Source: an uncultured bacterium
Lineage (GTDB): Bacteria; Zixibacteria; MSB-5A5; UBA10806
Length of the DNA stretch: 64,000 nt
Assembly (NCBI GenBank): GCA_965541585.1
Contig: CBEUCH010000016.1
Location: 1 to 64,000 of the forward strand
Direction of reading: 5' to 3'
Both the position numbers and the translations under genes were made by a program. The notes under the pieces were generated by a model, which ran no database searches, was not told the DNA's origin, and saw only the letters and a list, made by a program, of their open reading frames with translations. Positions 1-64,000 of this stretch are shown piece after piece; position 1 is the stretch's first letter, and each line of letters opens with the position of its first letter.

Positions 1-2
1 GT

Positions 3-575
3 GTCTATGCCATCATTCTTGACTCCGGCTATGTGGATTGGGATTACAATCTCGTCTTTGGGAACGGCGGCGGGGACTACATAGGCATCGAACCCGGCCC
101 TCATGACGTTCGAGAGGACCCGCTATTCGTTGACAGGTTCTCCGGAGATTACCGCCTGTTGCCAAACTCCCCTTGCATAGATGCAGGTGATCCGGATTTC
201 CCATTAGATCCAGATGGCAGCAGGGCCGATATTGGGGCCTATTACTTCGATCAGACGGTGGGTATTGAAGATCCGGGGGAACCGTCCGGGCCTTATCAGT
301 TTCAACTCCATCAGAATTATCCCAATCCGTTCAACGCGCAGACTATAATATCTTATTATTTGAGCGAGGAATCCATAGTAAGCCTGCATATATATTCAAT
401 CACCGGACATTTCGTTACCGCCATAACCAACAAGGAGATGCAAATCTCTGGTGAACATAAGTATGTGTGGGATGGTAAAGACAAAAACGATAAGATGGTA
501 TCCACCGGTATTTATTTCTATGAGTTATATGTAGACGATTACCGCGAATCAAAAGCGATGATAATGATAAAATGA
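3..575 (+). CDS. 5'-truncated secreted beta-helix protein with T9SS/FlgD-Ig-like C-terminal sorting domain
   Basis: The frame of ORF 33..575 is open back to position 3. It contains DPLFVD...SPCIDAGDP...RADIGAY and a QNYPNPFN...GIYFY CTD. It is a paralog of the next two genes. Confidence 0.85.
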   Translation, partial: VYAIILDSGYVDWDYNLVFGNGGGDYIGIEPGPHDVREDPLFVDRFSGDYRLLPNSPCIDAGDPDFPLDPDGSRADIGAYYFDQTVGIEDPGEPSGPYQFQLHQNYPNPFNAQTIISYYLSEESIVSLHIYSITGHFVTAITNKEMQISGEHKYVWDGKDKNDKMVSTGIYFYELYVDDYRESKAMIMIK

Positions 576-587
576 GGGGTTAGAGTT

Positions 588-2024
588 ATGAAAAACAGGA
601 CAAGATGTTTGCTGGCAATGTTTGTGATGGCCGTTGCTCCGGTTGCCTCTGCTGTCATCATAAACATCCCGGGAGATTACCTCACCATTCAAGAGGGTAT
701 AGATGCAAGCTCCGACGGTGACACTGTGCTGGTGGCGCCGGGGATGTATGTAGAGAATATAGATTTCAACGGGCATAATATCGTGGTGGGGTCGTTGTTT
801 TTGACTACGGGGGATACTGATTATATCTCATCGACAATAATCAATAGTAATGGTTATGGTTATGGGAGTGTCGTGACATTTCAACATGGAGAAGATAACA
901 GGTCGTGCATAACAGGATTTACTATACAAAATGCTCGGAGCTTAAGCGGATGGGGAGGAGGTATTTCTTGTAGGAATTCAAGCCCCATAATTAGAAACAA
1001 CATTATCAGGTATAATTCCAGTTTTGTTGTTGGAGGCGGGATCTACTCATGGTCGGGTGGAGAACCAATCATAGAAGGAAACATTATTGCAAATAATGGA
1101 GCATCTTCGGGAGCATATGGAGCCTACGGCGGGGGCATATATATTGGGTCTGGAACCATCAGGCGAAATCTCATCATGGGCAATGGAGCCAACCAAGATA
1201 ACAGTCAGCTGACGGCCCTTGGAGGCGGAATATATGCGGGAGGCAGTCCACTGCTTATTGAAAACAACACGCTATACGACAATTCGGCGTGGACTTGGGG
1301 TGGGGGCCCTGATGGCGGCATGGGTGGCGGGTTGTGGTTTTGGGTAGCAGAGGCAGCCGACGTTGTTATAAGAAACAACATCATTGTATTCAACTCCTTA
1401 GGCGGAGGCGTAAGCGGATCTATATACGATACTACCTGGACTGGCTGGGATTACAACCTGGTTTTCGGCAATGAGCCCTACGATTATGACGGAATTGAAC
1501 CTGCCCCTCATGATATCCAGGCCGATCCGCTTTTTGTAGACAGGTTCTCCGGCGATTATCATCTTATGTCAGTTGTCTGCAGTGATTCGTCAGATTCCCC
1601 CTGCATCGACGCCGGCGATCCCACAATTTTCGATAGCATCCTTGATTGCGATTGGGGTTTAGGAGAAGAAAGAAGCGATATGGGGGCTTACGGTGGTGGT
1701 GATTCGGTGTTGGTGGGGATAGATGATAACGAAGTGCCTTTGCCCGGGCATCTGGCCCTGCTGCAGAATTATCCTAATCCGTTTAACGCATCAACAGTCA
1801 TCCGATATAATCTTCCCTCAGCTTCGGATGTCACTGTTGACATCTACGACATCCTCGGCCGCAAAGTTGAAACTCTGGTTCAAGAGGAGCAGCCGGCGGG
1901 CTATCATCAGGTTGCGTGGGATGGTAAAGATAAAAACGACAGGATGGTATCCACCGGCATTTATTTCTATGAGTTATACGTTGACGATTACCGTGAATCA
2001 AAAGCGATGATAATGATAAAATGA
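588..2024 (+). CDS. Secreted right-handed parallel beta-helix (pectin-lyase-like/Pmp-like GGGI repeats) protein with CTD
   Basis: Signal peptide, INIPGDYLTIQEGID start motif, repeated GGGIY/IxNNII units, QNYPNPFN CTD. Confidence 0.85.
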   Translation: MKNRTRCLLAMFVMAVAPVASAVIINIPGDYLTIQEGIDASSDGDTVLVAPGMYVENIDFNGHNIVVGSLFLTTGDTDYISSTIINSNGYGYGSVVTFQHGEDNRSCITGFTIQNARSLSGWGGGISCRNSSPIIRNNIIRYNSSFVVGGGIYSWSGGEPIIEGNIIANNGASSGAYGAYGGGIYIGSGTIRRNLIMGNGANQDNSQLTALGGGIYAGGSPLLIENNTLYDNSAWTWGGGPDGGMGGGLWFWVAEAADVVIRNNIIVFNSLGGGVSGSIYDTTWTGWDYNLVFGNEPYDYDGIEPAPHDIQADPLFVDRFSGDYHLMSVVCSDSSDSPCIDAGDPTIFDSILDCDWGLGEERSDMGAYGGGDSVLVGIDDNEVPLPGHLALLQNYPNPFNASTVIRYNLPSASDVTVDIYDILGRKVETLVQEEQPAGYHQVAWDGKDKNDRMVSTGIYFYELYVDDYRESKAMIMIK

Positions 2025-2036
2025 GGGATTAGAGTT

Positions 2037-3452
2037 ATGAAGAACATGACAAGCTGTTTGCTGGCAATGTTTGTCCTGGCCGTTGCCCCCGCTGCCTCTG
2101 CTGTCGTCATAAACATACCGGCAGACTACCCCACCATACAGGAAGGCATAGACGCGGCCCAAAACGGCGATACCGTGCTGGTGGCGGCAGGAGTTTATAC
2201 TGAAGAGATAACGATTCAAAGCAAGAATATTCTCCTCTCCAGTCAGGAAGGCCCCGAAACATCCCTGATCCGGGGAAATCTAATCATGGATGGTTCCATC
2301 GATACCAACGGCGTTCTAAGAGGTTTCAATATAGGTCCGCAGATAGTGGATGACCCGCTGCTGGATATAGTAGGTTGTTCACCCATTATTGTGGGAAATG
2401 AATTCGTCCATGGAGGCAGTTATTCGGGATATGGAGGCGCGATCAGGTTAACTAATTCGAATGCCATTATAAGAGGTAATAGCATCAGAGATAACTGGGG
2501 TTTTGTCCTGGGCGGGGGGATCGGTTCGAGATCGGGCGGTGTGCCGCTGATTGAAGGGAACATAATCGCGGATAATCGTGCAACTTCTGGTTCCTTCGGT
2601 GCCGCAGGCGGGGGCATATACATTGAGTCTGGAACCATCAGGCGAAATCTCATCGTGGGCAATCAAGCCAGGCAAGATCTCAATTCCCCGCCCAGTGGAG
2701 GCGGAATATACTATTCGGGAGGCGGTCCACTGCTTATTGAAAACAACACGCTATGCGACAATTCGGCGTGGACTCCTTATGGTGACGGCTTGGGCGGCGG
2801 GTTGGAGTTTTGGGTAGCACAGGCAGGGGACGTTGTTATAAGAAACAACATCATTGTATTCAGCCCTTTAGGCGGGGGCGTACGCGGAGTCGTATACGAT
2901 ACAACCTGGACTGGCTGGGATTACAACCTCGTCTTCGGCAATGAGCCCTACGATTATGAAGGTTTCGAACCCGGCCCCCATGATATTCAGGCCGACCCAT
3001 TATTCGTTGACAGGTTCTCCGGTGATTACAGTCTTCTCCCCAACTCGCCCTGCATAGACGCGGGCGACCCGGATTCACCTTTAGACCCCGACGGGACGAG
3101 GGCTGATATTGGGGCATACTATTTCGATCAAGCGGTTGGTATTGAAGATCCGGGGGAGCCGTCCGGCCCCTATCAGTTTCAACTACATCAGAACTATCCT
3201 AACCCCTTTAATTCGCAAACTATAATATCATATTATTTGAGTGAAAAGTCGGTTGTAAGCCTGCATATATATTCAATCACTGGCCATTTCGTTACAGCCA
3301 TAATCAACAAGGAGAGACAGAACTCTGGCGAGCATAAATATGTGTGGGATGGTAAAGATAAAAACGACAGGATGGTGTCCACCGGTATTTATTTCTATGA
3401 GTTATATGTTGACGATTACCGCGAATCAAAAGCGATGATACTAATTAAGTAA
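2037..3452 (+). CDS. Secreted right-handed parallel beta-helix protein with CTD
   Basis: Same architecture as 588..2024; the C-terminal part is nearly identical to 3..575. Confidence 0.85.
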   Translation: MKNMTSCLLAMFVLAVAPAASAVVINIPADYPTIQEGIDAAQNGDTVLVAAGVYTEEITIQSKNILLSSQEGPETSLIRGNLIMDGSIDTNGVLRGFNIGPQIVDDPLLDIVGCSPIIVGNEFVHGGSYSGYGGAIRLTNSNAIIRGNSIRDNWGFVLGGGIGSRSGGVPLIEGNIIADNRATSGSFGAAGGGIYIESGTIRRNLIVGNQARQDLNSPPSGGGIYYSGGGPLLIENNTLCDNSAWTPYGDGLGGGLEFWVAQAGDVVIRNNIIVFSPLGGGVRGVVYDTTWTGWDYNLVFGNEPYDYEGFEPGPHDIQADPLFVDRFSGDYSLLPNSPCIDAGDPDSPLDPDGTRADIGAYYFDQAVGIEDPGEPSGPYQFQLHQNYPNPFNSQTIISYYLSEKSVVSLHIYSITGHFVTAIINKERQNSGEHKYVWDGKDKNDRMVSTGIYFYELYVDDYRESKAMILIK

Positions 3453-3473
3453 AAACTTTATATATATATTTTC

Positions 3474-5912
3474 TTAAACCTTCTCCGAGGCCGGGACCCG
3501 CGCCACATCGATCACCTTATCGTTCGCACCTAACCCCATCAGGCGCACTCCCTGGGTGGCACGGCCTATCGATCTTATGGAGCTGACGGCGATACGGTTG
3601 ACTATGCCGCGCTGAGTTATCAGGAGAAGCTCATCGTCGTCCACGACCTCCTTGACCACGACCACTTCGCCGTTCCTCTCGGAGGACCTTATATTGATGA
3701 CTCCCTTTCCGCCCCTGTTGGTCACCCGGTAGTCGGCGATATCGGATCGCTTACCGTAACCGTTTTCGGTGACGGTCAGCAGGGTCGATTCCCTTTTCAC
3801 CACCACCGCGCCGACGACATAGTCGCCTTTGGCGAGATTCACTCCCCGGACACCGTAGGCGGTGCGCCCCATCGACCGCACCGTGTTCTCAGGGAACCTG
3901 ACCGCCTGCCCTTTCCTCGTGGCCAGCATGATATCGCAGGTCCCGTCGGAAAAACCGGCTTCGATCAAACTGTCGTCTGCAGGCAAGTTCATGGCGATGA
4001 TTCCGTCACGCCGGGGATTCGAGAATGATGCCAGAGCGGTTTTCTTTATCTGTCCCTCCCGCGTGGCCAGAATGATGAAACCCTCGGAATCGAAATTCTT
4101 AACCGGCACAAAAGCCGCAATGGAATCGTCGTTGACGATCCTGAGCATATTGACTATCGCCTTGCCCTTGGCCAGCCGTCCGCCCTGCGGGATCTCATGA
4201 ACCTTCAGCCAGTAGCACTGCCCTTTGCGCGTAAAGAAGAGTATATAATGATGAGTGGAGGCTACGAACATATGTTCGACGAAATCCTCCTCCTTGGTCT
4301 GCATGCCTCTGATGCCCCTGGTGCCCCTGGTCTGTCGCCGATAGGCCGATATTGAAAGCCTCTTGATATACCCGGCATGCGAGATGGTGACAATCATATC
4401 CTCCTCGGCGATCAGATCCTCGATAGAGAAATCGTCGTCAATCTCCTCCTCTATGATCTGCGTTCTGCGAGCGTCGCCAAATCTGTCCTTAAGCTCCAGG
4501 AACTCGTCTTTTAAGATCTGCATGCGACGTTCTTTCGAGGCCAGGATACCCTTAAGTTCCTCTATCAGCTTTATGGTCTGCTCGTACTCGGCTACTATTT
4601 TATCCCGCTCCAGTCCGGTAAGTCTCTGTAGACGCATTTCGAGTATGGCCTGGGCCTGAACCTCAGAGAGCTCGAAACGCTCCATCAGCCCTTGCTTTGC
4701 CGTGGCGGGATCCTTCGACTTTTTAATCAACTCAATCACAGCGTCGATATTATCCAGAGCTATTTTGTAACCCTCGAGGATATGCGCCCGCTTTTCGGCC
4801 TCAGCTAATTCGAACTCGGTTCGTTTAACAATGATTTTGTGACGATGCTCTATGAAATACTGCAGAAGGTTTTTTAGATTCAAAATCCGTGGCTGCCCAT
4901 CCACCAGAGCCAGCATGTTCATGCCATAGGTGGTCTGCATCTGGGTCAACTTGAAGAGCCGGTTTAAGGCGACCTCCGTCTGGGCGTCCTTTTTCAGCTC
5001 CACCACGATCCGCATACCATCCCGATCCGATTCGTCGCGCAGATCCGAGATACCGTCAATCCTTTTCTCCCTCACCAGATCGGCGATCTTCTCCAGGAGA
5101 TTCGATTTGTTTATCTGATATGGTATCTCGCTTATAATTATGCTTTCACGCCCGTTTTTCTGAACTTCCACATTTGCCTTGGCCCGAATGAAGAACCTGC
5201 CTCTCCCGGTAAGATACCCCTCACGCATACCGGACATTCCGAAGATGATCCCGCCGGTAGGAAAATCCGGTCCCTGGATATATTCCGAAAGATCTTCCAC
5301 CGGTAGATCGGGGTTATCTATCAAGGCACAGAGGCCATCGACGGTTTCATTCAAATTATGCGGTGGTATATTGGTGGCCATCCCGACCGCAATCCCCGAT
5401 GATCCGTTGCAGATAAGGTTGGGGAATTTCGATGTCAATACCGTCGGTTCTTTCCTGGTCTCATCATAATTAGGTATCATGGCCACGGTATCTTTTTCCA
5501 GATCAGTGAGCATCTCCATGGCCATGGGAGTCAGGCGAGCCTCTGTATATCTCATAGCCGCCGCAGAATCGCCATCGATGGAGCCGAAATTACCCTGGCC
5601 GTTCACAAGCAAATATCTCATGTTGAAATCCTGCGCCATCCTGACCAGAGTAGGATAGACGACCTGCTCGCCATGAGGATGATAATTACCGGATGTATCG
5701 CCGGCGATCTTGGCGCATTTGCGATATGGCCTGCCCGGGGCCAGGTTCAGATCTCTCATGGCAACCAGGATACGTCGATTGGATGGCTTTAAACCGTCGC
5801 GAACATCGGGAAGAGCGCGGTTAGTTATGACCGACATAGAGTAGTCGATATAAGAAGATTTCATCTCCTCTTCGATAGAAACCAGCGAAATTTTTTCAGA
5901 TTCAAGTGGCAT
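3474..5912 (-). CDS. gyrA: DNA gyrase subunit A
   Basis: RALPDVRDGLKP, YHPHG, catalytic AAMRYTEAR, GyrA-box-like QTRGTRG and C-terminal pinwheel repeats. Confidence 0.97.
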   Translation of the reverse strand: MPLESEKISLVSIEEEMKSSYIDYSMSVITNRALPDVRDGLKPSNRRILVAMRDLNLAPGRPYRKCAKIAGDTSGNYHPHGEQVVYPTLVRMAQDFNMRYLLVNGQGNFGSIDGDSAAAMRYTEARLTPMAMEMLTDLEKDTVAMIPNYDETRKEPTVLTSKFPNLICNGSSGIAVGMATNIPPHNLNETVDGLCALIDNPDLPVEDLSEYIQGPDFPTGGIIFGMSGMREGYLTGRGRFFIRAKANVEVQKNGRESIIISEIPYQINKSNLLEKIADLVREKRIDGISDLRDESDRDGMRIVVELKKDAQTEVALNRLFKLTQMQTTYGMNMLALVDGQPRILNLKNLLQYFIEHRHKIIVKRTEFELAEAEKRAHILEGYKIALDNIDAVIELIKKSKDPATAKQGLMERFELSEVQAQAILEMRLQRLTGLERDKIVAEYEQTIKLIEELKGILASKERRMQILKDEFLELKDRFGDARRTQIIEEEIDDDFSIEDLIAEEDMIVTISHAGYIKRLSISAYRRQTRGTRGIRGMQTKEEDFVEHMFVASTHHYILFFTRKGQCYWLKVHEIPQGGRLAKGKAIVNMLRIVNDDSIAAFVPVKNFDSEGFIILATREGQIKKTALASFSNPRRDGIIAMNLPADDSLIEAGFSDGTCDIMLATRKGQAVRFPENTVRSMGRTAYGVRGVNLAKGDYVVGAVVVKRESTLLTVTENGYGKRSDIADYRVTNRGGKGVINIRSSERNGEVVVVKEVVDDDELLLITQRGIVNRIAVSSIRSIGRATQGVRLMGLGANDKVIDVARVPASEKV

Positions 5913-6147
5913 CTAATCCTGCTCCCTACTGATATTTTCCAGACAACGATTATACACAAAATATCGTTTGACTTCAACTAAATAATCGGAAATCTCCATC
6001 TGTAACCCCCCGGAACACAAGGGATTATAGGGCGGTAAGATTTATTTCATCATTTATTATATTTTCGAACTGCATTTATCCATCCCGGCCTTCCTGGATG
6101 CGGGCGCAAGCCAATTTATGGGCTACTCGAATTTCACGGGACGACCG

Positions 6148-6744
6148 CTACCGATGCCGCTTCTCAGTGCGATTGCCGAAAGGGATGCTAATCTTATACG
6201 AGATATGCACGAAAACCATCGACATCTTGAGCGAACGCTCGTCATGATTCCGACGGAGGTCATAACGGAAGGTTATGATTGCCGAATTACCGAGGCCAGC
6301 CAGCGACCCCGCCGCTTTCAGATCCACAAAACCGGCAAGCCTCATATCCTCACCTAAGCGGTAATATGGCCGTTTGAGTCCCAGCATCACCCGGCTGACT
6401 GGATTTTTCATACTATCAAACTCATCTCCGGGCCATATCAGTCTGCCCAGATCAATGGATGCGACATATTCATCACTCTTCATATCGCGGCCTTCGAGCG
6501 CCTCGAAAACCGAAAAACCGGGCCTTACTTCTCTGCTCGATATTTCGGTGGAGATCGCCTCCGCCGCAATTCCTACCGGTGAAGCGATAGAGATCTGAGA
6601 GGAATCGATGTCTCTCGTCTCGATGGTTGGCGTAATATCATTGCTCTTATCATCGACCACGATGGACTGCGCCATGTTGATGGAAGGAGACAATATGATC
6701 ACAAGAAGCAACGATATTGAAAGCCATGGCGCCGATGTTATCAT
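6148..6744 (-). CDS. Hypothetical exported protein
   Basis: 198-aa ORF with a hydrophobic N-terminus, co-oriented with its neighbours; no recognised motif. Confidence 0.5.
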   Translation of the reverse strand: MITSAPWLSISLLLVIILSPSINMAQSIVVDDKSNDITPTIETRDIDSSQISIASPVGIAAEAISTEISSREVRPGFSVFEALEGRDMKSDEYVASIDLGRLIWPGDEFDSMKNPVSRVMLGLKRPYYRLGEDMRLAGFVDLKAAGSLAGLGNSAIITFRYDLRRNHDERSLKMSMVFVHISYKISIPFGNRTEKRHR

Positions 6745-6788
6745 GTTATAACTAACCGTTTGAGGAAACGATCCGCAATGGATTTATC

Positions 6789-6816
6789 AAAAAAAAGCTC
6801 CCATATGGAGCCTTTT
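6789..6816 (-). terminator. Probable intrinsic terminator
   Basis: GCTCC/GGAGC stem (6797-6811) followed on the minus strand by an 8-T run, just after the stop of 6828..7451. Confidence 0.6.
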
Positions 6817-6827
6817 GTCAATCTTTT

Positions 6828-7451
6828 CTAATATCTTGGCGGGGCTTCTTTGCCCTTAGATGCGTAGGAGAGCTTTATTCCCATATAGATGAAGTTAAAG
6901 TCATTGTACTCGATATCATCGAGGATATATTCTGCGTAACAGAGGTTATACTTGAATTCCAGTTCGTAGATGATTAACCTATCGGTAGCACTCGATATAC
7001 CAAATCCCGCAAAACCAAAACCTCCCATTTTCTCGCTGGGATGATCGACGGAGAAATCAGGCACATAGAAATGGGCATTGGGGGTGAAAACACCGCCGCC
7101 CCAACTGAAGTATACTCTTCCATCTGAAACGGTGCCCAGGTCCATTCTCCAGAGCGCTCCCAATTGGCTGAAATTGAAACTAGGACGACCCTCGCTCGTT
7201 GAATAAGATGATCCGAACCTATTGTAATTGATGAAGAGCCCGACAGCATATCCATCGAGATTGTAGTAGCGAAATTCTGCCCCAAAGCCGAATCCGCTGC
7301 CTGCAGCCAGAAAGTCAGAGTCGGAAAATTCTCCCTGCGCAGATGAAATGCCCAATCCCAGCGATCCAACAAAAGCCCCTTCATCCTGGGCGTTGAGTGA
7401 TACAGGGATCGCAATAACCGTAAAAATTAAAGCCAGTAAAACATTACGCAT
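6828..7451 (-). CDS. Small outer-membrane beta-barrel protein (OmpA/OmpW-like)
   Basis: Signal peptide, then alternating aromatic/Gly amphipathic strands (GFGFGAEFRY, YFSWGGGVF, YELEFKY, FIYMGIKLSY). Confidence 0.65.
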   Translation of the reverse strand: MRNVLLALIFTVIAIPVSLNAQDEGAFVGSLGLGISSAQGEFSDSDFLAAGSGFGFGAEFRYYNLDGYAVGLFINYNRFGSSYSTSEGRPSFNFSQLGALWRMDLGTVSDGRVYFSWGGGVFTPNAHFYVPDFSVDHPSEKMGGFGFAGFGISSATDRLIIYELEFKYNLCYAEYILDDIEYNDFNFIYMGIKLSYASKGKEAPPRY

Positions 7452-7842
7452 TCATTTTCTCCTTGGTCAGGTCTATCTTCTCATTTGATAAATATAAACT
7501 ATCGTTCCCCGGAGCACAAATCAATTTATCCGGTCAAAAACATTCGATGTTATTTCCCGCATCGTCAGATCTTGTCGGTCACCCCTTTTGCACCCTGAAA
7601 ACAGGAGCAGTCTCTTTGTAAAACAGTTTTTCCACATTTCCGGTTTCAAAAACATTCTGCCCCGCATGCATTGATGAAAAGTCTAAGTATGAAGGGTGTC
7701 TTCGATTGGAGCTTATGGGGACGTACTCAGATTAGTGATATGGATTAATTCCGCCGGGGGCGGCAGCAAGGTCAATTGCGTTAGCTGCCTCTTGAAATCT
7801 TACTCTCGGCAGCCTTGCATAAGTCCGGTATCCCAAGAGACC

Positions 7843-8148
7843 TCAGCGCCTGATCCTGTCAGACATATCCATGCTCTGACTTTGAGCCTTCTGCGCTATC
7901 TCCTTTTCGTATGCCTCCAATACACTTTCTTCCAGCCGGCGCCGCATTTCGCTGTTAACAGGATGAGCGATATCCTGATAGGTGCCGTTAGGCCGCTTTC
8001 TCGAGGGCATGCTCAGGAAAAAACCCTTGTTGCCGTTGATTATCTTCAGCCCCCTGATCACGAAGGCGTTATCGAAAGTGACGTTGGCGAAGGCTTTCAA
8101 CTTGTCCTCGTTTTTTAGCGTGAGCCTTATCTCAGTAATCTCCACCAT
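7843..8148 (-). CDS. spoVG: SpoVG family nucleic-acid-binding regulator
   Basis: EITEIR...LKAFANVTFDNAFVIRGLKII...FLSMPSRK...YQDIAHP signature; GGAGG RBS. Confidence 0.95.
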   Translation of the reverse strand: MVEITEIRLTLKNEDKLKAFANVTFDNAFVIRGLKIINGNKGFFLSMPSRKRPNGTYQDIAHPVNSEMRRRLEESVLEAYEKEIAQKAQSQSMDMSDRIRR

Positions 8149-8223
8149 TCCTCCCGCGCGTTGAGAAACCCAAGAGCAATTTTGTCATTCGATCCATAAG
8201 CCCGGAGATCTATTTACGATTCC

Positions 8224-9087
8224 TTACGATCTGAACGGCTGCAGCAATATCGGCCTGCAGTAAAATAGCCTGTATCCAGCCCTCAGCCTTTTTCGGACGT
8301 CGGCCGCCCGGCTGCCGGTCTGTAAAAAAAGCCCAAAAAAAGCAGAGCCGGAACCGGTCATGGAACTCCAGACAGCGCCGGATTCCATGAGGATCCCCTT
8401 AAGCTCCGCTAATTCGGGAAACTTACTCAATACGGCCTCCTCCAGATCGTTCGAGAAACGTTTCACAAGACTGCTCAATCTGGAGACACTGATCTTTTTT
8501 TCCAATAAAATCGGTTCGCTTTCTTTTGTCAAGTCAATTCTCACATCTTTATAGACCTCGGCGGTGGAAATCGTTACCGGAGGGACGATTACAATTATTT
8601 CGTACCGGTCTGGAAGACCTATCGATGTGACGATTTCGCCCCTTCCTGTTACTCGCGCCTGTCCCCCACCGAGGAAAAACGGAACATCGGAACCTATGCC
8701 CGCCGCGATCTCGAGTATTTCCTCAGGCTCGGGAGCCAGCCCGTATAAACGGCAGAGACCCCTTAAAACGAAGGCCGCATCGGCCGAGCCTCCTCCAAGC
8801 CCAGCCCCGGATGGTATCCGTTTTGCAAGATCTATTTTTACCCCGGGGAAATAGAATCGATCCTGTAATGCAGAGGCCGCCTTGCACGCCAGGTTTGATT
8901 CATCTCCGGGTAACGAGGGATCATCGCAGGTGAATTCTATGGTATCCGATCTCTCCAGAGTTATTTCATCGTAAATATCGATCGCCTGCATCAGGCTTTC
9001 GATTTCATGGTAGCCGTCGTCCCGCTTGCCCAGAACCCTCAAATATAGATTTACCTTGGCGGGGACTTTTAATGAAATTTTTTCCAA
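8224..9087 (-). CDS. ispE: 4-diphosphocytidyl-2-C-methyl-D-erythritol kinase
   Basis: PAKVNLYL, KRIPSGAGLGGGSADAA, GSDVPFF and MTGSGS GHMP-kinase motifs. Confidence 0.96.
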   Translation of the reverse strand: MEKISLKVPAKVNLYLRVLGKRDDGYHEIESLMQAIDIYDEITLERSDTIEFTCDDPSLPGDESNLACKAASALQDRFYFPGVKIDLAKRIPSGAGLGGGSADAAFVLRGLCRLYGLAPEPEEILEIAAGIGSDVPFFLGGGQARVTGRGEIVTSIGLPDRYEIIVIVPPVTISTAEVYKDVRIDLTKESEPILLEKKISVSRLSSLVKRFSNDLEEAVLSKFPELAELKGILMESGAVWSSMTGSGSAFFGLFLQTGSRAADVRKRLRAGYRLFYCRPILLQPFRS

Positions 9088-10625
9088 AAGGGCAATCCTG
9101 CCTCTATGCCAAAGGAAATTTCAACCATGGAGTAAAACTGATCGAGAGAATTCCCATTTTCATGAGAATAATTTTCCGAATTCTGATAGCCGAGTCCAAT
9201 TCTTAGCACTGATTCGCTTATAATTCGCCATTCGCAGAGAAACCTCATATCATCGGTCTTTTCCACGATTCCCGATGGGAATTTCGTATCGAGCGGGACC
9301 GGATCCGGATGCATATCCTCGGCATTGTACTCGCCCTTTTCCCGCCTGGTGTATTCGAACCCCGCTTGAAGATCGAAGCTTATTCTTTTGTAGATCCCGG
9401 CGAATAGCTCCAGCTGGTCGGAATCGAGCCGTCCTATGGGAGTGCCCCAATTGAGGTAGGCGTTCCTTCTCTGCCTCTGGCCGTAAGTGTAGGTATCGAC
9501 GAAATTAATTTCCAGCAGCGCCGACCAGCCGTCAAATCTCACAGGTGACAAAAATGTCCCAAGCTGGATTGCGAATTTCTGAGGACCATTACCCTTGTAA
9601 ATGAAATCATCCGATACAAATTGAAGGTAGAAATGCCCGACCTTACTTTTTATCCAGGAGATATCCAGGGCCCACATAATATTATCGTCGACTTTACGAT
9701 TCTGGCCCTCCCAGTAGTTCAGCAAAACAGGGATATTGTAATACAATTCCGGAAGTCTATCCGGTCCCCCGTAGAGCACAATCTCCGTGGCGGCCATCTC
9801 CCAGCCCTTACCGGGTCTGAAAAGAAACCGATGACCGGAAAGGTAACGGTTGTTCCATTTCCCGGTTTGTGGATCGAAATAATCATCTATGCGGCTCGCA
9901 AAGCCGGATAGTCTGAACGGCTTTAATTCGAAACCGTATTTTATCATATCGTACGGCAGGGAGTAGGCATCGAGAAGCAGGCTTCCCCGCGGCGACGGCC
10001 CCCAGTTCAGCCTCTGGCGACCCAGGAGAGCATCGAACCTACCGAGAGCCAGAGCAAAATAAGCATGATCGAACTGGCCTATTATCCTGTGATTGTGAGC
10101 CGTGCCGTAATACCAGGGATAACCGGTGCCGTCGGAATCGAAAATCAGTCGGGTATCGATCCCCCAGCGATCGTCTCGAGAGAGCCACCAACCCGCTCTA
10201 TAGATCGAGCCGAATTCGTTTTTGAAATTGCGGTTCACGAATCGATCGCGCCGCAAAAAGTAACCCTCACGGCGCTCCCTGGACAAACCTCGCAGTTCAA
10301 TCCCGGCATTGAAACCGGCTGAGAGATTTTCCGACGGTTTTCTCTGGGGAGGCTCCAGCAGTTCCATGATACGATCCGCCAGTTCTCTGCTCAGGGGATC
10401 AAGGGCCGTTTTATCGGTCGTTATCATTTCGATGACGTCCGATCGGAGCCAGGGCTTCTCGGTTATGCTCAGGTCTTTAAGATAGCCTCGTACCTGAAGC
10501 TCGGTAATGTCTCCGTTAACCGGATCGTCCATGGGGATGTAAACAGTTTGACTGAATGCCGATTGATTATATAAAATTATCCAGACGAGAACGAAAATAG
10601 AGAGCACAGTGATTTTTCGCTGCAT
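9069..10625 (-). CDS. Capsule assembly Wzi family outer-membrane protein
   Basis: Signal peptide, LGRQRLNWGP...SLLL, YLSGHR and DDNIMWALD motifs typical of Wzi-like barrels. Confidence 0.7.
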   Translation of the reverse strand: MQRKITVLSIFVLVWIILYNQSAFSQTVYIPMDDPVNGDITELQVRGYLKDLSITEKPWLRSDVIEMITTDKTALDPLSRELADRIMELLEPPQRKPSENLSAGFNAGIELRGLSRERREGYFLRRDRFVNRNFKNEFGSIYRAGWWLSRDDRWGIDTRLIFDSDGTGYPWYYGTAHNHRIIGQFDHAYFALALGRFDALLGRQRLNWGPSPRGSLLLDAYSLPYDMIKYGFELKPFRLSGFASRIDDYFDPQTGKWNNRYLSGHRFLFRPGKGWEMAATEIVLYGGPDRLPELYYNIPVLLNYWEGQNRKVDDNIMWALDISWIKSKVGHFYLQFVSDDFIYKGNGPQKFAIQLGTFLSPVRFDGWSALLEINFVDTYTYGQRQRRNAYLNWGTPIGRLDSDQLELFAGIYKRISFDLQAGFEYTRREKGEYNAEDMHPDPVPLDTKFPSGIVEKTDDMRFLCEWRIISESVLRIGLGYQNSENYSHENGNSLDQFYSMVEISFGIEAGLPFWKKFH

Positions 10626-10693
10626 GGAGTTAATCTATATGCAGTTATCAAAATTGTCAAGCTGGTTGAACCTGCGCTTTTTCTCTTAGTTCC

Positions 10694-10940
10694 GTAGGGG
10701 CGAGGTTACCTCGCCCCTTTTACGTGGTGACACCTTCATCGTCCATGTCGGAAGTAACTTTCCTACGGATCCGTAGGACCGGCATCACCCGGTAGAGCCG
10801 TAGCCCCGCGCCCCCGACAAACCCTGTCGTAGTGGCCGACCTATGTGTCGGCCAATTACGTTGGAGGACAAACACGCAGGTTTGTCCCTACAGGCAGGCA
10901 GACCTGCCTGAATACGCCGTAGGCGTCAGGCATGCCTGAC
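10694..10940. repeat. Cluster of GTAG-anchored REP-like palindromes, including a REPIN-like inverted doublet
   Basis: GTAGGGGCGAGGttaCCTCGCCCCT (10694-10718). Back-to-back TCCTACGGATCCGTAGGA (10761-10778). GTAGTGGCCGACctatgtGTCGGCC paired with inverted GGACAAACacgcagGTTTGTCCCTAC (10829-10891). GTAGGCGTCAGGCATGCCTGAC (10919-10940). Confidence 0.75.
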
Positions 10941-11050
10941 CTCTGCAACAACCCGCATAAAACAGGACGTTCGCCGTAAAACGCAATAAGTACCAATACT
11001 TGCTTCCGGATATCGCACATAACAATATGGATACTCTGAAAAACAAAACA

Positions 11051-11079
11051 TTGACGCCCAACGCTTAAATCATTATTAT
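11051..11079 (+). promoter_or_regulatory. Sigma70-type promoter
   Basis: TTGACG-N17-TATTAT upstream of 11108..11728. Confidence 0.6.
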
Positions 11080-11107
11080 CTGCAATAGCTCCTTATCGGG
11101 AAACAGG

Positions 11108-11728
11108 TTGATTCTAATGAATAAGAAAATCCTTTGCCTTGCCGCCGCGCTTTTGACTTTATCATATTGTTTAGCGTATGGGCAGTCATCCGTTATAGAC
11201 GGCAATAGGCACTACGGAAATTACTATCAAAATAACAATTATCCAGCATTCTCCCCTGTAACTGCGTCTTTTTCTCTAAATCATAGCCTCGACTCGCTGA
11301 AAGACCAACAACTCAAGCGCTACCGCATGTATGAAGAGCCGTATACAAAGAAAAGTCCGGCTATCGCTTTTGCCCTGGGCTTTGGCCCCGGTTTTTTCAT
11401 TCACGGCATGGGACATTACCACATAGGGGAGATAAGAACTGGTAATGCTTTGCTTGCCTTGGGAGTCATTTCAACTGCAGTAATCGTTTACGCTGGACCA
11501 CGCGCTTTCTTCGCAGGATGGGATAATCCAGGTAACAAAAATACGCCCGGCGTAAGCTTTCTTTTGGCAACCGGTGTAATCACATTCATGGGAACATGGG
11601 TTTACGATTTTACGGCCGCCCCTATCAAGGCCCGCAAGTTCAATGAGAAACACGGGCTTTCCATGCGGTTATGCCCGAATTTAAAGGGAGATATGGCATC
11701 GCTCAATATTGTGATGCAGCTTAGATAA
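11108..11728 (+). CDS. Hypothetical exported/membrane protein (TM2-like KKSPAIA...GMGHY motif)
   Basis: Signal peptide, KKSPAIAFALG..PG....GMGHYHIGE motif, two hydrophobic segments; the true start may be ATG 11117. Confidence 0.7.
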   Translation: MILMNKKILCLAAALLTLSYCLAYGQSSVIDGNRHYGNYYQNNNYPAFSPVTASFSLNHSLDSLKDQQLKRYRMYEEPYTKKSPAIAFALGFGPGFFIHGMGHYHIGEIRTGNALLALGVISTAVIVYAGPRAFFAGWDNPGNKNTPGVSFLLATGVITFMGTWVYDFTAAPIKARKFNEKHGLSMRLCPNLKGDMASLNIVMQLR

Positions 11729-11781
11729 TACTACTTTTGTACTGTCAGGCAGCCAGCCGCACATTATTTCGCGCCAAAATT

Positions 11782-11844
11782 GTAGGGGGGGTCAATTGAA
11801 CGCCCGCTATCAACAATAAAGAGCGTTTTGTCAAACGCCACTAC
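11782..11844. repeat. Inverted REP doublet (REPIN-like)
   Basis: GTAGGGGGGGTCAATTGAACGCCC on the plus strand and GTAGTGGCGTTTGACAAAACGCTC on the minus strand, facing each other between convergent genes. Confidence 0.6.
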
Positions 11845-11870
11845 AAATGGATAATGTCTTATTTGCTCTC

Positions 11871-12992
11871 CTACCGCAGCAGCGTCAGGAATATCCCGGC
11901 CGCCACGGCAGAGCCGATGACGCCGGCGACGTTGGGGCCCATGGCCGGCATGAGCGGGTTGACGCGGCCGTCGGTGGCATCGGAGACGAATTTCTGCACC
12001 ACCCGGGCAGACATCGGCACCGCCGAGACGCCTGCCGCACCGATACAGGGATTGATCTTCTTTTTCAAAAAGAGATTGATGAACTTGGCGAAGATCACGC
12101 CGCCAGCCGTGCTGAACGAAAAGGCCACCGCGCCCAGTATGAGAATATAAAGCGTCTTGGCTTTCAGGAAATACTGCGCGCCCATGGTGGCTCCCACCGC
12201 CAGGCCTAAGAAAATTGTTACAATATCGATCAATGCCCCGCCTGCGGTTTTACGCAGCCTTTCGGTGACGCCGCATTCGCGAAGCAGGTTGCCGAACATC
12301 AGCATTCCGATCAGCGGCGCCGCCGTTGGTATTGCCAGCGAGGCGATAACGCCGGTGACGATGGGAAATATGATGACGGCAGTCTTTGATACCGGTCTGG
12401 CCTGCGGCATATCGATGGCTCTCTCTTTGGTGGTTGTCAATAACCGCATGATGGGCGGCTGGATGATCGGCACCAGCGACATGTAGCTGTAAGCCGCTAC
12501 CGCCACCGGCCCCAGAAGATGCGGAGCCAGCTGGCTTGTCAGGAAGATCGATGTCGGACCGTCGGCGCCGCCGATAATGCCGATACAGGCCGCTTCCTTG
12601 AAATCAAAATTCAATAAATAGGCTGCACTCAAGGCGGCCACGAATATCCCCAGCTGTGCCGCCGCACCTAAGAGAAACGTAACCGGTCGTCCCAAAAGAG
12701 GGCGAAAATCGGTCAGCACTCCCACGCCCAGGAATATTATGGGCGGCAGAAGCTCTGTTTTGATGCCGGAGTCATATATCAAAGCGATAATACCATTATC
12801 ATACGCCCCCATCTCGGCCAGGGGGAGGTTGGCCATTATGGTTCCGAAGCCGATCGGTATCAAAAGTAACGGTTCGTAATGTTTGGCGATGGCTAAGTAA
12901 ATCAGAGTCCCCCCCACTGCAAACATGACCCAGTTACCCCAGCTTAAGTTGGCGAAGCCGGATTGTCCCAGAAGCTCTAATACTGTTTCCAT
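11871..12992 (-). CDS. oadB: Na+-translocating decarboxylase subunit beta
   Basis: YEPLLLIPIGFG, IGIIGGADGPTSIF, AAYSYMSLVPIIQPP, IGAAGVSAVPMSARV and AMGPNVAGVIGSA motifs. Confidence 0.95.
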   Translation of the reverse strand: METVLELLGQSGFANLSWGNWVMFAVGGTLIYLAIAKHYEPLLLIPIGFGTIMANLPLAEMGAYDNGIIALIYDSGIKTELLPPIIFLGVGVLTDFRPLLGRPVTFLLGAAAQLGIFVAALSAAYLLNFDFKEAACIGIIGGADGPTSIFLTSQLAPHLLGPVAVAAYSYMSLVPIIQPPIMRLLTTTKERAIDMPQARPVSKTAVIIFPIVTGVIASLAIPTAAPLIGMLMFGNLLRECGVTERLRKTAGGALIDIVTIFLGLAVGATMGAQYFLKAKTLYILILGAVAFSFSTAGGVIFAKFINLFLKKKINPCIGAAGVSAVPMSARVVQKFVSDATDGRVNPLMPAMGPNVAGVIGSAVAAGIFLTLLR

Positions 12993-13002
12993 TGGCCAGG
13001 CC

Positions 13003-14817
13003 TTATGAGATGGTCAGGATAGGTTTGGAGGAATCTATCTCATCGCCGATTTGCACGTTGATTCCGGATACCTTCCCGTCGCATGGTGATTTGATCTCGT
13101 GTTTGGCTTTCATGGCCTCCACCGCCGCCACCACCTGCCCCTTGCTGACAGCATCACCGGTCTTGACCATAATATCCACAACTTCGACGAATCCGGCAAA
13201 CGTGGAGTAGACGCCTGTCCCATTAGTGGAAGCCTGTGCCACCCTGGGCGGCGGGGTCGCGGTTGCTGAATCAGATCCTGTCGCCGGTTCCACGGTGATC
13301 ACAAAAGTCCGCCTGGTACCGTTCTCCTCCACCGTGCACCGGGTGGTTACGGGACCGGTGATAGCCGGCGCCGGTTTGGGTTCCGCTTTCTTCTTGAGAG
13401 GAATATCGATCTTTCCTTTTCCGGTCAGAAGTCGAATCCCCTCGTTAAGTTCCATCTTCTTACCGGGAACCATAGCCGCCAAAACCAGAAAGGTATTGTG
13501 ATCATTGACCGGCAGGTTTCTTTCCTCCAGCGCTTTTTTGGCGCCGGCGATATTTTTCGGCGCGGCTTCCAGCGGGTCGCCCTCGAACACCGGCAGCTTG
13601 AGCTGTTCGGAGGCTATCTCGATTACTTTCGGATCGGGGGGCAATGGTGTTTTGCCGAAATATCCCAGAACCGCCTTCCCGTATCCAGCATCGATCTTCT
13701 TCCACCGGCCGTAGAGGACGTTATTGAATGCCTGCAGCCAATATTGCTGGCTGCCGGGTGTGACGCTGGTCCAGGCGCCGCCGGCCTCCACCACCACCGG
13801 GAACTCAGACAGGACGTCGCCGTATTTATCGAGGATGCCGGCCTTTACCATCATATGAACGTTAGGCCCGATAGCTCCGCCCGGCATGGGGAATCCCAGC
13901 ACACGCGCATCGGCCGTGGTGGTAGCGGGATTGAAGCTGTAATCTTTCATAAGATCGTTCAGCATATCCTCGATGGCGCCCATTTTGGAAGCGTCGATAT
14001 CGAGCGAGTACCCCGTCCCTTTCAGGCCATGAGCCATGGAACGCACATCCGGCTGGACAGTACCGCTGGCCATCGGCCTGACGGAGAGATCAATCCCATC
14101 AACTCCGCCGGCGATGCCCGCCATGTAACAGGCCACGGCCGTGCTGGCGGTATCGTGGGTGTGCATCCATAACGGCATTTCAGAAGGCATAATCTTCTTT
14201 AATCCGACCGCCGTCTGGTAAACCGTATTAGGATCGGTGGTGCCGCTGGCGTCTTTCAGGCAGATACTGTCTATATGAATATCCCCCTTAAGAAGCCTCT
14301 TTCCGATATCGATATAGAATTTCGGCGTATGGACTTTGTCCGACTTGAATGGCAAACCCATAAGTGCAATGGTTGCCTGATGATGCATTCCGGCTTCGAC
14401 AATCGGTCTGCCCGTTTTGATTAAATTGTCGACGTCGTTCATGTAATCGAAGTTCCGATCCCAGGTGGTGCCGTTCTCTTTCATCAACTTCGCCTGCAGC
14501 TTCAGACCCTCCAAAGACTGGGTGGTTAAAGTAACTCCTGAGACGGAACGTGTAAGAATCTGCAGATCGACATCGGGGCCTGCAGTTTCTCGAATCTTTT
14601 TCATATCCTCAAAGGGATCCTCGCCCAGATAAAAACATGGGGCCTGGTACCGGGCGCCGCCTCCAAACTCGAAGTGGCGAATACCTGCATCGACGGCGGC
14701 TTTCAAGGCCGGAAGAAAATCATTTAGACGAACCTTCCCTCCGAACGAACTTTGAAGGCCGTCGCGGAAAGTCGTGAACATCACCCTGATCTTCTTCGGA
14801 GTTTTAGTGAAAATCAT
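13003..14817 (-). CDS. oadA: Oxaloacetate decarboxylase-type alpha subunit (carboxyltransferase TIM barrel plus biotin carrier)
   Basis: FRDGLQS, CLKD, HTHDT, MPGG, VTPGSQ and C-terminal EAMK biotinylation motif; lies between the gamma and beta genes. Confidence 0.85.
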   Translation of the reverse strand: MIFTKTPKKIRVMFTTFRDGLQSSFGGKVRLNDFLPALKAAVDAGIRHFEFGGGARYQAPCFYLGEDPFEDMKKIRETAGPDVDLQILTRSVSGVTLTTQSLEGLKLQAKLMKENGTTWDRNFDYMNDVDNLIKTGRPIVEAGMHHQATIALMGLPFKSDKVHTPKFYIDIGKRLLKGDIHIDSICLKDASGTTDPNTVYQTAVGLKKIMPSEMPLWMHTHDTASTAVACYMAGIAGGVDGIDLSVRPMASGTVQPDVRSMAHGLKGTGYSLDIDASKMGAIEDMLNDLMKDYSFNPATTTADARVLGFPMPGGAIGPNVHMMVKAGILDKYGDVLSEFPVVVEAGGAWTSVTPGSQQYWLQAFNNVLYGRWKKIDAGYGKAVLGYFGKTPLPPDPKVIEIASEQLKLPVFEGDPLEAAPKNIAGAKKALEERNLPVNDHNTFLVLAAMVPGKKMELNEGIRLLTGKGKIDIPLKKKAEPKPAPAITGPVTTRCTVEENGTRRTFVITVEPATGSDSATATPPPRVAQASTNGTGVYSTFAGFVEVVDIMVKTGDAVSKGQVVAAVEAMKAKHEIKSPCDGKVSGINVQIGDEIDSSKPILTIS

Positions 14818-15026
14818 TTTATCTCCTCGATATTTGTAATTCTTGTACCTGGATACGCAGTTGAAACCGCTGCCGTTACGGCAGCGACCACTGTAGCGTC
14901 AGTCCTATTTGCTTTTTGAGGAAAAATGACTATGATAATCCGCATCACTATAGCCAGAAGCGTAAGCAACAAAAATACCCCGACAAAAGCCGAGGCACAA
15001 ATCATCAACAGGTCGTTGGATCCCAT
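14814..15026 (-). CDS. oadG: Decarboxylase gamma subunit (OadG family)
   Basis: Single TM helix (FVGVFLLLTLLAIVM) plus VVAAVTAAV motif; overlaps the alpha start. Confidence 0.8.
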   Translation of the reverse strand: MGSNDLLMICASAFVGVFLLLTLLAIVMRIIIVIFPQKANRTDATVVAAVTAAVSTAYPGTRITNIEEIK

Positions 15027-15304
15027 AGCTATTTCTTTCTCACCACAGTTGCCCGCCTACCCACGGCAACTCCCACAAACGAAACATCGTTGATCACTCT
15101 AAATCAAGACTAATCATTCTATACATTATAATGAACTCAATCCAGATTATCAAGCGCCGAACGGATTTTCTCTCTAAATTTGCCGGAGGGGACAGATCTT
15201 CCATTTCGCAGCTTTAGATTGATATGAAAATTGATCGCCGGACTACTGATAATCGCACCCAATGCCGATGTTATTTGCTTGTAAAGAGCACTTTTAGAAA
15301 GCCT

Positions 15305-16543
15305 TCAGTCTGCGAGCGGTGTTTCTCCTTCCGTCCGGGCAATCACCACGGCGCCGCAGGAATCGGACCAGACATTGACCGTAGTGCGGCACATATCGAG
15401 TATCCTGTCGAACACCTGGATAATTGCAATGCCCTCGAACGGAACACCTATGGCCGCCATTATCATGGGGATCGTGGCCAGAGAGGCTTTGGGGATGGCC
15501 GCCGTGGCCACCGATGCCGCCAGCGCAGTTAGAACCACGATAATCTGCTGGACGATATCGAGATGGATTCCGTAGGTCTGTGCGATAAACAGAACCGCCG
15601 CCGCCTCATACAATGCCGTGCCGTCCATGTTGATGGTTGCCCCCATGGGAAGCACAAAACTGGTGACTTTATTGGAGACGCCGGCATTTTTCTCCACACG
15701 CTCCAGAGTTAAGGGCAACGTTGCCCCCGACGATGCCGTGGAGAAGGCGGTCAAGAGCGCCGGCCCCATGGCCTTAACATGCCTGACGGGATTGACCCGG
15801 CCGACAAACTTGAGAAGCAACGGCAGAGTTATAAAGGCATGAAAGAAAAGCCCGCCCAAGATACAGAAGAAATATATCAACAGCGGCCCCAGGGTCTCAA
15901 AGCCGGTGGTAGCAACGACTTTGGTGATCAGGCCAAAAATACCGATCGGCGCCACGCTGATAACAAGGTGCGTGACCTTCATCATAACCTGGAAGAAGGC
16001 GGAGAAGAGATCCGTCAAGACTGTTCGCGGTTTCTCCGGTAACCGCGTAATGAAAACACCGACTAAAATACAGAAAAAGATTAACGGCAGAATGTCGCCG
16101 TCGGCGATAGCCTTCAGGAGATTCGGCGGCACCATCTTCAATATCAGCCCATACACCGATTCCCAGACGCCTTTCGATTCCGTGAAGGCCTCCGGCGTCT
16201 CACCGAGATCAATCTGAACGCCGAAACCCGGCGAGACGATATTCATGATTACCATGCCGACTATGATCGCTGAAATGGAGGTTAACATGTAATAGGCGAA
16301 TGTCTTCCAACCCAGCCTGCCCAGCCCTTCACCGGCGCCGATACTGGTTATACCGGATATTAACGAGGCTGCAATCAGGGGGATGATAATCAGCCTCAAA
16401 AGGCGGATGAAAAGATCACCGAGCGGCCCGGCCACAACCAGTGCAGGTTCGCCAATCAATGAACCGGTCAGAACACCGCAGGCGATTCCAATAAATATCC
16501 AGGTCGTTAAATTGATCTTTCTTAAGACTTTAATGATCTGCAT
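15305..16543 (-). CDS. Dicarboxylate/amino acid:cation symporter (DAACS/GltP family)
   Basis: AFSTASSGATLP, FVLPMGATINMDGTALY and DRILDMCRTTVNVWSD motifs. Confidence 0.95.
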   Translation of the reverse strand: MQIIKVLRKINLTTWIFIGIACGVLTGSLIGEPALVVAGPLGDLFIRLLRLIIIPLIAASLISGITSIGAGEGLGRLGWKTFAYYMLTSISAIIVGMVIMNIVSPGFGVQIDLGETPEAFTESKGVWESVYGLILKMVPPNLLKAIADGDILPLIFFCILVGVFITRLPEKPRTVLTDLFSAFFQVMMKVTHLVISVAPIGIFGLITKVVATTGFETLGPLLIYFFCILGGLFFHAFITLPLLLKFVGRVNPVRHVKAMGPALLTAFSTASSGATLPLTLERVEKNAGVSNKVTSFVLPMGATINMDGTALYEAAAVLFIAQTYGIHLDIVQQIIVVLTALAASVATAAIPKASLATIPMIMAAIGVPFEGIAIIQVFDRILDMCRTTVNVWSDSCGAVVIARTEGETPLAD

Positions 16544-16706
16544 CGTCTATTTATGGGGAATAGGATTAAGTATTGCCAGTAAAAAATTAATTTTCTTTTG
16601 CTTTATGAGTTTGGATTCCCGCGGCCTGGCGATAATTCGATACTGGTATTGCGCCAGTATCGACGAGAGAATAATATCGAAGAAAACGAATCTTTAAGTC
16701 TCTTTC

Positions 16707-18101
16707 CTAAAATTCGTCTATATGCTTGACCGTTACGGTGCCGAGTTTTTCCAGATCGTCTTTGACATCGGCGGCATTGGAGACCACCACGAAGACCATA
16801 TTGTCGGTATCGATAAGTCTTTTGGCTATGCGACGGATATCTTTCTTTTTTACCTTCTTTATATTCTTTGCGAAATCCTCGATATAGGAGACGGGCAAAC
16901 CATACACTTCCGTCTTGATGATTTCATTCGCCACCTGTGACGGCGTCTCCAGCGTCATGGGATAAAACCCGCTCCAGAAACTGACGGAATTTTTGAATTC
17001 ATCATCGCTGACATCATTTTCCGCCATATCTTTCATAATCCCGATGGCAGCGTTAATGGCCTTCAGGGTGGAGTCGTTTTCGGTGAACGTGTTACAATAA
17101 TATGCACCCGGCAGCAGATGGAATTCGTTAACTGTGCGAATATCATAGGTGAGACCGGCATCATCGCGAACCTGCTGCATCAGTCGGTTCACAAATGAGA
17201 CGCCCGAACCCAGGATGTAATTCATGACCAGAAACGAATAATAATTGTCGTTGTCCCTGGTAATTCCAAAATTGCCGAAACGGATGTAGGTTTGTGTGGC
17301 GTCCGGTTTATCTATCAAAAGAATCCTGTGGCCTTCAGGCACTATAAGTGATGTTGTCGAGAGATCCGGAATCTCCGCTCTCTGCCAATTCCTGAAAGCA
17401 TCGCCGATACGAGCTATAGCATCATTTGGTTCAATATCGCCGGCGACGACAAGAATGGAGTTGTTGGGGCGGAAATACGTCTCATAGAAATCGACGATAT
17501 CGTCTCTCGTGATGGCGCCGACCGATTCTCGCGTTCCAACCACGGGATGACCGTACGGATGGACGCCGAATAGCATTTCATCAAAGGCATTAGCGCAAAC
17601 CCTGGAAGGATTGTCTTTCGACTCGATTATCTCGCTTAACGTTTTTTTACGTTTTCGCTCGACTTCGTTCTCGTCAAAAACAGGATTGAGAATTACATCC
17701 GAGAGCAAATCCAGGGCGATATCAAAATGCTTAACCAATACCCTGGTATTGATATTGATAGCATCCCGGTTAGCGGAACTGCTCAGAGAACCGCCCACGA
17801 AGTCGATGGCCTCGGAAATCTCGACCGCAGTTTTAGTATTCGTTCCCTTGCGAATCATATCAGCCGTGAAACTCGCCAGCCCTCCCATTTCTTTCGTATC
17901 GTAAAGCGATCCGGCCACTATGACCATCTTCATATAGACGATCGGGAGCTCATGGTTCTCCACTACGAATACTGAAAGACCGTTGTCCAGCGTCTTCTCC
18001 GTAATGGGTGGAAGCTTGACATCACCTGCAAAAACGTTAACGCAGAAGAGAAACAGGACAATTTTGGAAAGGAATATTCTACCGATCATACCGTCCTCCA
18101 A
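16707..18101 (-). CDS. M16B peptidase, non-catalytic subunit
   Basis: Pitrilysin-like fold motifs (LDNGL, HPYGHP, YFRPNN, R...GLTY); lacks HXXEH. Confidence 0.85.
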   Translation of the reverse strand: MEDGMIGRIFLSKIVLFLFCVNVFAGDVKLPPITEKTLDNGLSVFVVENHELPIVYMKMVIVAGSLYDTKEMGGLASFTADMIRKGTNTKTAVEISEAIDFVGGSLSSSANRDAININTRVLVKHFDIALDLLSDVILNPVFDENEVERKRKKTLSEIIESKDNPSRVCANAFDEMLFGVHPYGHPVVGTRESVGAITRDDIVDFYETYFRPNNSILVVAGDIEPNDAIARIGDAFRNWQRAEIPDLSTTSLIVPEGHRILLIDKPDATQTYIRFGNFGITRDNDNYYSFLVMNYILGSGVSFVNRLMQQVRDDAGLTYDIRTVNEFHLLPGAYYCNTFTENDSTLKAINAAIGIMKDMAENDVSDDEFKNSVSFWSGFYPMTLETPSQVANEIIKTEVYGLPVSYIEDFAKNIKKVKKKDIRRIAKRLIDTDNMVFVVVSNAADVKDDLEKLGTVTVKHIDEF

Positions 18102-18104
18102 CTA

Positions 18105-19457
18105 TCACTCAGCCCCTGGGGCCGCATCGGGCTGCTCTTGCTCCTCGGGCAGCAGAGTCACCACGGTTCGCTTCCTGGCTGTAAGAAATTCACCTGTAAC
18201 CCTCAATACATCCTCGGCAGTAACAGCCTGGATCTCATCCGGATATTTATAAATATCGCTGTAATCATCGGTGTTGATTTCAAACATGCCGATATTATTT
18301 GCCCTGCCCACATTCGATTGAAGCCCCATAATGAAATCAGATTCCATCTGATTTTTAGCCTTTTGAAGTTCACTATCTGAGATCGGCTCAGTCGTCAGCC
18401 TGCCGATTTCCTCAAAAATTATCTTCTTGATTTCCTCGATATCCGAACCGGGCGTGGCCTGAGCGTAAACGTAGAACAGGTGCGGATCGTGGTGAACCTC
18501 CGCGTCGCCCTCCACCGTTAATGCTATCTGCTCATCGTAGACAAGCCGCTTATATAGTCGAGATGATTCACCTTCGAATAACACTTTAGCCGCCACCTGC
18601 AGCGGGACTATATCCGGATCGCTTCCACCGGGGATCTTATAGCCGGTCATAACAGCGGATAGTTGAGCAGCGCGATGAAAATCTATTTTTTTCTCACCCT
18701 TTTGTTCGGGCTCGACCGATGTTACAGGCGGCGGAGTTTCTTCAGCCTGTAAAGGCCCCAGGTATTTTCTGACCAGCTTCATGGCTCGGGATGGCTCAAA
18801 ATCACCGGAGATGATCATGAAACTATTGTTAGGGGCGTAATGGATCCTGTAATACTCCAGACAATCTTTGAGTGTTATCGCCTTAATATCGCTCATGAAG
18901 CCGATAACCTCCCAGCGATATGGATGCGCCACGAAAGCATTGTTTATGAGCACCTCATACATTGAATTTTCGGGGGAGTTATCGATACCCCATAGCCGTT
19001 CGTTAACAACCACATTACTTTCGGATGATAGATTTTTCTCATCCAGTGTAAGATTCCGTGAACGATCGGCCTCCATTTGCAGCACCAATTCCAGTTTATC
19101 GGGCGGCACTACTTCATAGTAAGCTGTATTATCAACCCAGGTCCAGGCGTTATCGTAACCGCCGCTGGCCTCGATCAACTTATCGAAAGTGTTGCCCGGG
19201 AACTCTCTGGTCCCCTTGAACATGAGATGCTCAAACAGATGTGATATGCCCGTGATTCCCGGACGTTCGTTTCGGCTTCCGGTTTTATACCACACCTGTA
19301 TCGTCACCGACGGGCAGGAATGATCGGGAATGAGAAGAATCATCATCCCGTTTTCGAGGCTATGCCGTTTCACCGGAAACGCCAGTTCCCCTGATTGTAC
19401 GGCCACCACGCCGACGGGCATGGTAAGCAGAACCGCAATTATCAATACAATTCTCAT
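18105..19457 (-). CDS. M16B zinc peptidase, catalytic subunit
   Basis: GSRNE..GITGISHLFEHLMFKGT (HXXEH), NAWT and ER motifs. Confidence 0.92.
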   Translation of the reverse strand: MRIVLIIAVLLTMPVGVVAVQSGELAFPVKRHSLENGMMILLIPDHSCPSVTIQVWYKTGSRNERPGITGISHLFEHLMFKGTREFPGNTFDKLIEASGGYDNAWTWVDNTAYYEVVPPDKLELVLQMEADRSRNLTLDEKNLSSESNVVVNERLWGIDNSPENSMYEVLINNAFVAHPYRWEVIGFMSDIKAITLKDCLEYYRIHYAPNNSFMIISGDFEPSRAMKLVRKYLGPLQAEETPPPVTSVEPEQKGEKKIDFHRAAQLSAVMTGYKIPGGSDPDIVPLQVAAKVLFEGESSRLYKRLVYDEQIALTVEGDAEVHHDPHLFYVYAQATPGSDIEEIKKIIFEEIGRLTTEPISDSELQKAKNQMESDFIMGLQSNVGRANNIGMFEINTDDYSDIYKYPDEIQAVTAEDVLRVTGEFLTARKRTVVTLLPEEQEQPDAAPGAE

Positions 19458-19470
19458 CCCTCCTCCGTTT

Positions 19471-21849
19471 TTATCTGATATTCAAATCGAAGGGCATTCT
19501 CAACAACCACCCGTCGCCTAACCCTTTTCCAATCATGTCGGCCAGATAAGTCTCGATCCTTGGAACCGTCGGCCATCGAAATAATGAAAAACCGTATCGA
19601 GGATATACTTTTATTACCAATTTATCTTCGGGATCGATTCCGGCCTTCAGGCGCGCCAGTTCCACGGCCTCCCAGATGCCTCCATAAGAATCCACCAGCC
19701 CCCGCCTGAGAGCCTGCCGGCCTGTCCAGACTCTCCCCTGACCGATAGCATCGACCGAATCGTAATCCAGTTTTCTCCAGGTGGAGACCTTCGATACAAA
19801 ATCATCGTAGTATTGCCATATTTGTTTCTCGATCAGTTCAATCTCGTCATCGGTAGCAGGCCTGTCGAAAGATCTAATATCAGCGCGTCTGCCCCTCTTT
19901 ATAGTCTCAGAGTTTATACCGATCTTTTCATAGAGCCCCGACAGATCCGGCTTACCTACAACCACTCCAATAGAACCGGTTATGGTGCCGGGGGAGGCCA
20001 CGATCTCATCGCCCGGGCTTGATATATAATACCCGCCGGAAGCCGCCACACCCCCCATGGATATCACCAGAGGTTTTCTGCCCTTCAATAACTCCAGCTC
20101 GCGGTAGATGCGGTCGGAGGCAAAGAGATCCCCGCCGGGCGAATTGACCCTCAAAACAACGGCTCTGATATCGCGATCCGATCGAACGCGCTTTAAGGAT
20201 TCAGACAAGGTAGCTGCTCCCAGCTGCTTCCCATCCAGAAGCCCCCTGCCGCTATGACCCGTCACAATAGAGCCATCGGCGTAAATCATGGCAATCTTCT
20301 TGGGTTCGCTCCAGCGGCCATTATAATCGTCGGTTTTGTAGAATTGTTCGAGATCAACGAGCCGCGAGAAATTATCAGAACCGTCGGTGCCGGTAAATTC
20401 GTCTGAATACTTGAGGCCGTCGACAAGCCCAGCCTCATGCGCATCTTTTGCGGTATACGGGCCGTTATCGATCAGTCTCTTAACCTCCTCAGACAGGATT
20501 TTTCGGCCAGCCGAGATGCCTTCGACCATTTGATCATAGAGATCGTCCAGAAGCCACTCGATCTGCTCCTTAGCATCCGGCGTCAATCCCTGTTCCGTAT
20601 ATTGGTCGCCGTATGTTTTATGAGGTCCCGTTCTCAAAACCTGAGCTTCAATGCCCAGCTTAGCCATAGTCCCGGTATAGAAAATAGCGGTTGCCGAGAG
20701 TCCGTTCAACTCAAGATATCCCGACGGATTCATATAGATCTCATCGGCGGCGCTTGCGAGATAATAGGCGAGATTCCCGCCGCTCTCCAGATAAACAACG
20801 ACATCCTTGCCATTCTCACGATAATCCAAAACAGCGTTTCTCAATTCCTGCGCAGTGGAAAAGCTCATGCGCATACCATCAATTTTCATAAATAGACCGC
20901 TGATGCGCTGATCCGACGATCCTTTACGTAGCGCCGCAATCACCGAGTACAGGGATCTGCCATGAGAACCGAAAAGAGGTCGCTCGGTAGGCTCCTCGAC
21001 AACGTCGCCGCTTAAGGTTATAGTCCCGGTCCTGCCGGATTTTCTGATAACAGAGCCATACCGGACGGAGCTTAGTTCGATAAAATAACTTCCCCCGGCA
21101 AAATCCTGAGAATTATCCTGCCTCCCCTGTGTTCCTATTCTCGTCTGATCGAAATCGAGAGTCAGACCTATACGCCAGGAACCCTCCGTGGCGTAATCGG
21201 CGCTGAAGAAGATGCCCCTGTAGGGGCTTATGGCTGCGCGGAAATTACCTTGCAACTTCTCTACACCCTCGCCCTCCAGCCACCTGAGATCGGACGAGAT
21301 CGTAAATCTCTCTCCGAGGGGACGGACAGCCACCCCCCCCCGATAGAGTCTTTTCTGGATCTTGTCGTCGAACCTGGGCTGATTCAATCTCTCCGCAACC
21401 AGCCCCAGCGAGGCAAACGGACGAGGATGATACATCATACCGAGTTTCCAGTTTTTCATCTTTTTATATCGTTCGTCGGAGCCTCCAAACCAGCTATAGG
21501 TAAATCCCAGATAAAAATTGGGAGCCAGCCTGTCCCCTATTCCCATGGTATATTTCCTTCTGAATACGTTGCTGGTATGATTAAGCCACTCCAGCGCGAA
21601 AAATCCGCGGCGAGAACTGATCAACAAGCCATCGTCGCCCTTATATGATGAATCGGTGAAACTATGGGTATATCGGATGCCCATGGGTCCGTAAAACGCC
21701 AGTCCGGCCGGGTTAAAGATGCCCGCAGTTATCTGACCGGTCGTCGCAACCGACTCGGATTGATATTCCAGCCCATCGATCGGGTCGCCCCTTGCGGCAG
21801 TGCAGACAAAGATGACAAAGGCGAATGACAACGGAATCATTCGTTCCAC
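19471..21849 (-). CDS. sppA: Signal peptide peptidase SppA (S49, 67K type) with N-terminal beta-barrel-like extension
   Basis: YYLASAAD, LRVNSPGG, SMGGVAASGGYYIS, TITGSIGV and GRVWTG motifs; ~270-aa N-terminal region with NPAGLA and amphipathic strands. Confidence 0.9.
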   Translation of the reverse strand: MERMIPLSFAFVIFVCTAARGDPIDGLEYQSESVATTGQITAGIFNPAGLAFYGPMGIRYTHSFTDSSYKGDDGLLISSRRGFFALEWLNHTSNVFRRKYTMGIGDRLAPNFYLGFTYSWFGGSDERYKKMKNWKLGMMYHPRPFASLGLVAERLNQPRFDDKIQKRLYRGGVAVRPLGERFTISSDLRWLEGEGVEKLQGNFRAAISPYRGIFFSADYATEGSWRIGLTLDFDQTRIGTQGRQDNSQDFAGGSYFIELSSVRYGSVIRKSGRTGTITLSGDVVEEPTERPLFGSHGRSLYSVIAALRKGSSDQRISGLFMKIDGMRMSFSTAQELRNAVLDYRENGKDVVVYLESGGNLAYYLASAADEIYMNPSGYLELNGLSATAIFYTGTMAKLGIEAQVLRTGPHKTYGDQYTEQGLTPDAKEQIEWLLDDLYDQMVEGISAGRKILSEEVKRLIDNGPYTAKDAHEAGLVDGLKYSDEFTGTDGSDNFSRLVDLEQFYKTDDYNGRWSEPKKIAMIYADGSIVTGHSGRGLLDGKQLGAATLSESLKRVRSDRDIRAVVLRVNSPGGDLFASDRIYRELELLKGRKPLVISMGGVAASGGYYISSPGDEIVASPGTITGSIGVVVGKPDLSGLYEKIGINSETIKRGRRADIRSFDRPATDDEIELIEKQIWQYYDDFVSKVSTWRKLDYDSVDAIGQGRVWTGRQALRRGLVDSYGGIWEAVELARLKAGIDPEDKLVIKVYPRYGFSLFRWPTVPRIETYLADMIGKGLGDGWLLRMPFDLNIR

Positions 21850-21911
21850 TCAAACTCCTTCTTCAAATTCAGAAAGATAATAGGGCATGCTTAAGGTATG
21901 ATGCAAGTCAA

Positions 21912-23057
21912 TTATTGACCATCAACATTAATACTACCAATGCCGCTAACTTTGACCTCGATTCTCGAATCCCCATCGCCGAGGACTGCCTCCAGGCGGG
22001 TGAGATCGAGGACCGTGGGCTGCAGACTTAGATTCCTGGTGTAAATCCGCCCACCTTCACCTACACCGGCCACCAGAATAGCGGAGATATCCTGAGGAAG
22101 TGAGAGGTCGACACTGTTATAATCATTGGCGATGTAAACCTCACAATTGGAGATTTCCTCAAAACGCGCTACTATTGGCGCATGATTGGTCTCAAACCTC
22201 GAATGACCATGATTTAATGACACTTCGAAAACCTCCACCCGGCCGTAGGAGGTCTCGCAGATCAACTCGCCTTTGACCTTCCGCACTTTAATGGGCGCGT
22301 AACTGGTTCTCAAAACCACCGAACCTTCAGGCGCCTCGATATCTGTGGCGCTTATTTCTGCGTAACTCGTATAAGCCTCAACCGGGCCTTGAATATCCTC
22401 GAGCCTTATCATACCATTGGCGGACCGCAGGAGAGCATACCCCGAGGGTATAATAATATCGCTGGCCGCAATCTTTCCATTCTGCGTTTCGGCTCTGAGG
22501 CTGCCCTTGATCGCATGAAGCTGAATATTGCCGTAGGTGGTGACGATATCAACCGGGCCAAAAATCCTCTCTACGGCGACAGCAGAAAAACCGGATTTCA
22601 TATCAACGCCCTGAAACGGTCCCCCGATATTCAATTGCATGAAATTGGATTCTCCCTCGATGCTCATTTTCTCGGGAAGTTCCACGAAAATCTCCACCCT
22701 GATCTTATGGTCGCTGCCTTCCCAGGGGGCGTGCGAAGGCGATAATATTTTGAAGATCACTCTATCATCTATTACCCGCAGTTTGAAATCGATAAGATCC
22801 AGAAATCGCCTGGACTCCGCCTCGGATGAGGCTCTGGCCCATTTATCGAAGGTGATATTTACATCACCGATCTGGCGTGACAGAATTCGGATTACACCCG
22901 CCAGGTTGGTGCTTCCCCGAATCTCAAATATGGATTGACCGCTGAGTTTCGCCGTCAAATTGCCGGATTCCTTTACAGGATCCCCGGCATTGACCGAAAG
23001 GCCGCCTATCCAGAAGGTTATGGCTGTCAAGAAAGCTATCTTTAAGGCCTTTTTCAT
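21912..23057 (-). CDS. DUF4097-like beta-strand repeat (adhesin-like) exported protein
   Basis: Signal peptide; repeated xTSYGxI / ETQNGKI / SANGMI units. Confidence 0.7.
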   Translation of the reverse strand: MKKALKIAFLTAITFWIGGLSVNAGDPVKESGNLTAKLSGQSIFEIRGSTNLAGVIRILSRQIGDVNITFDKWARASSEAESRRFLDLIDFKLRVIDDRVIFKILSPSHAPWEGSDHKIRVEIFVELPEKMSIEGESNFMQLNIGGPFQGVDMKSGFSAVAVERIFGPVDIVTTYGNIQLHAIKGSLRAETQNGKIAASDIIIPSGYALLRSANGMIRLEDIQGPVEAYTSYAEISATDIEAPEGSVVLRTSYAPIKVRKVKGELICETSYGRVEVFEVSLNHGHSRFETNHAPIVARFEEISNCEVYIANDYNSVDLSLPQDISAILVAGVGEGGRIYTRNLSLQPTVLDLTRLEAVLGDGDSRIEVKVSGIGSINVDGQ

Positions 23058-23108
23058 TCCTGTAATTATCCCTCTTCCATATACGAGATTACCGATTTTT
23101 GGTTTCTG

Positions 23109-24023
23109 CTAAAAGCGTTTAATCTTATCCTCGAAGATTGCCGCCACCATTACCTTACCTACTTTCGCCAGGGATTCCGCGGAACATTTATCCGGAGTAT
23201 CCTCCTGCGTATGCCAGTATGGATAATCAAAATCAATTATGTCAACTGCTTTTATACCGGCGGACAATAACGAAATATGGTCGTCGCTCACGGTATGCTT
23301 GACCGAATCAATAAAAGCATCGGCACCGACATCCCCGGCGATATTCCATATATAATCGTTAAGATCACCGGCGTATTGCTGGGAGATTGCTTCTCTATAA
23401 ATCTGGAGATCGGAATCTCCGACTAAGTCGACCAATATCGCAAGGCGTGGCCTGTATCCCTGAAGCGATTCGACGAAATATCTCGATCCCATAAACCAGC
23501 CCCCTTGCCAGTCGTCCGTCCCATAATCCTCACCATCGAAAAGCACAATATCAACTCCCACCGGCGGCCGATGGTTCTTCAAGAGACGTCCCATTTCGAG
23601 AAGGACAGCGGTCCCGGAGGCGCCATCATTGGCCCCCGACACCGGAATATTGAAATTACTGCTGTCGGGATCTTCATCCGAGATCGGACGGCTATCCCAG
23701 TGAGCACAGAGCATAATTCTTCTCTCGCTCTCGGGATAATAGGATGCAATGATGTTAAACATGTTCCTCTGTAGCCCGGCGACTGAATCATAGACGGTAA
23801 ATCTCTGAATCCTGCAGAGGTCCGTGGTCTCTTTGAGACTGTTATAGAGAAATTCCCCGGCTTTTGCATGAGATTCGGTATTGGCGACCCGAGGGCCGAA
23901 GGAGCATTGCTTCAACAGATCGGAATAAGCTCTCTCACCGTTGAACACCGGGCGTTTATCGCATGACGAGAAAATTACACTCAGCGATAATGCGAAAATA
24001 GCCATCAACAATTTTGACGACAT
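23109..24023 (-). CDS. M28 family peptidase / glutaminyl-cyclase-like lipoprotein
   Basis: Lipobox-like FSSC, AHWDSR, GANDGASG, FDGED, DDH and YWHT..DT motifs. Confidence 0.9.
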   Translation of the reverse strand: MSSKLLMAIFALSLSVIFSSCDKRPVFNGERAYSDLLKQCSFGPRVANTESHAKAGEFLYNSLKETTDLCRIQRFTVYDSVAGLQRNMFNIIASYYPESERRIMLCAHWDSRPISDEDPDSSNFNIPVSGANDGASGTAVLLEMGRLLKNHRPPVGVDIVLFDGEDYGTDDWQGGWFMGSRYFVESLQGYRPRLAILVDLVGDSDLQIYREAISQQYAGDLNDYIWNIAGDVGADAFIDSVKHTVSDDHISLLSAGIKAVDIIDFDYPYWHTQEDTPDKCSAESLAKVGKVMVAAIFEDKIKRF

Positions 24024-27000
24024 CAGAACCTGATCTCCGTCCAGATTCCTAACTCCCTGACATGGTGTTTGCGCTGCTGGATCTTATCATCGGAATCATT
24101 CCAGCGCGCCCTCACTCCGCCGGTGATGGCCCGCGAAAACTGGTAGCTCAATTTTGGTTCAATTGTAATGCTACTCCGATCGGAATCTACCGATTTCCTC
24201 CCGCTGGTGACCGATTCAGATTTCGTATTATTGATAGATACATCGAGAGACAAAGAAAGCTGGCTGTCGAATTTCACTCTTTTCAAGAACGGGAGTTTCA
24301 GTCCTTTGGGCGCCGAAAAACTATACGAGACACCTATTTTGATATTACTATCGGAGCCTTTCACCTCCCTGTCGGACTGACCCTCGCTCCTGAGGTTTTT
24401 TGAATGGCTGCTCGACTTATCATAACGGACGGTGCCTCTGATATTATTTGCGAAGGTGATAGTAAGCCCGAAAATGGGCGAATAGTTTTTCGCCGTATCC
24501 CGTTTATACACCTCGCCGGTGTCTTCCCGACCGTTCTCGTCGACCTTTTTCGAATACCCGAATTGGTAGCTAACCGTTCTGGCTATCGATTTAAACAGGG
24601 CGATATTCTCCAGGCCGGTTAAATTAGCGGTTATATCCGGGAAGGTTATGGTTTTCAGTTTGGTGGGATCGGTCGTGCCCCTGGTGACCTGTGTCCGCAG
24701 GCTGTAAGAGGTTCTTATATCCAGATTGCGAACAGGCTGCAGTCCACTTTCCAATCGATAGGTATCGGTGAGTACCGTATTATCGGTTCTGGCTAATCCA
24801 CTGGCGGCCTTGGTCTCCGCCCGGGGATGGTCCATCAAGCCAAACATATACAACCAGTGGGCTCTCTCTAAAAGCCCCTGTCGGGCCAATTTTTTATCTT
24901 TCTGATATGTGCCCCGAACGGGTTTCACCGACTTGAAAATCCTCAGAATTCCCCCGAGAACCCGTTTGGGAGTAACCCTCCCGGGCTCCGATTCCTCGTC
25001 GTATTCCTCGTCCTCATCCAGAAACTCATCACCGTTGGTATCTTTCTTTTTCTGCCTCTGAGGTTTTGACGATCTTCCGCCTCCCCCCGTGGAAAATAGC
25101 GAGGGAAGATTAAACGTTAGATCCGCCTTCAGTGAGCCCTGCATATCGGTGGTGCGGGTAGAATCGATATTGCGCTTGAGATCCGAGTTCTCGTTGTAAT
25201 TGGATGTGAAGGAAATCTTGTTATCAATTATTCTCAGTATGCGAGGCTGAAAACTAACATCGAACCTCTGCTGAAACCTCTGCTCGACCCCGAGTTTCAG
25301 TTTCGATGGGTTTATGCTAAGCTTGAAACGCCCCGGATCGGTCAGGTCTCGTGAGGCGGAAACGCCATAATTTGACTTCAAACTAGAGAGCAGACCAAGA
25401 CTCAGATTACTTGATAGCGAAAGATCTTTCGTTCGTGATTCCGTTAGAATCCCCCGTTGGTTCAGGTTTGTGGAGTTGTTCCCATTTAACTCGCTGGAGA
25501 AATCAAGTTTGGTCGGCAGATAGAAGAATTCGGAGTTATGCAACGATTTTGGCAAATACAGGTATTTCATCCAGGAAAACGGCCTGAATGATGGCTTCGA
25601 TCTTGGCGTAAGGTCGTATGTTGTTCTACCCTGGTACCTGATCTGCTCGCTCTCCGGCACGGCTGGCGATTTCCCCTGGGTTCTGGAGAAGGTATAATTG
25701 GATTTGATCCGGTTTAATGTCAAATTCCAGATCGGATTCTTGGTATTCCTGTTGAAACCTATGGATACCGTATGGCTTTTCTGCGTGCTTTCAGTTCTTT
25801 CAAATCTCCTGGCGTTACCTTGAAGTATTATATCCGAACCCGGCTGGAGGCGCGGAAGCGAAAGTGAATTCTGCCACGAGTATGAGAACGGCAGGCTCAT
25901 ACCAAGCGATGGCGGGAACAACCGTTCGACTTTCACCCCCAGACGCACTGATCGATTGGTCGTGGTCGCTCCCGACGACTGCTTCGCCGATAACGGGAAG
26001 AAATCGGCGCCGGTCTTCTGGTAAGAGAGGGTAACATCGGTAAAGTCTGCGAAATTAGCGGTCGCCTGCAACCGACCTGCGAAATCCGATTTCCTTCTAA
26101 CATCGGTCACCAGGAGTTCATCGAGCCAGACCTCGCCGGAATACAACTCTGTTTCGGTGGATGCGGTATCTATCTCCACTCCCACTATGAAATACTTCAC
26201 CTGCGCGAGCGACGGGTTACCGTGGATTCTGTAAGGCCCGTCGGTGGTATCGGCCACTGCCAGCGATTCGGGGGGCGTCCGTTTCTGAAGCTCGTATTTG
26301 AGTTCTGTCATGCGGATGAAATCGATATCAACCCAGTTATTCTCCGACCATCCGGGCTCGAGGACGGTGCGGTATTCGTAAAAATTGCTGCCGTCCTGGC
26401 TCATCCGGAAGAAGAATGAAACAAAGCCGTCGACAGACGGATCACCATGGACAAACATCTGAAGGCGCTGGTACAGGGTATAATCCTCGGGCTGATAGAG
26501 ACTCCAGTAAGCAGCCCCCAGGTGGCCGGGGGGCATATTCTGGTAGGATAAGACGAGCGATTGCTCTTTTTCCCTGACACCAGTTTCTCGATCAAGCTCG
26601 CCGGCGATTCCAGGAGGCGGATAGTAATTCAGATTCTCCTGAGTATTTTTTACAGTCACGTCGAATTTTTCCCCGGGTCGCAAATAATCCGTGGAATCCA
26701 TCTCGACCGGCACTTCCTGCCACTTGTTACCGACCAGCAGGAAGGAAGCCATCTGCAGGTGATAAGGCTCAGTTCCCCCGGAGAACCACAGGCGTGCATA
26801 ACTAAGTCTCGTAAAATCTGCGGAGCCCGTGTCGCCCCGAACGCTGTAAACCAGGGAGTCCTGCAACGGTATTCTCAGAAGCTGCCAGCCGGTGGATGTG
26901 GAATCGGCCCAGTACTCCGGATCATCTAAATCGATTATGTATTCGAAATAACCGTCTTGCCGATCTAATGATCCATTGTTATTGATATCCTCGGTGTCGA

Positions 27001-29923
27001 AACGGCCCAATCTGTCGGGATCGTTTCTGTTGTCCTCGGTACCGTTGATCTGAGAATAGTTATAAGGATCGTCGTTGCTGTAATGCCAGTCATCGCCTTG
27101 GGGATCGGGATTCGATACCGGGTCATAATCCGGTTCATTTTCACTGAACAGTCCATCCAGCCCGGTATCTTCATCCGGAAGCAGAACGCCATTCAGATCA
27201 GCATCCTCTAAATCGTATTGCCCGTCATCATCGAGGTCCTCGGAGATCAGACCGAGATTGATATGCAACAGGGGAGCCCCGGACTCGACGCTGATATCGG
27301 GATGATACCAGAACTCGATAAACTTCGTCAAGCTCTGATCGGCCATTCCGGAATAAACCGGTCTCATTATGCCCGCCCAGGAGGAATCCGGATATGCCGC
27401 CGTGCTGTCCGGGAAGAATTGCAGATTCAAGACGTCGTGCTGGTCATCCTGCGACCGCACATCCCGCTCGGGCCAGATTTCTTCTACCCTTACCCGATCA
27501 ATGGGGTTATACCACCACAGATCTGTTCTATAATCCAAATCGAGCTTTTCGCGCGATTCATCCAATGGGAGCGAGCAGGCAGTCCATACTCCCCGCCTGC
27601 TGCTCAAATCCGTATAATTCCTGGTGCCCTCGAAATCATCTATGAACGCCTGATTCTTGGTATTCGGGTTGGGAATGCTTTGCGCCACCTCGCCGGAAAT
27701 ATCCAGAGACGATAAGCCGTCCGCCTCCACAAGCGGGAGAACGTCGACTAAGGTGGTCATGAAATCCGGTTTGAACTTAAAGGAAAAATTGCCATCCCAT
27801 ACAAAAGCTTTCGTCGGTTCCCTTCCGACCCTTGGCCTGGGATCGGATGCGGTTTCAGATCTGTACATGGCGGCGAAGGAAGCGAATGAATTTTCGAACA
27901 GTTGATACCGGCTCGCCAGTCCGAACAGGGTTTTCTTTTCCGGCGAGAAGAATGGGGCGTAGTCGAAATCGACCGTGATGTTGGCTGCCGGATTGGTGGC
28001 CTCCTGTGAAAGAAAAGTTATTTGCCCGATGTCGTAATTGATATTATAATCGAGGCCGCGTCGGAGCACGGTGCCGTCCCCAAGCTTGACCACCTCTGAG
28101 CCCTCTATGACATTGGCCCTACCTAGAGAGTGGCTTGCCGCCCGCTGGGCAGTTTTGACATAGAGATAATACTCCGTCGAGTCCCGGGGGATCGGGTTTC
28201 CAGATGGGTTCTCGTAGATCTCGAGGACCTTTTCCTCTAAAGCCTCACTGGCGAACGGTGTCGGGTGCGGGAACACCAGATGCCCCCTGTGAGCATCAAT
28301 GACAGTGTTATCAAAATCGAACAGGCAATCCGAACCGGGTGCCCCGGTATTGTTATTTCGTTCATCCAGGCCGAGAAGCGTTACGAAACAATCGCCATTC
28401 TGATCCTCATAATCATTTATCAATCCCTGCAGGCCGCCGGCTCCTTTGAAAATCCTTAACTCAAAACCATCGATAGAAATATCCCGCGCTCCAAGATCAT
28501 AGACGTTACGCCACATTCGATCCCAGGAATCGAAGCTCACGACAGGTTGACGGTGTTTCAGTAGAATCAGGACCAGCGTCGTATCCTGTGTTATCGTGGT
28601 GTCGGGACGATAAGATAAATTCCCGATGGTGAGGGTGTCTACCGAGCCGCCATCATACCTTGCATATTTTATATAGGCTGCTAATACGTTTCCATCCCTT
28701 AACCTATTATTCAGAACTACACTCCAGATCTCTTCATAGACCTTGAAATCGTCTAGATCCATCGGTTTAAAGTGAATATATTCATATTCATTCCGCTGTT
28801 GTTGTTCAAGCGTGACATTCGGCAGGCTGTCCATTGGCCAGACACAGGCGAGGCCCTTGGGATCTTCCGTCTGCAACCCGTTGACATACAACTCAACGGA
28901 AATTAACGAATCGTTCGGACCGGGATCCCATAACTTGAAATATGTATTGGACAGATAATCATAATCCCTGATCTGCCGATCCGTCCCCTTGGCCCCGGCG
29001 ACGAAGCTGGCCTTCTCGTTGGAGCCCTTATCCTGGCTGGTGATCATGGTGATATCCAGGTTCCCTATCTTGGCCGTGGCCTTGATACCGAAAAGCCCCT
29101 GGATGTTCTCGGAGTAGCCTATGAACCGCGAATTGGGAAGCGACAACGTGGTGTTACCAGCCTCGACGGTCTGGATGATCTCGTCCTCTTCACCTGTATA
29201 CCGGAGCTTTATAGTGTTGCCCAGTTCGGTAAAGCGTTCCGAATCCTGATCCACTTCTACCGTGATTTTCGATCCGATGGTGCCGGTGACCTTAAAGCGC
29301 GATTTCTGTTCCATGTGGAGGGTGGGAAATTTCGATTGATTGAAGGTGCCGGTATTGACGAGGCCCTCCTCCCATTCCGAGCGGCCGGAGAAAGTAATGG
29401 ATCTCGATCCGGTAACCCTTATATTCGATTTTCCCTCGCCGATGATCCTACCGATGACCTTGGGAGGCTCCCATGGTATATCTATCTGTACGGCACCCTT
29501 CCCGCCGTCATCTTCAGACTTGCCAAGCTCTTTTCGCAATTCGTCTCGCCAGGTGTTTTTCAAGGCCATATCCGCCCGGTAGAGAACATAGTTCGGCAAT
29601 GCGAAGATACGGGTCGACGATAATTCATATTCACCGTAATAATCGCGGAGGGTTACATAATATGATCGGCCGGATGTAAAACTGATTTCCCGGCGGTATT
29701 TTGGATTGTTAAACTCAAAAAGATATGATGGAGCGTCTTTGTTCAGGCATTTCTTGCCGGCCGGGGGGCCTTCGGCTTCCCTGACAATAAAAAGGCTCTT
29801 GATTCTTAGCGGGATGTCGAATTCCCCGATCTCATCCGCAAGCGCCGGGGAGGCGATGAATAAAAGCAAGAGCGCAACGTTTATTTTGCTCGCAAAGGAC
29901 AACACAGATCCTTCAGGCCGCAA
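24023..29923 (-). CDS. sprA: SprA/Sov, type IX secretion system outer-membrane translocon
   Basis: 1966 aa. Contains Y.GEEDEIIQTVEAGN.TLSLP, QGLFGIK, DYNINYDIGQI, AFIDDFEG, NLGLISED, DTEDINNNG, EKEQSL and GEVWLDEL SprA motifs; ends in IRF. Confidence 0.9.
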   Translation of the reverse strand: MRPEGSVLSFASKINVALLLLFIASPALADEIGEFDIPLRIKSLFIVREAEGPPAGKKCLNKDAPSYLFEFNNPKYRREISFTSGRSYYVTLRDYYGEYELSSTRIFALPNYVLYRADMALKNTWRDELRKELGKSEDDGGKGAVQIDIPWEPPKVIGRIIGEGKSNIRVTGSRSITFSGRSEWEEGLVNTGTFNQSKFPTLHMEQKSRFKVTGTIGSKITVEVDQDSERFTELGNTIKLRYTGEEDEIIQTVEAGNTTLSLPNSRFIGYSENIQGLFGIKATAKIGNLDITMITSQDKGSNEKASFVAGAKGTDRQIRDYDYLSNTYFKLWDPGPNDSLISVELYVNGLQTEDPKGLACVWPMDSLPNVTLEQQQRNEYEYIHFKPMDLDDFKVYEEIWSVVLNNRLRDGNVLAAYIKYARYDGGSVDTLTIGNLSYRPDTTITQDTTLVLILLKHRQPVVSFDSWDRMWRNVYDLGARDISIDGFELRIFKGAGGLQGLINDYEDQNGDCFVTLLGLDERNNNTGAPGSDCLFDFDNTVIDAHRGHLVFPHPTPFASEALEEKVLEIYENPSGNPIPRDSTEYYLYVKTAQRAASHSLGRANVIEGSEVVKLGDGTVLRRGLDYNINYDIGQITFLSQEATNPAANITVDFDYAPFFSPEKKTLFGLASRYQLFENSFASFAAMYRSETASDPRPRVGREPTKAFVWDGNFSFKFKPDFMTTLVDVLPLVEADGLSSLDISGEVAQSIPNPNTKNQAFIDDFEGTRNYTDLSSRRGVWTACSLPLDESREKLDLDYRTDLWWYNPIDRVRVEEIWPERDVRSQDDQHDVLNLQFFPDSTAAYPDSSWAGIMRPVYSGMADQSLTKFIEFWYHPDISVESGAPLLHINLGLISEDLDDDGQYDLEDADLNGVLLPDEDTGLDGLFSENEPDYDPVSNPDPQGDDWHYSNDDPYNYSQINGTEDNRNDPDRLGRFDTEDINNNGSLDRQDGYFEYIIDLDDPEYWADSTSTGWQLLRIPLQDSLVYSVRGDTGSADFTRLSYARLWFSGGTEPYHLQMASFLLVGNKWQEVPVEMDSTDYLRPGEKFDVTVKNTQENLNYYPPPGIAGELDRETGVREKEQSLVLSYQNMPPGHLGAAYWSLYQPEDYTLYQRLQMFVHGDPSVDGFVSFFFRMSQDGSNFYEYRTVLEPGWSENNWVDIDFIRMTELKYELQKRTPPESLAVADTTDGPYRIHGNPSLAQVKYFIVGVEIDTASTETELYSGEVWLDELLVTDVRRKSDFAGRLQATANFADFTDVTLSYQKTGADFFPLSAKQSSGATTTNRSVRLGVKVERLFPPSLGMSLPFSYSWQNSLSLPRLQPGSDIILQGNARRFERTESTQKSHTVSIGFNRNTKNPIWNLTLNRIKSNYTFSRTQGKSPAVPESEQIRYQGRTTYDLTPRSKPSFRPFSWMKYLYLPKSLHNSEFFYLPTKLDFSSELNGNNSTNLNQRGILTESRTKDLSLSSNLSLGLLSSLKSNYGVSASRDLTDPGRFKLSINPSKLKLGVEQRFQQRFDVSFQPRILRIIDNKISFTSNYNENSDLKRNIDSTRTTDMQGSLKADLTFNLPSLFSTGGGGRSSKPQRQKKKDTNGDEFLDEDEEYDEESEPGRVTPKRVLGGILRIFKSVKPVRGTYQKDKKLARQGLLERAHWLYMFGLMDHPRAETKAASGLARTDNTVLTDTYRLESGLQPVRNLDIRTSYSLRTQVTRGTTDPTKLKTITFPDITANLTGLENIALFKSIARTVSYQFGYSKKVDENGREDTGEVYKRDTAKNYSPIFGLTITFANNIRGTVRYDKSSSHSKNLRSEGQSDREVKGSDSNIKIGVSYSFSAPKGLKLPFLKRVKFDSQLSLSLDVSINNTKSESVTSGRKSVDSDRSSITIEPKLSYQFSRAITGGVRARWNDSDDKIQQRKHHVRELGIWTEIRF

Positions 29924-29993
29924 CGGGCCATCTCCTAATTAATAATAATCTTTAGCGATATTCCTTTAAGCCTCCTTTGTATCTGGTCTCCAA

Positions 29994-30938
29994 TCAGGGA
30001 TCAATATACATAATTTCCCGCTGCAAGTCTATACTAAATTTCCCCTTCGCTGCATCGCCCATCATCTCCACCAACAGTTTTACATCTCTTGATGTTGCAT
30101 TGCCTCGATTCACCACGATGTTGCAATGTTTTTCAAACACAGCCGCCGCACCCACCGCCATTCCTCTTACTCCCGCATCCTCCAATATCTTACCGGCGGG
30201 AGTTACATTCGTGGGATCATCGAGCGACCTTAAGTTTTTATACACCGAGCCTGCGGACCCGAGTCCTACCGGATGATGCTCTTTTCTGAACCGACGCCGC
30301 TCATTAACTATTTCGGTTAATTTCGCCTTATCTTCATGGTGCAGTTGAAGTTTTACCGACAGAACGGTATCCCCGGATTCAGAGAGGCGTGATTTCCTGT
30401 ATTCAAATTTGAAATAATCGATATCGACGATCTCAATCTTACCGTCTTCGGTGTAAATCACGGCGCTTTTCAAAATCTCATTGATGGCATGACCGAATGC
30501 GCCGGCGTTACCGTAGACGGCTCCGCCGATAGTACCGCGGATTCCGGCGGCATATTCCATCCCTCCCAGACCGGCATCCATCGTGGCATCGACCATCTTA
30601 TCGACTATAACCCCCGACAGCGCGGAAATAACGTCGCCCTTGAGTCTGAATCTGTCTGTTTCATCCTTTATTATCAAACCGGTATAGCCGGCATCATCGA
30701 AAAGTATATTGGAACCGCCACCCAGGATAAAGAATTTCAATCCCATCTCTCTGGCCGCCCTGACAGCCCGGACGATATCGGTCGGCGTTCCGGCGACGAA
30801 AAAATGACGCGCCTCACCGCCTATGCCGAAGCTGGTGAATGGGGCCAGGATGACATCGTTTCGAACGCGGCCATCGAGTATCTCGTTTAATCGTTCGGTT
30901 TTTGAGATGTTTCCTACCATAGATATTCCACAGGTCAT
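29994..30938 (-). CDS. murB: UDP-N-acetylenolpyruvoylglucosamine reductase
   Basis: TSFGIGGEA, LGGGSNIL, GIRGTIGGAVYGNAGAFG, F.YRKS, SAGSVYKN and KHCN motifs. Confidence 0.95.
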   Translation of the reverse strand: MTCGISMVGNISKTERLNEILDGRVRNDVILAPFTSFGIGGEARHFFVAGTPTDIVRAVRAAREMGLKFFILGGGSNILFDDAGYTGLIIKDETDRFRLKGDVISALSGVIVDKMVDATMDAGLGGMEYAAGIRGTIGGAVYGNAGAFGHAINEILKSAVIYTEDGKIEIVDIDYFKFEYRKSRLSESGDTVLSVKLQLHHEDKAKLTEIVNERRRFRKEHHPVGLGSAGSVYKNLRSLDDPTNVTPAGKILEDAGVRGMAVGAAAVFEKHCNIVVNRGNATSRDVKLLVEMMGDAAKGKFSIDLQREIMYIDP

Positions 30939-30954
30939 ACTTGTATTATTATAC

Positions 30955-31179
30955 TTATTGTACCCACTCGAGGTTCGCGATTTTTGCCGCCGTAGCCACG
31001 AATGATACCGTCAGAAGGCCAATAGATATCAGGAGAACTATAAACGCCGGATTGAGCGTATCGGAAAGAAATTTCGTAACCAAAACAGCAATAGCATACA
31101 ATACCAAACCGGTTATCATGGCGGCCAGCGTTTTGCCGTAACTCTTGATGAGATTTTCGCCCAGGAGCCTGGTGGTCAT
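30955..31179 (-). CDS. Small membrane protein
   Basis: 74 aa with two hydrophobic helices, within the recG-murB run. Confidence 0.6.
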   Translation of the reverse strand: MTTRLLGENLIKSYGKTLAAMITGLVLYAIAVLVTKFLSDTLNPAFIVLLISIGLLTVSFVATAAKIANLEWVQ

Positions 31180-31202
31180 ATCCTGCTATGATCCTGGTAT
31201 AG

Positions 31203-31589
31203 TTATTCTTTCTGTTCTTCCGAATCGCCCGCGGCTGGTTTTTCGTCCCCCTCCTCCGTTGGAGCCGGGGACTCTTCTTCTTTCTTATCCGGACCCTTTT
31301 TTACCTCTTCGAGATAATTCATGCGAAGTTCATATAGAACATGTTTGAGATATTTCGTTTCATCCTCGGTGAGTTTCCCTTCTGTTTTCTCCTCGAGCAT
31401 GGCCAGCATATCTATGGAATGTTTGGCCATCACCAGATTGCGGTCGATCTTGCCCGTCATAATGCTCTGCACTTTCCCCATCTGCTGCCACGCCGCTGCT
31501 TGAAATGACAGGACAAGTTGGGTAAATAAAGCTGCAACGCCGTCCGGATCGACCTGGTCGCTATTCTTTCTTTCTTCATTTTCGCTCAT
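31203..31589 (-). CDS. DUF1844 domain protein
   Basis: F..LVLS...AWQQMGK...AKHSIDMLAMLEEKTEGKLT..E...L..LRMNY signature. Confidence 0.85.
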   Translation of the reverse strand: MSENEERKNSDQVDPDGVAALFTQLVLSFQAAAWQQMGKVQSIMTGKIDRNLVMAKHSIDMLAMLEEKTEGKLTEDETKYLKHVLYELRMNYLEEVKKGPDKKEEESPAPTEEGDEKPAAGDSEEQKE

Positions 31590-31591
31590 AA

Positions 31592-31774
31592 CTATTCCTT
31601 GTTTGCCGAAAGCTTCACCGCCATCGACAGTTTATGTTGAATATCCAGGAGATCGGCATCGATCTGCTTGAGCAGCCTCACAAGATCGAGATCCCCGGCA
31701 TCCGGTATCATACTGCTGACCATGGCCTCCAATTCTCTTGCCTTCAGGAGGGCCCGTTCCGCCCTATTCGTCAT
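31592..31774 (-). CDS. Hypothetical small helical protein
   Basis: 60-aa ORF preceded by GGAGG, abutting the DUF1844 gene. Confidence 0.65.
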   Translation of the reverse strand: MTNRAERALLKARELEAMVSSMIPDAGDLDLVRLLKQIDADLLDIQHKLSMAVKLSANKE

Positions 31775-31813
31775 ATATCCTCCCGGTCGTCACCGGCCCG
31801 GAACCTCACGGCA

Positions 31814-33940
31814 TCAGCCAATCTTCGCATAACGAATCTTGCCTCCCATTCTTTGTTTCAAAACAACTTTTATCCGACTATTTTCCTCCGCTTTCAAACC
31901 CGGATCTTCATCGATCATCTCGAACGCCAGATGCCTGGCCAGCGAGACCAGGTTCGTGTCTGTCAGGCGGGCCACCCGGAGTTCCGGCAATCCGTGCTGC
32001 TTTGTGCCAAAAATTTCCCCCGGGCCTCTTATATCGAGATCGATCTCTGCAATCTTAAAACCATCGCCGGTGACGGTCAAGGCTTCAATCCTGCGTCTGG
32101 CGTCCTCCCCGACCTTCTCCCCGGTCAAAAGAAAACAATAAGATTTCATGCTGGATCTTCCCACCCTGCCTCGCAGTTGATGCAACTGGGAAAGACCGAA
32201 CCTCTCAGCATGCTCGATCACCATAATGGTCGCCGACGGGACGTCCAATCCCACTTCCACGACTGTGGTGGCCGCCAGGATATCGATCTCCCCACTCTTG
32301 AATCTTTTCATGATATTAGCCTTCTCGTCGGCCTTCATGCGGCCATGCAACAACCCCAAACTGCGATCGGGGAATATCTCGGCTTTCAACTTCTCATAGG
32401 CTTCCGTTGCCGCTTTCATGTCCGATTTTTCAGTCTCTTCGACAAGGGGATAGACTATGAAAGTGGATTCTCGCTGCCCGGCTTTCTCCCTGATGAAATC
32501 ATACATACCCTGCCGTTTTTCCTCCGGCACGAACTTAGTCGCAATTGGAAGCCTCCCCGGGGGCATTTCATCGATTATGGAAACATCGAGATCGCCGTAT
32601 ATGGTCATAGCCAGGGTTCTGGGGATCGGCGTGGCGGTCATCACCAGCATATCCGGAATTCCTCCTTTAGCCTGAAGGCTGCCTCGCTGAACCACCCCAA
32701 AGCGGTGCTGCTCGTCGATAACAATCAGCCCCAATTTTGCAAAATCAACTTTTTTCTGAATGAGCGCGTGGGTACCGACTATCACGGAAGCCTCGCCGGA
32801 GGAAATTGCACCCATCGTTTTCACGCGGGCTCCACCCTTAATTGAACCTGTCAAAAGAACTGTCTTGATACCGAGCGGCTCCAGAAGCTCCATAACCGAA
32901 TAATAATGCTGTTCTGCGAGAATCTCGGTGGGAGCCATGATGGCAGTCTGGTAGCCCGATTCGATGGCGCCCAGCACAGCCAGGAGAGCCACTATGGTTT
33001 TGCCACTGCCGACATCGCCCTGAATAAGCCGGTTCATTTGATATTTTGCCTTCATATCCGTGTAGATCTCGTTCAAAACCTTAACCTGGGCGGACGTGAG
33101 TTTGAAGCCGAGGTTATCAAGCAACCGTCGACCGTTGGCCCTAGGCGGTTCCAGACTGATGCCATCGGTTTTGAGCCGACGGTTCTTGTGACGGCCGGCC
33201 ATGATCAGCTCCAGATAGAAAAGCTCCTCGAAAGCCAGGCGCTGCCGTCCGGAATCGGCCTTCTCTAACGTTTCGGGGAAATGAACCTGGCGGATGGCAC
33301 GTGTCAGACTAACCAGCCCGTATTTCTGGCGCCATTTATCCGGGATCGTCTCACACGGGCTTTCAGCCAGCCTGTCGAGGGCCGGCTTGATTATTCTCCT
33401 GAACCCTCTCGAGTGAAGGCCGATATTCTTCAATGACGAATTCTCCGGATAGATGGGAATCAGGCGGCCGGTGTGGATCGTCTCTTCATCCGCCGAACCG
33501 ACAATCTCGAACTCCGGATGAGGGAGATACACTCGACCGTACAGGCGGGCCGTTCCGGAGGCACAGACGACATCCCCGACAGCGAACGCCGTCTCCAGGT
33601 AGCGGTATCCGGTAAACCAGACCAGCTCAAATTGATCTCGGTCGCTTTCCAGAATCACGACGAAGCGGTTTTTCCGGCCACGTGCAATCCCGGCCGCCGC
33701 CACGGTTCCCAGAATGGTTACGGTCATACCCTCGGCTATAGCGTCAAGCGGCGTAATAAGCGAACGGTCGAGATATTTCCTCGGCACGTAATAAAAAAGA
33801 TCGAATACGGTCTTGATACCGTTTTTCTTCAGAATATCGCCCTTTTTAGGGCCCACGCCTTTGAGATATTGTATATCGGAGAACAAGAATTCGAATCCAG
33901 CCGGGCGTCTTGATGATTTGGAATAGTCCCTTGTGGCCAT
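31814..33940 (-). CDS. recG: ATP-dependent DNA helicase RecG
   Basis: LKGVGP, RLIQGDVGSGKT, MAPTEILAEQH, DEQHRFGV, MTATPIPRTL and QLHQLRGRVGR motifs. Confidence 0.97.
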   Translation of the reverse strand: MATRDYSKSSRRPAGFEFLFSDIQYLKGVGPKKGDILKKNGIKTVFDLFYYVPRKYLDRSLITPLDAIAEGMTVTILGTVAAAGIARGRKNRFVVILESDRDQFELVWFTGYRYLETAFAVGDVVCASGTARLYGRVYLPHPEFEIVGSADEETIHTGRLIPIYPENSSLKNIGLHSRGFRRIIKPALDRLAESPCETIPDKWRQKYGLVSLTRAIRQVHFPETLEKADSGRQRLAFEELFYLELIMAGRHKNRRLKTDGISLEPPRANGRRLLDNLGFKLTSAQVKVLNEIYTDMKAKYQMNRLIQGDVGSGKTIVALLAVLGAIESGYQTAIMAPTEILAEQHYYSVMELLEPLGIKTVLLTGSIKGGARVKTMGAISSGEASVIVGTHALIQKKVDFAKLGLIVIDEQHRFGVVQRGSLQAKGGIPDMLVMTATPIPRTLAMTIYGDLDVSIIDEMPPGRLPIATKFVPEEKRQGMYDFIREKAGQRESTFIVYPLVEETEKSDMKAATEAYEKLKAEIFPDRSLGLLHGRMKADEKANIMKRFKSGEIDILAATTVVEVGLDVPSATIMVIEHAERFGLSQLHQLRGRVGRSSMKSYCFLLTGEKVGEDARRRIEALTVTGDGFKIAEIDLDIRGPGEIFGTKQHGLPELRVARLTDTNLVSLARHLAFEMIDEDPGLKAEENSRIKVVLKQRMGGKIRYAKIG

Positions 33941-34032
33941 GGAGGTTATCTTAAAGACGCACTATATCAAAGTCAAGCCACATCGCTACCAAAGGCGCAT
34001 GAGGTCGGAATTGAAATAGTTGGCTAAAGATC

Positions 34033-34060
34033 TTGCTATCTTGCCGAAAATATATATATT
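34033..34060 (+). promoter_or_regulatory. Possible sigma70 promoter of rpmB
   Basis: TTGCTA-N16-TATATT before the GGAGG RBS. Confidence 0.4.
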
Positions 34061-34081
34061 GCTGCAAATCTGGAGGGTTCG

Positions 34082-34270
34082 ATGGCTCAACGATGTGAAA
34101 TATGCGGGAAAAAACCGGGCTTTGGCAATACGGTCAGCCATGCACACAATATCAGCAAACGGCGTTTCAATGTAAACCTAAAGACCGTCAACGCCCGGGT
34201 CAACGGCCGGCCCAAAAGGATCAAGGTCTGCACCAGTTGCCTGAAGGCCGGCAAGGTAATGAAAAGGTAA
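34082..34270 (+). CDS. rpmB: 50S ribosomal protein L28 (Zn-ribbon CxxC form)
   Basis: CEICGKKPGFGNTVSHAH...KRRF..NL...VCTSCLK. Confidence 0.97.
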   Translation: MAQRCEICGKKPGFGNTVSHAHNISKRRFNVNLKTVNARVNGRPKRIKVCTSCLKAGKVMKR

Positions 34271-34304
34271 TGAAGTAGTTACCGGCGAAAAGAAAAGCTT
34301 GCAC

Positions 34305-34331
34305 ACCCGTCGATGATCCGGCGGGTTTTTT
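34305..34331 (+). terminator. Intrinsic terminator after rpmB
   Basis: ACCCGTCG/CGGCGGGT stem followed by a T run. Confidence 0.75.
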
Positions 34332-34406
34332 GTTTACAGATGGTCGATCGTGTCTGGATTTGCGGCTTAGTCTCGCTTTTCCGAGCCGACGAAGGTTATA
34401 TTTGTC

Positions 34407-35975
34407 TTATGAAAAACCTACTTTGAATCCCTGTCTAAATCTTGTGAATATAACCGACTTCAGGGATAACGACTCGCCGATTCTTAATTTTTTCAGATCT
34501 TCTAAAGACCATTTATTTGTTTCCCTGTTGTAATTGGGTGTTTCCATAACGAAATCAACATCCCTGGCCTTGACATAACCTATATGGTCATAATTTCCAC
34601 GCGCATCGATAAAATTCAACAACATAGCATCGACCCGGCCATCCAGTGAACGTATTACGAATCTCTGATCCAGCCGGTAACGGATCTGGACCTCCTGATA
34701 GGCGAGAGAAACGGGTAGTTTCGATGGTCTGCCCAGTTCATCGAACATCCGGTCGCTAAATTCCCGTCGCGCCTCCGGCGCTTCCATCGCTCTCCATAGC
34801 CCTCCGGACGGGTAATTACTGCCGGATTTATACCTTAAGTATACTTCTCCGGAGAAAAGCACACCCAGGAGAACCAGGGAGGCTGCAAAAAGGGCAGTCC
34901 TGGTTCTCCGCCCCGTATTGAGGTTTTCCGATACCGATTTCGCTCCCAGTCCCGAAAACAAAGTCATGATCGGGATCATAAATATAATATATCTGGAAAG
35001 GTGGTGGGCCCCCAATATGCTACTGTAAAGAATGAAAAAAACAGCTACGACGGCAGCGGGATAGGCGAAGTAGATTAAAGAGGGATCACCTGAACGTCTT
35101 CTTGAGAGCAGAATCCGAAAACCTAAGAGCATGCTGATAGTTAAAGGAAAATAATATATCAGGTATTTGGCAAATTTGAGATTTACCGGTAGAAAGCCGA
35201 TTTGAAATGACTCCTGGCCGCTTATTCCCGACCGGGCCATGCCCGATGTCGGCAAGAGCTGGCCGGTCTCATAATAAAGCAGACCGAAATATATGGCGCT
35301 GGAAAGCAGAAACGGCGCCAGGGCCGTTATTATATTTTTGAGGGAGATGAGCACAGATCTTTTCGAACCAACAGAGGACCGCAGCGACCGTAGAGCCTTA
35401 AAACCGAAAGCAAGTATTGCTACAACGAAACCCTCTGGCCTGATCCAGCATAATATTCCCAATAATAGCCCCAGGAATAGATTTCTATTTATATCGCTGT
35501 CAGCCGGGGCGAGCCAATCCCATTTGACCGCCAGAAAAAGCCAGAACAAAAACAGGGCTGCGAAAATACCGTTTTCCATCCCCGTGGTGGCGTTATAAAC
35601 GGCGCCCGGCATGACGGATATTATCAACGTCACCATCCAGGCCCAGAATTCACTGCCGATCAGTTTACTCGATAAAACAAATGCCAGATATAACAACAGA
35701 TACCAGCAGAGGATATTGAGAATTTTAGCAGCCAGCGGGACAATTGACTCAGGGAGTATCTTGAAGAATAATGTCAGGATAAACATATATCCGGGACTTG
35801 TAACGCCGGCCGATTTTTCGCCCGCATTAAACTCGAATAGATGACCTGCAGCGGCGTTCCCGGCGTAAACCAGGTGAATCTCGGCATCCCCCGAATACAT
35901 GGAAAAATAGAAAAGGGGATGTACTATCATAATTATGATCAAAATTAATTTCAAAATTCCAGCCCGTTTTTTCAT
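34407..35975 (-). CDS. Polytopic membrane GT-C-type glycosyltransferase (putative)
   Basis: DAEIH..YA.N...G..F.FN.GE...GVTSP, GME and RPEG motifs; many TM helices. Confidence 0.65.
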   Translation of the reverse strand: MKKRAGILKLILIIIMIVHPLFYFSMYSGDAEIHLVYAGNAAAGHLFEFNAGEKSAGVTSPGYMFILTLFFKILPESIVPLAAKILNILCWYLLLYLAFVLSSKLIGSEFWAWMVTLIISVMPGAVYNATTGMENGIFAALFLFWLFLAVKWDWLAPADSDINRNLFLGLLLGILCWIRPEGFVVAILAFGFKALRSLRSSVGSKRSVLISLKNIITALAPFLLSSAIYFGLLYYETGQLLPTSGMARSGISGQESFQIGFLPVNLKFAKYLIYYFPLTISMLLGFRILLSRRRSGDPSLIYFAYPAAVVAVFFILYSSILGAHHLSRYIIFMIPIMTLFSGLGAKSVSENLNTGRRTRTALFAASLVLLGVLFSGEVYLRYKSGSNYPSGGLWRAMEAPEARREFSDRMFDELGRPSKLPVSLAYQEVQIRYRLDQRFVIRSLDGRVDAMLLNFIDARGNYDHIGYVKARDVDFVMETPNYNRETNKWSLEDLKKLRIGESLSLKSVIFTRFRQGFKVGFS

Positions 35976-35993
35976 TGATACATTTCCGGGACG

Positions 35994-37499
35994 CTATTTA
36001 ATGGCGGCTTTTTCGAGGTTATTGCATTGATCTTTCTTGAAACTCAAAACGACTCCTGCCAGAGCCCAGTATGCCAGACCGGACGAACCCGAAAACGGCA
36101 AATTGACCAGTCCGCACAGCCAGAAGCCAACCGTCCCGGCTATCATTGCACATCCGAACAAGCGAGCCATACTACGTCGAGCGCTCCGCAGTCGACGGGC
36201 GTCACGAAAAACCGATATAAGCAAGAGTAGAAAAATCACCCCCCCGGCTATCCCGGTTTCGAGTGTTTTCTGCAGCAGTTCGTTATGGGGTTTCACATAG
36301 AGCTCTTTTTCTTTTGACACACCTTGTGCGCGCGAGCCACTGCCGTGCCCGATCCCGATTCCCATTGGATGCGACCGCACTATATCAAGCGCCGGAGCCC
36401 ATATATGTTCGGCTCGTTCGCTAACGGAACTTGCTTTAAGAGGATTAGTCAATTCGGCCAGCCGGATAAATTTCGGTATCTTTGTATCTTTAAGATAAGG
36501 ACCAGCCGCTGTGAGGGTTGCAAATATGACGACCGCCGTGGCGGCGATCCAGAAAACCAACCTTTTCCGATTCCGGCTGCTTCTCAAATAATAGACAATT
36601 GCCAGCGAAACCAACGACATCATTATCGGCATCCTCTCCAGCGTTAACAGCAGGATGGCAGACCAGAGGATGAAATAGCCCGTCCGTAACTTAAACCATC
36701 CTCCGCGGAATACACGGTTGCAGGCAAGGACTAATGAGAATATCAGCGCATTGGTGAAGGTAAAATCCATATAGCCATAAAAGAGAGAAAATACTCGCAA
36801 TTCGAGCCCTCTCTCACCTATTGTCAACCAACCCTCGGAACTCTCATTGAATGCGACTCCTGACAGCCAGTCTTTCTCCCATGGATAGTATCCGAGAATA
36901 TGTTGTCCCAGTCCATAGAGGCATGAAACCACCCCGAGAATAAGCATCGCTTTGAGAATTTTCACAGCATCGGATTCACCGGAGAACACATTCGCCATTA
37001 AAAATAATATCATCATATTCGGAAGAATATTCCTTTCAAATCCACCGAAGCCTACAAGGACAGAGTTTGTAGGAAAGAATATCGAAAGGAAACCCAGCCC
37101 GGCGAATAGTATCATCAGGATCCTCGTCTTATCGGGACAGATTCTCTCTCCCTGTGTCAGTCGCAAATAGAAATCTGACAGTATTAGCCCGGCGAGAAGT
37201 AGAGCCGGAGCAATCCCTAACAAGTCGAAACCCGCTGCCCCGGTTAACCTATAGTCTATTCCATAAGATATCCTCAGGAAGAAAGGTTTCGTGAAAAAGA
37301 AGATCAATGCCAGAATTACGCCGGTTGATCGGTTGTATATCCACGTTGTCAAAACGATAAAAGAGATAACGACAGCAATCGATTGATTGAGAGTTATTCC
37401 CTTGAAGATGACCAGGCTCGTGATAAACGCCGAAAGTATGGCCAGAATCGAAACAGGCAACAGGCTGAAATGCATCGACCTGGAGTTTATGCTATCCAT
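35994..37499 (-). CDS. O-antigen ligase/polymerase (Wzy_C) family protein
   Basis: Multi-TM; ER..IW......HPMGIGIG and PHNELLQ..LETGI.G motifs. Confidence 0.85.
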   Translation of the reverse strand: MDSINSRSMHFSLLPVSILAILSAFITSLVIFKGITLNQSIAVVISFIVLTTWIYNRSTGVILALIFFFTKPFFLRISYGIDYRLTGAAGFDLLGIAPALLLAGLILSDFYLRLTQGERICPDKTRILMILFAGLGFLSIFFPTNSVLVGFGGFERNILPNMMILFLMANVFSGESDAVKILKAMLILGVVSCLYGLGQHILGYYPWEKDWLSGVAFNESSEGWLTIGERGLELRVFSLFYGYMDFTFTNALIFSLVLACNRVFRGGWFKLRTGYFILWSAILLLTLERMPIMMSLVSLAIVYYLRSSRNRKRLVFWIAATAVVIFATLTAAGPYLKDTKIPKFIRLAELTNPLKASSVSERAEHIWAPALDIVRSHPMGIGIGHGSGSRAQGVSKEKELYVKPHNELLQKTLETGIAGGVIFLLLLISVFRDARRLRSARRSMARLFGCAMIAGTVGFWLCGLVNLPFSGSSGLAYWALAGVVLSFKKDQCNNLEKAAIK

Positions 37500-37504
37500 T
37501 TTTT

Positions 37505-38620
37505 CTAGTCTTCGAGGTTCTTATCCGACCTGGAATTCTTCTGCTCGGATACGCAGGGAATCCCTGCAACACGTTCCACAAGACGCTCTTCCAGCTTGTT
37601 CAGCCGGACGCCGGGCGATGTGATTACTCTATCGATGTTCCGTTTGATTTGACGTTTATAAGAGAGATCGAGCCAGAGGCTGAGTAACACCGAGCAAACA
37701 AGCGATCCGAAAAACGCTGCCATGAGAATTACGCTTCGCCGGGGCGATGATTTAACCAGGGGCACTGCGCCAGTATCAAGCACCTGTACGATTGGAACAT
37801 CTCTCGCCGCCTCCAGCCTGGCCAGTTCGTGTTGCTGGTTTAGCGAAATGTACAGTGCGGCCTTGAGCTCGATATTCCTTTGCAGGCGGGATAAGAGCAG
37901 CTGAAGCCCGGGATCGTCGGATCTTAAGTAATTCATATTCTTTTCTCTGAAAGATCTAAGCGTGTCCTCTGCCTGCTGAAGCTCACGGCTAACCTCGGCC
38001 AATCTTCTTGAAATGAATTTCTCGTTGTCCGCCGCTCTGGATCGGCGATGGTGGACATTGTAATAATCGAGCTCTTCGAGGTAGGCACGAACTACGGCCG
38101 CCGACAGCTCCGGATATCTTGTAGTTGCAGAGAGCAATACGATCCCGGTCCGCATATCAGTATCGATCTCGATCAGCTCTTTTAGTCCTTGCAAACCATA
38201 GTCTATGTTCGCAGCGTCAAGGTATTCCTGCAGACTCATTGATCTGTTCTGATTCTTATGCATGAATGAAAAATTGCGTTTTAAAATCCTCTCCGATATG
38301 AGCCTGCTGGAAAGTATCTTCGGGTAAAGCGCGGATGAATTTTCGGGGGCCTGAGCCAGGACACCCAGATCCAATTCATCCAACGATCCGGCCGCAAGGT
38401 TCTTAAGTTCTGACATTCTATTAGTCTCCCCAGATGGCAAAATAGAAGCCGAGGAGGTATACATGTTATTTGCTATGACACTGTATACTATCGCTACCAG
38501 AACCGAGGAGGCGACTATTACATAAGTCAGCTTCCGATATCTCAAAATCGGCAGTACAAACGATCCCCAGAATGGCGGCAGATTTTCGCCGGCAGATTTT
38601 TTCAGTTCGATTCGATCCAT
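37505..38620 (-). CDS. Polysaccharide chain-length determinant (Wzz/GumC, GNVR domain)
   Basis: N- and C-terminal TMs, Y.SSASILP, coiled coil, VQVLD..AVP..KSSPRR. Confidence 0.85.
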   Translation of the reverse strand: MDRIELKKSAGENLPPFWGSFVLPILRYRKLTYVIVASSVLVAIVYSVIANNMYTSSASILPSGETNRMSELKNLAAGSLDELDLGVLAQAPENSSALYPKILSSRLISERILKRNFSFMHKNQNRSMSLQEYLDAANIDYGLQGLKELIEIDTDMRTGIVLLSATTRYPELSAAVVRAYLEELDYYNVHHRRSRAADNEKFISRRLAEVSRELQQAEDTLRSFREKNMNYLRSDDPGLQLLLSRLQRNIELKAALYISLNQQHELARLEAARDVPIVQVLDTGAVPLVKSSPRRSVILMAAFFGSLVCSVLLSLWLDLSYKRQIKRNIDRVITSPGVRLNKLEERLVERVAGIPCVSEQKNSRSDKNLED

Positions 38621-38908
38621 AGATACATATCCTCCCCGGTATCAACACCACTCAAAAACTCTGCCATGTCGCGGTTTTGATAACCTGTTGCCACACAACG
38701 AGATTTCCTATAGGGCCACAGAGCTAATTGGAAAGCTTTTCCTCGTCCATGGAACTTATTGCCATGGCTTTGGAATGAGATCCGGACCAAGGGTAATCCG
38801 GAGACTGACATCTACCTGTGTCAGCGCTGCCGCACCGATAAGCCGAATGACACACTTCGGGCTCCATTGAATTTTCATAATCTATTGAATCATATGGTAT
38901 TAGCTGAA

Positions 38909-38923
38909 TGGCACGGCCTTTGT
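38909..38923 (+). promoter_or_regulatory. Putative sigma54 (-24/-12) promoter
   Basis: TGGCACG-GCCT-TTGT versus the consensus TGGCACG-N4-TTGC, ~50 bp upstream of the next gene. Confidence 0.5.
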
Positions 38924-38962
38924 TTTAAGTATTGGCGAGTCTTGAAAACCAAATAACTAAAC

Positions 38963-40072
38963 ATGGGAGGAGCCATGAGAAATCAAGGATCAATTGTAGC
39001 AATCATCGTCGTCTGCGTGGTTGGCTTGGCGGTCGTTCTGGTAGGAAGCCTTGCCACCAGGCCGACGATCGTCGAGACACAGGCCATCGCAGGGGATCTG
39101 GCCAAGTCCGAGGCGGTGGCAACGCAGGTTTCTGAACTTCCGGCGGAATATCATTCGGTGGTCAGCACCGTTCTGGTGGACGAGGGCAGGCTTGTAATAG
39201 GCGCCGGTGATGGCATCTATATCTGGCCCGGCCTGGACGATGGATTCGAACCGGAGAAAAGAGAACCGGGAGTCGAGCTTAAGCATCTGAATGCTATCCT
39301 GCCTATTGACGATCACCGCTATGTCGCCGGCGACGGTCTCTACCTGCTCGACGACAACTATTCCATGCTGCTCGAAGCTTATGATTTCGGCAGCCGGGTG
39401 TATGCCCTGATGGAATTCGGCGAGGGAATTCTTATCGGCACCGAACTGGGGCTCTGGTATCATAGCGATCTTCCAATCGAGGAAGAGAGCGCCCCCGACA
39501 CGCTTTTGAAGGACGGTATCATTGTTCCAGCGCTGGTGGAGGATCGCGGCGGGCTCTGGGTCGGTACCCACGGTGATGGGCTCTATCGTTTCGATGGTCA
39601 GAACTGGCAGGAGAGATTCTTAAAGCGCGATACGTTGATGTTCGATTTTGTAAACGCCCTGGAGTATTCCTACCCGTTTCTCTGGGTCGGCACAGACGAG
39701 GCCATCTTCCGCTATGACGGCGGAAAGTGGGCGCAGATGTTCGTCAGCGACTCATCGGAGACCTACGACGTAACCTGTATCATGACCACGCCGGCGGCCA
39801 CTTATATCGGCACCGACGCGGGGTTGTTGAGATACGCGCAGGATGACCTTACCACCGATGAGTTCTTCGAGGGTTCGGAGATCGTCGGGCTCTGCAGAAG
39901 TGAAAAAGGTGTGATCGTGGCCACGAGGGAGGATGGAATTTTCACCTACCAGGGAAAGGAGGAGATGGTTTCGCCGGAACAGCTTACTCCGCACATATTT
40001 GCTGCGGACAAGAAAAACGAGATCATAGCCGGAACATTACCCGAGGCCATCGCCGAGGGAACCGATTATTGA
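38963..40072 (+). CDS. Membrane-anchored beta-propeller protein (two-component-regulator-propeller-like)
   Basis: N-terminal TM; repeated LWVGT.G.GL.RFDG blades. The likely start is ATG 38975, after GGAGG. Confidence 0.75.
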   Translation: MGGAMRNQGSIVAIIVVCVVGLAVVLVGSLATRPTIVETQAIAGDLAKSEAVATQVSELPAEYHSVVSTVLVDEGRLVIGAGDGIYIWPGLDDGFEPEKREPGVELKHLNAILPIDDHRYVAGDGLYLLDDNYSMLLEAYDFGSRVYALMEFGEGILIGTELGLWYHSDLPIEEESAPDTLLKDGIIVPALVEDRGGLWVGTHGDGLYRFDGQNWQERFLKRDTLMFDFVNALEYSYPFLWVGTDEAIFRYDGGKWAQMFVSDSSETYDVTCIMTTPAATYIGTDAGLLRYAQDDLTTDEFFEGSEIVGLCRSEKGVIVATREDGIFTYQGKEEMVSPEQLTPHIFAADKKNEIIAGTLPEAIAEGTDY

Positions 40073-40123
40073 ACCTAAAACGCGGTCGGATCTGAAAATC
40101 CGGCTGTCGACTCGCGGCCACCT

Positions 40124-40157
40124 GTAGGGGCGAAGACAATTCGCCCCTCTTTTTTTT
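40124..40157 (+). terminator. Intrinsic terminator formed by a GTAG-type REP-like hairpin
   Basis: GTAGGGGCGAAgacaaTTCGCCCCT followed by CTTTTTTTT. Confidence 0.75.
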
Positions 40158-40176
40158 AGCATACTTGCGAAATATA

Positions 40177-40205
40177 TTGACTATGTGGCGCGGGGTATCT
40201 ATATT
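40177..40205 (+). promoter_or_regulatory. Sigma70 promoter for the LVIVD plus paralog-array operon
   Basis: TTGACT-N17-TATATT, 60 bp before ATG 40265 (RBS AGGAGG). Confidence 0.65.
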
Positions 40206-40264
40206 ATAATTTGGTTTATTAACATCTCTGCTGCGGTGGTATCAGCGGTCTATAGGAGGCGAAT

Positions 40265-42370
40265 ATGAGAGCCTTAAGAGTTATAATAACTGCACTAACG
40301 CTGCTCATGTCGGCGTTGGCGTGGGGCCAGGATGTAGAATATCTGGAATCGACCTTATGGGCTGGAATCACCGACGTCAAAGTCGTAGATAATTATGCTT
40401 ACTGCAGCTTTAGAAATGGATTGAAGATAATAGATATCACGGATAGGACGCATCCGGTCTTGACCAGCAAACTATTTTTCTTAGGAGAAGGACAGACGAT
40501 CGATATCAAGGGTGATCAGCTCTTCATGGCTGATGGTAGCGGTGGTTTACAAATAATAGATATCTCAAATCCTGAGTTTCCTGCACTCATGAGCAATCTT
40601 GGTACACCTGATACCTTATATGACGCATTTATCGAAGGAAATTATGCATACCTTGCTGTAGATGATTCTGGATTATATATCGCTGACATATCCGATCCCC
40701 TTAATCCGATTCTCGTGGGGAGTGAAGACTCTCCAATAGATGCCCGGGGTGTTTTTGTTTCAGGAGACCACGCCTATGTAGCCGATCTTTTTCGCGGCAT
40801 GAAAATATACAGAATCACAGATCCAGCCAATCCAATATTGGAGGCCGCTTTTGATTATCAGTGCTACGTTAAGAATCTAACTGTATCAGGTCATCACGCT
40901 TATCTTGCCGCCGGGGCCAGCCTGTTAATAGTTGACATCACGACTCCCCTGGAACCTGTTCTTGTATCATCCTTTTCTACTTTACCCAATCATTGCGAAG
41001 GGGTTTATGTCAGGGGGAATTATGCCTACCTTGCCGTCAGCAGTTTATTCCAGGTAATCGACATTTCTGATCCCACCAGCCCGTTCGAGGTAGGCTCATA
41101 TGAAATGTGGGGACCGGCAATGGACGTTTTCGTCCAGGACGATCAAGCATACGTGGTTGATCGTGATTATGGTCTTTTGACATTAAATATTGAAGATCCA
41201 TTCAATCCTATTCAGATCGGATATTACATCACAAAAGGAAAGCCGATTTGCGTTTTCACTGTTAATGATTACGCCTATGTGGCCGCTGACCGATTCGGTT
41301 TGCATATTATAGACATTGCTGATCCGGCTAACCCCTCTTTGCGCGGGTCGCTCCAAACAGGCCGGTGGTATCATGATATTTTTGTTCTTAATAGCTATTC
41401 TTATATTTCCGTGGGAGAATTGTTACAAATAGTGGATGTCTCGGATACTGAAAATCCATTTCTTGCAGGGGAATACGAGATAGAAAATTATTTTTATATA
41501 TCGAGTGTTTTTGTGGCCGGTCAATATGCCTACCTGGCCGTAGATGAGTTTGGATTGGAGATTGTCGATATAAGTCACCCGGAATACCCTGATCTCATAG
41601 GAAGTTATAATACATGGAGTTTCCCCTACTCCATTTTTGTCAGCGGGAATTATGCATACATGGTTGGTGAGTTCGGCCTTGAGATATTCGATGTCTCAGA
41701 TCCATCTGACCCGTTGTTAGTGGGGAGTAGCAATCTCGGATGGGCAAGTGCTGTCTTTGTTAGCGGCTCCTATGCCTATATAGGAGGCTCCAATCAGCTG
41801 GTAATATTGGATGTCATTGATCCTTTCAACCCTACACTCGTTAGTGCTTGTGATGCTCGAGGTTTCGTCCTGGACGTTTTCGTGGAAGGCCACTATGCTT
41901 ATTTGGCAGTTTACGGATTTGGTGTTCAAATCATAGATATCTCAGATCCAGCCGATCCTTCTTTGATCGCAAATCATGGTACTCCGGGTAATGCGCCCAA
42001 AGCGCATGTTGTTGACAATCATATATACGTGGCCGACGTTTTCTCCATGATTATTTTGCGTTTCGACCCTCAAACAGGAATTACGGAGGAAGTTTCAGCC
42101 GCTTCCAGATCTTTCTCCCTTTCCCAAAACTACCCCAACCCCTTCAATGCCAAGACCACAATCAAATATAGCCTGCCGGAAGCGAGGGAGGTTACAATCG
42201 AAATTTTCGACATCCTGGGACGGAAGGTTGAGACGCTGGTTCAAGAAAAACAGGCTGCCGGCTATCATCAGGTGGTCTGGGATGCTGAGAATCAGCCGTC
42301 AGGAGTCTATTTCTATTGGATAAAAGCCGGAGAATATAAGGAATCGAGGAGCTGTTTGCTTCTGAAATAG
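40265..42370 (+). CDS. Secreted LVIVD-repeat protein with CTD
   Basis: Many V.V.GNYAY.A....GL.I.DISDP..P repeats; QNYPNPFN...SCLLLK CTD. Confidence 0.9.
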   Translation: MRALRVIITALTLLMSALAWGQDVEYLESTLWAGITDVKVVDNYAYCSFRNGLKIIDITDRTHPVLTSKLFFLGEGQTIDIKGDQLFMADGSGGLQIIDISNPEFPALMSNLGTPDTLYDAFIEGNYAYLAVDDSGLYIADISDPLNPILVGSEDSPIDARGVFVSGDHAYVADLFRGMKIYRITDPANPILEAAFDYQCYVKNLTVSGHHAYLAAGASLLIVDITTPLEPVLVSSFSTLPNHCEGVYVRGNYAYLAVSSLFQVIDISDPTSPFEVGSYEMWGPAMDVFVQDDQAYVVDRDYGLLTLNIEDPFNPIQIGYYITKGKPICVFTVNDYAYVAADRFGLHIIDIADPANPSLRGSLQTGRWYHDIFVLNSYSYISVGELLQIVDVSDTENPFLAGEYEIENYFYISSVFVAGQYAYLAVDEFGLEIVDISHPEYPDLIGSYNTWSFPYSIFVSGNYAYMVGEFGLEIFDVSDPSDPLLVGSSNLGWASAVFVSGSYAYIGGSNQLVILDVIDPFNPTLVSACDARGFVLDVFVEGHYAYLAVYGFGVQIIDISDPADPSLIANHGTPGNAPKAHVVDNHIYVADVFSMIILRFDPQTGITEEVSAASRSFSLSQNYPNPFNAKTTIKYSLPEAREVTIEIFDILGRKVETLVQEKQAAGYHQVVWDAENQPSGVYFYWIKAGEYKESRSCLLLK

Positions 42371-42388
42371 AAGCTCAAGGGAGAAAAT

Positions 42389-43297
42389 ATGAAGAAGTTA
42401 TCACTGGCAACATTAATCGTGATTTTCGTCGTAGCTATAGCCTCCGCCCAATCAAACAAAATCGTCTTCGGGCCGCTGGTGGGGGATGATGCCGGAGTTC
42501 TAACCGTACACAAAAGCCAGGCCATCGGAGTTGAACTCTGGGTACGGACGAACCCGGATAATCCGGCTGACATTGTCGGAATGTCTCACGGCCTGATTTC
42601 CGAGGATTTTATCATTGCCGAGCGAAACGGCATGGATCCCGAGCCTGATTACGATTCACCCCCCTGGGAAAATGTCTTTGTGGACGGGCCGTATGTATAT
42701 GATCCGGAGGATAACTTTCCTATTCCGGTGGGTTGGACTTGCGAAATGCAGGGCGCTTTGTGTATTATTTTTAATCCGGTGCAGTGTGCTATTTTAGATA
42801 CGCAAGGAGAGTGGGATCTCTACGGCACCTGGCTGATGACCACCAACACCGAAATACCGACAGAGCAAACTTATTTCCCATTCCAGGAGGGCTGGTACCC
42901 CCATACCCAGGGCCGGGAAAGCACCATTTGGGCATTCGACATTGGTGGTGGTGTCACTCCGGAGCAGTCTTACTGCGGGTTGTATTTTGAATCTAACATC
43001 TGCTCCTATCTCTCAGGCGACTGCGACCATAACGGCTTTCCAATCGAACTCACTGATGTTTTAGCCATGATCGGCTTTTACAGGGGAACGATGGAACCAT
43101 ATTTATGTGAATGCAGCGAAGATCCGACAGTCTACAACTTCGCCGCCACCGCCGACCCCAACGGCAACTGCGCACCCAACGAACTCCTGGACGTGGTTAC
43201 TGAGATAGCCGCCTACCGGGGAACCATGACAGCCTCCGGCTGCCCCGACTGCCCCGGCTCTGAGGGGCTGGTAACAGGCGAGAACGAAGGTCAATAA
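42389..43297 (+). CDS. Array paralog 1: secreted variable domain plus Cys-rich dockerin
   Basis: Signal peptide, NKIVFGPL..DDAG domain, GDCDHNG...ADPNGNC duplicated Ca-loop/helix. Confidence 0.85.
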   Translation: MKKLSLATLIVIFVVAIASAQSNKIVFGPLVGDDAGVLTVHKSQAIGVELWVRTNPDNPADIVGMSHGLISEDFIIAERNGMDPEPDYDSPPWENVFVDGPYVYDPEDNFPIPVGWTCEMQGALCIIFNPVQCAILDTQGEWDLYGTWLMTTNTEIPTEQTYFPFQEGWYPHTQGRESTIWAFDIGGGVTPEQSYCGLYFESNICSYLSGDCDHNGFPIELTDVLAMIGFYRGTMEPYLCECSEDPTVYNFAATADPNGNCAPNELLDVVTEIAAYRGTMTASGCPDCPGSEGLVTGENEGQ

Positions 43298-43307
43298 GGG
43301 AGAAAAT

Positions 43308-44228
43308 ATGAAAACGCTGCTCTCAATATTATTGGCGATAATGTTCATGCAATCAGCGGCTCTCTCGCAGGACCTGAACAAGATCGTCTTCGGCCCGCTG
43401 GAGGGAGATGATGCCGGAGTTCTGACCGTGCATAACGGCCAGGCCATCGGAGTTGAACTCTGGGTGCGGACAGATCCGGGCAATCCTGCTCCTGTTGTTG
43501 GTGTAGCTCACGGACTCATGTCTGAAGATGTCATCATAGCCGAGCGAAATGGCTTGGATCCTGAGCCCCTGTACGATTGGTGTATGTATTTTGTCGACGG
43601 CCCATACGCTTATGATGACCCGTATGAATATGAATTTCCCATCCCTCCGGGCTGGACATGTGAAATGCAGTGGGCTGTCCCCTGCGATTGGCCGCCCTGT
43701 GGTGACGGCGAACCCGGCGGCGGTCCCATGGACACTCAGGGCGAATGGGACCTCTACGGTAGCTGGCTGATGATCACTAACATCGAAATACCGGCAGAGC
43801 AAACTTATTTCCCATTCCAGGAGGGCTGGTACCCCCATAACGGCGAGGGAACAAAATGGGAATTCGAGGGTGGTGGAGGCGTCGTGCCGGAGCAGTCCTA
43901 CTGCGGCCTGTATTTTGAATCTAATATCTGCTCCTATCTCCTCGGCGATTGCGACCATAACGGCTTTCCGATAGAACTCACCGATGTTTTAGCCATGATC
44001 GGCTTTTACAGGGGGGGAATAGAGCCAGATTATCTATGCGAATGCGGCGAAGATCCGACAGTTTACAGCTTCGCCGCCACAGCCGACCCCAACGGCAACT
44101 GCGCACCCAACGAGCTTAGCGACGTGGTTACCGAGATCGGCGCCTACCGGGGAACCATGACGGCCTCCGGCTGCCCCGACTGCCCCGGTACGGAGGGGAT
44201 AGTGATTCGAGAAAATGAAGGTCAATAA
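43308..44228 (+). CDS. Array paralog 2: variable domain plus dockerin
   Basis: Same architecture as paralog 1. Confidence 0.85.
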   Translation: MKTLLSILLAIMFMQSAALSQDLNKIVFGPLEGDDAGVLTVHNGQAIGVELWVRTDPGNPAPVVGVAHGLMSEDVIIAERNGLDPEPLYDWCMYFVDGPYAYDDPYEYEFPIPPGWTCEMQWAVPCDWPPCGDGEPGGGPMDTQGEWDLYGSWLMITNIEIPAEQTYFPFQEGWYPHNGEGTKWEFEGGGGVVPEQSYCGLYFESNICSYLLGDCDHNGFPIELTDVLAMIGFYRGGIEPDYLCECGEDPTVYSFAATADPNGNCAPNELSDVVTEIGAYRGTMTASGCPDCPGTEGIVIRENEGQ

Positions 44229-44238
44229 GGGCGGAAAT

Positions 44239-45123
44239 ATGAAAACGCTACTCTCAATAATATTGGCTATATTGTTCATGCAATCACCGGCCTCCGCCCA
44301 ATCGAACAAGATCGTCATCGGCCCACTGGAGGGGGATGACGCCGGTGTTTTGACAGTGCACAATGGCGAAGCCATAGAGGTTGAGATATGGGTGCGAACC
44401 GATCCGGATAATCCGGCGGTGGTTATAGGCGTGAGCCACGGATTATTGTCAGAGGATATCATCATAGCGGAGCGAAATGGCATGGATGTTGAGCCCCCGT
44501 ACGACGAATGGCTTCAATATTTTGTAGATGGGCCCTTTACAGATGCCGACGGGGGTGCTTACCCTTATCCTGCCGGCTTTATCGGCGAGATGCAGGGTGC
44601 AATCTGGTGTGGCTTTTTGCCGCCTTGCCCCGACCAACCCATAGACACTCAGGGCGAATGGGACCTTTACGGCACATGGCTGATGGATGTTAATATCGGA
44701 ATACCGACAGAGCAAACTTATTTCCCATTCCAGGAAGGATGGTACCCCCATAGCGGGTATGGCACCCTATGGGCATTCGACGGTGGTGGCATGGTCACTC
44801 CCGAGCAGTCTTACTGCGGCCTTTATTTTGAGCCATATCCTTGTTCATATATCCCCGGCGACTGCGACCATAACGGTTTTCCAATAGAACTCACCGATGT
44901 CCTGGCCATGATAGGTTTTTACAGGGGAACGATGAGACCAGATTTATGCGAATGCGGCGATGATCCCTTAATGCTCTATTTTGCTGCCACCGCCGACCCC
45001 AACGGCAACTGCGCGCCCAACGAGCTTCTGGACGTGGTTACCGAGATAGCCGCCTACCGGGGAACCATGACAGCCTCCGGCTGCCCAGATTGCCCCGGTA
45101 CGGAGGGTTTGTTGCGAAAATAA
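44239..45123 (+). CDS. Array paralog 3: variable domain plus dockerin
   Basis: Same architecture; start moved to ATG 44239 (MKTLLSI) by homology with the other paralogs. Confidence 0.85.
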   Translation: MKTLLSIILAILFMQSPASAQSNKIVIGPLEGDDAGVLTVHNGEAIEVEIWVRTDPDNPAVVIGVSHGLLSEDIIIAERNGMDVEPPYDEWLQYFVDGPFTDADGGAYPYPAGFIGEMQGAIWCGFLPPCPDQPIDTQGEWDLYGTWLMDVNIGIPTEQTYFPFQEGWYPHSGYGTLWAFDGGGMVTPEQSYCGLYFEPYPCSYIPGDCDHNGFPIELTDVLAMIGFYRGTMRPDLCECGDDPLMLYFAATADPNGNCAPNELLDVVTEIAAYRGTMTASGCPDCPGTEGLLRK

Positions 45124-45132
45124 GGCGGTAAT

Positions 45133-46038
45133 ATGAAGAATCTATTCAAAACATTATTGGTAACCTCTTTAATAACAGCGTCAGCTTCCGCCCAATCCAA
45201 TAAGATCGTCGTCGGCCCGCTGGTGGGGGATGATGCCGGAGTCCTGACCGTGCACAATGCTGAGGCTATAGAAGTTGAACTCTGGGTGCGGACCGACCCG
45301 GCTAATCCAACTTCCATTATCGGCGTGGCGCATGGTTTATCCTCAGATAATGTTATTATTGCTGAGCGAAATGGAGTTGTTATAGAACCTGAATACGACG
45401 AGCCCTATTGGTGCACAGTCTGGGTCGACGGGCCTTTTATCCATAATCCAGCTGACGATTTCCCCATTCCGGAAGGTTTGACATGCGAGATCTCGGTCGG
45501 ATTATATACATGGTGGCCCGACTGCATCGGCTGGCCGCTCAATACTCAGGGCGAATGGGACCTCTACGGCACCTGGCTGATGGTTGTTAATACCGGAATA
45601 CCAACAGAGCAAACTTATTTCCCATTGGAAGAGGGCTGGTATCCCCACAACGGAGAGGGCACAAACTGGGCATTCGACCGTGGTGGAGGCGTCACTCCGC
45701 AACAGTCTTACTGCGGCCTGTATTTTGAATCTAACATCTGCTCCTATATCCCCGGCGACTGCGACCATAACGGCTTTCCAATAGAACTCACCGATGTTCT
45801 GGCCATGATAGGCTTTTACAGAGGGGGAATAGAGCCAGATTATCTATGCGAATGCGGGGAAAACCCGACAGTATACAACTTCGCGGCCACAGCCGACCCC
45901 AACGGCAACTGCGCGCCCAACGAGCTTCTGGACGTGGTTACCGAGATAGCCGCCTACCGGGGGACGATGACCGCCTCCGGCTGCCCCGACTGCCCCGGTA
46001 CGGAGGGGATTGTGATTCGAGAAAATGAGGATCAATAA
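45133..46038 (+). CDS. Array paralog 4: variable domain plus dockerin
   Basis: Same architecture. Confidence 0.85.
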   Translation: MKNLFKTLLVTSLITASASAQSNKIVVGPLVGDDAGVLTVHNAEAIEVELWVRTDPANPTSIIGVAHGLSSDNVIIAERNGVVIEPEYDEPYWCTVWVDGPFIHNPADDFPIPEGLTCEISVGLYTWWPDCIGWPLNTQGEWDLYGTWLMVVNTGIPTEQTYFPLEEGWYPHNGEGTNWAFDRGGGVTPQQSYCGLYFESNICSYIPGDCDHNGFPIELTDVLAMIGFYRGGIEPDYLCECGENPTVYNFAATADPNGNCAPNELLDVVTEIAAYRGTMTASGCPDCPGTEGIVIRENEDQ

Positions 46039-46047
46039 GGGGGAAAT

Positions 46048-47502
46048 ATGAAGAGGCTCTTCTGGCTATTACTGATTATATCTTTTATTTCATCATCAGC
46101 TTTCGGACAGGGCCTGAATAAGATCGTCTTCGGCCCGCTGGAGGGAGATGAAGCCGGGGTTCTAACCGTGCATAACGGTGAAGATATCGAGATCGAAATG
46201 TGGGTTCGAACAGACCCTAATAATCCAGGGCCTGTTGATAACATATTTCATGCTCTACTCTCTGAAGATATTATTATCGCCGAACGAAATGGTATTGTTA
46301 TTGAACCTCCGTATGACAATGCCAACTGGGGGGGCTTTGTGGGTGTAGACGGTCCTTACGTTCATAATCCAAACGATAATTACCCTATTCCTGAGGGTTA
46401 TACATGTGAAATCCAGTATGCTCTTCATTGCGACCCTTTTCCCTGCGATACCGACGAAATGGACACACAGGGCGAGTGGGATCTTTACGGGACCTGGATG
46501 ATGGTTGTCAATATGGACATCCCCGTGGATCAGACATATTTTCCTTTCATGGAAGGCTGGTACCCCGGTACGGGAAACGGTACTGAATGGTCGTTCGACG
46601 GTGGTGGCGGCGTCACTCCGGAGCAGTCTTACTGCGGTCTTTATTTCCCGATGCCCCAAACCAATAAGATCGTCTTCGGCCCGCTGGTGGGAGATGAGGC
46701 TGGAGTCTTGACGGTGCATAACAACCAGGCCATCGGAGTTGAACTCTGGGTTCGTACCGATCCGGATAATCCGGCGGTGGTTACAGGCGTGCAACACGGG
46801 TTATTGTCAGAGGATATCATTATCTTAGAGCGAAACGGAATGGATATCGAGCCTCAATATGAATCTAATTACTGGCAAACATTTGTCGACGGCCCATACT
46901 CTTATGATGACCCGTATGAATATGAATTTCCCATCCCTCCGGGCTGGACCTGTGAAATGCAGTGGGCTCTCCGCTGCGATTTGCCGCCCTGCGACGGCGA
47001 ACCCATGGACACTCAGGGCGAATGGGACCTCTACGGTACCTGGCTGATGATCACCAACATCGAAATACCGACAGAGGAAACTTATTTCCCATTCCAGGAG
47101 GGATGGTATCCACATAGCGGGGAAGGCACCCACTGGTCATTCGAAGGTGGTGGAGGCGTATACCCTGAGGAAGATTACTGCGGTTTGTATTTCGAACAGT
47201 ATATCTGCGAATATATTCCCGGCGACTGCGACCATAACGGCTTTCCGATAGAACTCACCGATGTCCTGGCCATGATAGGTTTTTACAGGGGAACGATGAG
47301 ACCAGATTTATGCGAATGCGGCGATGATCCCTTAATGCTCTATTTTGCTGCCACCGCCGACCCCAACGGCAACTGCGCGCCCAACGAGCTTCTGGACGTG
47401 GTTACCGAGATAGCCGCCTACCGGGGAACCATGACAGCCTCCGGCTGCCCAGACTGCCCCGGCTCGGAGGGGCTCGTAATTCGAGAAAATAAAGGGCATT
47501 AG
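46048..47502 (+). CDS. Array paralog 5: two tandem variable domains plus dockerin
   Basis: NKIVFGPL occurs twice (YCGLYFPMPQTNKIVFGPL junction), followed by the dockerin. Confidence 0.85.
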   Translation: MKRLFWLLLIISFISSSAFGQGLNKIVFGPLEGDEAGVLTVHNGEDIEIEMWVRTDPNNPGPVDNIFHALLSEDIIIAERNGIVIEPPYDNANWGGFVGVDGPYVHNPNDNYPIPEGYTCEIQYALHCDPFPCDTDEMDTQGEWDLYGTWMMVVNMDIPVDQTYFPFMEGWYPGTGNGTEWSFDGGGGVTPEQSYCGLYFPMPQTNKIVFGPLVGDEAGVLTVHNNQAIGVELWVRTDPDNPAVVTGVQHGLLSEDIIILERNGMDIEPQYESNYWQTFVDGPYSYDDPYEYEFPIPPGWTCEMQWALRCDLPPCDGEPMDTQGEWDLYGTWLMITNIEIPTEETYFPFQEGWYPHSGEGTHWSFEGGGGVYPEEDYCGLYFEQYICEYIPGDCDHNGFPIELTDVLAMIGFYRGTMRPDLCECGDDPLMLYFAATADPNGNCAPNELLDVVTEIAAYRGTMTASGCPDCPGSEGLVIRENKGH

Positions 47503-47511
47503 GGAGGATAT

Positions 47512-48468
47512 ATGAAAACGTTACTCTCAATAATATTGGCGATATCGATCATGCCGTCAGCGGCCCTTTCGCAGGACCTGAACAAAATCGTCTTCGGGCC
47601 TCTTGTGGGCGACAGTGCCGGAATACTGACTGTCCGCAACGGGGAGGAAATTGCCATTGAAATGTGGATACACGCTGATCCCGAAAATCCATCATGTATT
47701 ATAGGTCTATCTCATGGACTCATAACCGACGACGCTATCATTGCTGAAAGAAACGGCGTTGTCATCGATCCGTATTATGATGAACCCTACTGGGAGTCAG
47801 TCTGGGTTGATGGCCCATTTGACCACAACCCGGAAGATCCCTTTCCGATCCCGGAAGGACATACCGGTGAAAACCAGGTTGCCCTGGGATCCCTATTTGG
47901 TGGTTGTGATAGCATTCTTCATATACTCCCGGATACGGGATGGGTTTATTACGGGTCGTTTTTAATGGTATGTAACGATAACGTACCGCTGGGCGAAATA
48001 TATTATCCATTTTCCATAGGCTGGTATCCGCATAGCGGTCAGGGAACCAGCTGGTCGTTTGATAACCCTCCGGGCGGCAGTGTTGAACCGGAGCAGGATT
48101 ACTGCGGACTTTATTTCGTGCCGGAATGCGATTATGTTCCCGGCGATTGCGACCACGACGGGACTCCGTGGAGGCTTACCGATGTAGTCTCCATGATCGC
48201 CTTCTACAGAGGCTTTGCGGAACCTCCCTATACGTGCTACTGCCCGCCTCATGATGACGATTACCCTCCCGGCGCCGATCCCGACGGCAGTTGTGTTCCG
48301 TATGAGCTCTCCGACGTGGTCATCATGATCACCATGTTCCGGGGTCCTGGATGGCCGCCTTCCGGCTGCCTCGATTGCCGAACTTTCGGCAGGGTGGATT
48401 CGAGAAATGGCGATAATGAGAACCTCGTGCCAACCCTGAAATCAAAGGCTAAGATCGAGAAAGAATGA
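47512..48468 (+). CDS. Array paralog 6: variable domain plus divergent dockerin
   Basis: GDCDHDGTPWRLTDV...ADPDGSCVPYELSDV. Confidence 0.85.
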   Translation: MKTLLSIILAISIMPSAALSQDLNKIVFGPLVGDSAGILTVRNGEEIAIEMWIHADPENPSCIIGLSHGLITDDAIIAERNGVVIDPYYDEPYWESVWVDGPFDHNPEDPFPIPEGHTGENQVALGSLFGGCDSILHILPDTGWVYYGSFLMVCNDNVPLGEIYYPFSIGWYPHSGQGTSWSFDNPPGGSVEPEQDYCGLYFVPECDYVPGDCDHDGTPWRLTDVVSMIAFYRGFAEPPYTCYCPPHDDDYPPGADPDGSCVPYELSDVVIMITMFRGPGWPPSGCLDCRTFGRVDSRNGDNENLVPTLKSKAKIEKE

Positions 48469-48478
48469 ATGGATTAAT

Positions 48479-50713
48479 ATGAAAAAGCTACCGCTTGCAT
48501 TGTTGATTATTCTCTCAGGCACAGCTCTCGCTTCGGCGCAGGATTTAAACAAAATCGTCTTCGGGCCGCTGGAGGGAGATGAGGCGGGAGTTTTGACCGT
48601 GCATAATGGCGAAGATATTGAGATTGAGATGTGGGTCCGGACCGATATCAATAATCCTGAACCCGTTTTTGCCGTAAGCCACGCTTTAATGTCAGAAGAT
48701 GAGATCATAGCTGAGCGTAACGGCGCCCAGCTTGATCCGGATTATGACATGCCGAACTGGGAGCAAGTCTTCGTTGATGGGCCATTTAATCATAATCCCA
48801 ATGATCCCTTCCCAATACTTGAAGGCCACACCTGCGAGATGCTGGGTGCTCTTTATATTGTTTTCCAAGACCCCTACCCGGGTAGCCATCCCCTTGATAC
48901 TCAGGGAGAATGGGATTATTATGGTGCTTTCCTGATGTCCTGTAATGCTGATATCCCGATCGATAATACTTATTATCCGTTTTCAGCGGGTTGGTATCCT
49001 CATAACGGATTAGGTTTCCGATGGACATTCGAGGTAGGCGAATACGTCATACCGGAGCAGGATTATTGCGGGCTTTACGTAACCACAAATGCAGACCCGG
49101 AGTTCACGATCTGTCCTCAAGATACGCAGCATGTTGCTCCCCGGCAGCCGATCTGCCTCGATGTCGCCGGCGTGGACGCAGATACGCTCGATGATCTACA
49201 TATCTCCCTGATCTCCGGACCCGGTACATATTCCGAGGAAATTGGCGGGCCCGGAGGCTTTACCTCGGGTATCTGGTGCTGGGATAATCCTGCGCCAGGC
49301 GCCCACACCGTCCTGCTCGAGCTCAACGACAATGCCGGCGGAGTCGTCTATTGCGAATTTATCCTCGATGTTGAGGACATCGCCCTGGAGATCGAGTCTG
49401 TCGCGGGGTTCCCTGGTGCTACGGTCGTGGTTCCCATTCGCTTGCACACCTGGCTTTTGAGGACCGGCGGTGTGGAGCTCCTCATAACCTGGGATCCGGC
49501 GGATCTGAAACTTACGGAAGTCGTACCTAAGTCACGCATGGACTTCGGCAATGAATACTTCAACCACGATGTAGACAATCCCTGTGATCCGCCCTGCGAC
49601 CCGGGTGGCGCCGTCAGGATTTCCTGGATATCGGATATTGACGACGGCATTCCCCATGCCCCGGCCGGCGCCGGCAGCGACCCGATCTTAGAGTTGATTT
49701 TCGATGTCTACCCCGGCCTGCCATGGGATATGAATATTCCCATCTCCTTCTTCACCCAGCACGATACGGATAACATCGTTGCCGATTCATCCGGTAATGT
49801 CTGGTTCACTCCCGAATTAATCGACGGATGTATCGGAGTGCAGGATCCCTTTACATTCAGGAAGGGCGACCCAAATATGAATGGCCATTTCTTTGAAATA
49901 GGCGATGTATTGCTGGTTATTCGTCGTTTGATTGAGGGCTATGTCGTCTGGTCTGAGAACGGCACTAATGACGACGACCTGCAAGAATACGCCGCTGACT
50001 TGAATAGAAACGGATTTGTGGATTTTTCAGATCTAATGACGTTCATCAACATTTTCAACGGTATTGTCGATCCCCCGTATAAGTTCCGGCCAGGCTCCGG
50101 GGTGGCACGTATCAGCATGACCGAAAATATCGGAGACAATGTGGTTGTATCTATCGATGCGGATGTTGATATTGGCGGGGTCCTTGTCAGAATCTCTCAT
50201 CCGGGCATTGAGCTTGATGCTCCTTATGTCGAAAACAGCATGGAGATTCGCCACCACGATTCCGATGGCCTCATGAGCGCTGTCGTATATTCGCTGGAGG
50301 CAAATACCATACCGGCCGGCAATTCGCATCTTTTCACCATACCTGTTCTCCCTAACGAGGATGGTTGCCTGCGCTTCACCGAGGTTTCCTCCGCCGACTC
50401 TTATGGTCGTCTGATGGAGACTGTGGCTTCTCTGGAGACTCCTCTGCCAACTACCTTTGCCGTCGAGCAAAACTACCCCAACCCATTCAATGCCTCCACA
50501 ACCATCCGATACAGCCTGCCGGAGGCCAGCGAGGTCACAATCGAAATCTTCAACATCCTGGGGCGGAAGGTTGAGACGCTGGTTCAGGAAAAACAGGCTG
50601 CCGGCTATAATCAGGTGGTCTGGGATGCTGAGAATCAGCCGTCGGGAGTCTATTTCTATTGGATAAAAGCCGGAGAATATAAGGAATCGAGGAGCTGTTT
50701 GCTTCTGAAATAG
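48479..50713 (+). CDS. Array paralog 7: scaffold-like protein (variable domain, Ig-like, cohesin-like, dockerin, second sandwich, CTD)
   Basis: Cohesin-like LEIESVAGFPGATVVVPIRL...GGVELLITWDPADL. Dockerin GDPNMNG...DV...AADLNRNGFVDFSDL. QNYPNPFN CTD. Confidence 0.8.
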   Translation: MKKLPLALLIILSGTALASAQDLNKIVFGPLEGDEAGVLTVHNGEDIEIEMWVRTDINNPEPVFAVSHALMSEDEIIAERNGAQLDPDYDMPNWEQVFVDGPFNHNPNDPFPILEGHTCEMLGALYIVFQDPYPGSHPLDTQGEWDYYGAFLMSCNADIPIDNTYYPFSAGWYPHNGLGFRWTFEVGEYVIPEQDYCGLYVTTNADPEFTICPQDTQHVAPRQPICLDVAGVDADTLDDLHISLISGPGTYSEEIGGPGGFTSGIWCWDNPAPGAHTVLLELNDNAGGVVYCEFILDVEDIALEIESVAGFPGATVVVPIRLHTWLLRTGGVELLITWDPADLKLTEVVPKSRMDFGNEYFNHDVDNPCDPPCDPGGAVRISWISDIDDGIPHAPAGAGSDPILELIFDVYPGLPWDMNIPISFFTQHDTDNIVADSSGNVWFTPELIDGCIGVQDPFTFRKGDPNMNGHFFEIGDVLLVIRRLIEGYVVWSENGTNDDDLQEYAADLNRNGFVDFSDLMTFINIFNGIVDPPYKFRPGSGVARISMTENIGDNVVVSIDADVDIGGVLVRISHPGIELDAPYVENSMEIRHHDSDGLMSAVVYSLEANTIPAGNSHLFTIPVLPNEDGCLRFTEVSSADSYGRLMETVASLETPLPTTFAVEQNYPNPFNASTTIRYSLPEASEVTIEIFNILGRKVETLVQEKQAAGYNQVVWDAENQPSGVYFYWIKAGEYKESRSCLLLK

Positions 50714-50731
50714 AGGCTCAAGGGGGAAAAT

Positions 50732-51622
50732 ATGAAGAAGTTAGCAGCGGCGACATTAATCGTGATTTTCAGCTTATCTATAGCCTCCGCCCAATCCAAC
50801 AAGATCGTCTTCGGCCCGCTGGAGGGAGATGATGCCGGGGTTTTGACGGTGCATAATGGTGAGGCTATTGAGATTGAGATGTGGGTACGGACAGATCCGG
50901 ATAATCCTGCCCCTATTATCGGCGTATCGCATTGCCTGATGTCTGCGGATACTATTATCGCCAGCCGCAACGGTGCCACATTTGATTCCGACTATGGCTA
51001 TCCGTGTTGGGATACCTTCGTCAGCCCCCCATTCGGACACCCGTATGATCCGAACATTCCCGAAGGACATACGATACAAGTTGCAGCCGCTATCTATACG
51101 ATATTCGATCCTCCCTGCCACCCAATGGATACGAACGGCGAATGGGACTATTACGGGGCTTTTTTGATGACATGCAATACCGGCCTGCCTGTCGACAGCA
51201 CATATTACCCGTTTTTAGCTGGCTGGTTTCCGCACAGCGGGCAGGGAACCAGTTGGTCTTTTGAAGCTCCGCCGGGCGGAAGCGTGGAGCCAGAACAGGA
51301 TTACTGCGGGCTCTTTTTTCAACCCGAAACCCGTATCGGCCAGAATGAAGGATTGCCTGAAGAGTTTTCCCTTTTCCAAAACCACCCTAATCCGTTCAAC
51401 ACCAAGACCACAATCCGATATAGCCTGCCGGAAGAGAGCGACGTCACCATCGAAATCTACAATATCCTGGGACGAAAGATTGAGACGCTGGTATCGGGAA
51501 TACAGCCAGCCGGATGGCATTCGATGGTATGGGATGCTGAAAATCGGCCGTCAGGAGTCTATTTCTATTGGATAAAAGCCGGAGAATATAAGGAATCGAG
51601 GAGCTGTTTGCTTCTGAAATAG
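50732..51622 (+). CDS. Array paralog 8: variable domain plus CTD
   Basis: NKIVFGPL domain, then QNHPNPFN...SCLLLK. Confidence 0.85.
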   Translation: MKKLAAATLIVIFSLSIASAQSNKIVFGPLEGDDAGVLTVHNGEAIEIEMWVRTDPDNPAPIIGVSHCLMSADTIIASRNGATFDSDYGYPCWDTFVSPPFGHPYDPNIPEGHTIQVAAAIYTIFDPPCHPMDTNGEWDYYGAFLMTCNTGLPVDSTYYPFLAGWFPHSGQGTSWSFEAPPGGSVEPEQDYCGLFFQPETRIGQNEGLPEEFSLFQNHPNPFNTKTTIRYSLPEESDVTIEIYNILGRKIETLVSGIQPAGWHSMVWDAENRPSGVYFYWIKAGEYKESRSCLLLK

Positions 51623-51640
51623 AAGGTCAAGGGGGAAAAT

Positions 51641-52549
51641 ATGAAAAGATTACTGATGCCATTATTAATCGTGATTTTCGGCTTAGCTACAGCCTCCGCC
51701 CAATCCAACAAGATCGTCTTCGGGCCGCTGGAGGGGGATGAAGCCGGGGTTCTAACCGTTCACAATAGTGAGGCTATCGGAATTGAGATGTGGGTGCGAA
51801 CAGACCCGGATAATCCTACGCCCATTATCGCCACAGCGCATGGTCTGATGTCTGAAAATGTGATCATAGTGGAACGAAATCGAATGGATCCTGAGCCGGA
51901 ATATAACTCACTGCCTTGGGCACAGTTCTTTATAGACGGGCCTTATGTATATGATCCCCAATATGACTTTCCTATACCTGAAGGCTGGACATGCGAAATG
52001 CAAGGTGCATTATGTTGTGACCTCCCAGGTGACCCTGGGCCGCGTCTTGACACCCAGGGCGAATGGGATCTTTACGGTACCTGGCTGATGGTCACTAATA
52101 CCGAAATAGCGACAGAGCAAACTTACTTCCCATTCGTAGAAGGCTGGTATCCGCATAGTGGCTTTGGTACTTCCTGGGTGTTCGAGTGGGGTGATGATTG
52201 GGTTGAACCTGACAAGTCTTACTGCGGGTTGTATTTCGAATCTAATATCTGCGTCTATCTCCCCGGCGACTGCGACCATAACGGCTTTCCGATAGAACTC
52301 ACTGATGTCCTGGCCATGATCGGTTTTTATAGAGGGGGAATAGAGCCAGATTATCTATGCGAATGCAGCGAAGATCCGACAGTTTACAACTTCGCCGCCA
52401 CAGCCGACCCCAACGGCAACTGCGCCCCCAACGAGCTTCTGGACGTGGTTACCGAGATAGCCGCTTACCGTGGAACCATGACAGCCTCCGGCTGCCCCGA
52501 CTGCCCCGGCTCCGAAGGAATAGTGAATCGAGAAAATGAAGGGCGATAG
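51641..52549 (+). CDS. Array paralog 9: variable domain plus dockerin
   Basis: Same architecture as paralogs 1-4. Confidence 0.85.
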   Translation: MKRLLMPLLIVIFGLATASAQSNKIVFGPLEGDEAGVLTVHNSEAIGIEMWVRTDPDNPTPIIATAHGLMSENVIIVERNRMDPEPEYNSLPWAQFFIDGPYVYDPQYDFPIPEGWTCEMQGALCCDLPGDPGPRLDTQGEWDLYGTWLMVTNTEIATEQTYFPFVEGWYPHSGFGTSWVFEWGDDWVEPDKSYCGLYFESNICVYLPGDCDHNGFPIELTDVLAMIGFYRGGIEPDYLCECSEDPTVYNFAATADPNGNCAPNELLDVVTEIAAYRGTMTASGCPDCPGSEGIVNRENEGR

Positions 52550-52558
52550 GAGGCCATT

Positions 52559-53452
52559 ATGAGGACCCTGGGATTTATATTGTTTGCATTCATATCTTTA
52601 GGGATGTCTGAGACCTCCGCGCAATCCAACAAAATCGTCTTCGGCCCGCTGGAGGGGGATGAGGCTGGAATCCTGACAGTGCATAACGGAGAGGCCATCG
52701 GAGTTGAACTCTGGGTACGGACAGATCCGGATAATCCCACCGGCATCTGTGGCATGGCCCATGGCCTATCATCAGATGATCTTATAATAGGGAGTCGAAA
52801 CGGAATCGATATTGAACCTGAGTATGACATGCCGAATTGGGAAGCCACCTGGGTTGATGGACCTTTTACGCATAATCCCGATGATCCTTTCCCAATTCCA
52901 CAAGGATTTACGTGCGAAGTTCAAATTGGTTATAGTCTGTGGTGTTCACCGTTTATGGATACGAACGGCGAGTGGGATCTCTATGGCACCTGGCTGATGG
53001 TTACCAATACTGGAGTACCGATAGAGCAGCTCTATTACCCATTTGCAATGGGCTGGTATCCTCATAGCGGACAGGGAACCAGTTGGTCTTTTGAAGCTCC
53101 GCCGGGCGGCTCGGTCGTTCCCGAGCAGGATTACTGCGGGCTCTATTTTGAAACCGAAACCCGTATAGACGAGAATAAAAGATTGCCCCAGGAGTTTTCA
53201 TTGGCTCAAAACTATCCCAATCCCTTCAATGCCAAGACCACAATCCGATACAGCCTGCCGGAAAAGAGCGATGTCACCATAGAAATCTTCGATATCCTGG
53301 GGCGGAAGGTTGAGACGCTGGTTCAAGAAAGACTGGCTGCCGGCTATCATCAGGTGGTCTGGGACGCTGAGAATCAACCATCAGGAAATTATATGTACTG
53401 GATAAAAGCCGGAAAATATAAGGAATCGAGGAGCTGTTTGCTTCTGAAATAG
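52559..53452 (+). CDS. Array paralog 10: variable domain plus CTD
   Basis: NKIVFGPL domain plus QNYPNPFN CTD. Confidence 0.85.
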   Translation: MRTLGFILFAFISLGMSETSAQSNKIVFGPLEGDEAGILTVHNGEAIGVELWVRTDPDNPTGICGMAHGLSSDDLIIGSRNGIDIEPEYDMPNWEATWVDGPFTHNPDDPFPIPQGFTCEVQIGYSLWCSPFMDTNGEWDLYGTWLMVTNTGVPIEQLYYPFAMGWYPHSGQGTSWSFEAPPGGSVVPEQDYCGLYFETETRIDENKRLPQEFSLAQNYPNPFNAKTTIRYSLPEKSDVTIEIFDILGRKVETLVQERLAAGYHQVVWDAENQPSGNYMYWIKAGKYKESRSCLLLK

Positions 53453-53470
53453 AAGCTCAAGGGGGAGAAT

Positions 53471-54364
53471 ATGAAGAAGCTATTACTGGCGACATTAATC
53501 GTGATTTTCAGCTTATCTATTGCCTCCGCCCAATCCAACAAGATCGTCTTCGGGCCGCTGGAGGGGGATGATGCCGGGGTTTTGACGGTGCACAATGCGG
53601 AGAGTATCGAAGTTGAACTCTGGGTGCGGACCGATCCGGATAATCCTGACTGGATCATAGCTGTTTCCCACGGTTTGCTTTCTGAAGATGCCATTATCGC
53701 AGAGCGGAACGGCATGGATCCGGAGCCCGAATACAACATGCCTAACTGGGAAAGTTTCTTTGTCGACGGGCCTTTTGTACATGATCCAGACTATGCTTAT
53801 CCCATTCCGATAGGGTGGACATGCGAGATGCAGGTCGCACTATGCGTCTGGAATCCGGGTTGTAGTTTGGATACCCAGGGCGAATGGGATCTTTATGGCA
53901 CCTGGCTGATGGTTACGAATACCGAAATACCGGTTGAACAGACCTATTACCCTTTTGAAATGGGCTGGTACCCTCACAGTGGTCAGGGAACATCATGGGC
54001 TTTTGAAGTACCACCGGGCGGCATCATTGAGCCGGAGCAGTCTTACTGCGGGCTCTTTTTTGAACCCGAAACAAGTATCGACGAGAATGAAAGCCTGCCT
54101 GAAGAGTTTTTCCTTTTCCAAAACTACCCCAACCCGTTCAACACCAAGACCACAATCCAATACAGCCTGCCGGAAGAGAGCAATGTCACAATCGAAATAT
54201 ACAATATCCTTGGCCGCAGGATCGAGACGCTAATATCCGGGATTCAGCCACCCGGTTCGCATTCGGTGGTATGGGATGCTGAAAATCAACCGTCAGGAGT
54301 CTATTTCTATTGGATAAAAGCCGGAAAATATAAGGAATCGAGGAGCTGTCTGCTTCTGAAATAG
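53471..54364 (+). CDS. Array paralog 11: variable domain plus CTD
   Basis: NKIVFGPL domain plus QNYPNPFN CTD. Confidence 0.85.
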   Translation: MKKLLLATLIVIFSLSIASAQSNKIVFGPLEGDDAGVLTVHNAESIEVELWVRTDPDNPDWIIAVSHGLLSEDAIIAERNGMDPEPEYNMPNWESFFVDGPFVHDPDYAYPIPIGWTCEMQVALCVWNPGCSLDTQGEWDLYGTWLMVTNTEIPVEQTYYPFEMGWYPHSGQGTSWAFEVPPGGIIEPEQSYCGLFFEPETSIDENESLPEEFFLFQNYPNPFNTKTTIQYSLPEESNVTIEIYNILGRRIETLISGIQPPGSHSVVWDAENQPSGVYFYWIKAGKYKESRSCLLLK

Positions 54365-54382
54365 AAGGTCAATGGGGAAAAT

Positions 54383-55276
54383 ATGAAGAAGTTAGCAGCG
54401 GCGACATTAATCGTGATTTTCAGCTTATCTATAGCCTCCGCCCAATCCAACAAGATCGTCTTCGGCCCGCTGGAGGGAGATGATGCCGGGGTTTTGACGG
54501 TGCATAATGGTGAGGCTATTGAGATTGAGATGTGGGTACGGACAGATCCGGATAATCCTGCCCCTATTATTGGCATATCGCATTGTCTGATGTCTGCGGA
54601 TACTATTATCGCCAGCCGTAACGGTGCCACATTTGATCCAGACTACAGCTATCCGTGTTGGAATACCTTCGTCAGCCCCCCATTCGGACACCCGGATTAT
54701 CCGGACCTTCCCGAAGGACATACGATACAAGCTGCAGGCGCTATGCATACGGTATTCGATCCTCCCTGCGATTCAATAGATACGAACGGCGAATGGGATT
54801 ATTACGGGGCTTTTTTGATGACATGCAACACCGGCCTGCCAACAGATGAAACCTATTATCCGTTTTCTATGGGTTGGTATCCTCACAGCGGCGAGGGAAC
54901 AAAATGGGCATTCGCGGGAGGTGGCGGCATCGAGCCGGAACAGTCTTACTGTGGGCTGTATTTTGAGCCATATCCTTGTTTGTACATTCCCGGCGACTGC
55001 GACCATAACAGCTTTCCAATAGAACTCACTGACGTCCTGGCCATGATAGGCTTTTACAGGGGGAATATAGAGCCAGATTATCTATGCGGCTGCGGAGAAG
55101 ACCCCATAATACACGATTTCGCTGCCACCGCCGATCCCAACGGCAACTGCGCCCCCAACGAGCTTCTGGACGTGGTTACCGAGATAGCCGCCTACCGTGG
55201 AACCATGACAGCCTCCGGTTGCCCCGACTGCCCCGGCTCCGAGGGTCTGGTAAAGCGAGAAGATGAAGGTCAATAA
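54383..55276 (+). CDS. Array paralog 12: variable domain plus dockerin
   Basis: N-domain nearly identical to paralog 8, but with a dockerin C-terminus. Confidence 0.85.
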   Translation: MKKLAAATLIVIFSLSIASAQSNKIVFGPLEGDDAGVLTVHNGEAIEIEMWVRTDPDNPAPIIGISHCLMSADTIIASRNGATFDPDYSYPCWNTFVSPPFGHPDYPDLPEGHTIQAAGAMHTVFDPPCDSIDTNGEWDYYGAFLMTCNTGLPTDETYYPFSMGWYPHSGEGTKWAFAGGGGIEPEQSYCGLYFEPYPCLYIPGDCDHNSFPIELTDVLAMIGFYRGNIEPDYLCGCGEDPIIHDFAATADPNGNCAPNELLDVVTEIAAYRGTMTASGCPDCPGSEGLVKREDEGQ

Positions 55277-55285
55277 GGGGCGAAT

Positions 55286-56185
55286 ATGAAAACGCTGCTC
55301 TCAATATTCTTGGTGATATCGATCATGCCGTCAGCGGCCGTTTCGCAGGACCTGAACAAGATCGTCATCGGCCCGCTGGTGGGAGATGATGCTGGCATTT
55401 TGACTGTGCATAACGGCGAAGATATTGAGATTGAGGTATGGGTGCGGACCGACCCGGGTAACCCGGTTTATATAGTCTTTGTTGCTCATGGTCTGTTGTC
55501 TGAAAACGCAATCATAGCGGAGCGAAATGGAATGGACCCTGAGCCTGTATATGACATGCCACCTTGGGAGTCATTCTGGGTCGATGGACCTTTTGTCCAT
55601 AATCCGGAAGACAACTTTCCAATCCCCTCAGGGTGGACCTGCGAAATGCAGGCTGCATGGCTCGGCTGGACCGATCCACCACCACCTCTCGATACACAGG
55701 GAGAATGGGACCTCTACGGCACCTGGCTTATGGTTACGAATACCGAGATACCGATAAACCAGACCTATTACCCACTTGCAATGGGCTGGTATCCGCACAG
55801 CGAGCAGGGGACCTTCTGGGGTTTTCCAGTGCCTCCCGGTGGCTCGGTGGAACCCGAGCAGTCTTACTGCGGGCTCTATTTTGAACCCGAAACAAATATC
55901 GACCAGAATGAAAGATTGCCGCAGGAGTTTTCTCTGGCTCAAAACTACCCCAATCCCTTCAATGCCAAGACCACAATCAAATATGGCCTGCCGGAAGCGA
56001 GGGAGGTTACAATCGAAATCTACAATACCCTGGGACGGAGGGTTGAGACGCTGGTTCAAGAAAAACAGGCTGCCGGCTATCATCAGGTGGTCTGGGATGC
56101 TGAGAATCAGCCGTCAGGAGTCTATTTCTATTGGATAAAAGCCGGAGAATATAAGGAATCGAGGAGCTGTTTGCTTCTGAAATAG
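55286..56185 (+). CDS. Array paralog 13: variable domain plus CTD
   Basis: NKIVIGPL domain plus QNYPNPFN CTD. Confidence 0.85.
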   Translation: MKTLLSIFLVISIMPSAAVSQDLNKIVIGPLVGDDAGILTVHNGEDIEIEVWVRTDPGNPVYIVFVAHGLLSENAIIAERNGMDPEPVYDMPPWESFWVDGPFVHNPEDNFPIPSGWTCEMQAAWLGWTDPPPPLDTQGEWDLYGTWLMVTNTEIPINQTYYPLAMGWYPHSEQGTFWGFPVPPGGSVEPEQSYCGLYFEPETNIDQNERLPQEFSLAQNYPNPFNAKTTIKYGLPEAREVTIEIYNTLGRRVETLVQEKQAAGYHQVVWDAENQPSGVYFYWIKAGEYKESRSCLLLK

Positions 56186-56203
56186 AAGGTCAAGGGGGAA
56201 AAT

Positions 56204-57103
56204 ATGAAGAAGTTATCAGCGGCGACATTAATAGTGCTTTTCGGCTTAGCTATAGCCTCCGCCCAATCCAACAAAATCGTCTTCGGCCCGCTGGAGGGAG
56301 ATGAGGCTGGGGTCTTGACGGTGCATAATGGTGAGGCTATTGAGATTGAGGTATGGGTCAGGACGGATCCATTGAATCCCGCTCCCGTCGTGGGATTTGC
56401 CACCGGATTATTGTCAAATGATAGCTTCATAGCCGAAAGAAACTGTGCCATTTTTAATCCCGAATACCATTGGGAAAGTATGGGCTGCGACGGCCCGTTT
56501 CGACACGATCCGGATGATCCTTTCCCTATCCCGGAAGGTCATACATCGGAATTCATATGGGCCATCTGTCCGCTTTTTCCCCCTCCCTACTGTGATACTC
56601 TTGATACCGGTGGCGAATGGGATTATTTAGCCTCCTTCCTGATGGTCTGCAATACCGGCGTGCCAACAGATGAAACCTATTATCCGTTTTCTATTGGCTG
56701 GTATCCTCACAGCGGCGAGGGAACAAAATGGGCATTCGCGGGTGGTGGTGGCATCACCCCGGAGCAAGACTATTGCGGATTGTATTTTGATGAAATTATC
56801 GTTTGCGATTACATCCCCGGAGATTGCGATCATAACGGCTTTCCAATAGAACTCACCGATGTTCTGGCCATGATAGGATTTTACAGGGGGAATATAGAGC
56901 CAGATTATCTATGCGAATGCGGCGAAGATCCTACAGTCTACAACTTCGCCGCCACCGCCGACCCCAACGGGAACTGCGCCCCCAACGAGCTTCTGGACGT
57001 GGTTACGGAGATAGCCGCCTACCGGGGAACCATGACAGCCTCCGGTTGCCCCGACTGTCCCGGCTCGGAGGGGCTGGTGATTCGAGAAAATGAAGATCAA
57101 TAA
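56204..57103 (+). CDS. Array paralog 14: variable domain plus dockerin
   Basis: Same architecture as the other dockerin paralogs. Confidence 0.85.
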   Translation: MKKLSAATLIVLFGLAIASAQSNKIVFGPLEGDEAGVLTVHNGEAIEIEVWVRTDPLNPAPVVGFATGLLSNDSFIAERNCAIFNPEYHWESMGCDGPFRHDPDDPFPIPEGHTSEFIWAICPLFPPPYCDTLDTGGEWDYLASFLMVCNTGVPTDETYYPFSIGWYPHSGEGTKWAFAGGGGITPEQDYCGLYFDEIIVCDYIPGDCDHNGFPIELTDVLAMIGFYRGNIEPDYLCECGEDPTVYNFAATADPNGNCAPNELLDVVTEIAAYRGTMTASGCPDCPGSEGLVIRENEDQ

Positions 57104-57112
57104 GGGAGAAAT

Positions 57113-58006
57113 ATGAAAACGCTGCTATCAATATTATTGGCGATATCGATCATGCCGTCAGTGACAGTTTCGCAGAACCTGAATAAGATCGTTTTCGGGC
57201 CGCTGGAGGGGGATGATGCCGGGGTTTTGACCGTGCACAACGGCCAGGCTATTGAGATTGAGATGTGGATTAGAACGGATCCGAATAATCCTGCGCCTAT
57301 TATCGGCGTATCGCATTGCCTGATGTCTGCGGATACCATTATCGCCAGCCGCAGTGGTGCCACATTTGATCCCGACTATAGCTATCCCTGTTGGGATACC
57401 TTCGTTAGCCCCCCATACGGACACCCGGATGATCCGAACATTCCCGAAGGATATACGATACAAGCTGCAGGCGCTATCTATACGGTATTCGATCCTCCCT
57501 GCCACCCAATGGATACGAACGGCGAATGGGACTATTACGGGGCTTTTTTGACGACATGTAATACCGGCGTGCCAATAGATGAAACCTATTATCCATTTTC
57601 CAGTGGCTGGTATCCCCACAGCGGGCAGGGAACCAGTTGGTCTTTTGAAGCTCCTCCGGGCGGAAGCGTTGATCCAGAACAGGATTACTGCGGGCTCTAT
57701 TTTGAGCCGGAGATCACTATCGATCCTATTCCTGAGATTCCCTCTGAGTTTTCATTGGCTCAAAACTACCCCAATCCGTTCAACACCAGGACCACAATCC
57801 AATATAGCCTGCCGGAGGAGAGCGGGGTCACAATCGAAATCTACAATATCCTGGGGCGGAAGGTTGAGACGCTGATTCGAGAAAAACAGACAGCCGGCTA
57901 TCATCAGGTGGTCTGGGATGCTGAAAATCAACCGTCAGGAAACTATTTGTACAGAATTAAGGTTGCGGAGTATGTGGAAACGAGGAGTTGCCTGCTTTTG
58001 AAATAA
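57113..58006 (+). CDS. Array paralog 15: variable domain plus CTD
   Basis: N-domain nearly identical to paralogs 8 and 12; CTD C-terminus. Confidence 0.85.
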   Translation: MKTLLSILLAISIMPSVTVSQNLNKIVFGPLEGDDAGVLTVHNGQAIEIEMWIRTDPNNPAPIIGVSHCLMSADTIIASRSGATFDPDYSYPCWDTFVSPPYGHPDDPNIPEGYTIQAAGAIYTVFDPPCHPMDTNGEWDYYGAFLTTCNTGVPIDETYYPFSSGWYPHSGQGTSWSFEAPPGGSVDPEQDYCGLYFEPEITIDPIPEIPSEFSLAQNYPNPFNTRTTIQYSLPEESGVTIEIYNILGRKVETLIREKQTAGYHQVVWDAENQPSGNYLYRIKVAEYVETRSCLLLK

Positions 58007-58145
58007 AGCCGGGACTATGCAAACGGCTTTCCAGAATATGCAGGCAAATCGCAATGAACGGATTTTTCGAAAAGAGGACTTGTAAATCTGGTGTCTTAAT
58101 CGGTGATTCTCAGGATCTGGCGTCAGCCTTTTCCTGGTATGTGAA

Positions 58146-58158
58146 AATCAACCGATTA
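58146..58158 (+). promoter_or_regulatory. IHF consensus site
   Basis: AATCAACCGATTA is an exact match to WATCAANNNNTTR, ~75 bp upstream of a promoter. Confidence 0.4.
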
Positions 58159-58230
58159 ATGGATAAGGAGCCACCCATTTGCCTGCTCAAAAAAAAGGCA
58201 AATAAGCTCCACAATTTTTGCAAAAAAGTC

Positions 58231-58258
58231 TTGACATGGTTGGAAAATGCAATATATT
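58231..58258 (+). promoter_or_regulatory. Sigma70 promoter of the stand-alone paralog
   Basis: TTGACA-N16-TATATT with upstream A/T tracts. Confidence 0.6.
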
Positions 58259-58395
58259 GTTGACATCAAGGATGAGTCGGTTTTGGCCTCTCTGTTATGG
58301 TCATTTGCTGTTGAGGTAAGATCGGGCGATTTAAGGGGTTGGCAAGCAAGAGTGTTAATAAATAAACAGTTTTACCTGATCAAAAGGAGTAAAAC

Positions 58396-59295
58396 ATGAG
58401 GAAATTGTTGTTGTTGGGTTTGGCCATTGTTTTCGCATTCAGCTTGGCATCGGCCGAATCAAACAGGCTGGTCTATGGACCATTGGTTGGCGACGACGCG
58501 GGTGATATCTTAGTCGAGTTTGCCGGCGATCCCGTTGAGGTCGAAATGTGGGTCCGCACCGATCCGGAAAATCCGGCCGCATTCGTGGGAGTGAACCATT
58601 CACTGATGACCGAGGATGCAGTTGTTGCCACGCGCAATGGCGTAACTATCGATCCCGCTTACGCGCCGCCGATGTGGGAGACAATCTGGCTCGACGGCCC
58701 ATACATCCACGATGATGCTGATGATTTTCCTATACCGGTGGGCCACACCAGCGAGTCGGCGGTTGCCTTATACTTTGTATTCGGCGAACCTGAAGGTGAT
58801 CCTCTGGATACGCAGGGAGATTGGGATTTATACGGATCCTATAGCGTGGTCACCAATGAAGAGGCTCTTGAAGGCGAATACCATCCGTTCTCGACGGGCT
58901 GGTATCCCCACAGCGGGCAGGGCACCAGTTGGTCATATGAAACGCCTCCGGGCGGAAGCGCTGATCCCGAACAGGATTACGCTACATTGAATATCGGCCT
59001 GCTGGCCGCTGACGATGACGACATCCTGCCCATTGAATTCTCTCTGGCCCAGAACTACCCCAATCCATTCAACGCCTCCACCACCATCGAATTCAGCCTG
59101 CCGCAGGCCAGCGAAGTTACGATCCATATTTATGATATCCTGGGTCGTAGCATCGAAACGCTGAATACAGGCACGCAGACTGCCGGTAATCATTCCGTTG
59201 TCTGGCATGCCGATAACCAGCCATCGGGCGTCTATTTCTACAGAATCCAGGCCGGGAATTTCAGCGATCAGAAGAGCTGCCTTCTTCTGAAATAA
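58396..59295 (+). CDS. Paralog 16: divergent, separately transcribed variable domain plus CTD
   Basis: SNRLVYGPLVGDDAG...MWVRTDP...GWYPHSGQGTSW; QNYPNPFN CTD; AAGGAG RBS. Confidence 0.88.
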   Translation: MRKLLLLGLAIVFAFSLASAESNRLVYGPLVGDDAGDILVEFAGDPVEVEMWVRTDPENPAAFVGVNHSLMTEDAVVATRNGVTIDPAYAPPMWETIWLDGPYIHDDADDFPIPVGHTSESAVALYFVFGEPEGDPLDTQGDWDLYGSYSVVTNEEALEGEYHPFSTGWYPHSGQGTSWSYETPPGGSADPEQDYATLNIGLLAADDDDILPIEFSLAQNYPNPFNASTTIEFSLPQASEVTIHIYDILGRSIETLNTGTQTAGNHSVVWHADNQPSGVYFYRIQAGNFSDQKSCLLLK

Positions 59296-59320
59296 CAGAA
59301 AGTCAATACGGCTCGAATAT

Positions 59321-59350
59321 GGGCGGTCCTTTTGGGCCGCCTTTTTATTT
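59321..59350 (+). terminator. Intrinsic terminator
   Basis: GGCGGTCC/GGGCCGCC stem followed by TTTTTATTT. Confidence 0.8.
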
Positions 59351-59558
59351 GTGCAATGGCATCATCTATATCCAGCCGCAAAAGAAAATACAAGCATCGA
59401 CCATTACTATCTTTAATGTTTAAAATCCTGCCTTCTGCGATGACAGCATCATTTTCCAGTAAATAGAAACTTTTCCATATAGACAGCAGTATCCTAAATG
59501 TGGTTCAATTAAGCACGATTGGCTTGGTTGTATTCCTGCAATTCGTAAGGAGATTCAG

Positions 59559-61451
59559 ATGAAAAAATTCGGGCTTTCGGTTACGATGACCTTGATCTTA
59601 ACGGGGCTTTTGCTTATCGGCAAGGCAGCTTCCTCCTACGGGGAGGTTAAGAAAATCCCCCAGAGATCGGAGATCGACGATAGATACAAATGGAAACTGG
59701 AGCACATATATCCCGATACTCTGGCCTGGCTGGCCGATTATGAGTGGCTTAAATCCCGGATGGGCGAGCTTGAGAGCTTCAAGGGGAAACTAGGTGAATC
59801 GGCAGATATTCTTTACAGCTGTCTGCAAATCCAGGATAGCCTGAATATCGTACTGGGCAAGCTTTACGTCTATGCCTACATGAAACAGGATGAGGATACC
59901 CGTATCCCGGAATACCAGCAGATCGGCGGCAAGGTTGCTTCCATCAATTCCCAGTTCGGAGCCATGGAATCGTTTATCAATCCCGAAATACTGGAGATAC
60001 CGGATGATAAGCTGAAGGGTTTTCTGGAGTCCCACGATGGTCTAAAGACATATAAATTCTATCTTGAAAATCTGATTCGTTCCAAAGAGCATATCCTTTC
60101 ACCGGAGGAGGAGAATATCCTGGCTCTGGCCGGAAATGCCACCGGCGGCACGAAGGATATCTTTCGAATGTTGTACTATGCCGATGTTAAATTCCCCACG
60201 GTTACAGATGAGAACGGTGATGAGATTGAATTAACGCGGGAACGATACCGTGAAATCCTGGAATCGCCGGATCGTGAAGTAAGAAAAAACGCCAGTAAGG
60301 CCTATAACGAGGCGTATCAAAAATATTTCAACACGCTGGGCGCCGCACTGGCGACGACCGCTAAGAATAACTGGTTTTACGCGCAGGCCAGGAATTACAA
60401 CAGCTGTCTCGAACATTCCCTCGATGATGATAACATACCGACATCGGTGGTTACCGGCTTGGTAGAGGCCGTCAACGCCAACCTCGAGCCACTCCATAAG
60501 TGGATGTCGATTCGCAAGAGGGTGCTGGGTATCGATGAACTACACGGCTATGACAGGTCGGTTCCACTTGTTCCCGAGGCCAAGGAGATGATTCCCTACG
60601 ACCAGGCCAACGAGATTCTGATAGAGGGCCTCAAGCCCATGGGCATATCTTATATGTCCGATCTAAAAAAGGGACTCAAGGCCGGTTGGATAGACGTCTA
60701 CGAGACCGAAGGCAAAAGAAGCGGCGGCTATCATTGGGGATCTTATGCCACTCAACCATATATTCTGATGAATTACAATGACAATATCGATGGTTTGTTT
60801 ACGCTGGCTCACGAGATGGGCCATGCCATGCACAGCTTTTACTCAAAAGGAAATCAGCCCTACAGAGATTCACACTATGCAACATTCGTGGCCGAAGTGG
60901 CTTCGACAACCAACCAGACGATCCTGATCAAAGATCTGATCAAAAACACCAAAGACAAAAAGAAGAAAATGTATCTTCTGAATCACTTCGTCGAGGAGAT
61001 TATCGGAGTATTTTACGTGCAGACGATGTTTACGGAGTTCGAGCTGGCCGTGCATGAGACCATCGAGAAAGGCGAGGCTCTTTCCGCCGAGGGTTTGAAA
61101 CAGATGTATAGCGATCTATCCCGGAAATACTGGGGCCCCGAATACGTTATCGATGAATGGGGCGGCTGGGGAGGCATACGGATACCACATTATTTTACTC
61201 ATAGGCCATACTATGTTTTCCAGTACGCCACCAGCTTTGCCGCAGCGCTGGCAGTTTCTCAGAAGATCCTCGATGGTGACTCCGACGCAAGAGAGCGTTA
61301 TATCGAGTTTTTGGCCTGGGGCGGCAACGATTATCCGGTGGCTCAACTTCAAAAGATCGGAATCGATATGACCACGCCGGAGCCCGTCAATGATGCTATC
61401 GCACTGTTCTCGGAGCTGGTGGATGAGATGGAAAAGCTCCTCAATGAATGA
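59559..61451 (+). CDS. pepF: Oligoendopeptidase F (M3B), with signal peptide
   Basis: RSEI...YKW.L, GWIDVYE..GKRSGGY, TLAHEMGHAMHS (HEXXH), FVAEVAS, RIPHY and YVFQYA motifs. Confidence 0.95.
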   Translation: MKKFGLSVTMTLILTGLLLIGKAASSYGEVKKIPQRSEIDDRYKWKLEHIYPDTLAWLADYEWLKSRMGELESFKGKLGESADILYSCLQIQDSLNIVLGKLYVYAYMKQDEDTRIPEYQQIGGKVASINSQFGAMESFINPEILEIPDDKLKGFLESHDGLKTYKFYLENLIRSKEHILSPEEENILALAGNATGGTKDIFRMLYYADVKFPTVTDENGDEIELTRERYREILESPDREVRKNASKAYNEAYQKYFNTLGAALATTAKNNWFYAQARNYNSCLEHSLDDDNIPTSVVTGLVEAVNANLEPLHKWMSIRKRVLGIDELHGYDRSVPLVPEAKEMIPYDQANEILIEGLKPMGISYMSDLKKGLKAGWIDVYETEGKRSGGYHWGSYATQPYILMNYNDNIDGLFTLAHEMGHAMHSFYSKGNQPYRDSHYATFVAEVASTTNQTILIKDLIKNTKDKKKKMYLLNHFVEEIIGVFYVQTMFTEFELAVHETIEKGEALSAEGLKQMYSDLSRKYWGPEYVIDEWGGWGGIRIPHYFTHRPYYVFQYATSFAAALAVSQKILDGDSDARERYIEFLAWGGNDYPVAQLQKIGIDMTTPEPVNDAIALFSELVDEMEKLLNE

Positions 61452-61594
61452 AGGATAATCGAGGACAATTCTCTCCCCCGGGGCGAGGCAGACAGCTCGA
61501 TTTTTAGCCTATCGCCTCGCCTCTCATATTACAGGTTTTCCATGCAGGAAATATTGGAGATTTGACCGGATTTTTATTATAATCGGAGAGACAT

Positions 61595-64000
61595 ATGGGA
61601 AAAAGAAGTAAAGCAACCGATCCTGTCTGCGGTATGACGGTTGAGCCCGAAACCGCTAAATACGAGACTTCATATAAAGGCCAGGATTACTATTTCTGTG
61701 CTGCCTCATGTCTGGAGAATTTCAAAAAAGATCCGGAAAGGTATATTAATGGGAAAAAATCCACTGTTGCTACGCCTGAACCTCTACATCCAGCACGCGG
61801 CAAGACCGCTTTAGAAGCCGAAATCACCATGCCCGTCGCCGGGATGCACTGCGCCTCCTGCGTGACCAAGGTCGAGAAATCGATTCGCGATCTCGATGGC
61901 GTGGCCGAGGTATCGGTCAATCTCGCCACCGAAAAGGTGTCTGTGAAATATGATTCGACAAAAACCGGTCCCGGCAGATTCGTCGACGCCGTCAAATCGT
62001 TGGGATACGATATACCCTTGCAGACGACCGAACTCGCGATCTCAGGGATGAGCTGCGCCTCCTGCGTTGCCAAGATCGAGGATGGGCTCCGCCGAACCAC
62101 GGGAGTGCTGGAGGCATCGGTTAACCTGGGGACCGAGAGAGCTTTCGTCACCCACGTTCCCGGAATAGGCTTCGGCGATCTTAAAAGGGCTATCGAATCA
62201 ACCGGATATAATGTCCTCGATATCCCCTCTGAGGCTGCCGAGGATATCGAGCAACAACTGCGGGAGAGGGAATATCATAATCTGAAGACCAGGTTCACGG
62301 TTTCGGCGGTGCTTACGGCCCTGCTGCTTATTCTGGCCATGTCGAAGCTTTTTACACCATCCGTCAATCATTTTTCGCAGCTTTTTATTACGATACCTGT
62401 TGTTTTATGGTGCGGATCGAGATTTTATATAGGCTTCTGGAAATCTCTCAGGCATAAGACAGCTGATATGAACACGCTGGTTGCGGTGGGCACGGCGGCC
62501 GCATTCATCTATAGTCTAATCGCAACCGTAAATCCCGGGATATTAGCATCGGCGGGCCGCCAGGCTGATGTTTATTTCGATACGGCGGCGGTTATCATCA
62601 CCTTGATTCTACTGGGAAGACTGCTCGAATCGCGAGCCAAGGGAAAAACATCGGAAGCCATCAAAAAACTTATGGGCTTACAGGCCAAGACCGCCAGGGT
62701 GCAGCGGGACGGCCGCGAGATCGATATCGATATCAATGAAGTTATCACCGGAGATACGGTAATAGTCCGCCCCGGAGAAAAGATACCGACCGATGGTTTT
62801 ATTCTCGATGGCTATTCCAGTATCGATGAATCGATGCTGACCGGTGAGAGCATACCGGTGGAAAAGAAAGCCGGCGATGAGGTAATCGGGTCGACCATCA
62901 ACGGCACAGGAAGCTTTCGATTCAGGGCCACCAAGGTTGGCAAGGATACTGTCCTGTCACAAATCATCAAGATGGTGCAGCAGGCCCAGGGTTCCAAGGC
63001 CCCCATCCAGAGGCTGGCCGATAGAATTGCAGGAGTCTTCGTCCCCATAGTAATCGGGATTGCGGTTTTAACATTCATAATATGGTACCTCTGGGGGCCC
63101 GCTCCGGCGTTGACCATCGCTCTTTTGAACTTCGTGGCGGTATTGATAATTGCATGTCCCTGCGCGCTTGGGCTGGCTACACCCACGGCCATCATGGTGG
63201 GAACAGGTGTCGGCGCCGAAAACGGTATCCTGATAAAGGGCGGAGAAAGTCTCGAGGGCGCTCATCGGGTTAATACCGTGCTATTCGATAAAACCGGCAC
63301 CCTGACCAGGGGCAAGCCGGAAGTAACAGATGTAATTGCAACCAATGGATTTTCAAAAAAAGAGATCTTGTATCATGCGGCCTCGCTGGAGAGAAGATCC
63401 GAGCATCCACTGGGGGAGGCTATCGTCAAGGCGGTCGATAACGAAAAGGTATCTCTTGCAGAACCGGAGGACTTTTATTCCATACCGGGACAGGGAATCG
63501 CCGGACAGGTCGATGATCATAAAATACTTCTGGGCAACTCGAAGCTGATGGATGAAAAAGAAATCGATATCTCTCCCCTCGATTCCGATCTAAAAAGACT
63601 CCGCGGAGAGGGTAAAACCACTATGATTCTGTCGGTGGACAAAAAGCCCGCGGGCCTTATAGCCGTGGCCGATACATTGAAGCCGGATGCCAAAAAAGTT
63701 ATCGACATGCTTCATAAGGCAGGGATAAAGACCGCCATGATAACCGGGGATAATGAAAACACGGCGGCGGCGGTAGCATCCCGGATAGGTATGGATGATG
63801 TCATAGCCGAGGTCCAGCCCCAGGATAAAGCCCAACGAGTCAAGCAGCTTCAGGATGAAGGCCGAGTGGTGGCCATGGTTGGCGATGGTATCAATGACGC
63901 CGTGGCGCTGGCCCAGGCGGATCTGGGAATAGCTATCGGCTCCGGCACCGATATCGCAATGGAGGCATCGGATATCACGCTGCTTTCCGATGATCTCTCC
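61595..64000 (+). CDS. copA: Cu(+)-exporting P1B-type ATPase with N-terminal YHS and two HMA domains (3'-truncated; missing from the ORF track)
   Basis: Read from ATG 61595: [14 protein letters not shown]...[19 protein letters not shown] (YHS), [49 protein letters not shown]. Runs off the window. Confidence 0.93.

Follow-up and report, generated by a model that had tools for sequence, protein, structure and literature searches.

The closest described system to the locus analyzed here is the lpl cluster of Staphylococcus aureus, in which Tsuru and Kobayashi described a repeat unit that spans two adjacent genes (PMC2568036). Recombination between homology blocks, shown in close strains, has been reported for the esaG and tipC arrays of type VII secretion immunity genes (PMC9484751). 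At the level of domains, a CTD-bearing scaffoldin of Cloacimonadota combines a cohesin with a CTD (PMC8542988). A literature search, mainly outside subscription papers, found no paper on dockerins, cohesins, T9SS, secretion or paralogs in Zixibacteria.

In this work, we analyzed an array of paralogous genes within a 64,000-nt stretch of DNA (the window) from an uncultured bacterium, likely of that lineage. As in the lpl cluster, the 3' part of one ORF, the intergenic sequence and the 5' part of the next ORF, with its signal peptide, are inherited together, and the resemblance extends to (i) recombination in conserved intra-ORF sequence, (ii) changes in copy number, (iii) a conserved upstream end and (iv) some exceptions to the pairing (PMC2568036). 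Unlike in the lpl cluster, the two classes of 3' end are unrelated domains, a T9SS CTD and a predicted dockerin fold, so that a swap would change targeting. Besides, the lpl cluster has one central block whereas this array has handles at both core ends and patches between them, the tails are homogenised within the genome, which in the lpl study was undetected for its conserved region, and that study compared many strains of one species whereas our comparison is between species (PMC2568036). The esaG and tipC arrays share with ours the tandem paralogues, several homology blocks (one over the gene end and the downstream intergenic sequence) and inter-block recombination that changes copy number and makes chimeras, but they are composed of Firmicutes immunity genes with a single architecture (PMC9484751). 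Altogether, the array is a new example of the Tsuru-Kobayashi unit and not a new principle (PMC2568036): the principle dates from 2008 and is to be expected of any tandem array whose genes undergo internal crossovers. What this locus offers is a clean case far from Staphylococcus, with added evidence from silent sites for homogenised tails beside cores that have remained old.

Layout of the array and its junctions

Genes g0 to g16 occupy positions 40265-59295, all on the + strand, with the layout given in the original prediction. Sixteen are core genes in tandem (gaps of 9-18 nt for 15 of the 16), each built of a leader, a core of ~175 aa and either of two unrelated tails, a CTD or a dockerin-fold tail. 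A terminator-like hairpin of the upstream gene and a promoter-like site precede the array (40126-40205). The first gene, g0 (40265-42370), encodes an LVIVD-repeat propeller protein with a T9SS type A CTD and without a core domain. Class A leaders open g1 (42389-43297), g9 (51641-52549), g12 (54383-55276) and g14 (56204-57103), which carry dockerin-fold tails after their predicted cohesin-like cores, as well as g8 (50732-51622) and g11 (53471-54364), which end in a CTD. Class B leaders, starting with MKTLLSI, are found in g2 (43308-44228), g3 (44239-45123) and g6 (47512-48468), with dockerin-fold tails of which that of g6 is divergent, and in g13 (55286-56185) and g15 (57113-58006), with CTDs. 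Unique leaders precede the core and dockerin-fold tail of g4 (45133-46038), the two cores and dockerin-fold tail of g5 (46048-47502), the core, long extension with a Pfam-like dockerin and CTD of g7 (48479-50713), and the core and CTD of g10 (52559-53452). The seventh CTD gene, g15, closes the tightly linked run and is followed by 389 bp containing a promoter-like site (58231-58258) that belongs to g16 (58396-59295), a gene with a divergent core, a CTD and a terminator-like hairpin 3' of it (59321-59342). This last gene has a stable orthologue in relatives and lies outside the homogenised run. The counts of the promoter and terminator scans were at chance level (27 vs 26.4 and 22 vs 19.2), and such sites are cited only where located in the two long gaps.

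The tightly linked CTD genes g0, g7, g8, g10, g11 and g13 had been predicted to share one junction and to lead into one kind of signal peptide, and in 6/6 cases they do. Each junction consists of the stop codon, an 18-nt spacer with Shine-Dalgarno-like purines and the ATG of a class A leader (42362-42391, 50705-50734, 51614-51643, 53444-53473, 54356-54385 and 56177-56206). The pattern as first proposed gave six matches with 0-1 mismatch, and none in 100 dinucleotide shuffles; a search of genome contigs with the exact pattern gave 0 matches, and with ≤7 mismatches allowed over 30 nt the pattern had no further match in this 3.5-Mb genome. The six leaders that follow (g1, g8, g9, g11, g12 and g14) are 77-100% identical at the DNA level. 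After dockerin-like tails, five of the nine next genes start with MKTLLSI, as had been noticed, and these leaders are 68-91% identical (g2, g3, g6, g13 and g15). The other four (g4, g5, g7 and g10) are unrelated and unique, which calls either for events in or close to the spacer or for prolonged divergence. Since class A and class B leaders are only 35-58% identical to each other, the single constant block of the original prediction, although real, comes in several classes.

Spacers measure 18 nt in all six CTD junctions and 9-10 nt in all nine dockerin junctions. Leader similarity follows the tail class of the upstream gene (permutation on 15 genes, P=0.0005) but neither the gene's own tail (P=0.41, same 15 genes) nor its own mid-core (Mantel r=0.06, P=0.22), so that the association of tail type with the next signal peptide holds and the unit of tail, spacer and next leader is indeed out of phase with the ORFs. 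A Fisher test of tail class against next leader (6/0/0/9) yields P=0.0002, with copies that are not independent; the 15 junctions descend from few ancestors, and the P values therefore show co-inheritance and not independent events. Within the core, the last ~30 aa track the gene's own tail (P=0.007), and the N-terminal and middle parts track neither tail (P 0.29-0.83).

A different reading would be that selection on function holds the junction together, tail, stop, ribosome-binding site and leader forming a translational-coupling or secretion module tuned to each tail class. The 18-nt gap does recur: among 181 CTD-terminal ORFs, 33 have a closely linked next gene and nine of these have that gap, all nine leading into a core gene and three of them at other loci. 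Class-A-like leaders also follow CTD ends in three relatives (L034, L046 and L049). However, the three outside junctions differ in spacer and leader (0.57-0.68 to class A), the gaps of other CTD genes range over 8-37 nt, and two relatives have class-A-like leaders after dockerin tails as well (gene 3 of L029 in G001, and gene 4 of G002). The silent sites of the tails are homogenised as well, and we know of no reason for a signal peptide to depend on its neighbour's tail. These observations make functional selection improbable as the cause of the linkage. In relatives, then, the linkage of tail and next leader is not absolute, and class B leaders are almost confined to the present genome.

Young tails and old cores

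The claim that junctions and tails are more alike than cores was borne out. Leaving out g16, CTD tails match one another at 77-93% identity; for dockerin-like tails, without g6, the range is 81-93%. Whole cores are 52-90% identical, with 15-codon windows dropping to 36-60% in mid-core. Mean DNA identity reaches 82-87% at the core start and 65-71% at the core end, the conserved parts being the N-terminal ~35 aa and the C-terminal DTQGEWD..GWYPHS. Among the 89 exact repeats of at least 30 nt, 59 are located in tails. A 206-nt repeat is shared by g3 and g5 (44884-45089 and 47248-47453), and one of 197 nt covers the spacer, leader and core start of g8 and g12 (50723-50919 and 54374-54570).

Silent sites were compared in 22 dockerin tails, 17 CTDs and 30 mid-cores, the averages omitting the divergent tail of g6, g16 and its orthologues, the contigs resembling those of the relative G002, and a few relatives' mid-cores missed by the pattern. 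Within this genome's array, four-fold-site differences amount to 0.28 for dockerin tails (28 pairs), 0.23 for CTD tails (21 pairs) and 0.63 for mid-cores (120 pairs). Between this genome and G002, flanking orthologues differ at 0.30-0.38 of these sites and dockerin tails at 0.575. For CTDs the contrast between within-genome and between-species values is small for G002 and L049 (0.23 vs 0.30-0.34, seven non-independent pairs each). By this measure the array's tails are closer to each other than flanking orthologues are between species. Judged by these values, the array genes combine young tails with old cores, and most cores predate the species split. The trees drawn were midpoint-rooted FastTree sketches, and several relatives' tails were missed.

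Copy number differs between the loci of relatives: between the propeller gene and pepF there are 16 core genes here, seven in G002, four in L045 and two in L049. The closest mid-core to that of g14 (82%, in L049) bears a CTD, unlike g14 itself with its dockerin-fold tail, and for g10, too, the closest mid-core in another species has a different tail: it is 84% identical and belongs to a G001 gene with a long extension of the g7 type. In 5/5 loci spanning the array start, the sequence upstream and the first leader's beginning are conserved, whatever the first gene encodes, in line with the lpl model, and the tightly linked run terminates with a CTD gene in 5/5 loci. The terminal CTDs of relatives resemble g15 no more than they resemble the remaining CTDs of the array, so that the conservation of the last tail predicted by the lpl model was not seen at the sequence level.

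Probable recombination within the core

Several genes change affiliation inside the core. The cores of g8, g12 and g15 are 85-90% identical, with leaders of classes A, A and B and tails of CTD, dockerin and CTD type, respectively; g12 turns g14-like at about 54837-54918 and g15 turns g8-like from about 57296. The second core of g5 and the core of g2 share a mid-core patch at 92-97% identity. A PHI-like incompatibility test on 16 cores was significant (P=0.0002; P=0.0008 with third positions only), and breakpoints are scattered through the core. Recombination also appears to have reached g0, whose body is 94% and whose tail is 74% identical to the L049 orthologue; its last 246 nt are 97% identical to g13, the two genes sharing an exact repeat of 148 nt (42226-42373 and 56041-56188), and its tail has been replaced by the CTD of the array. 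Mosaic cores and the comparison with relatives thus support the proposal that homologous recombination reshuffled the array and altered its copy number, and recombination of the array can be regarded as well supported by these sequence patterns.

We consider it highly probable that tail, spacer and next leader were co-inherited through ordinary homologous recombination within the shared core, that is, by unequal crossover and gene conversion between neighbours in the core common to all copies. As CTD and dockerin-like tails are non-homologous, a crossover that changes the tail class has no other place than the core, and it carries along the tail, the spacer and the next leader. When a gene of each tail class recombine in this way, the product would be an in-frame chimera that begins as one gene and ends as the other, the latter also contributing the spacer and the leader downstream. 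Long tails of the same class do recombine, as their exact repeats show, but this homogenises them and changes copy number without making the linkage, and a dedicated recombinase would be unnecessary. The recombination handles postulated in the original prediction thus need a correction: those that explain the linkage most likely lie inside the ORF, at both ends of the core, with patches between. That intact genes are always regenerated is expected from any in-register crossover, without dedicated design, and one relative's core gene has ATA in place of the expected ATG. As for the variable core proposed as a cassette, the cores have diverged, but they contain the mid-core patches and are not diversifying fast overall. 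With dN/dS of 0.08-0.44 in eight close pairs, they are under purifying selection. Positive selection on cores as a whole was considered and is unsupported at these values.

Little in the array speaks for a programmed or selected diversity generator, in which hypervariable cores would be shuffled, cassette- or shufflon-like, between constant handles with the junction as recombination site. It would account for the many intact paralogues, the alternation of conserved and variable residues in two predicted core strands and the different gene order among near-identical assemblies of a relative. Shufflons, DGRs and silent-cassette conversion nevertheless differ from what was found: all genes are complete and on one strand, there are no silent cassettes, no recombinase- or reverse-transcriptase-like ORF was seen by eye in the window's ORF list, breakpoints occupy no fixed site, and close cores differ mainly by transitions, with no adenine bias. 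Together with the low dN/dS and the age of most cores, this renders such a generator improbable.

Gene order itself is to be read with caution, as neither reads of this strain nor a second strain were found and it rests on one assembly; the only sequencing runs listed were two with 5-6% of the words, with no RNA data set among them, and they gave contigs of relatives, mostly at <95% identity and without useful span. In a relative, the low-coverage contigs L046 and L047 match parts of the G002 array at ~100% identity but in a different order, the switches falling in tails and at the core start, and since exact overlap there is only 15-41 nt, one assembly may be wrong. That the mosaic as a whole is an artefact of a short-read assembler mis-threading repeats is improbable: the array does have five exact repeats of at least 77 nt and 12 of at least 55 nt, but every one of the latter joins genes of the same tail or junction class, so that mis-threading may alter order and cannot create the class linkage, exact matches of g12 to CTD genes past the core start reach ≤32 nt and those of g15 to another gene, at its core start, ≤41 nt, and the silent-site and cross-species results are independent of gene order. 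In practice, short-read assemblies of such arrays are unreliable and orthology within them must be assigned segment by segment.

Predicted folds and possible function

None of the eight core-bearing proteins scanned had a Pfam cohesin match (PF00963) in the core, and the genome's four PF00963 matches all lie outside the array. A model of the g11 core (pLDDT 70.7) tentatively points to a cohesin-like beta-sandwich: the listed Foldseek ranks 1-13 are cohesins, at E 0.03-0.07, and the match to 4uyp_A has Z 9.1, rmsd 2.7 and 130 aligned residues, with the pilin RrgB tying at Z 9.1. In a protein atlas, recognition did not reach the threshold; a Cohesin 13% cluster, at 0.88, is a lead only. For the non-CTD tail, 0/47 domains match dockerin type I (PF00404) at E 0.1 and there was no PDB sequence match; the model (pLDDT 89.7) predicts a duplicated loop-helix dockerin fold, 14 of the 15 chains with Z≥2 coming from dockerin entries (best Z 8.6, rmsd 1.4, 61 aligned). 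T9SS type A CTDs (TIGR04183/PF18962) score above cut-off in g0, g7, g8, g10, g11 and g16; SprA is encoded in the window, and the PorU and PorV families are represented in the genome. By sequence, the CTD proteins of the array qualify as T9SS type A cargo, having the CTD, the signal peptide (judged by eye) and T9SS genes in the genome.

The predicted core and tail folds match those of adaptor scaffoldins such as ScaC and non-cellulosomal cohesins (PDB 4uyp, 5lxv, 2ccl), with cohesin and dockerin in one chain, and the union of a cohesin-like domain with a CTD recalls the Cloacimonadota scaffoldin (PMC8542988). Unlike known cohesin-dockerin modules, these domains lack Pfam cohesin or dockerin matches, the core is 4-12% identical to its structural matches and binding is putative; unlike known dockerins, the tail has six invariant cysteines or aspartates plus inserts; and, unlike a single scaffoldin, the array comprises 16 single-domain paralogues in tandem. 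On these models, swaps would likely move the cohesin-like core between a T9SS-exported and a dockerin-bearing form. It is tempting to speculate, although we regard it as rather unlikely, that recombination keeps the array supplied with parts for a cell-surface scaffold of Zixibacteria that assembles itself. Each divergent core would then bind with a specificity of its own through a single variable face, and crossovers inside the genes would switch a core between a base anchored by T9SS (CTD) and an adaptor with a dockerin tail, thereby changing which ones among 46 dockerin-fold proteins of the genome reach display; the CTD might also serve as a homology handle recruiting unrelated secreted genes (g0, and beta-helix genes at other loci) into core-gene operons. 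The array would matter more were the swaps to switch a cohesin-like domain between T9SS and dockerin tails within a real cohesin-dockerin display system of an uncultured phylum. The binding face of cohesins is formed by strands 8-3-6-5. In the predicted core, conserved and variable residues alternate along strands 94-103 and 150-156.

Tail-leader linkage in the array

The array of the genome under study (G000; 3.5 Mb in 40 contigs, the window being G000:C16:1-64000) lies between a propeller gene (38963-40072) and the oligopeptidase F gene (59559-61451), and consists of g0, encoding an LVIVD-repeat protein, followed by 16 core genes (g1-g16) that hold 17 core domains of ~175 aa each, two of them in g5. 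Every array gene ends in either a T9SS type A CTD or a cysteine-rich, dockerin-like tail of ~80 aa. In this array we recovered the association of tail, spacer and next leader exactly as originally predicted: class A leaders follow all six linked CTD genes, and class B leaders, which start with MKTLLSI, follow five of nine dockerin-like tails, the two leader classes sharing 35-58% identity. The original prediction had also merged these elements into one constant block; the linkage holds, but the single block does not, since the junctions fall into classes. The co-inherited block extends ~30 aa into the core of the upstream gene (P=0.007) and an N-terminal core motif, common to all copies, tracks neither tail (P=0.83); linkage therefore stops within the core on both sides.

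Exceptions were found in the relatives G001 and G002, where class-A-like leaders stand downstream of dockerin tails, and the class B leader is nearly private to G000. For leader and mid-core alike, the gene closest to g10 (52559-53452) is the first one of the G001 array, and the spacers of these two genes share the stretch ATAGGAGG. Leader and core of g10 therefore stayed together, the break having likely fallen in the spacer.

Recombination and its proposed geometry

Several lines of evidence bear out both the predicted gene-straddling unit and the claim that recombination reshapes it. The cores of g8, g12 and g15 are 85-90% identical and form a mosaic: leader and core start are identical in g8 and g12 and differ in g15, which has a class B leader, whereas g8 and g15 match each other at the end of the core, both with a CTD, and g12 turns g14-like there, with a dockerin tail. 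A PHI-like test on 16 cores gave P=0.0002. Inside the array, the share of differing four-fold sites is 0.23-0.28 for tails and 0.63 for mid-cores; between G000 and G002, flanking single-copy orthologues differ at 0.30-0.38 of these sites and dockerin tails at 0.575. The same genes combine young tails with old cores. For CTDs the contrast is less marked (0.30-0.34 to G002 and locus L049). Furthermore, g0 and its L049 orthologue are 94% identical in the body and 74% in the tail, and the last 246 nt of g0 are 97% identical to g13. Against a strict reading of the unit, mid-core patches reach 92-97% identity between g2 and g5b and 88% between g3 and g5b, and dN/dS among close cores is 0.08-0.44 (8 pairs). 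Of 89 exact repeats of at least 30 nt in the array, 59 lie inside tails. The gene order of the array may be wrong in places; since every long exact repeat links segments of one class, misordering would spare both the class linkage and the mosaic formed by g8, g12 and g15.

The core is common to all copies and the tail to same-class copies only. When copies of different classes exchange sequence by crossover or conversion, the tract would thus have to begin and end in cores. With such breakpoints, tail, stop, spacer, ribosome-binding site and next leader would move as one and the genes would stay in-frame, while same-class tail exchanges would produce tail homogenisation and copy-number change. 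The long constant blocks that span the junctions had been proposed as recombination handles that always regenerate intact genes. Recombination stands, but in class-changing events the junction would be largely cargo; likewise, intact genes would arise as a geometric by-product of in-core exchange.

The available text of Tsuru and Kobayashi (2008, PMC2568036) describes in the S. aureus lpl cluster a unit made of the 3' part, the intergenic stretch and the next ORF's 5' part, maintained by recombination at a conserved region within each ORF; as far as described there, the array has the same gene-straddling unit. The esaG and tipC arrays are described, in the available part of PMC9484751, as driven by homology blocks, one type being gene end plus intergenic region. 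A literature search on Zixibacteria found no paper on the present array, which represents a further case of a mechanism already published. Gene-straddling inheritance in the array is real, well supported and explained by that mechanism.

Other loci and relatives

Three further CTD genes in G000, on contigs C2 (L021:6038-8002, - strand numbering), C8 (L023) and C6 (L024), share a second 18-nt junction class into core genes that carry M(K/N)RVL leaders; judged by their N-termini, two of the three look like beta-helix proteins. With these genes the co-inheritance logic appears to extend between loci. The junction class also occurs inside the G001 array, at 19 nt. A second tandem family with the same logic, of beta-helix proteins with CTD, occupies window 33-3452; its junctions at 575-588 and 2024-2037 agree in the tail end and in a 12-nt spacer, and their leaders resemble each other. 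Contigs C3, C13 and C28 carry a related junction class of 10 nt.

The closest cross-species mid-cores have other tails, a further line of evidence for recombination: g14 (dockerin) is 82% identical to an L049 gene with a CTD, and g10 (short CTD) 84% to a G001 gene with a long g7-type extension. Copy number points to recombination as well: core genes at the locus number 16 in G000, seven in G002, four in L045 and two in L049, counts in which these assemblies may have collapsed copies; the G001 locus is split across contigs. Against a strict reading, g15 is not the closest match of the relatives' terminal CTDs. Contigs L046 and L047 match pieces of G002 at ~100% in a different order, with exact overlaps of 15-41 nt at the switches, the cause being either recombination at strain level or low-coverage data assembled wrongly. 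In L045, the third core gene (2680-3594) has ATA at the expected start ATG position, and in L036 (genome G010) core genes are broken by stops.

Secretion context, family range and predicted folds

The T9SS families SprA, PorU and PorV are represented in G000, the SprA/Sov translocon gene (24023-29923, - strand; 723.7 bits, cut-off 200) lying inside the window, ~10 kb from the array. PorV exceeds its cut-off in at least eight places, a large expansion for a single genome. Genome-wide, G000 has 181 CTD-terminal ORFs, 26 cores and 46 ORFs with the cysteine-rich dockerin-fold tail, none of which also ends in a CTD. The core family is narrow (13 of 41 searched genomes, with strong matches in the genus only; 35 representatives among 1.84 billion proteins), and a distant member, P0012, is labelled candidate division Zixibacteria, which makes the organism likely a Zixibacterium.

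Modelling gives the core a beta-sandwich (pLDDT 70.7), and cohesins come out as its best matches (Foldseek E 0.03-0.07; Z 9.1, equalled by a pilin domain). The non-CTD tail model is confident (pLDDT 89.7) and adopts a dockerin fold (14 of 15 matches; Z 8.6, rmsd 1.4). Neither matches its Pfam family, cohesin or dockerin respectively. Proteins with cohesin, dockerin and CTD are reported from Cloacimonadota in the available part of PMC8542988. A cohesin-dockerin display repertoire toggled by recombination seems an unlikely reading of the array, and it would bear on protein function more than on the junction. Core variation clusters in predicted strands 42-50, 71-81 and 94-103 with the loop after, and in alternate residues of 150-156. 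Elsewhere in G000, C13:51430-74193 is an open frame of 7,588 aa with a weak dockerin-like match close to its end.

Follow-up and report, generated by a model that had tools for sequence, protein, structure and literature searches.

We find that the 744-residue open reading frame (ORF) referred to here as paralog 7, the 7th among 16 paralogues in an array spanning 42389–59295 of the window (the whole 64,000-nucleotide stretch of DNA analysed), is best explained as a mini-scaffoldin, anchored at the cell surface and belonging to a system that displays non-cellulase cargo by cohesin-dockerin docking, a reading to which we give a probability of about 0.55. Cohesin-dockerin assembly is the textbook cellulosome device of Gram-positive anaerobes. 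Paralog 7 carries a T9SS (type IX secretion) tail together with a dockerin and as many as three cohesins, the latter two kinds of module being predicted from their folds. It is likely to share with several other proteins the role of a docking post on the cell surface, at which some fifty dockerin-tagged proteins would attach.

Paralog 7, for which the AlphaFold2 model has a mean pLDDT of 81, consists in order of a signal peptide, a variable N-domain (probably a divergent cohesin), an Ig-like spacer, a cohesin, a dockerin, a second sandwich resembling a trimmed cohesin and a T9SS type A CTD (Table 1). A preliminary description of this DNA had proposed an Ig-like segment, a cohesin, a separate dockerin, a sandwich and a CTD, and the fold matches and CTD models bear this layout out; the Ig-like segment (residues 205–299), for example, found its fold match at Z 10.7 and rmsd 1.9 Å. 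When the whole 744-residue model was searched with Foldseek, long Ig-tandem proteins dominated and cohesins appeared at ranks 29–50 only. The cohesin-dockerin core is present in 28 further proteins, mostly full-length.

Table 1. Coordinates of paralog 7, its modules and associated features in the window.
Feature	Position	Strand	Basis or remark
SprA/Sov T9SS translocon	24023..29923	-	TIGR04189, 724 bits (cut-off 200)
Six upstream array genes	42389..48468	+	N-domain (two in 46048) and Cys-rich dockerin, no CTD
Example array dockerin	43001..43270	+	symmetric EL.DV..(M/E)I..YRG helices, six cysteines
Paralog 7 ORF	48479..50713	+	744 aa; domain searches, AlphaFold2 model, 28 homologues
Sec-type signal peptide, aa 1-20	48479..48538	+	sequence, read by eye
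Variable N-domain, aa 24-202	48548..49084	+	fold search on array member 42389, profile comparison, mosaic ancestry
Ig-like spacer, aa 203-300	49085..49378	+	fold match
Central cohesin, aa 301-457	49379..49849	+	fold, HMM, HHalign, family conservation
Internal dockerin, aa 460-535	49856..50083	+	PF00404 scores, fold match, family conservation
Second sandwich, aa 540-652	50096..50434	+	2w1n fold match, HHalign against cohesin profiles
T9SS type A CTD	50456..50710	+	PF18962, TIGR04183, DNA identity
Nine downstream array genes	50732..59295	+	N+CTD and N+dockerin types

A fold search with residues 297–457 of the model returned type I cohesins, the best at Z 18.6 and rmsd 2.0 Å over 142 residues, with cohesins filling ranks 1–20 of 48,161 chains and the nine-stranded cohesin β-sandwich recovered for residues 301–457. 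An HMM built from 7 Pfam-confirmed cohesin modules of the same genome matched residues 300–455 (E 9e-10), and HHalign related the domain to Pfam-confirmed cohesin modules at 98.6%, supporting homology to recognised cohesins. The preliminary description had placed a cohesin at about 49379–49850, made its proposal depend on a cohesin fold there and suggested a scan with PF00963; the fold is predicted and both profile comparisons uphold the call, but PF00963 does not match, and we class the module as a divergent cohesin and not as a PF00963 member.

The internal dockerin has two EF-hand-like loops, is asymmetric and differs from the dockerin of the array. Its model matches 4fl4_A and 2ccl_B (Z 10.5–10.6, rmsd 1.4–1.8 Å); at the level of fold, the suggestion that paralog 7 carries its own dockerin stands, but against the PF00404 cut-off of 22.9 bits the module passed in one scan (24.0) and fell short in another (19.5). 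The array dockerin, for which no Pfam or NCBIfam match was found, was modelled with a fold that aligns to 2ccl_B over 61/62 residues (Z 8.6, rmsd 1.4 Å). In the models, both types show the duplicated EF-hand-like loop and helix of the dockerin fold, and both sequences carry DxNxNG/DxDxNG...D motifs, from which calcium binding is predicted; the Cys-rich array type is also disulfide-capable.

Further along the protein, residues 539–743 match the cohesin and FnIII pair of 2w1n (Z 12.5 over the two-domain range, with a whole-pair rmsd of 22 Å), suggesting that the second sandwich is probably a trimmed cohesin, weakly tied to cohesins by HHalign (3–54% against cohesin profiles). The CTD was matched by PF18962 (E 1.2e-10, 42 bits, cut-off 27) and, in the TIGR04183 scan put forward with the original CTD assignment, at 38.9 bits (cut-off 23); at the DNA level it shares 92% identity with the CTD of the LVIVD gene (42125–42370). 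With a signal peptide (by eye) and this C-terminal CTD, paralog 7 has the layout of T9SS type A cargo. The SprA gene first noted in the window is confirmed far above the model's cut-off (Table 1), and SprA, PorV and PorU were all found in the genome (687 bits against 420 in one search, 8 loci over cut-off in another); GldM (TIGR03517) had no match in the genome, but the controls gave none either, so that this result is uninformative.

All genes of the array, with paralog 7 among them, are co-directional. Downstream of paralog 7, the genes at 50732, 52559, 53471, 55286, 57113 and 58396 are of the N+CTD type and those at 51641, 54383 and 56204 of the N+dockerin type. Across the array, a dockerin-like module without a CTD ends nine members, as initially reported and now supported by domain scans and the dockerin fold of the module, and six have a CTD only. 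Reads of four sequencing runs matched the array as short pieces of related strains, none spanning it, and no RNA run was present among 16 listed sequencing runs, with all shares at 0.15 or less.

A census of the 7,483 ORFs of the genome placed dockerins on 56, of which 49 are CTD-less; the other 7, with both dockerin and CTD, all also have cohesins. A CTD is present on 10 of the 14 cohesin ORFs and on 179 ORFs in the genome as a whole. The secretome is split into CTD tails and dockerin tails, an exclusivity that is partly positional since both are C-terminal, and N-domain, LVIVD and β-helix bodies each occur with either tail. The array-type Cys-rich dockerin ends 45 ORFs genome-wide, and domain scans of these proteins (9 in the array and 36 others, a set that leaves out three other CTD-less dockerin ORFs) found a glycoside hydrolase family on none of them, with one Cip1-like match, below cut-off, inside FG-GAP repeats. 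The dockerin-bearing cellulases or glycoside hydrolases of a cellulosome were not found in this set, in agreement with the non-CAZyme cargo first suggested. Dockerin-tailed, CTD-less proteins include a C25 peptidase and a 7,579-residue repeat protein, which would be too large for a periplasm and so is more likely to reach the surface, and the cargo is likely made up of peptidases, propellers, β-helices and adhesins rather than cellulases.

Localisation and anchoring of paralog 7 are extrapolated from Bacteroidota, where type A cargo offers a precedent: Sec and then SprA/PorV would export the protein, and PorU would anchor it. CTD-less dockerin proteins, including the nine array members, would then dock in a Ca-dependent manner on CTD-anchored surface cohesins, with paralog 7 only one candidate post among ten.

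Paralog 7 itself duplicates a scaffold gene that lies in a conserved cohesin cluster on contig C13. The order of this cluster (Coh-Doc, paralog-7 type, two to three Coh-CTD, Coh-Ig-Coh-Doc-Coh-CTD) recurs in G000 (C13), G004, G005, G007, G008, G013, G014 and L042, and in G002 it matches up to the contig end. A 709-residue cluster neighbour is built in the same way, except that Pfam recognises a cohesin at the position of the N-domain; it would offer three cohesins where paralog 7 has one clear and two probable ones. The suggestion that paralog 7 is the dedicated scaffold of the array does not agree with these data: nine other cohesin ORFs bear a CTD as well, paralog 7 duplicates a cluster gene, and the G002 array (L122), with its five N+dockerin genes, lacks paralog 7.

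The preliminary description raised the possibility that the CTD-less dockerin paralogues dock onto CTD-bearing cohesin scaffolds, for piggy-back export or surface assembly. In the form considered here, the array dockerins would bind the central cohesin of paralog 7 in the periplasm and ride through SprA together with it. The co-directional array with paralog 7 in its midst would suit such a ride-along, as would the presence of paralog 7 in the G001 array (L119), the canonical fold of the central cohesin and the occurrence of its face motif in several cluster cohesins, as for a common socket. However, the G002 array manages without paralog 7, and the same dockerin type is spread over the genome. 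Moreover, T9SS substrates are described as using their own CTD to engage PorV and SprA (PMC10994853), the consulted part of that article describes no hetero-complex export by T9SS, and we found no description of a piggy-back mode for this system. Two further secretin clusters with PilB/GspE-type ATPases could export CTD-less proteins, which makes piggy-back export one possibility of two and unnecessary for explaining the data. We regard this pairing with shared passage through SprA as the foremost alternative, albeit an unlikely one.

The conservation data also bear on the proposed pairing itself. Across the 28 homologues, conservation is highest in the internal dockerin (mean identity 76%) and in the putative binding face of the central cohesin (E333, E359, R380, D386, N432, D436), and both are conserved across genera whose cargo-type dockerin differs, which points to a partner other than the cargo dockerin. 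These indirect signs suggest that the partner of the central cohesin is more likely a dockerin of the conserved internal type, carried by a neighbouring scaffold, than the array dockerin. Complex prediction of residues 299–457 with the array dockerin and two Ca gave ipSAE values of 0.06 and 0.01 (mark 0.32), which count neither for nor against the pairing; among 78 modules, no family co-varied cleanly between cohesin face and genus-specific cargo dockerin.

The N-domain had been guessed to be cohesin-like, and here the evidence is divided. A fold search with the model of array member 42389 (pLDDT mostly 60–77) returned cohesins as all nine best matches (Z 8.7–9.6, rmsd 4.0–4.9 Å, a middling match), but neither the Pfam cohesin model nor a clean profile test establishes the assignment: an HHalign value of 98% against the cohesin profile was inflated by sequences common to both profiles, and fell to 46% without the shared sequences in the cohesin profile and to 2% without bridging sequences in the N profile. 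Alignments of N-domains from the window only scored below 3% against the central cohesin or Pfam-confirmed cohesins, and an Atlas lead was weak (PF00963 on 13% of one cluster, score 0.89). We consider the N-domain, on its modelled fold, to be probably a divergent cohesin.

It is also the least conserved part of the 28 homologues (36%), and it differs even between those with 94–97% identical cores. The variation is concentrated on the face through which known cohesins bind dockerin (entropy 1.92 versus 1.15 overall, a baseline that includes buried positions; permutation p 0.0001). Face and back positions were first chosen after viewing the entropy table, and a later repeat took its register from the profile alignment. 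In 7 independent close pairs, pN/pS of the face was 0.62, a value that does not show positive selection and, being below 1, is compatible with relaxation.

Sequence comparison indicates that the N-domain and CTD of paralog 7 differ in ancestry from its core. Their dS values are 1.9 and 1.3, against 0.12–0.32 for the conserved core; DNA identity is 90–100% in 20 of 22 segments of 60 nt across 49079–50398 and 38–78% in the leader and N-domain. In the tree, the N-domain of G001 falls beside window gene 52559 (support 1.0), that of paralog 7 beside C2:116002 (0.99). Both modules appear to have been exchanged with paralogues around the conserved core, and this exchange, together with the N-domain variation on the dockerin-binding face, is what is new here. 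The N-domain would be an outward-facing variable tip recombined between scaffold and array, such that scaffold and small adaptors would display one repertoire of variable cohesin-like faces via either anchor. A bolder version treats the cohesin fold as a diversified, antibody-like repertoire, in which about 26 closely related N-domains with a hypervariable face, shuffled among scaffold, dockerin adaptors and CTD anchors, capture foreign dockerin-tagged enzymes or other ligands or serve as phage or predator decoys, and CTD-less members cross SprA as pre-assembled cohesin-dockerin complexes; we hold this to be speculative and slightly less probable than the ride-along.

The same conservation pattern, a conserved internal dockerin and cohesin face beside an N-domain that varies over near-identical cores, could also mean that proteins of the paralog-7 type are mainly structural. 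Their internal dockerins would dock on the central cohesins of adjacent proteins to form a T9SS-anchored, cargo-independent surface layer with variable N tips. The short link of about 7 residues between cohesin and dockerin would argue against same-chain binding. Such a layer does not account for the 49 CTD-less dockerin proteins or for the CTD proteins with a single cohesin, however, and overlaps the mini-scaffoldin reading, differing only in denying a display role; we consider it more doubtful again.

A still more remote reading is that the folds were kept and the pairing lost, with the Cys-rich dockerin acting by itself as a Ca-binding tag for sorting or anchoring, and paralog 7 being a by-product of recombination in the array that the cell could do without. 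This dockerin is always terminal, often with a basic PSLK tail after it, and NCBIfam lists a 'GC-type dockerin domain-anchored protein', whose model weakly matches the internal dockerin (17.4 bits, under cut-off). Paralog 7 also lacks the C307/C325 pair, lost from its sequence, and at several positions of the face and the dockerin it deviates from the consensus of its family; it may be a relaxed duplicate. Its core is nevertheless under purifying selection relative to the G001 orthologue (dN/dS 0.16–0.41), and the cohesin cluster co-occurs with the dockerin expansion in the relatives searched. Least credible is the head-to-tail polymerisation first suggested, here taken as a chain in which the dockerin of one array protein binds the N-domain of the next, starting from an N+CTD protein. 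In its favour, the N-domain probably belongs to the cohesins, N+CTD members could anchor the chain, and N-N-dockerin and N-N-N-dockerin forms exist, but near-invariant dockerins (90% identity among 8) fit poorly with a matching face that is the most variable part of the N-domain.

The anchored mini-scaffoldin that we favour has counterparts in several known systems. Acetivibrio and Ruminococcus have single-cohesin anchors, cohesin+dockerin adaptors and a scaffoldin gene cluster that can be likened to the scaffolds here, with SLH or sortase anchors in place of the T9SS CTD. Type I pairs and scaffoldins of these genera (5nrk, 4uyp, 6kgc, 3ul4, 5lxv) share the cohesin and dockerin folds, whereas the present system differs in its 13–20% sequence identity, lack of cellulases, disulfide-capable Cys-rich dockerin and cohesin cassette exchange. 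Non-cellulosomal cohesins (C. perfringens GH33/GH84, 2vo8 and 2w1n; Archaeoglobus fulgidus, 2xdh) likewise show the cohesin fold outside cellulose degradation, and the arrangement of a cohesin ahead of an FnIII-like module recalls the second sandwich and CTD; the C. perfringens modules sit on catalytic enzymes, however, whereas the scaffold here has no catalytic domain. As in Bacteroidota type A cargo, in the consulted part of PMC10994853, a signal peptide and type A CTD occur together with SprA, the PorV family and PorU.

Closest in concept is the cellulosome-like complex predicted in silico for Ca. Stygibacter (Cloacimonadota; Williams et al. 2021, PMC8542988), where a CTD-tailed cohesin scaffold with dockerin proteins is already in print. 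In the portions of that article consulted, the diderm MAG likewise has a CTD-tailed cohesin scaffoldin and proteins that combine a signal peptide with a dockerin at the C-terminus, a C25 peptidase among them, in silico in both cases. It has one 3,755-residue scaffoldin with tandem cohesins, CBM2/3 and GH18/GH57 cargo, whereas here we observe many small scaffolds, no CBM/GH family found, an internal dockerin and a variable cohesin-like tip exchangeable with a 16-gene array. In the open literature, we found no paper on a Zixibacteria dockerin or Zixiibacteriota cohesin, and PMC8542988 was the one relevant paper to bring cohesins and dockerins together with type IX secretion.

Our reading would extend cohesin-dockerin assembly to a diderm lineage, coupled to type IX secretion and non-carbohydrate cargo. 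Standard Pfam scans detect neither the array dockerin nor the central cohesin nor the N-domain, suggesting that such systems are probably under-annotated, and the small, expressible modules make the docking idea testable. If CTD-less cargo does pass through SprA, the definition of a T9SS substrate would change; and should the variable tip prove to be a genuine repertoire for binding, it would constitute a library of naturally diversified cohesins, from which orthogonal pairs for designer complexes could be drawn.

Paralog 7 (48479-50713) lies seventh in an array (42389-59295) of 16 co-directional paralogues that have a domain of ~180 aa, here the N-domain, in common. Nine of them, as previously counted, end in a Cys-rich, dockerin-like module and lack a CTD, and six carry a T9SS CTD. 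Paralog 7 has a 450-aa insert upstream of its CTD, which was confirmed by both Pfam and NCBIfam scans. Its central cohesin had no match in these scans; however, an HMM trained on seven other cohesin modules of the same genome (G000), all confirmed by Pfam, matched residues 300-455 (E 9e-10). Fold searches with an AlphaFold2 model (28-sequence input, pLDDT 81, pTM 0.39) matched residues 205-299 to Ig domains, residues 297-457 to type I cohesins (Z 18.6, rmsd 2.0 Å) and residues 460-535 to dockerins (Z 10.5-10.6), the dockerin also scoring near the Pfam/NCBIfam cut-off (19.5 bits in one scan, 24.0 in another). A cohesin fold is thus predicted where the preliminary description had placed it, and the coordinates given there proved correct.

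Of 41 genomes searched, 35 had matches to the central cohesin, with all 13 of the family and all 10 of the sister family among them, and the N-domain (24/41) and array-type Cys dockerin (22/41) were found exclusively inside the order. A second paralog-7 copy in G000 (C13:44676) is embedded in a cohesin cluster comprising a Coh-Doc protein, the paralog-7 type, single-cohesin CTD proteins and a 709-aa protein, followed by a 7,579-aa repeat protein with a terminal dockerin and a protein of the order Coh-Doc-sandwich-CTD. At least G004, G005, G007, G008, G013, G014 and locus L042 have the first four elements in the same arrangement, and G002 keeps this order as far as its contig end. The best full-length match to bear a name, from L042, is labelled Candidatus Zixiibacteriota, on which the lineage assignment is based. 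Since this conserved cluster holds a paralog-7 gene, the copy in the window is a second copy of a conserved gene. Paralog 7 lies inside the array in G000 and G001; in G002, the same genes flank an array made up of five N+dockerin and two N+CTD genes, from which paralog 7 is absent.

Several related genes differ in architecture. In a second genus, G007 (L133) and G010 (L134) have separate arrays in which short N+dockerin and N+CTD genes occur and the dockerin is of another type, that of G010 likewise adjoining the oligopeptidase F-like gene. The 553-aa protein at C13:29852-31510 (L037; N-Ig-cohesin-dockerin) ends immediately after the dockerin, beyond which its 729-aa G002 orthologue (L123) has a second sandwich and a CTD; either L037 is a broken gene, or truncation has converted a scaffold with a CTD to one with a dockerin tail. 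The second paralog-7-type gene of G002 (L121:2145-4325, contig C93) encodes Ig, cohesin, dockerin, sandwich and CTD, with no N-domain match in its frame and an N-terminus of 16% identity, reflecting either a different tip or a frameshift. The 7,579-aa protein (C13:51457-74193) has a signal peptide and Ig/cadherin-like repeats, one motif being matched 69 times, and no CTD. Proteins at C14:50057-51172 (L021) and C1:228561-229577 have an N-terminal dockerin-like segment ahead of a cohesin-like domain; the former terminates with a Cys dockerin and the latter with a CTD, and both are further adaptor candidates. C2:125384-126064 and protein P0078 combine an N-type cohesin-like domain with a hydrophobic, Arg-rich C-terminal tail, with IPTLSEWG visible in P0078; we take this tail to resemble IPTL-CTERM, which would give the N-domain a third kind of anchor.

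Among 7,483 G000 ORFs of 80 aa or more, 179 carry a CTD and 45 the Cys-rich dockerin, none of the latter with a CTD. A wider census gave 56 dockerin ORFs, 49 without a CTD and seven with one, all seven also containing cohesins; ten of 14 cohesin ORFs carry a CTD. Recognisable cargo domains include one C25 and two M28 peptidases, LVIVD, FG-GAP, SBBP and Vps10 propellers, beta-helices, a cupredoxin and choice-of-anchor J domains. About 20 dockerin proteins, along with window 48400-48468, have a short basic tail with P(S/T)LK after the dockerin, possibly a second sorting or cleavage signal; other Cys-dockerin proteins terminate at CPDCPG. Three proteins of 107-116 aa (C6:206771-208273, C3:21135-21482 and C6:39705-40025) are barely more than leader and dockerin, and could be caps or competitors for cohesins.

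We consider it somewhat more probable than the reverse (roughly 0.55) that paralog 7 is a T9SS-anchored mini-scaffoldin which has a recombining, variable tip and belongs to a cohesin-dockerin system for surface display, and at the system level the scaffold interpretation offered earlier is upheld. T9SS would export and anchor paralog 7, dockerin proteins would dock onto cohesins in a calcium-dependent manner, and the variable N tip would point outward. Several face and dockerin positions of paralog 7 are off consensus and one cysteine pair is lost, which counts against this reading, as does the fact that the cohesin assignments of the N-domain and the second sandwich are no more than probable. 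By analogy, paralog 7 resembles the anchoring and adaptor scaffoldins of cellulosomes; however, the system is not a cellulosome, because domain scans of the 45 Cys-dockerin proteins, a set leaving out three other CTD-less dockerin ORFs, found no glycoside hydrolase families. A CTD-anchored scaffoldin with dockerin-tailed peptidases has been proposed for Ca. Stygibacter in an article that also cites the planctosome of Planctomycetes (Williams et al. 2021, PMC8542988), and literature outside subscription journals yielded nothing pairing Zixibacteria/Zixiibacteriota with dockerin or cohesin.

SprA, PorU and PorV-family genes were detected in G000; a search for GldM gave no match, either there or in the controls. 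Piggy-back export of docked proteins had been suggested; the passages on T9SS export in Lauber et al. (2024, PMC10994853) describe CTD-first export via SprA with PorV and do not address hetero-complexes. G000 also has a PilQ cluster and two further secretin clusters with PilB/GspE-type ATPases that score below the cut-offs of both T2SS and pilus models, the C20 cluster having no PilT among its listed ORFs; a second export route for CTD-less proteins is therefore possible.

Pilus/T2SS-like clusters of G000 scoring below T2SS as well as pilus model cut-offs
Cluster	Location	Components
L142	C20:32661-43014	ATPase, platform protein, pilins, secretin
L144	C1:270199-286012	ATPase, platform protein, pilins, secretin

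Paralog 7 may contain further cohesins. When array member 42389 was modelled (pLDDT 72), the nine best fold matches of its N-domain were all cohesins (Z 8.7-9.6, rmsd 4.0-4.9 Å), and the Cys-rich tail matched a dockerin (rmsd 1.4 Å across 61/62 residues). The suggestion that the N-domain is cohesin-like is thus supported by fold; in HHalign its support hinges on bridging homologues, falling from 98% with sequences common to both profiles to 46% over 141 columns once the cohesin profile was cleaned, and to 2% after bridges were also taken out of the N profile. Residues 539-743 of paralog 7 matched a cohesin and FnIII pair, and the 709-aa protein, whose first cohesin, Ig and dockerin have Pfam support, parallels paralog 7 module for module (cohesin-Ig-cohesin-dockerin-cohesin-CTD). 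These matches and this parallel suggest one clear cohesin and two probable ones, the N-domain and second sandwich, around a dockerin.

Neither the putative face of the central cohesin (E333, E359, R380, D386, N432, D436) nor the internal dockerin varies across genera in which the cargo dockerin helix changes from EL.DV..MI..YRG in G000 to NGLDV..LV.YFKG in G004, G005, G008 and G013, which indirectly favours scaffold-to-scaffold pairing of this cohesin over pairing with the array dockerin. The receptor of the array dockerin may, on similarly indirect grounds, be one among the ten CTD-bearing cohesin proteins; several cluster cohesins have a face motif identical to that of the central cohesin, and none co-varied cleanly with cargo dockerin type. 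Head-to-tail polymerisation of array N+dockerin proteins, previously raised should the N-domain be cohesin-like, fits poorly, as it would set invariant array dockerins (90% identical in eight of nine, leaving out the divergent 47512) against a hypervariable N-domain face.

Compared with its G001 orthologue, paralog 7 shows 90-100% DNA identity in 20 of 22 60-nt windows across 49079-50398, against 38-78% in the leader and N-domain and 67-80% in the CTD; dS is 0.12-0.32 in the core (dN/dS 0.16-0.41), 1.88 in the N-domain and 1.32 in the CTD. The G001 N-domain clusters with window gene 52559 (support 1.0), that of paralog 7 with the tandem N-domains of C2:116002 (support 0.99), and the final 246 nt of paralog 7 share 92% identity with the CTD of an LVIVD gene (42125-42370). 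Given this split, grouping and CTD match, exchange with paralogues is the most likely origin of both ends, on either side of a conserved core. Three beta-helix-type CTD genes whose CTD ends are nearly identical lie, along with the LVIVD-CTD gene, in window regions 33-3452 and 40265-42370.

Across 28 homologues, mean identity is lowest in the N-domain (36%; central cohesin 60%, dockerin 76%), which diverges even where cores are 94-97% identical. Its variation concentrates on positions aligned with what we take, from type I cohesin structures, to be the dockerin-binding face: in 26 G000 N-domains, entropy at these positions is 1.92 against 1.15 overall, or 2.07 against 0.87 in a hand-picked comparison with exposed back-sheet positions, and in seven close pairs pN is 0.23 against 0.10 at equal pS, with face pN/pS below 1. 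This exchangeable, face-variable, cohesin-like tip is the part of the system most deserving of specialist attention.

Follow-up and report, generated by a model that had tools for sequence, protein, structure and literature searches.

Exchange of C-terminal modules among predicted cohesin genes in a tandem array of an uncultured member of the Zixibacteria

In a 64,000-nucleotide window from an uncultured bacterium of the Zixibacteria lineage, closely similar N-terminal domains are followed by either a type IX secretion (T9SS) C-terminal domain (CTD) or a Cys-rich tail. The preliminary description of this sequence interpreted the arrangement as class switching, in which recombination would give a single binder a directly secreted and a scaffold-docked form, and the locus thus raises the question of what the two modules are and how they came to be combined.

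The array and its two classes of C terminus

The tandem array (g1 to g16, positions 42389 to 59295, forward strand) contains 16 complete and co-oriented genes with 17 predicted cohesin-fold N-domains. Nine genes end in a Cys-rich tail of predicted dockerin fold and seven in a T9SS CTD, and the proteins begin with a basic-hydrophobic-AxA signal peptide pattern that was recognized by eye only. Eight array genes have one predicted cohesin and one predicted dockerin per chain, and g5 (46048 to 47502, forward) has two predicted cohesin-fold domains before its predicted dockerin-fold tail. Six of the CTD genes are single-tail genes; the seventh, g7 (48479 to 50713, forward), reaches its CTD via extra domains, namely a spacer domain behind the N-domain, a second cohesin-like domain (called by eye, with a weak PF00963 match in a relative's homolog), a weak PF00404 dockerin, and a further domain. 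This scaffoldin-like gene is kept throughout the family. The last gene, g16 (58396 to 59295, forward), follows a 390-nt spacer and encodes a predicted cohesin-fold domain and a CTD; its orthologs in relatives form a starred clade in which every member has a CTD, and it is a candidate for the main anchor of the system.

The CTDs of g7, g8, g10, g11, g13, g15, and g16 matched PF18962 at 33.8 to 42.7 bits (cut-off, 27), and the four CTD genes tested against TIGR04183 (g7, g8, g15, and g16) were all above its cut-off. The genome encodes T9SS machinery, including PorU (687 bits), PorV, and the translocon protein SprA, whose gene lies in the window (24023 to 29923, reverse strand; PF14349 above cut-off). 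An LVIVD-repeat protein gene (40265 to 42370, forward) carries a CTD that trades DNA with the array, including a 148-nt exact match to the CTD of g13.

Three genes share one type of core: g8 (50732 to 51622), with a signal-peptide-like N terminus, a predicted cohesin-fold domain at 50798 to 51322, and a CTD at 51323 to 51622; g12 (54383 to 55276), with a core at 54449 to 54967 and a predicted dockerin-fold tail at 54968 to 55276; and g15 (57113 to 58006), with a signal peptide of the g6/g13 type, a g8-like core at 57182 to 57706, and a CTD at 57707 to 58006, all on the forward strand. The coordinates and motifs reported earlier for this trio were correct, as was its distribution of tails (CTD, dockerin, and CTD, respectively). 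From PAPII to DPPC, the core DNA was 90% identical between g8 and g12, 93% between g8 and g15, and 89% between g12 and g15, compared with 43 to 67% for the remaining array pairs, except g2/g5b (77%). The N-domain proteins of g12 and g15 were 82% and 87% identical to that of g8, and the other 14 domains were 51 to 66% identical to it. The three N-domains are therefore near one another, yet not identical: the copies have diverged by 7 to 11%, with silent changes among them, and their branching varied by tree, with (g8,g15) starred in one, (g12,g15) unstarred in another, and a third unresolved. A 197-nt tract covering the RBS, signal peptide, and first strands is identical in g12 (54374 to 54570, forward) and g8 (50723 to 50919), and some exchange must thus have been recent. 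The CTDs of g8 and g15, both above Pfam and NCBIfam cut-offs, were only 75% identical, and g12 had no Pfam match.

Predicted folds of the N-domain and the Cys-rich tail

An AF2 model of mature g12 (pLDDT, 91.3) predicts that the N-domain, the "variable domain" of the preliminary description, is a nine-stranded jelly-roll beta-sandwich of cohesin type. The best Foldseek match was the ScaC cohesin of Ruminococcus flavefaciens (5lxv; E, 4.9e-6), and the best 20 rows of a wide VIA structure search were all cohesins (best Z, 14.5; rmsd, 2.5; 142 residues), the nearest non-cohesin fold having a Z of 10.1. Sequence comparison gave little of this signal: no array protein matched PF00963 in a Pfam scan, comparison of the N-domain with sequence-recognizable cohesins by hhalign was weak or nil (probabilities, 6% and 0.1%), iterated profiles from the N-domain did not recruit the Pfam cohesins of this genome, and an array-only profile found no cohesin among solved-structure sequences. 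A protein atlas returned a single cohesin cluster at 0.87, which is a lead only. The array N-domains are accordingly classed as cohesin-like and not as PF00963 members. Dockerin_1 scored above cut-off in distant homologs of the N-domain, and in a family relative, genes with a PF00963 cohesin and a CTD adjoin a g7-like gene. In total, 26 predicted cohesin-fold domains were found in the genome.

According to the parts of PMC5429695 used here, solved cohesins bind dockerin via the face formed by strands 8-3-6-5. The corresponding strands were the more variable ones in the array (mean entropy, 1.41 versus 0.72; P = 3e-4; 17 domains) and in a set of 116 domains (1.59 versus 1.04; P = 0.006), and the loop after strand 6 was very variable (1.9 to 2.3). 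Positive selection on the predicted face was not supported by a rough count, in which pN/pS was 0.16 to 0.55 and below 1 in all 13 pairs. Core clades persist between genomes, and a conserved-face subset (g16, g7, and the multi-cohesin genes on contigs C2 and C29) is retained across relatives.

The Cys-rich tail is predicted to have the duplicated Ca-loop-plus-helix fold of a dockerin, with putative Ca binding. The model of the g12 tail has two D..N loops and helices at residues 20 to 31 and 66 to 77, and 14 of the 15 chains that it matched structurally at a Z of at least 2 contained dockerins (best Z, 8.5; rmsd, 1.4; 61 of 62 residues). In a Pfam scan, PF00404 matched neither this tail nor the other array tails; among 36 aligned tails, it matched three (best E, 4.5e-10). 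An array-only tail profile retrieved no dockerin and one irrelevant match from solved-structure sequences, and dockerins made up 11 of the 12 weak matches (E, 0.03 to 0.97) to a wider tail profile. The genome is predicted to encode 44 dockerin-fold tails, with the common pattern EL.D..I..YR, and 11 of these form a GDSDE-type subgroup.

Tail exchange and its breakpoints

Mapping of tail class on the core phylogeny bore out the previously suggested incongruence between N-domain and tail trees. The CTD genes required six changes on the core tree, a number that all of 500 shuffles equaled, and one change on the tree of the 3' part, which none of 500 shuffles reached, the branch itself being unsupported (22/0). 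An AU test against a CTD clade on the core tree gave P = 4e-6 for the window and 1e-38 for 54 domains, and in the tree that included relatives, starred branches force at least seven CTD changes. Tails differed in 27 of the 89 dockerin/CTD core pairs with at least 75% identity. Some dependence between core and tail remains, because tail class was still somewhat clustered over the 54 domains (nine CTD changes versus 14.0 shuffled). Within a class, core and tail distances were uncorrelated (Mantel rho, -0.09 and 0.10), and tails have been exchanged within classes too, e.g., the CTDs of g8 and g15. The C-terminal module is thus traded by recombination, mostly independently of the core.

Breakpoints lie in at least three zones: the signal peptide, the stretch before strand 8, and, by inference, the domain end. 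In g12, the crossover zone (54836 to 54892, forward) lies upstream of predicted strand 8, with MaxChi placing the breakpoint at 54836 to 54841 for parents g8/g14 and at 54888 to 54892 for g15/g2 (permutation P, ≤0.0005 for both). The nearest source of its 3' segment is g14 (56204 to 57103, forward), which has a core of another type and a predicted dockerin-fold tail; as noted earlier, the two share TDETYYPFS.GWYPHSGEGTKWAFAGGGGI and differ upstream, and the first part of this stretch is 93% identical in DNA. The 5' breakpoint of g15 (57177 to 57194, forward) joins a g13-like signal peptide to a g8-like core, and signal peptides go with the tail of the upstream gene. The change in g8 was placed at the domain end because members of its clade in relatives combine a PPGG end like that of g8 with a dockerin. 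The expectation of a crossover near the YYPF..GWYPH block was hence correct for g12 and failed for other genes, whose breakpoints lie elsewhere. Similarly, the proposal that the last strands travel with the tail held in this genome, where the PPGG form occurs in all six single-tail CTD genes and the GGG form in seven of nine dockerin genes (g6 having PPGG and g9 neither), and it failed outside it, where homologous domains comprised 39 dockerin+PPGG, 14 dockerin+GGG, 12 dockerin+other, 22 CTD+PPGG, and 2 CTD+GGG combinations. The coupling of last strand to tail is therefore mostly a feature of this genome.

CTD/dockerin interchange is also seen elsewhere in the genome, in genes unrelated to the array. 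Of the 32 dockerin proteins that lack a cohesin, eight have a paralog with a CTD, the match covering at least 97% of the body in five of the eight, and none of the 44 Cys-rich dockerins shares a protein with a CTD.

Anchors, adaptors, and alternative readings

We consider it probable (roughly 0.7) that the array genes are DNA mosaics whose predicted cohesins serve as surface anchors where a CTD follows and as plug-in adaptors where a dockerin follows, in a cellulosome-like complex. The mosaics likely arose when neighboring genes underwent ordinary homologous recombination or gene conversion. Crossovers would fall wherever paralogs share framework DNA (signal peptide and strand 1, before strand 8, the domain end, and inside the tails), and exchange would accrue over evolutionary time and not at a switch site. 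The CTD forms would be exported by the T9SS, processed by PorU, and offer a cohesin face to the 44 dockerin-tailed proteins of the genome; the dockerin forms may dock on such anchors and show another face, like ScaC in R. flavefaciens, and face variation likely serves to sort dockerins by subgroup. A point against the anchor-adaptor reading is that 44 dockerins with one pattern face widely differing cohesins, and a simple self-self system needs no such spread.

A related but unlikely reading takes the dockerin tail as an indirect tag for type IX export, its bearers passing SprA on cohesin-CTD carriers, and the array as a set of recombining carriers and adaptors whose variable faces would additionally bind dockerins from elsewhere in the community. 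Tails would then be interchangeable and mutually exclusive genome-wide because dockerin cargo rides on cohesin-CTD carriers; such piggy-back export is not forced, since the genome has three pilus/T2SS-type secretin clusters.

It is also unlikely, and a shade more doubtful, that the predicted cohesins of the variable clades bind foreign dockerins or other ligands instead of the dockerins of this cell and are shown directly (CTD) or via a conserved scaffold (dockerin). The single dockerin pattern set against widely varied faces, above all the strand-6 loop, is consistent with this reading, as is the difference in array size between congeners with identical upstream neighbors (16 genes here and seven in G002), and the conserved-face subset could be the true scaffold. 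The low pN/pS of the face in every pair and the persistence of core clades across genomes argue against it, and dockerin subgroups such as the GDSDE type could match different faces.

Immunoglobulin class-switch recombination and shufflons (Rci/PilV) use a dedicated enzyme at fixed sites within a cell lineage. The array resembles them in joining one N-terminal part to alternative C-terminal parts and differs in that its genes are all complete and co-oriented, with varied breakpoints and no linked recombinase found. That a dedicated, ongoing recombination at a fixed zone maintains one binder in two forms within the population is improbable: the association of last strands with tails in this genome, the g12 breakpoint near YYPF..GWYPH, and the 197 nt identical in g8 and g12 would fit it, but breakpoints occur in several zones, swaps occur within classes, the g8 change sits at the domain end, and the copies have diverged, with unlike predicted faces in g8 and g12. 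Integrase-linked switching was ruled out, none of the six PF00589 matches in the genome being on contig C16 (and no recombinase was among the 38 window proteins scanned), as was a diversity-generating retroelement, there being no PF00078 reverse transcriptase match in this 98% complete genome. The antibody-like analogy thus gave way, and the notion of one binder in two forms is not supported, for the predicted face of g12 differs from that of g8 in strands 5, 6, and 8, with 16 amino-acid-changing codons upstream of the breakpoint and strands 5 and 6 already different there. Exchange of the C terminus independently of specificity held only for the exchange itself, since g12 received, with its new 3' segment, predicted strand 8 and the 8-9 loop, part of the cohesin dockerin-binding face. 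As the "binder" is a predicted cohesin, i.e., a scaffold module, the pair makes better sense as anchor and adaptor than as secreted and docked copies of an antibody-like molecule.

Mis-assembly is an unlikely cause of the mixed junctions, and the idea that they are chimeras of near-identical repeats retains very little probability: a congener array is ordered differently in two near-identical assemblies, at 15- to 41-nt repeats inside dockerin tails, so that arrays of this kind can be joined wrongly or reshuffled, and a public read run (share, 0.06) cannot test the junctions because 121 of its 129 records are <95% alike to the array and hence a relative's, but the congener's variable joins are dockerin to dockerin, none of the longest array repeats (206, 197, and 148 nt) crosses a core-tail junction, no exact repeat between genes of different class exceeds 29 nt in the 3' half of the domain (the 29-nt one being shared by g8 and g12 themselves), re-joining within g8/g12/g15 would still leave both tail classes, and separately assembled relatives show the g8/g12/g15 core clade with both tails and further tail swaps in other core clades across genomes.

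The closest counterparts are the ScaC (adaptor) and ScaE (anchoring) scaffoldins of R. flavefaciens (PDB 5LXV and 2ZF9; PMC5429695), which, in the portions of that source consulted, likewise place a cohesin+dockerin adaptor beside a cohesin with a cell-anchoring signal, with variation on the 8-3-6-5 face. Here, in contrast, a host with T9SS machinery uses a T9SS CTD as the anchor signal, the dockerin is Cys-rich, the two domains have diverged beyond recognition by Pfam, and 16 paralogs, called monovalent and putatively dockerin-binding, trade tails in one array. The "Candidatus Stygibacter" (Cloacimonadota) MAG is described as cellulosome-like, with dockerin-tailed secreted proteins and a 3,755-aa scaffoldin of tandem cohesins and CBMs (PMC8542988); like the CTD forms of the array, that scaffoldin has a C-terminal domain, cited there to T9SS literature, and unlike the array, no single-cohesin gene array or tail exchange is described in the text consulted. 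The array CTDs resemble T9SS type A cargo (TIGR04183/PF18962) in scoring above cut-off in a genome encoding SprA, PorU, and PorV, and differ in that, genome-wide, paralogous bodies bear either the CTD or a predicted dockerin-fold tail. Open full texts yielded nothing on dockerin, cohesin, or T9SS secretion in Zixibacteria and nothing joining cohesin, dockerin, gene conversion, and tandem genes; subscription papers and supplements could describe such a system.

The findings suggest that an uncultured lineage has a cellulosome-like cohesin-dockerin system based on type IX secretion, both of whose modules are missed by Pfam, with probable anchors and adaptors that are interconverted through recombination within one array. 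They raise the question of how proteins that carry a dockerin tail and no CTD get past the outer membrane, and the diverged cohesin faces may provide a natural set in which to test specificity rules and find orthogonal pairs.

Array architecture and predicted folds

At 42389-59295 the window contained 16 co-oriented genes (g1 to g16) in which a ~175-aa domain, here termed the N-domain or core, occurred 17 times. Seven of the 16 genes were terminated by a T9SS C-terminal domain (CTD) above the Pfam cut-off and nine by a Cys-rich tail with no Pfam match. The cores of g8 (50732-51622), g12 (54383-55276), and g15 (57113-58006) were 89 to 93% identical at the DNA level; the remaining core pairs were 43 to 67% identical, except for g2 and g5b (one of the two domains of g5), at 77%. 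At the protein level, identity to the g8 domain was 82% for g12, 87% for g15, and 51 to 66% for the other 14 domains. In line with the preliminary description, g8 and g15 carried a CTD and g12 a Cys-rich tail on these closely related cores, and the last-strand motifs were PPGG in all six single-tail CTD genes and the GGG form in seven of the nine Cys-rich tail genes. The observation was confirmed.

Mature g12 was modeled with AF2 from 70 sequences (pLDDT, 91.3); the model's first-ranked Foldseek match was the ScaC cohesin of R. flavefaciens, and the best 20 matches in a VIA search of 48,161 chains were all cohesins (top Z, 14.5). The g12 tail, modeled alone (pLDDT, 86.0), matched dockerin-containing chains in 14 of 15 matching rows (best Z, 8.5; rmsd, 1.4). 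The N-domain is accordingly a predicted cohesin fold and the tail a predicted dockerin fold, although sequence profiles of the two gave these identities no support, and the array was not assigned to PF00963 or PF00404 because the profile tests failed. Distant N-domain homologs carried Pfam dockerins above the cut-off. By its predicted folds, the array system would work like the ScaC/ScaE scaffoldins.

Breakpoints, predicted binding face, and assembly

Recombination breaks were located by MaxChi in both g12 and g15. In g12, similarity to g8 gave way to similarity to g14 at 54836-54841 (112:7 informative sites on the left and 13:37 on the right; p<=0.0005); when g15 and g2 were taken as the parents, the break fell at 54888-54892 (p<=0.0005). 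The g15 sequence contained a separate break, at 57177-57194, and a short tract resembling g14 that started at 57556-57569. A gene like g14 (56204-57103) was probably the donor of the g12 3' segment. On the core tree of the window the CTD label required six changes, a number equaled or undercut by 500 of 500 shuffles (mean, 5.2), and grouping the CTD genes as a clade was rejected (AU p 4e-6). On the tree of the 3' part it required one change (0 of 500 shuffles as low), on an unsupported branch. Exchange also occurred within a tail class, since the CTDs of g8 and g15 were only 75% identical (that of g11 was nearest to g8's, at 88%) and, within each class, the distances between cores showed no correlation with those between tails. 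MKKL-type signal peptides were found in 6/6 array genes whose immediate upstream neighbor ended in a CTD and in 0/9 behind a dockerin tail (g16, behind a long spacer, was excluded); the array signal peptides travel with the tail of the preceding gene. An LVIVD-repeat gene upstream of the array joins the exchange, because a 148-nt exact CTD tract is common to it and g13 (42226-42373 and 56041-56188).

The genes are mosaics with tails largely unlinked from their cores. To this extent the earlier interpretation was supported; its class switch and its independence of tail from specificity were not. CTD and Cys-rich dockerin tail are mutually exclusive. In solved cohesin complexes, as outlined in PMC5429695, dockerins bind to a plateau formed by the 8-3-6-5 sheet, and the 8-9 loop contacts dockerin helix 1. 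In the N-domain, variation was concentrated on predicted strands 8, 3, 6, and 5 and in the loop that follows strand 6. The predicted strand 8 and 8-9 loop lay within the imported g12 segment, and strands 5 and 6 also differed from those of g8, so that g8 and g12 are not necessarily one binder in two forms of equal specificity. The predicted face had pN/pS of 0.16 to 0.55 across 13 pairs, and in 10 of them it changed more quickly than the framework; selection on it is still purifying. All 44 Cys-rich dockerin-fold tails of the genome shared a single EL.D..I..YR pattern, yet the cohesin faces were highly varied, for which a repertoire directed at foreign ligands could account; dockerin subgroups (the GDSDE type constituted 11 of the 44) could also account for it, and the foreign-ligand reading is considered unlikely. 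Programmed switching is less probable still, with no PF00589 integrase on the contig of the window (CBEUCH010000016.1) and no reverse transcriptase found in the genome.

The longest exact repeats of the array were 206, 197, and 148 nt, none spanning a core-tail junction, and within the domain's 3' half the longest between different-class genes was 29 nt (g8 versus g12). On two metagenome contigs with 500- to 1100-nt exact matches to a congener (G002), the array genes stood in another order (A-E and B-F versus A-B-C-D-E-F; near-identical contigs, L021 of G002 versus L047 and L048). Such arrays can be mis-joined or rearranged, since these orders were joined at 15- to 41-nt repeats within dockerin tails, through either strain rearrangement or one mis-assembly, but the joins leave tail class unchanged. 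Mis-assembly is a highly improbable source of the mixed junctions.

Tail exchange among relatives

The N-domain was present in 13 of 61 genomes searched (this one included), with strong matches in both congeners (11 and 10) and weak ones elsewhere in the family; G002 had seven array genes with the same upstream neighbors. In a DNA tree of 54 domains, selected from 62 by setting aside 8 that were fragmentary or near-duplicate, the CTD label was somewhat clustered, because it required nine changes (seven forced by starred branches) versus 14.0 when shuffled, and a CTD clade was rejected (AU p 1e-38). In the relative G001, a g10 core was joined to the long tail type of g7, a scaffoldin-like gene; the g14 clade had CTDs in two relatives; and a contig-end fragment combined the g6 core motif with a CTD. 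Among 116 domains of 108 proteins, dockerin/CTD pairs differing in tail constituted 27 of 89 at core identity of at least 75% and 3 of 18 at at least 85%.

Members of the g8/g12/g15 clade from outside this genome carried a dockerin tail in 8/9 cases and a CTD in 1/9, with a PPGG end in 9/9; g8 probably acquired its CTD at the domain end. Branching order among the three genes was unstable between trees. The linkage of last strand to tail was local to this genome, because dockerin genes elsewhere mostly read PPGG (39, versus 14 GGG and 12 other). Short arrays with mixed CTD and dockerin-like tails were seen in three more distant family members (L029 in G007, L030 in G010, and L035 in G008), and in G008 three CTD genes stood in tandem, of which two had a PF00963 cohesin scoring above the cut-off.

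Genome context and proposed mechanism

Genome-wide, the N-domain occurred 26 times, in 22 ORFs, of which 12 ended in the tail and 10 in a CTD. Among these ORFs were one with three tandem copies plus dockerin (contig C2, 116002-117981), one with two (C29, 18487-20106), two neighbors that had related cores but ended one in a CTD and the other in a dockerin (C6, 36004-37842), and a single N-domain CTD gene (C8, 77785-78699). A wider profile added one more distant member on C13. In the C13 cluster (43711-74193), sequence-recognizable cohesin+dockerin and cohesin+CTD genes (two of the latter) adjoined an N-domain scaffoldin gene, together with a cohesin/dockerin/CTD gene of 709 aa and a gene for a repeat protein of 7,577 aa whose terminal dockerin-like duplication had the EL.D..I..YR pattern of the 44 tails. 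The T9SS components SprA, PorU, and PorV were encoded, as were three secretin clusters. By eye, ~16 of the 44 tails had an extra basic C-terminal extension, P(S/T)LK.K (e.g., the g6 tail, 48121-48468), possibly an additional sorting signal. Three ORFs of ~116 to 120 aa (C3, 21135-21494; C6, 206744-207094 and 207926-208273), with a signal-peptide-like start, one dockerin-fold tail, and little else, are possible cohesin caps. At 588-3452 of the window, two adjacent genes encoded beta-helix-like proteins whose ends resembled a CTD.

Cloacimonadota MAGs had already been inferred to encode a cohesin scaffoldin with a CTD, as described in PMC8542988; neither tail exchange nor an array of this kind was found described in the openly accessible article texts searched. 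The favored reading, given a probability of about 0.7, is that unequal crossing-over and gene conversion interconvert anchors and adaptors in a cellulosome-like surface system. Crossovers would fall at framework DNA common to the paralogs, converting an anchor (cohesin-CTD, exported by the T9SS) into an adaptor (cohesin-dockerin) and back. The Cys-rich tail occurred in 44 ORFs, none with a CTD, and CTD ORFs numbered 177. Among 32 non-cohesin dockerin proteins (bodies of at least 40 aa in 28), 8 had a CTD-tailed paralog at at least 40% identity over at least 60% of the body, nearly end to end in 5. CTD/dockerin interchange extends across the genome and is concentrated in the tandem array.
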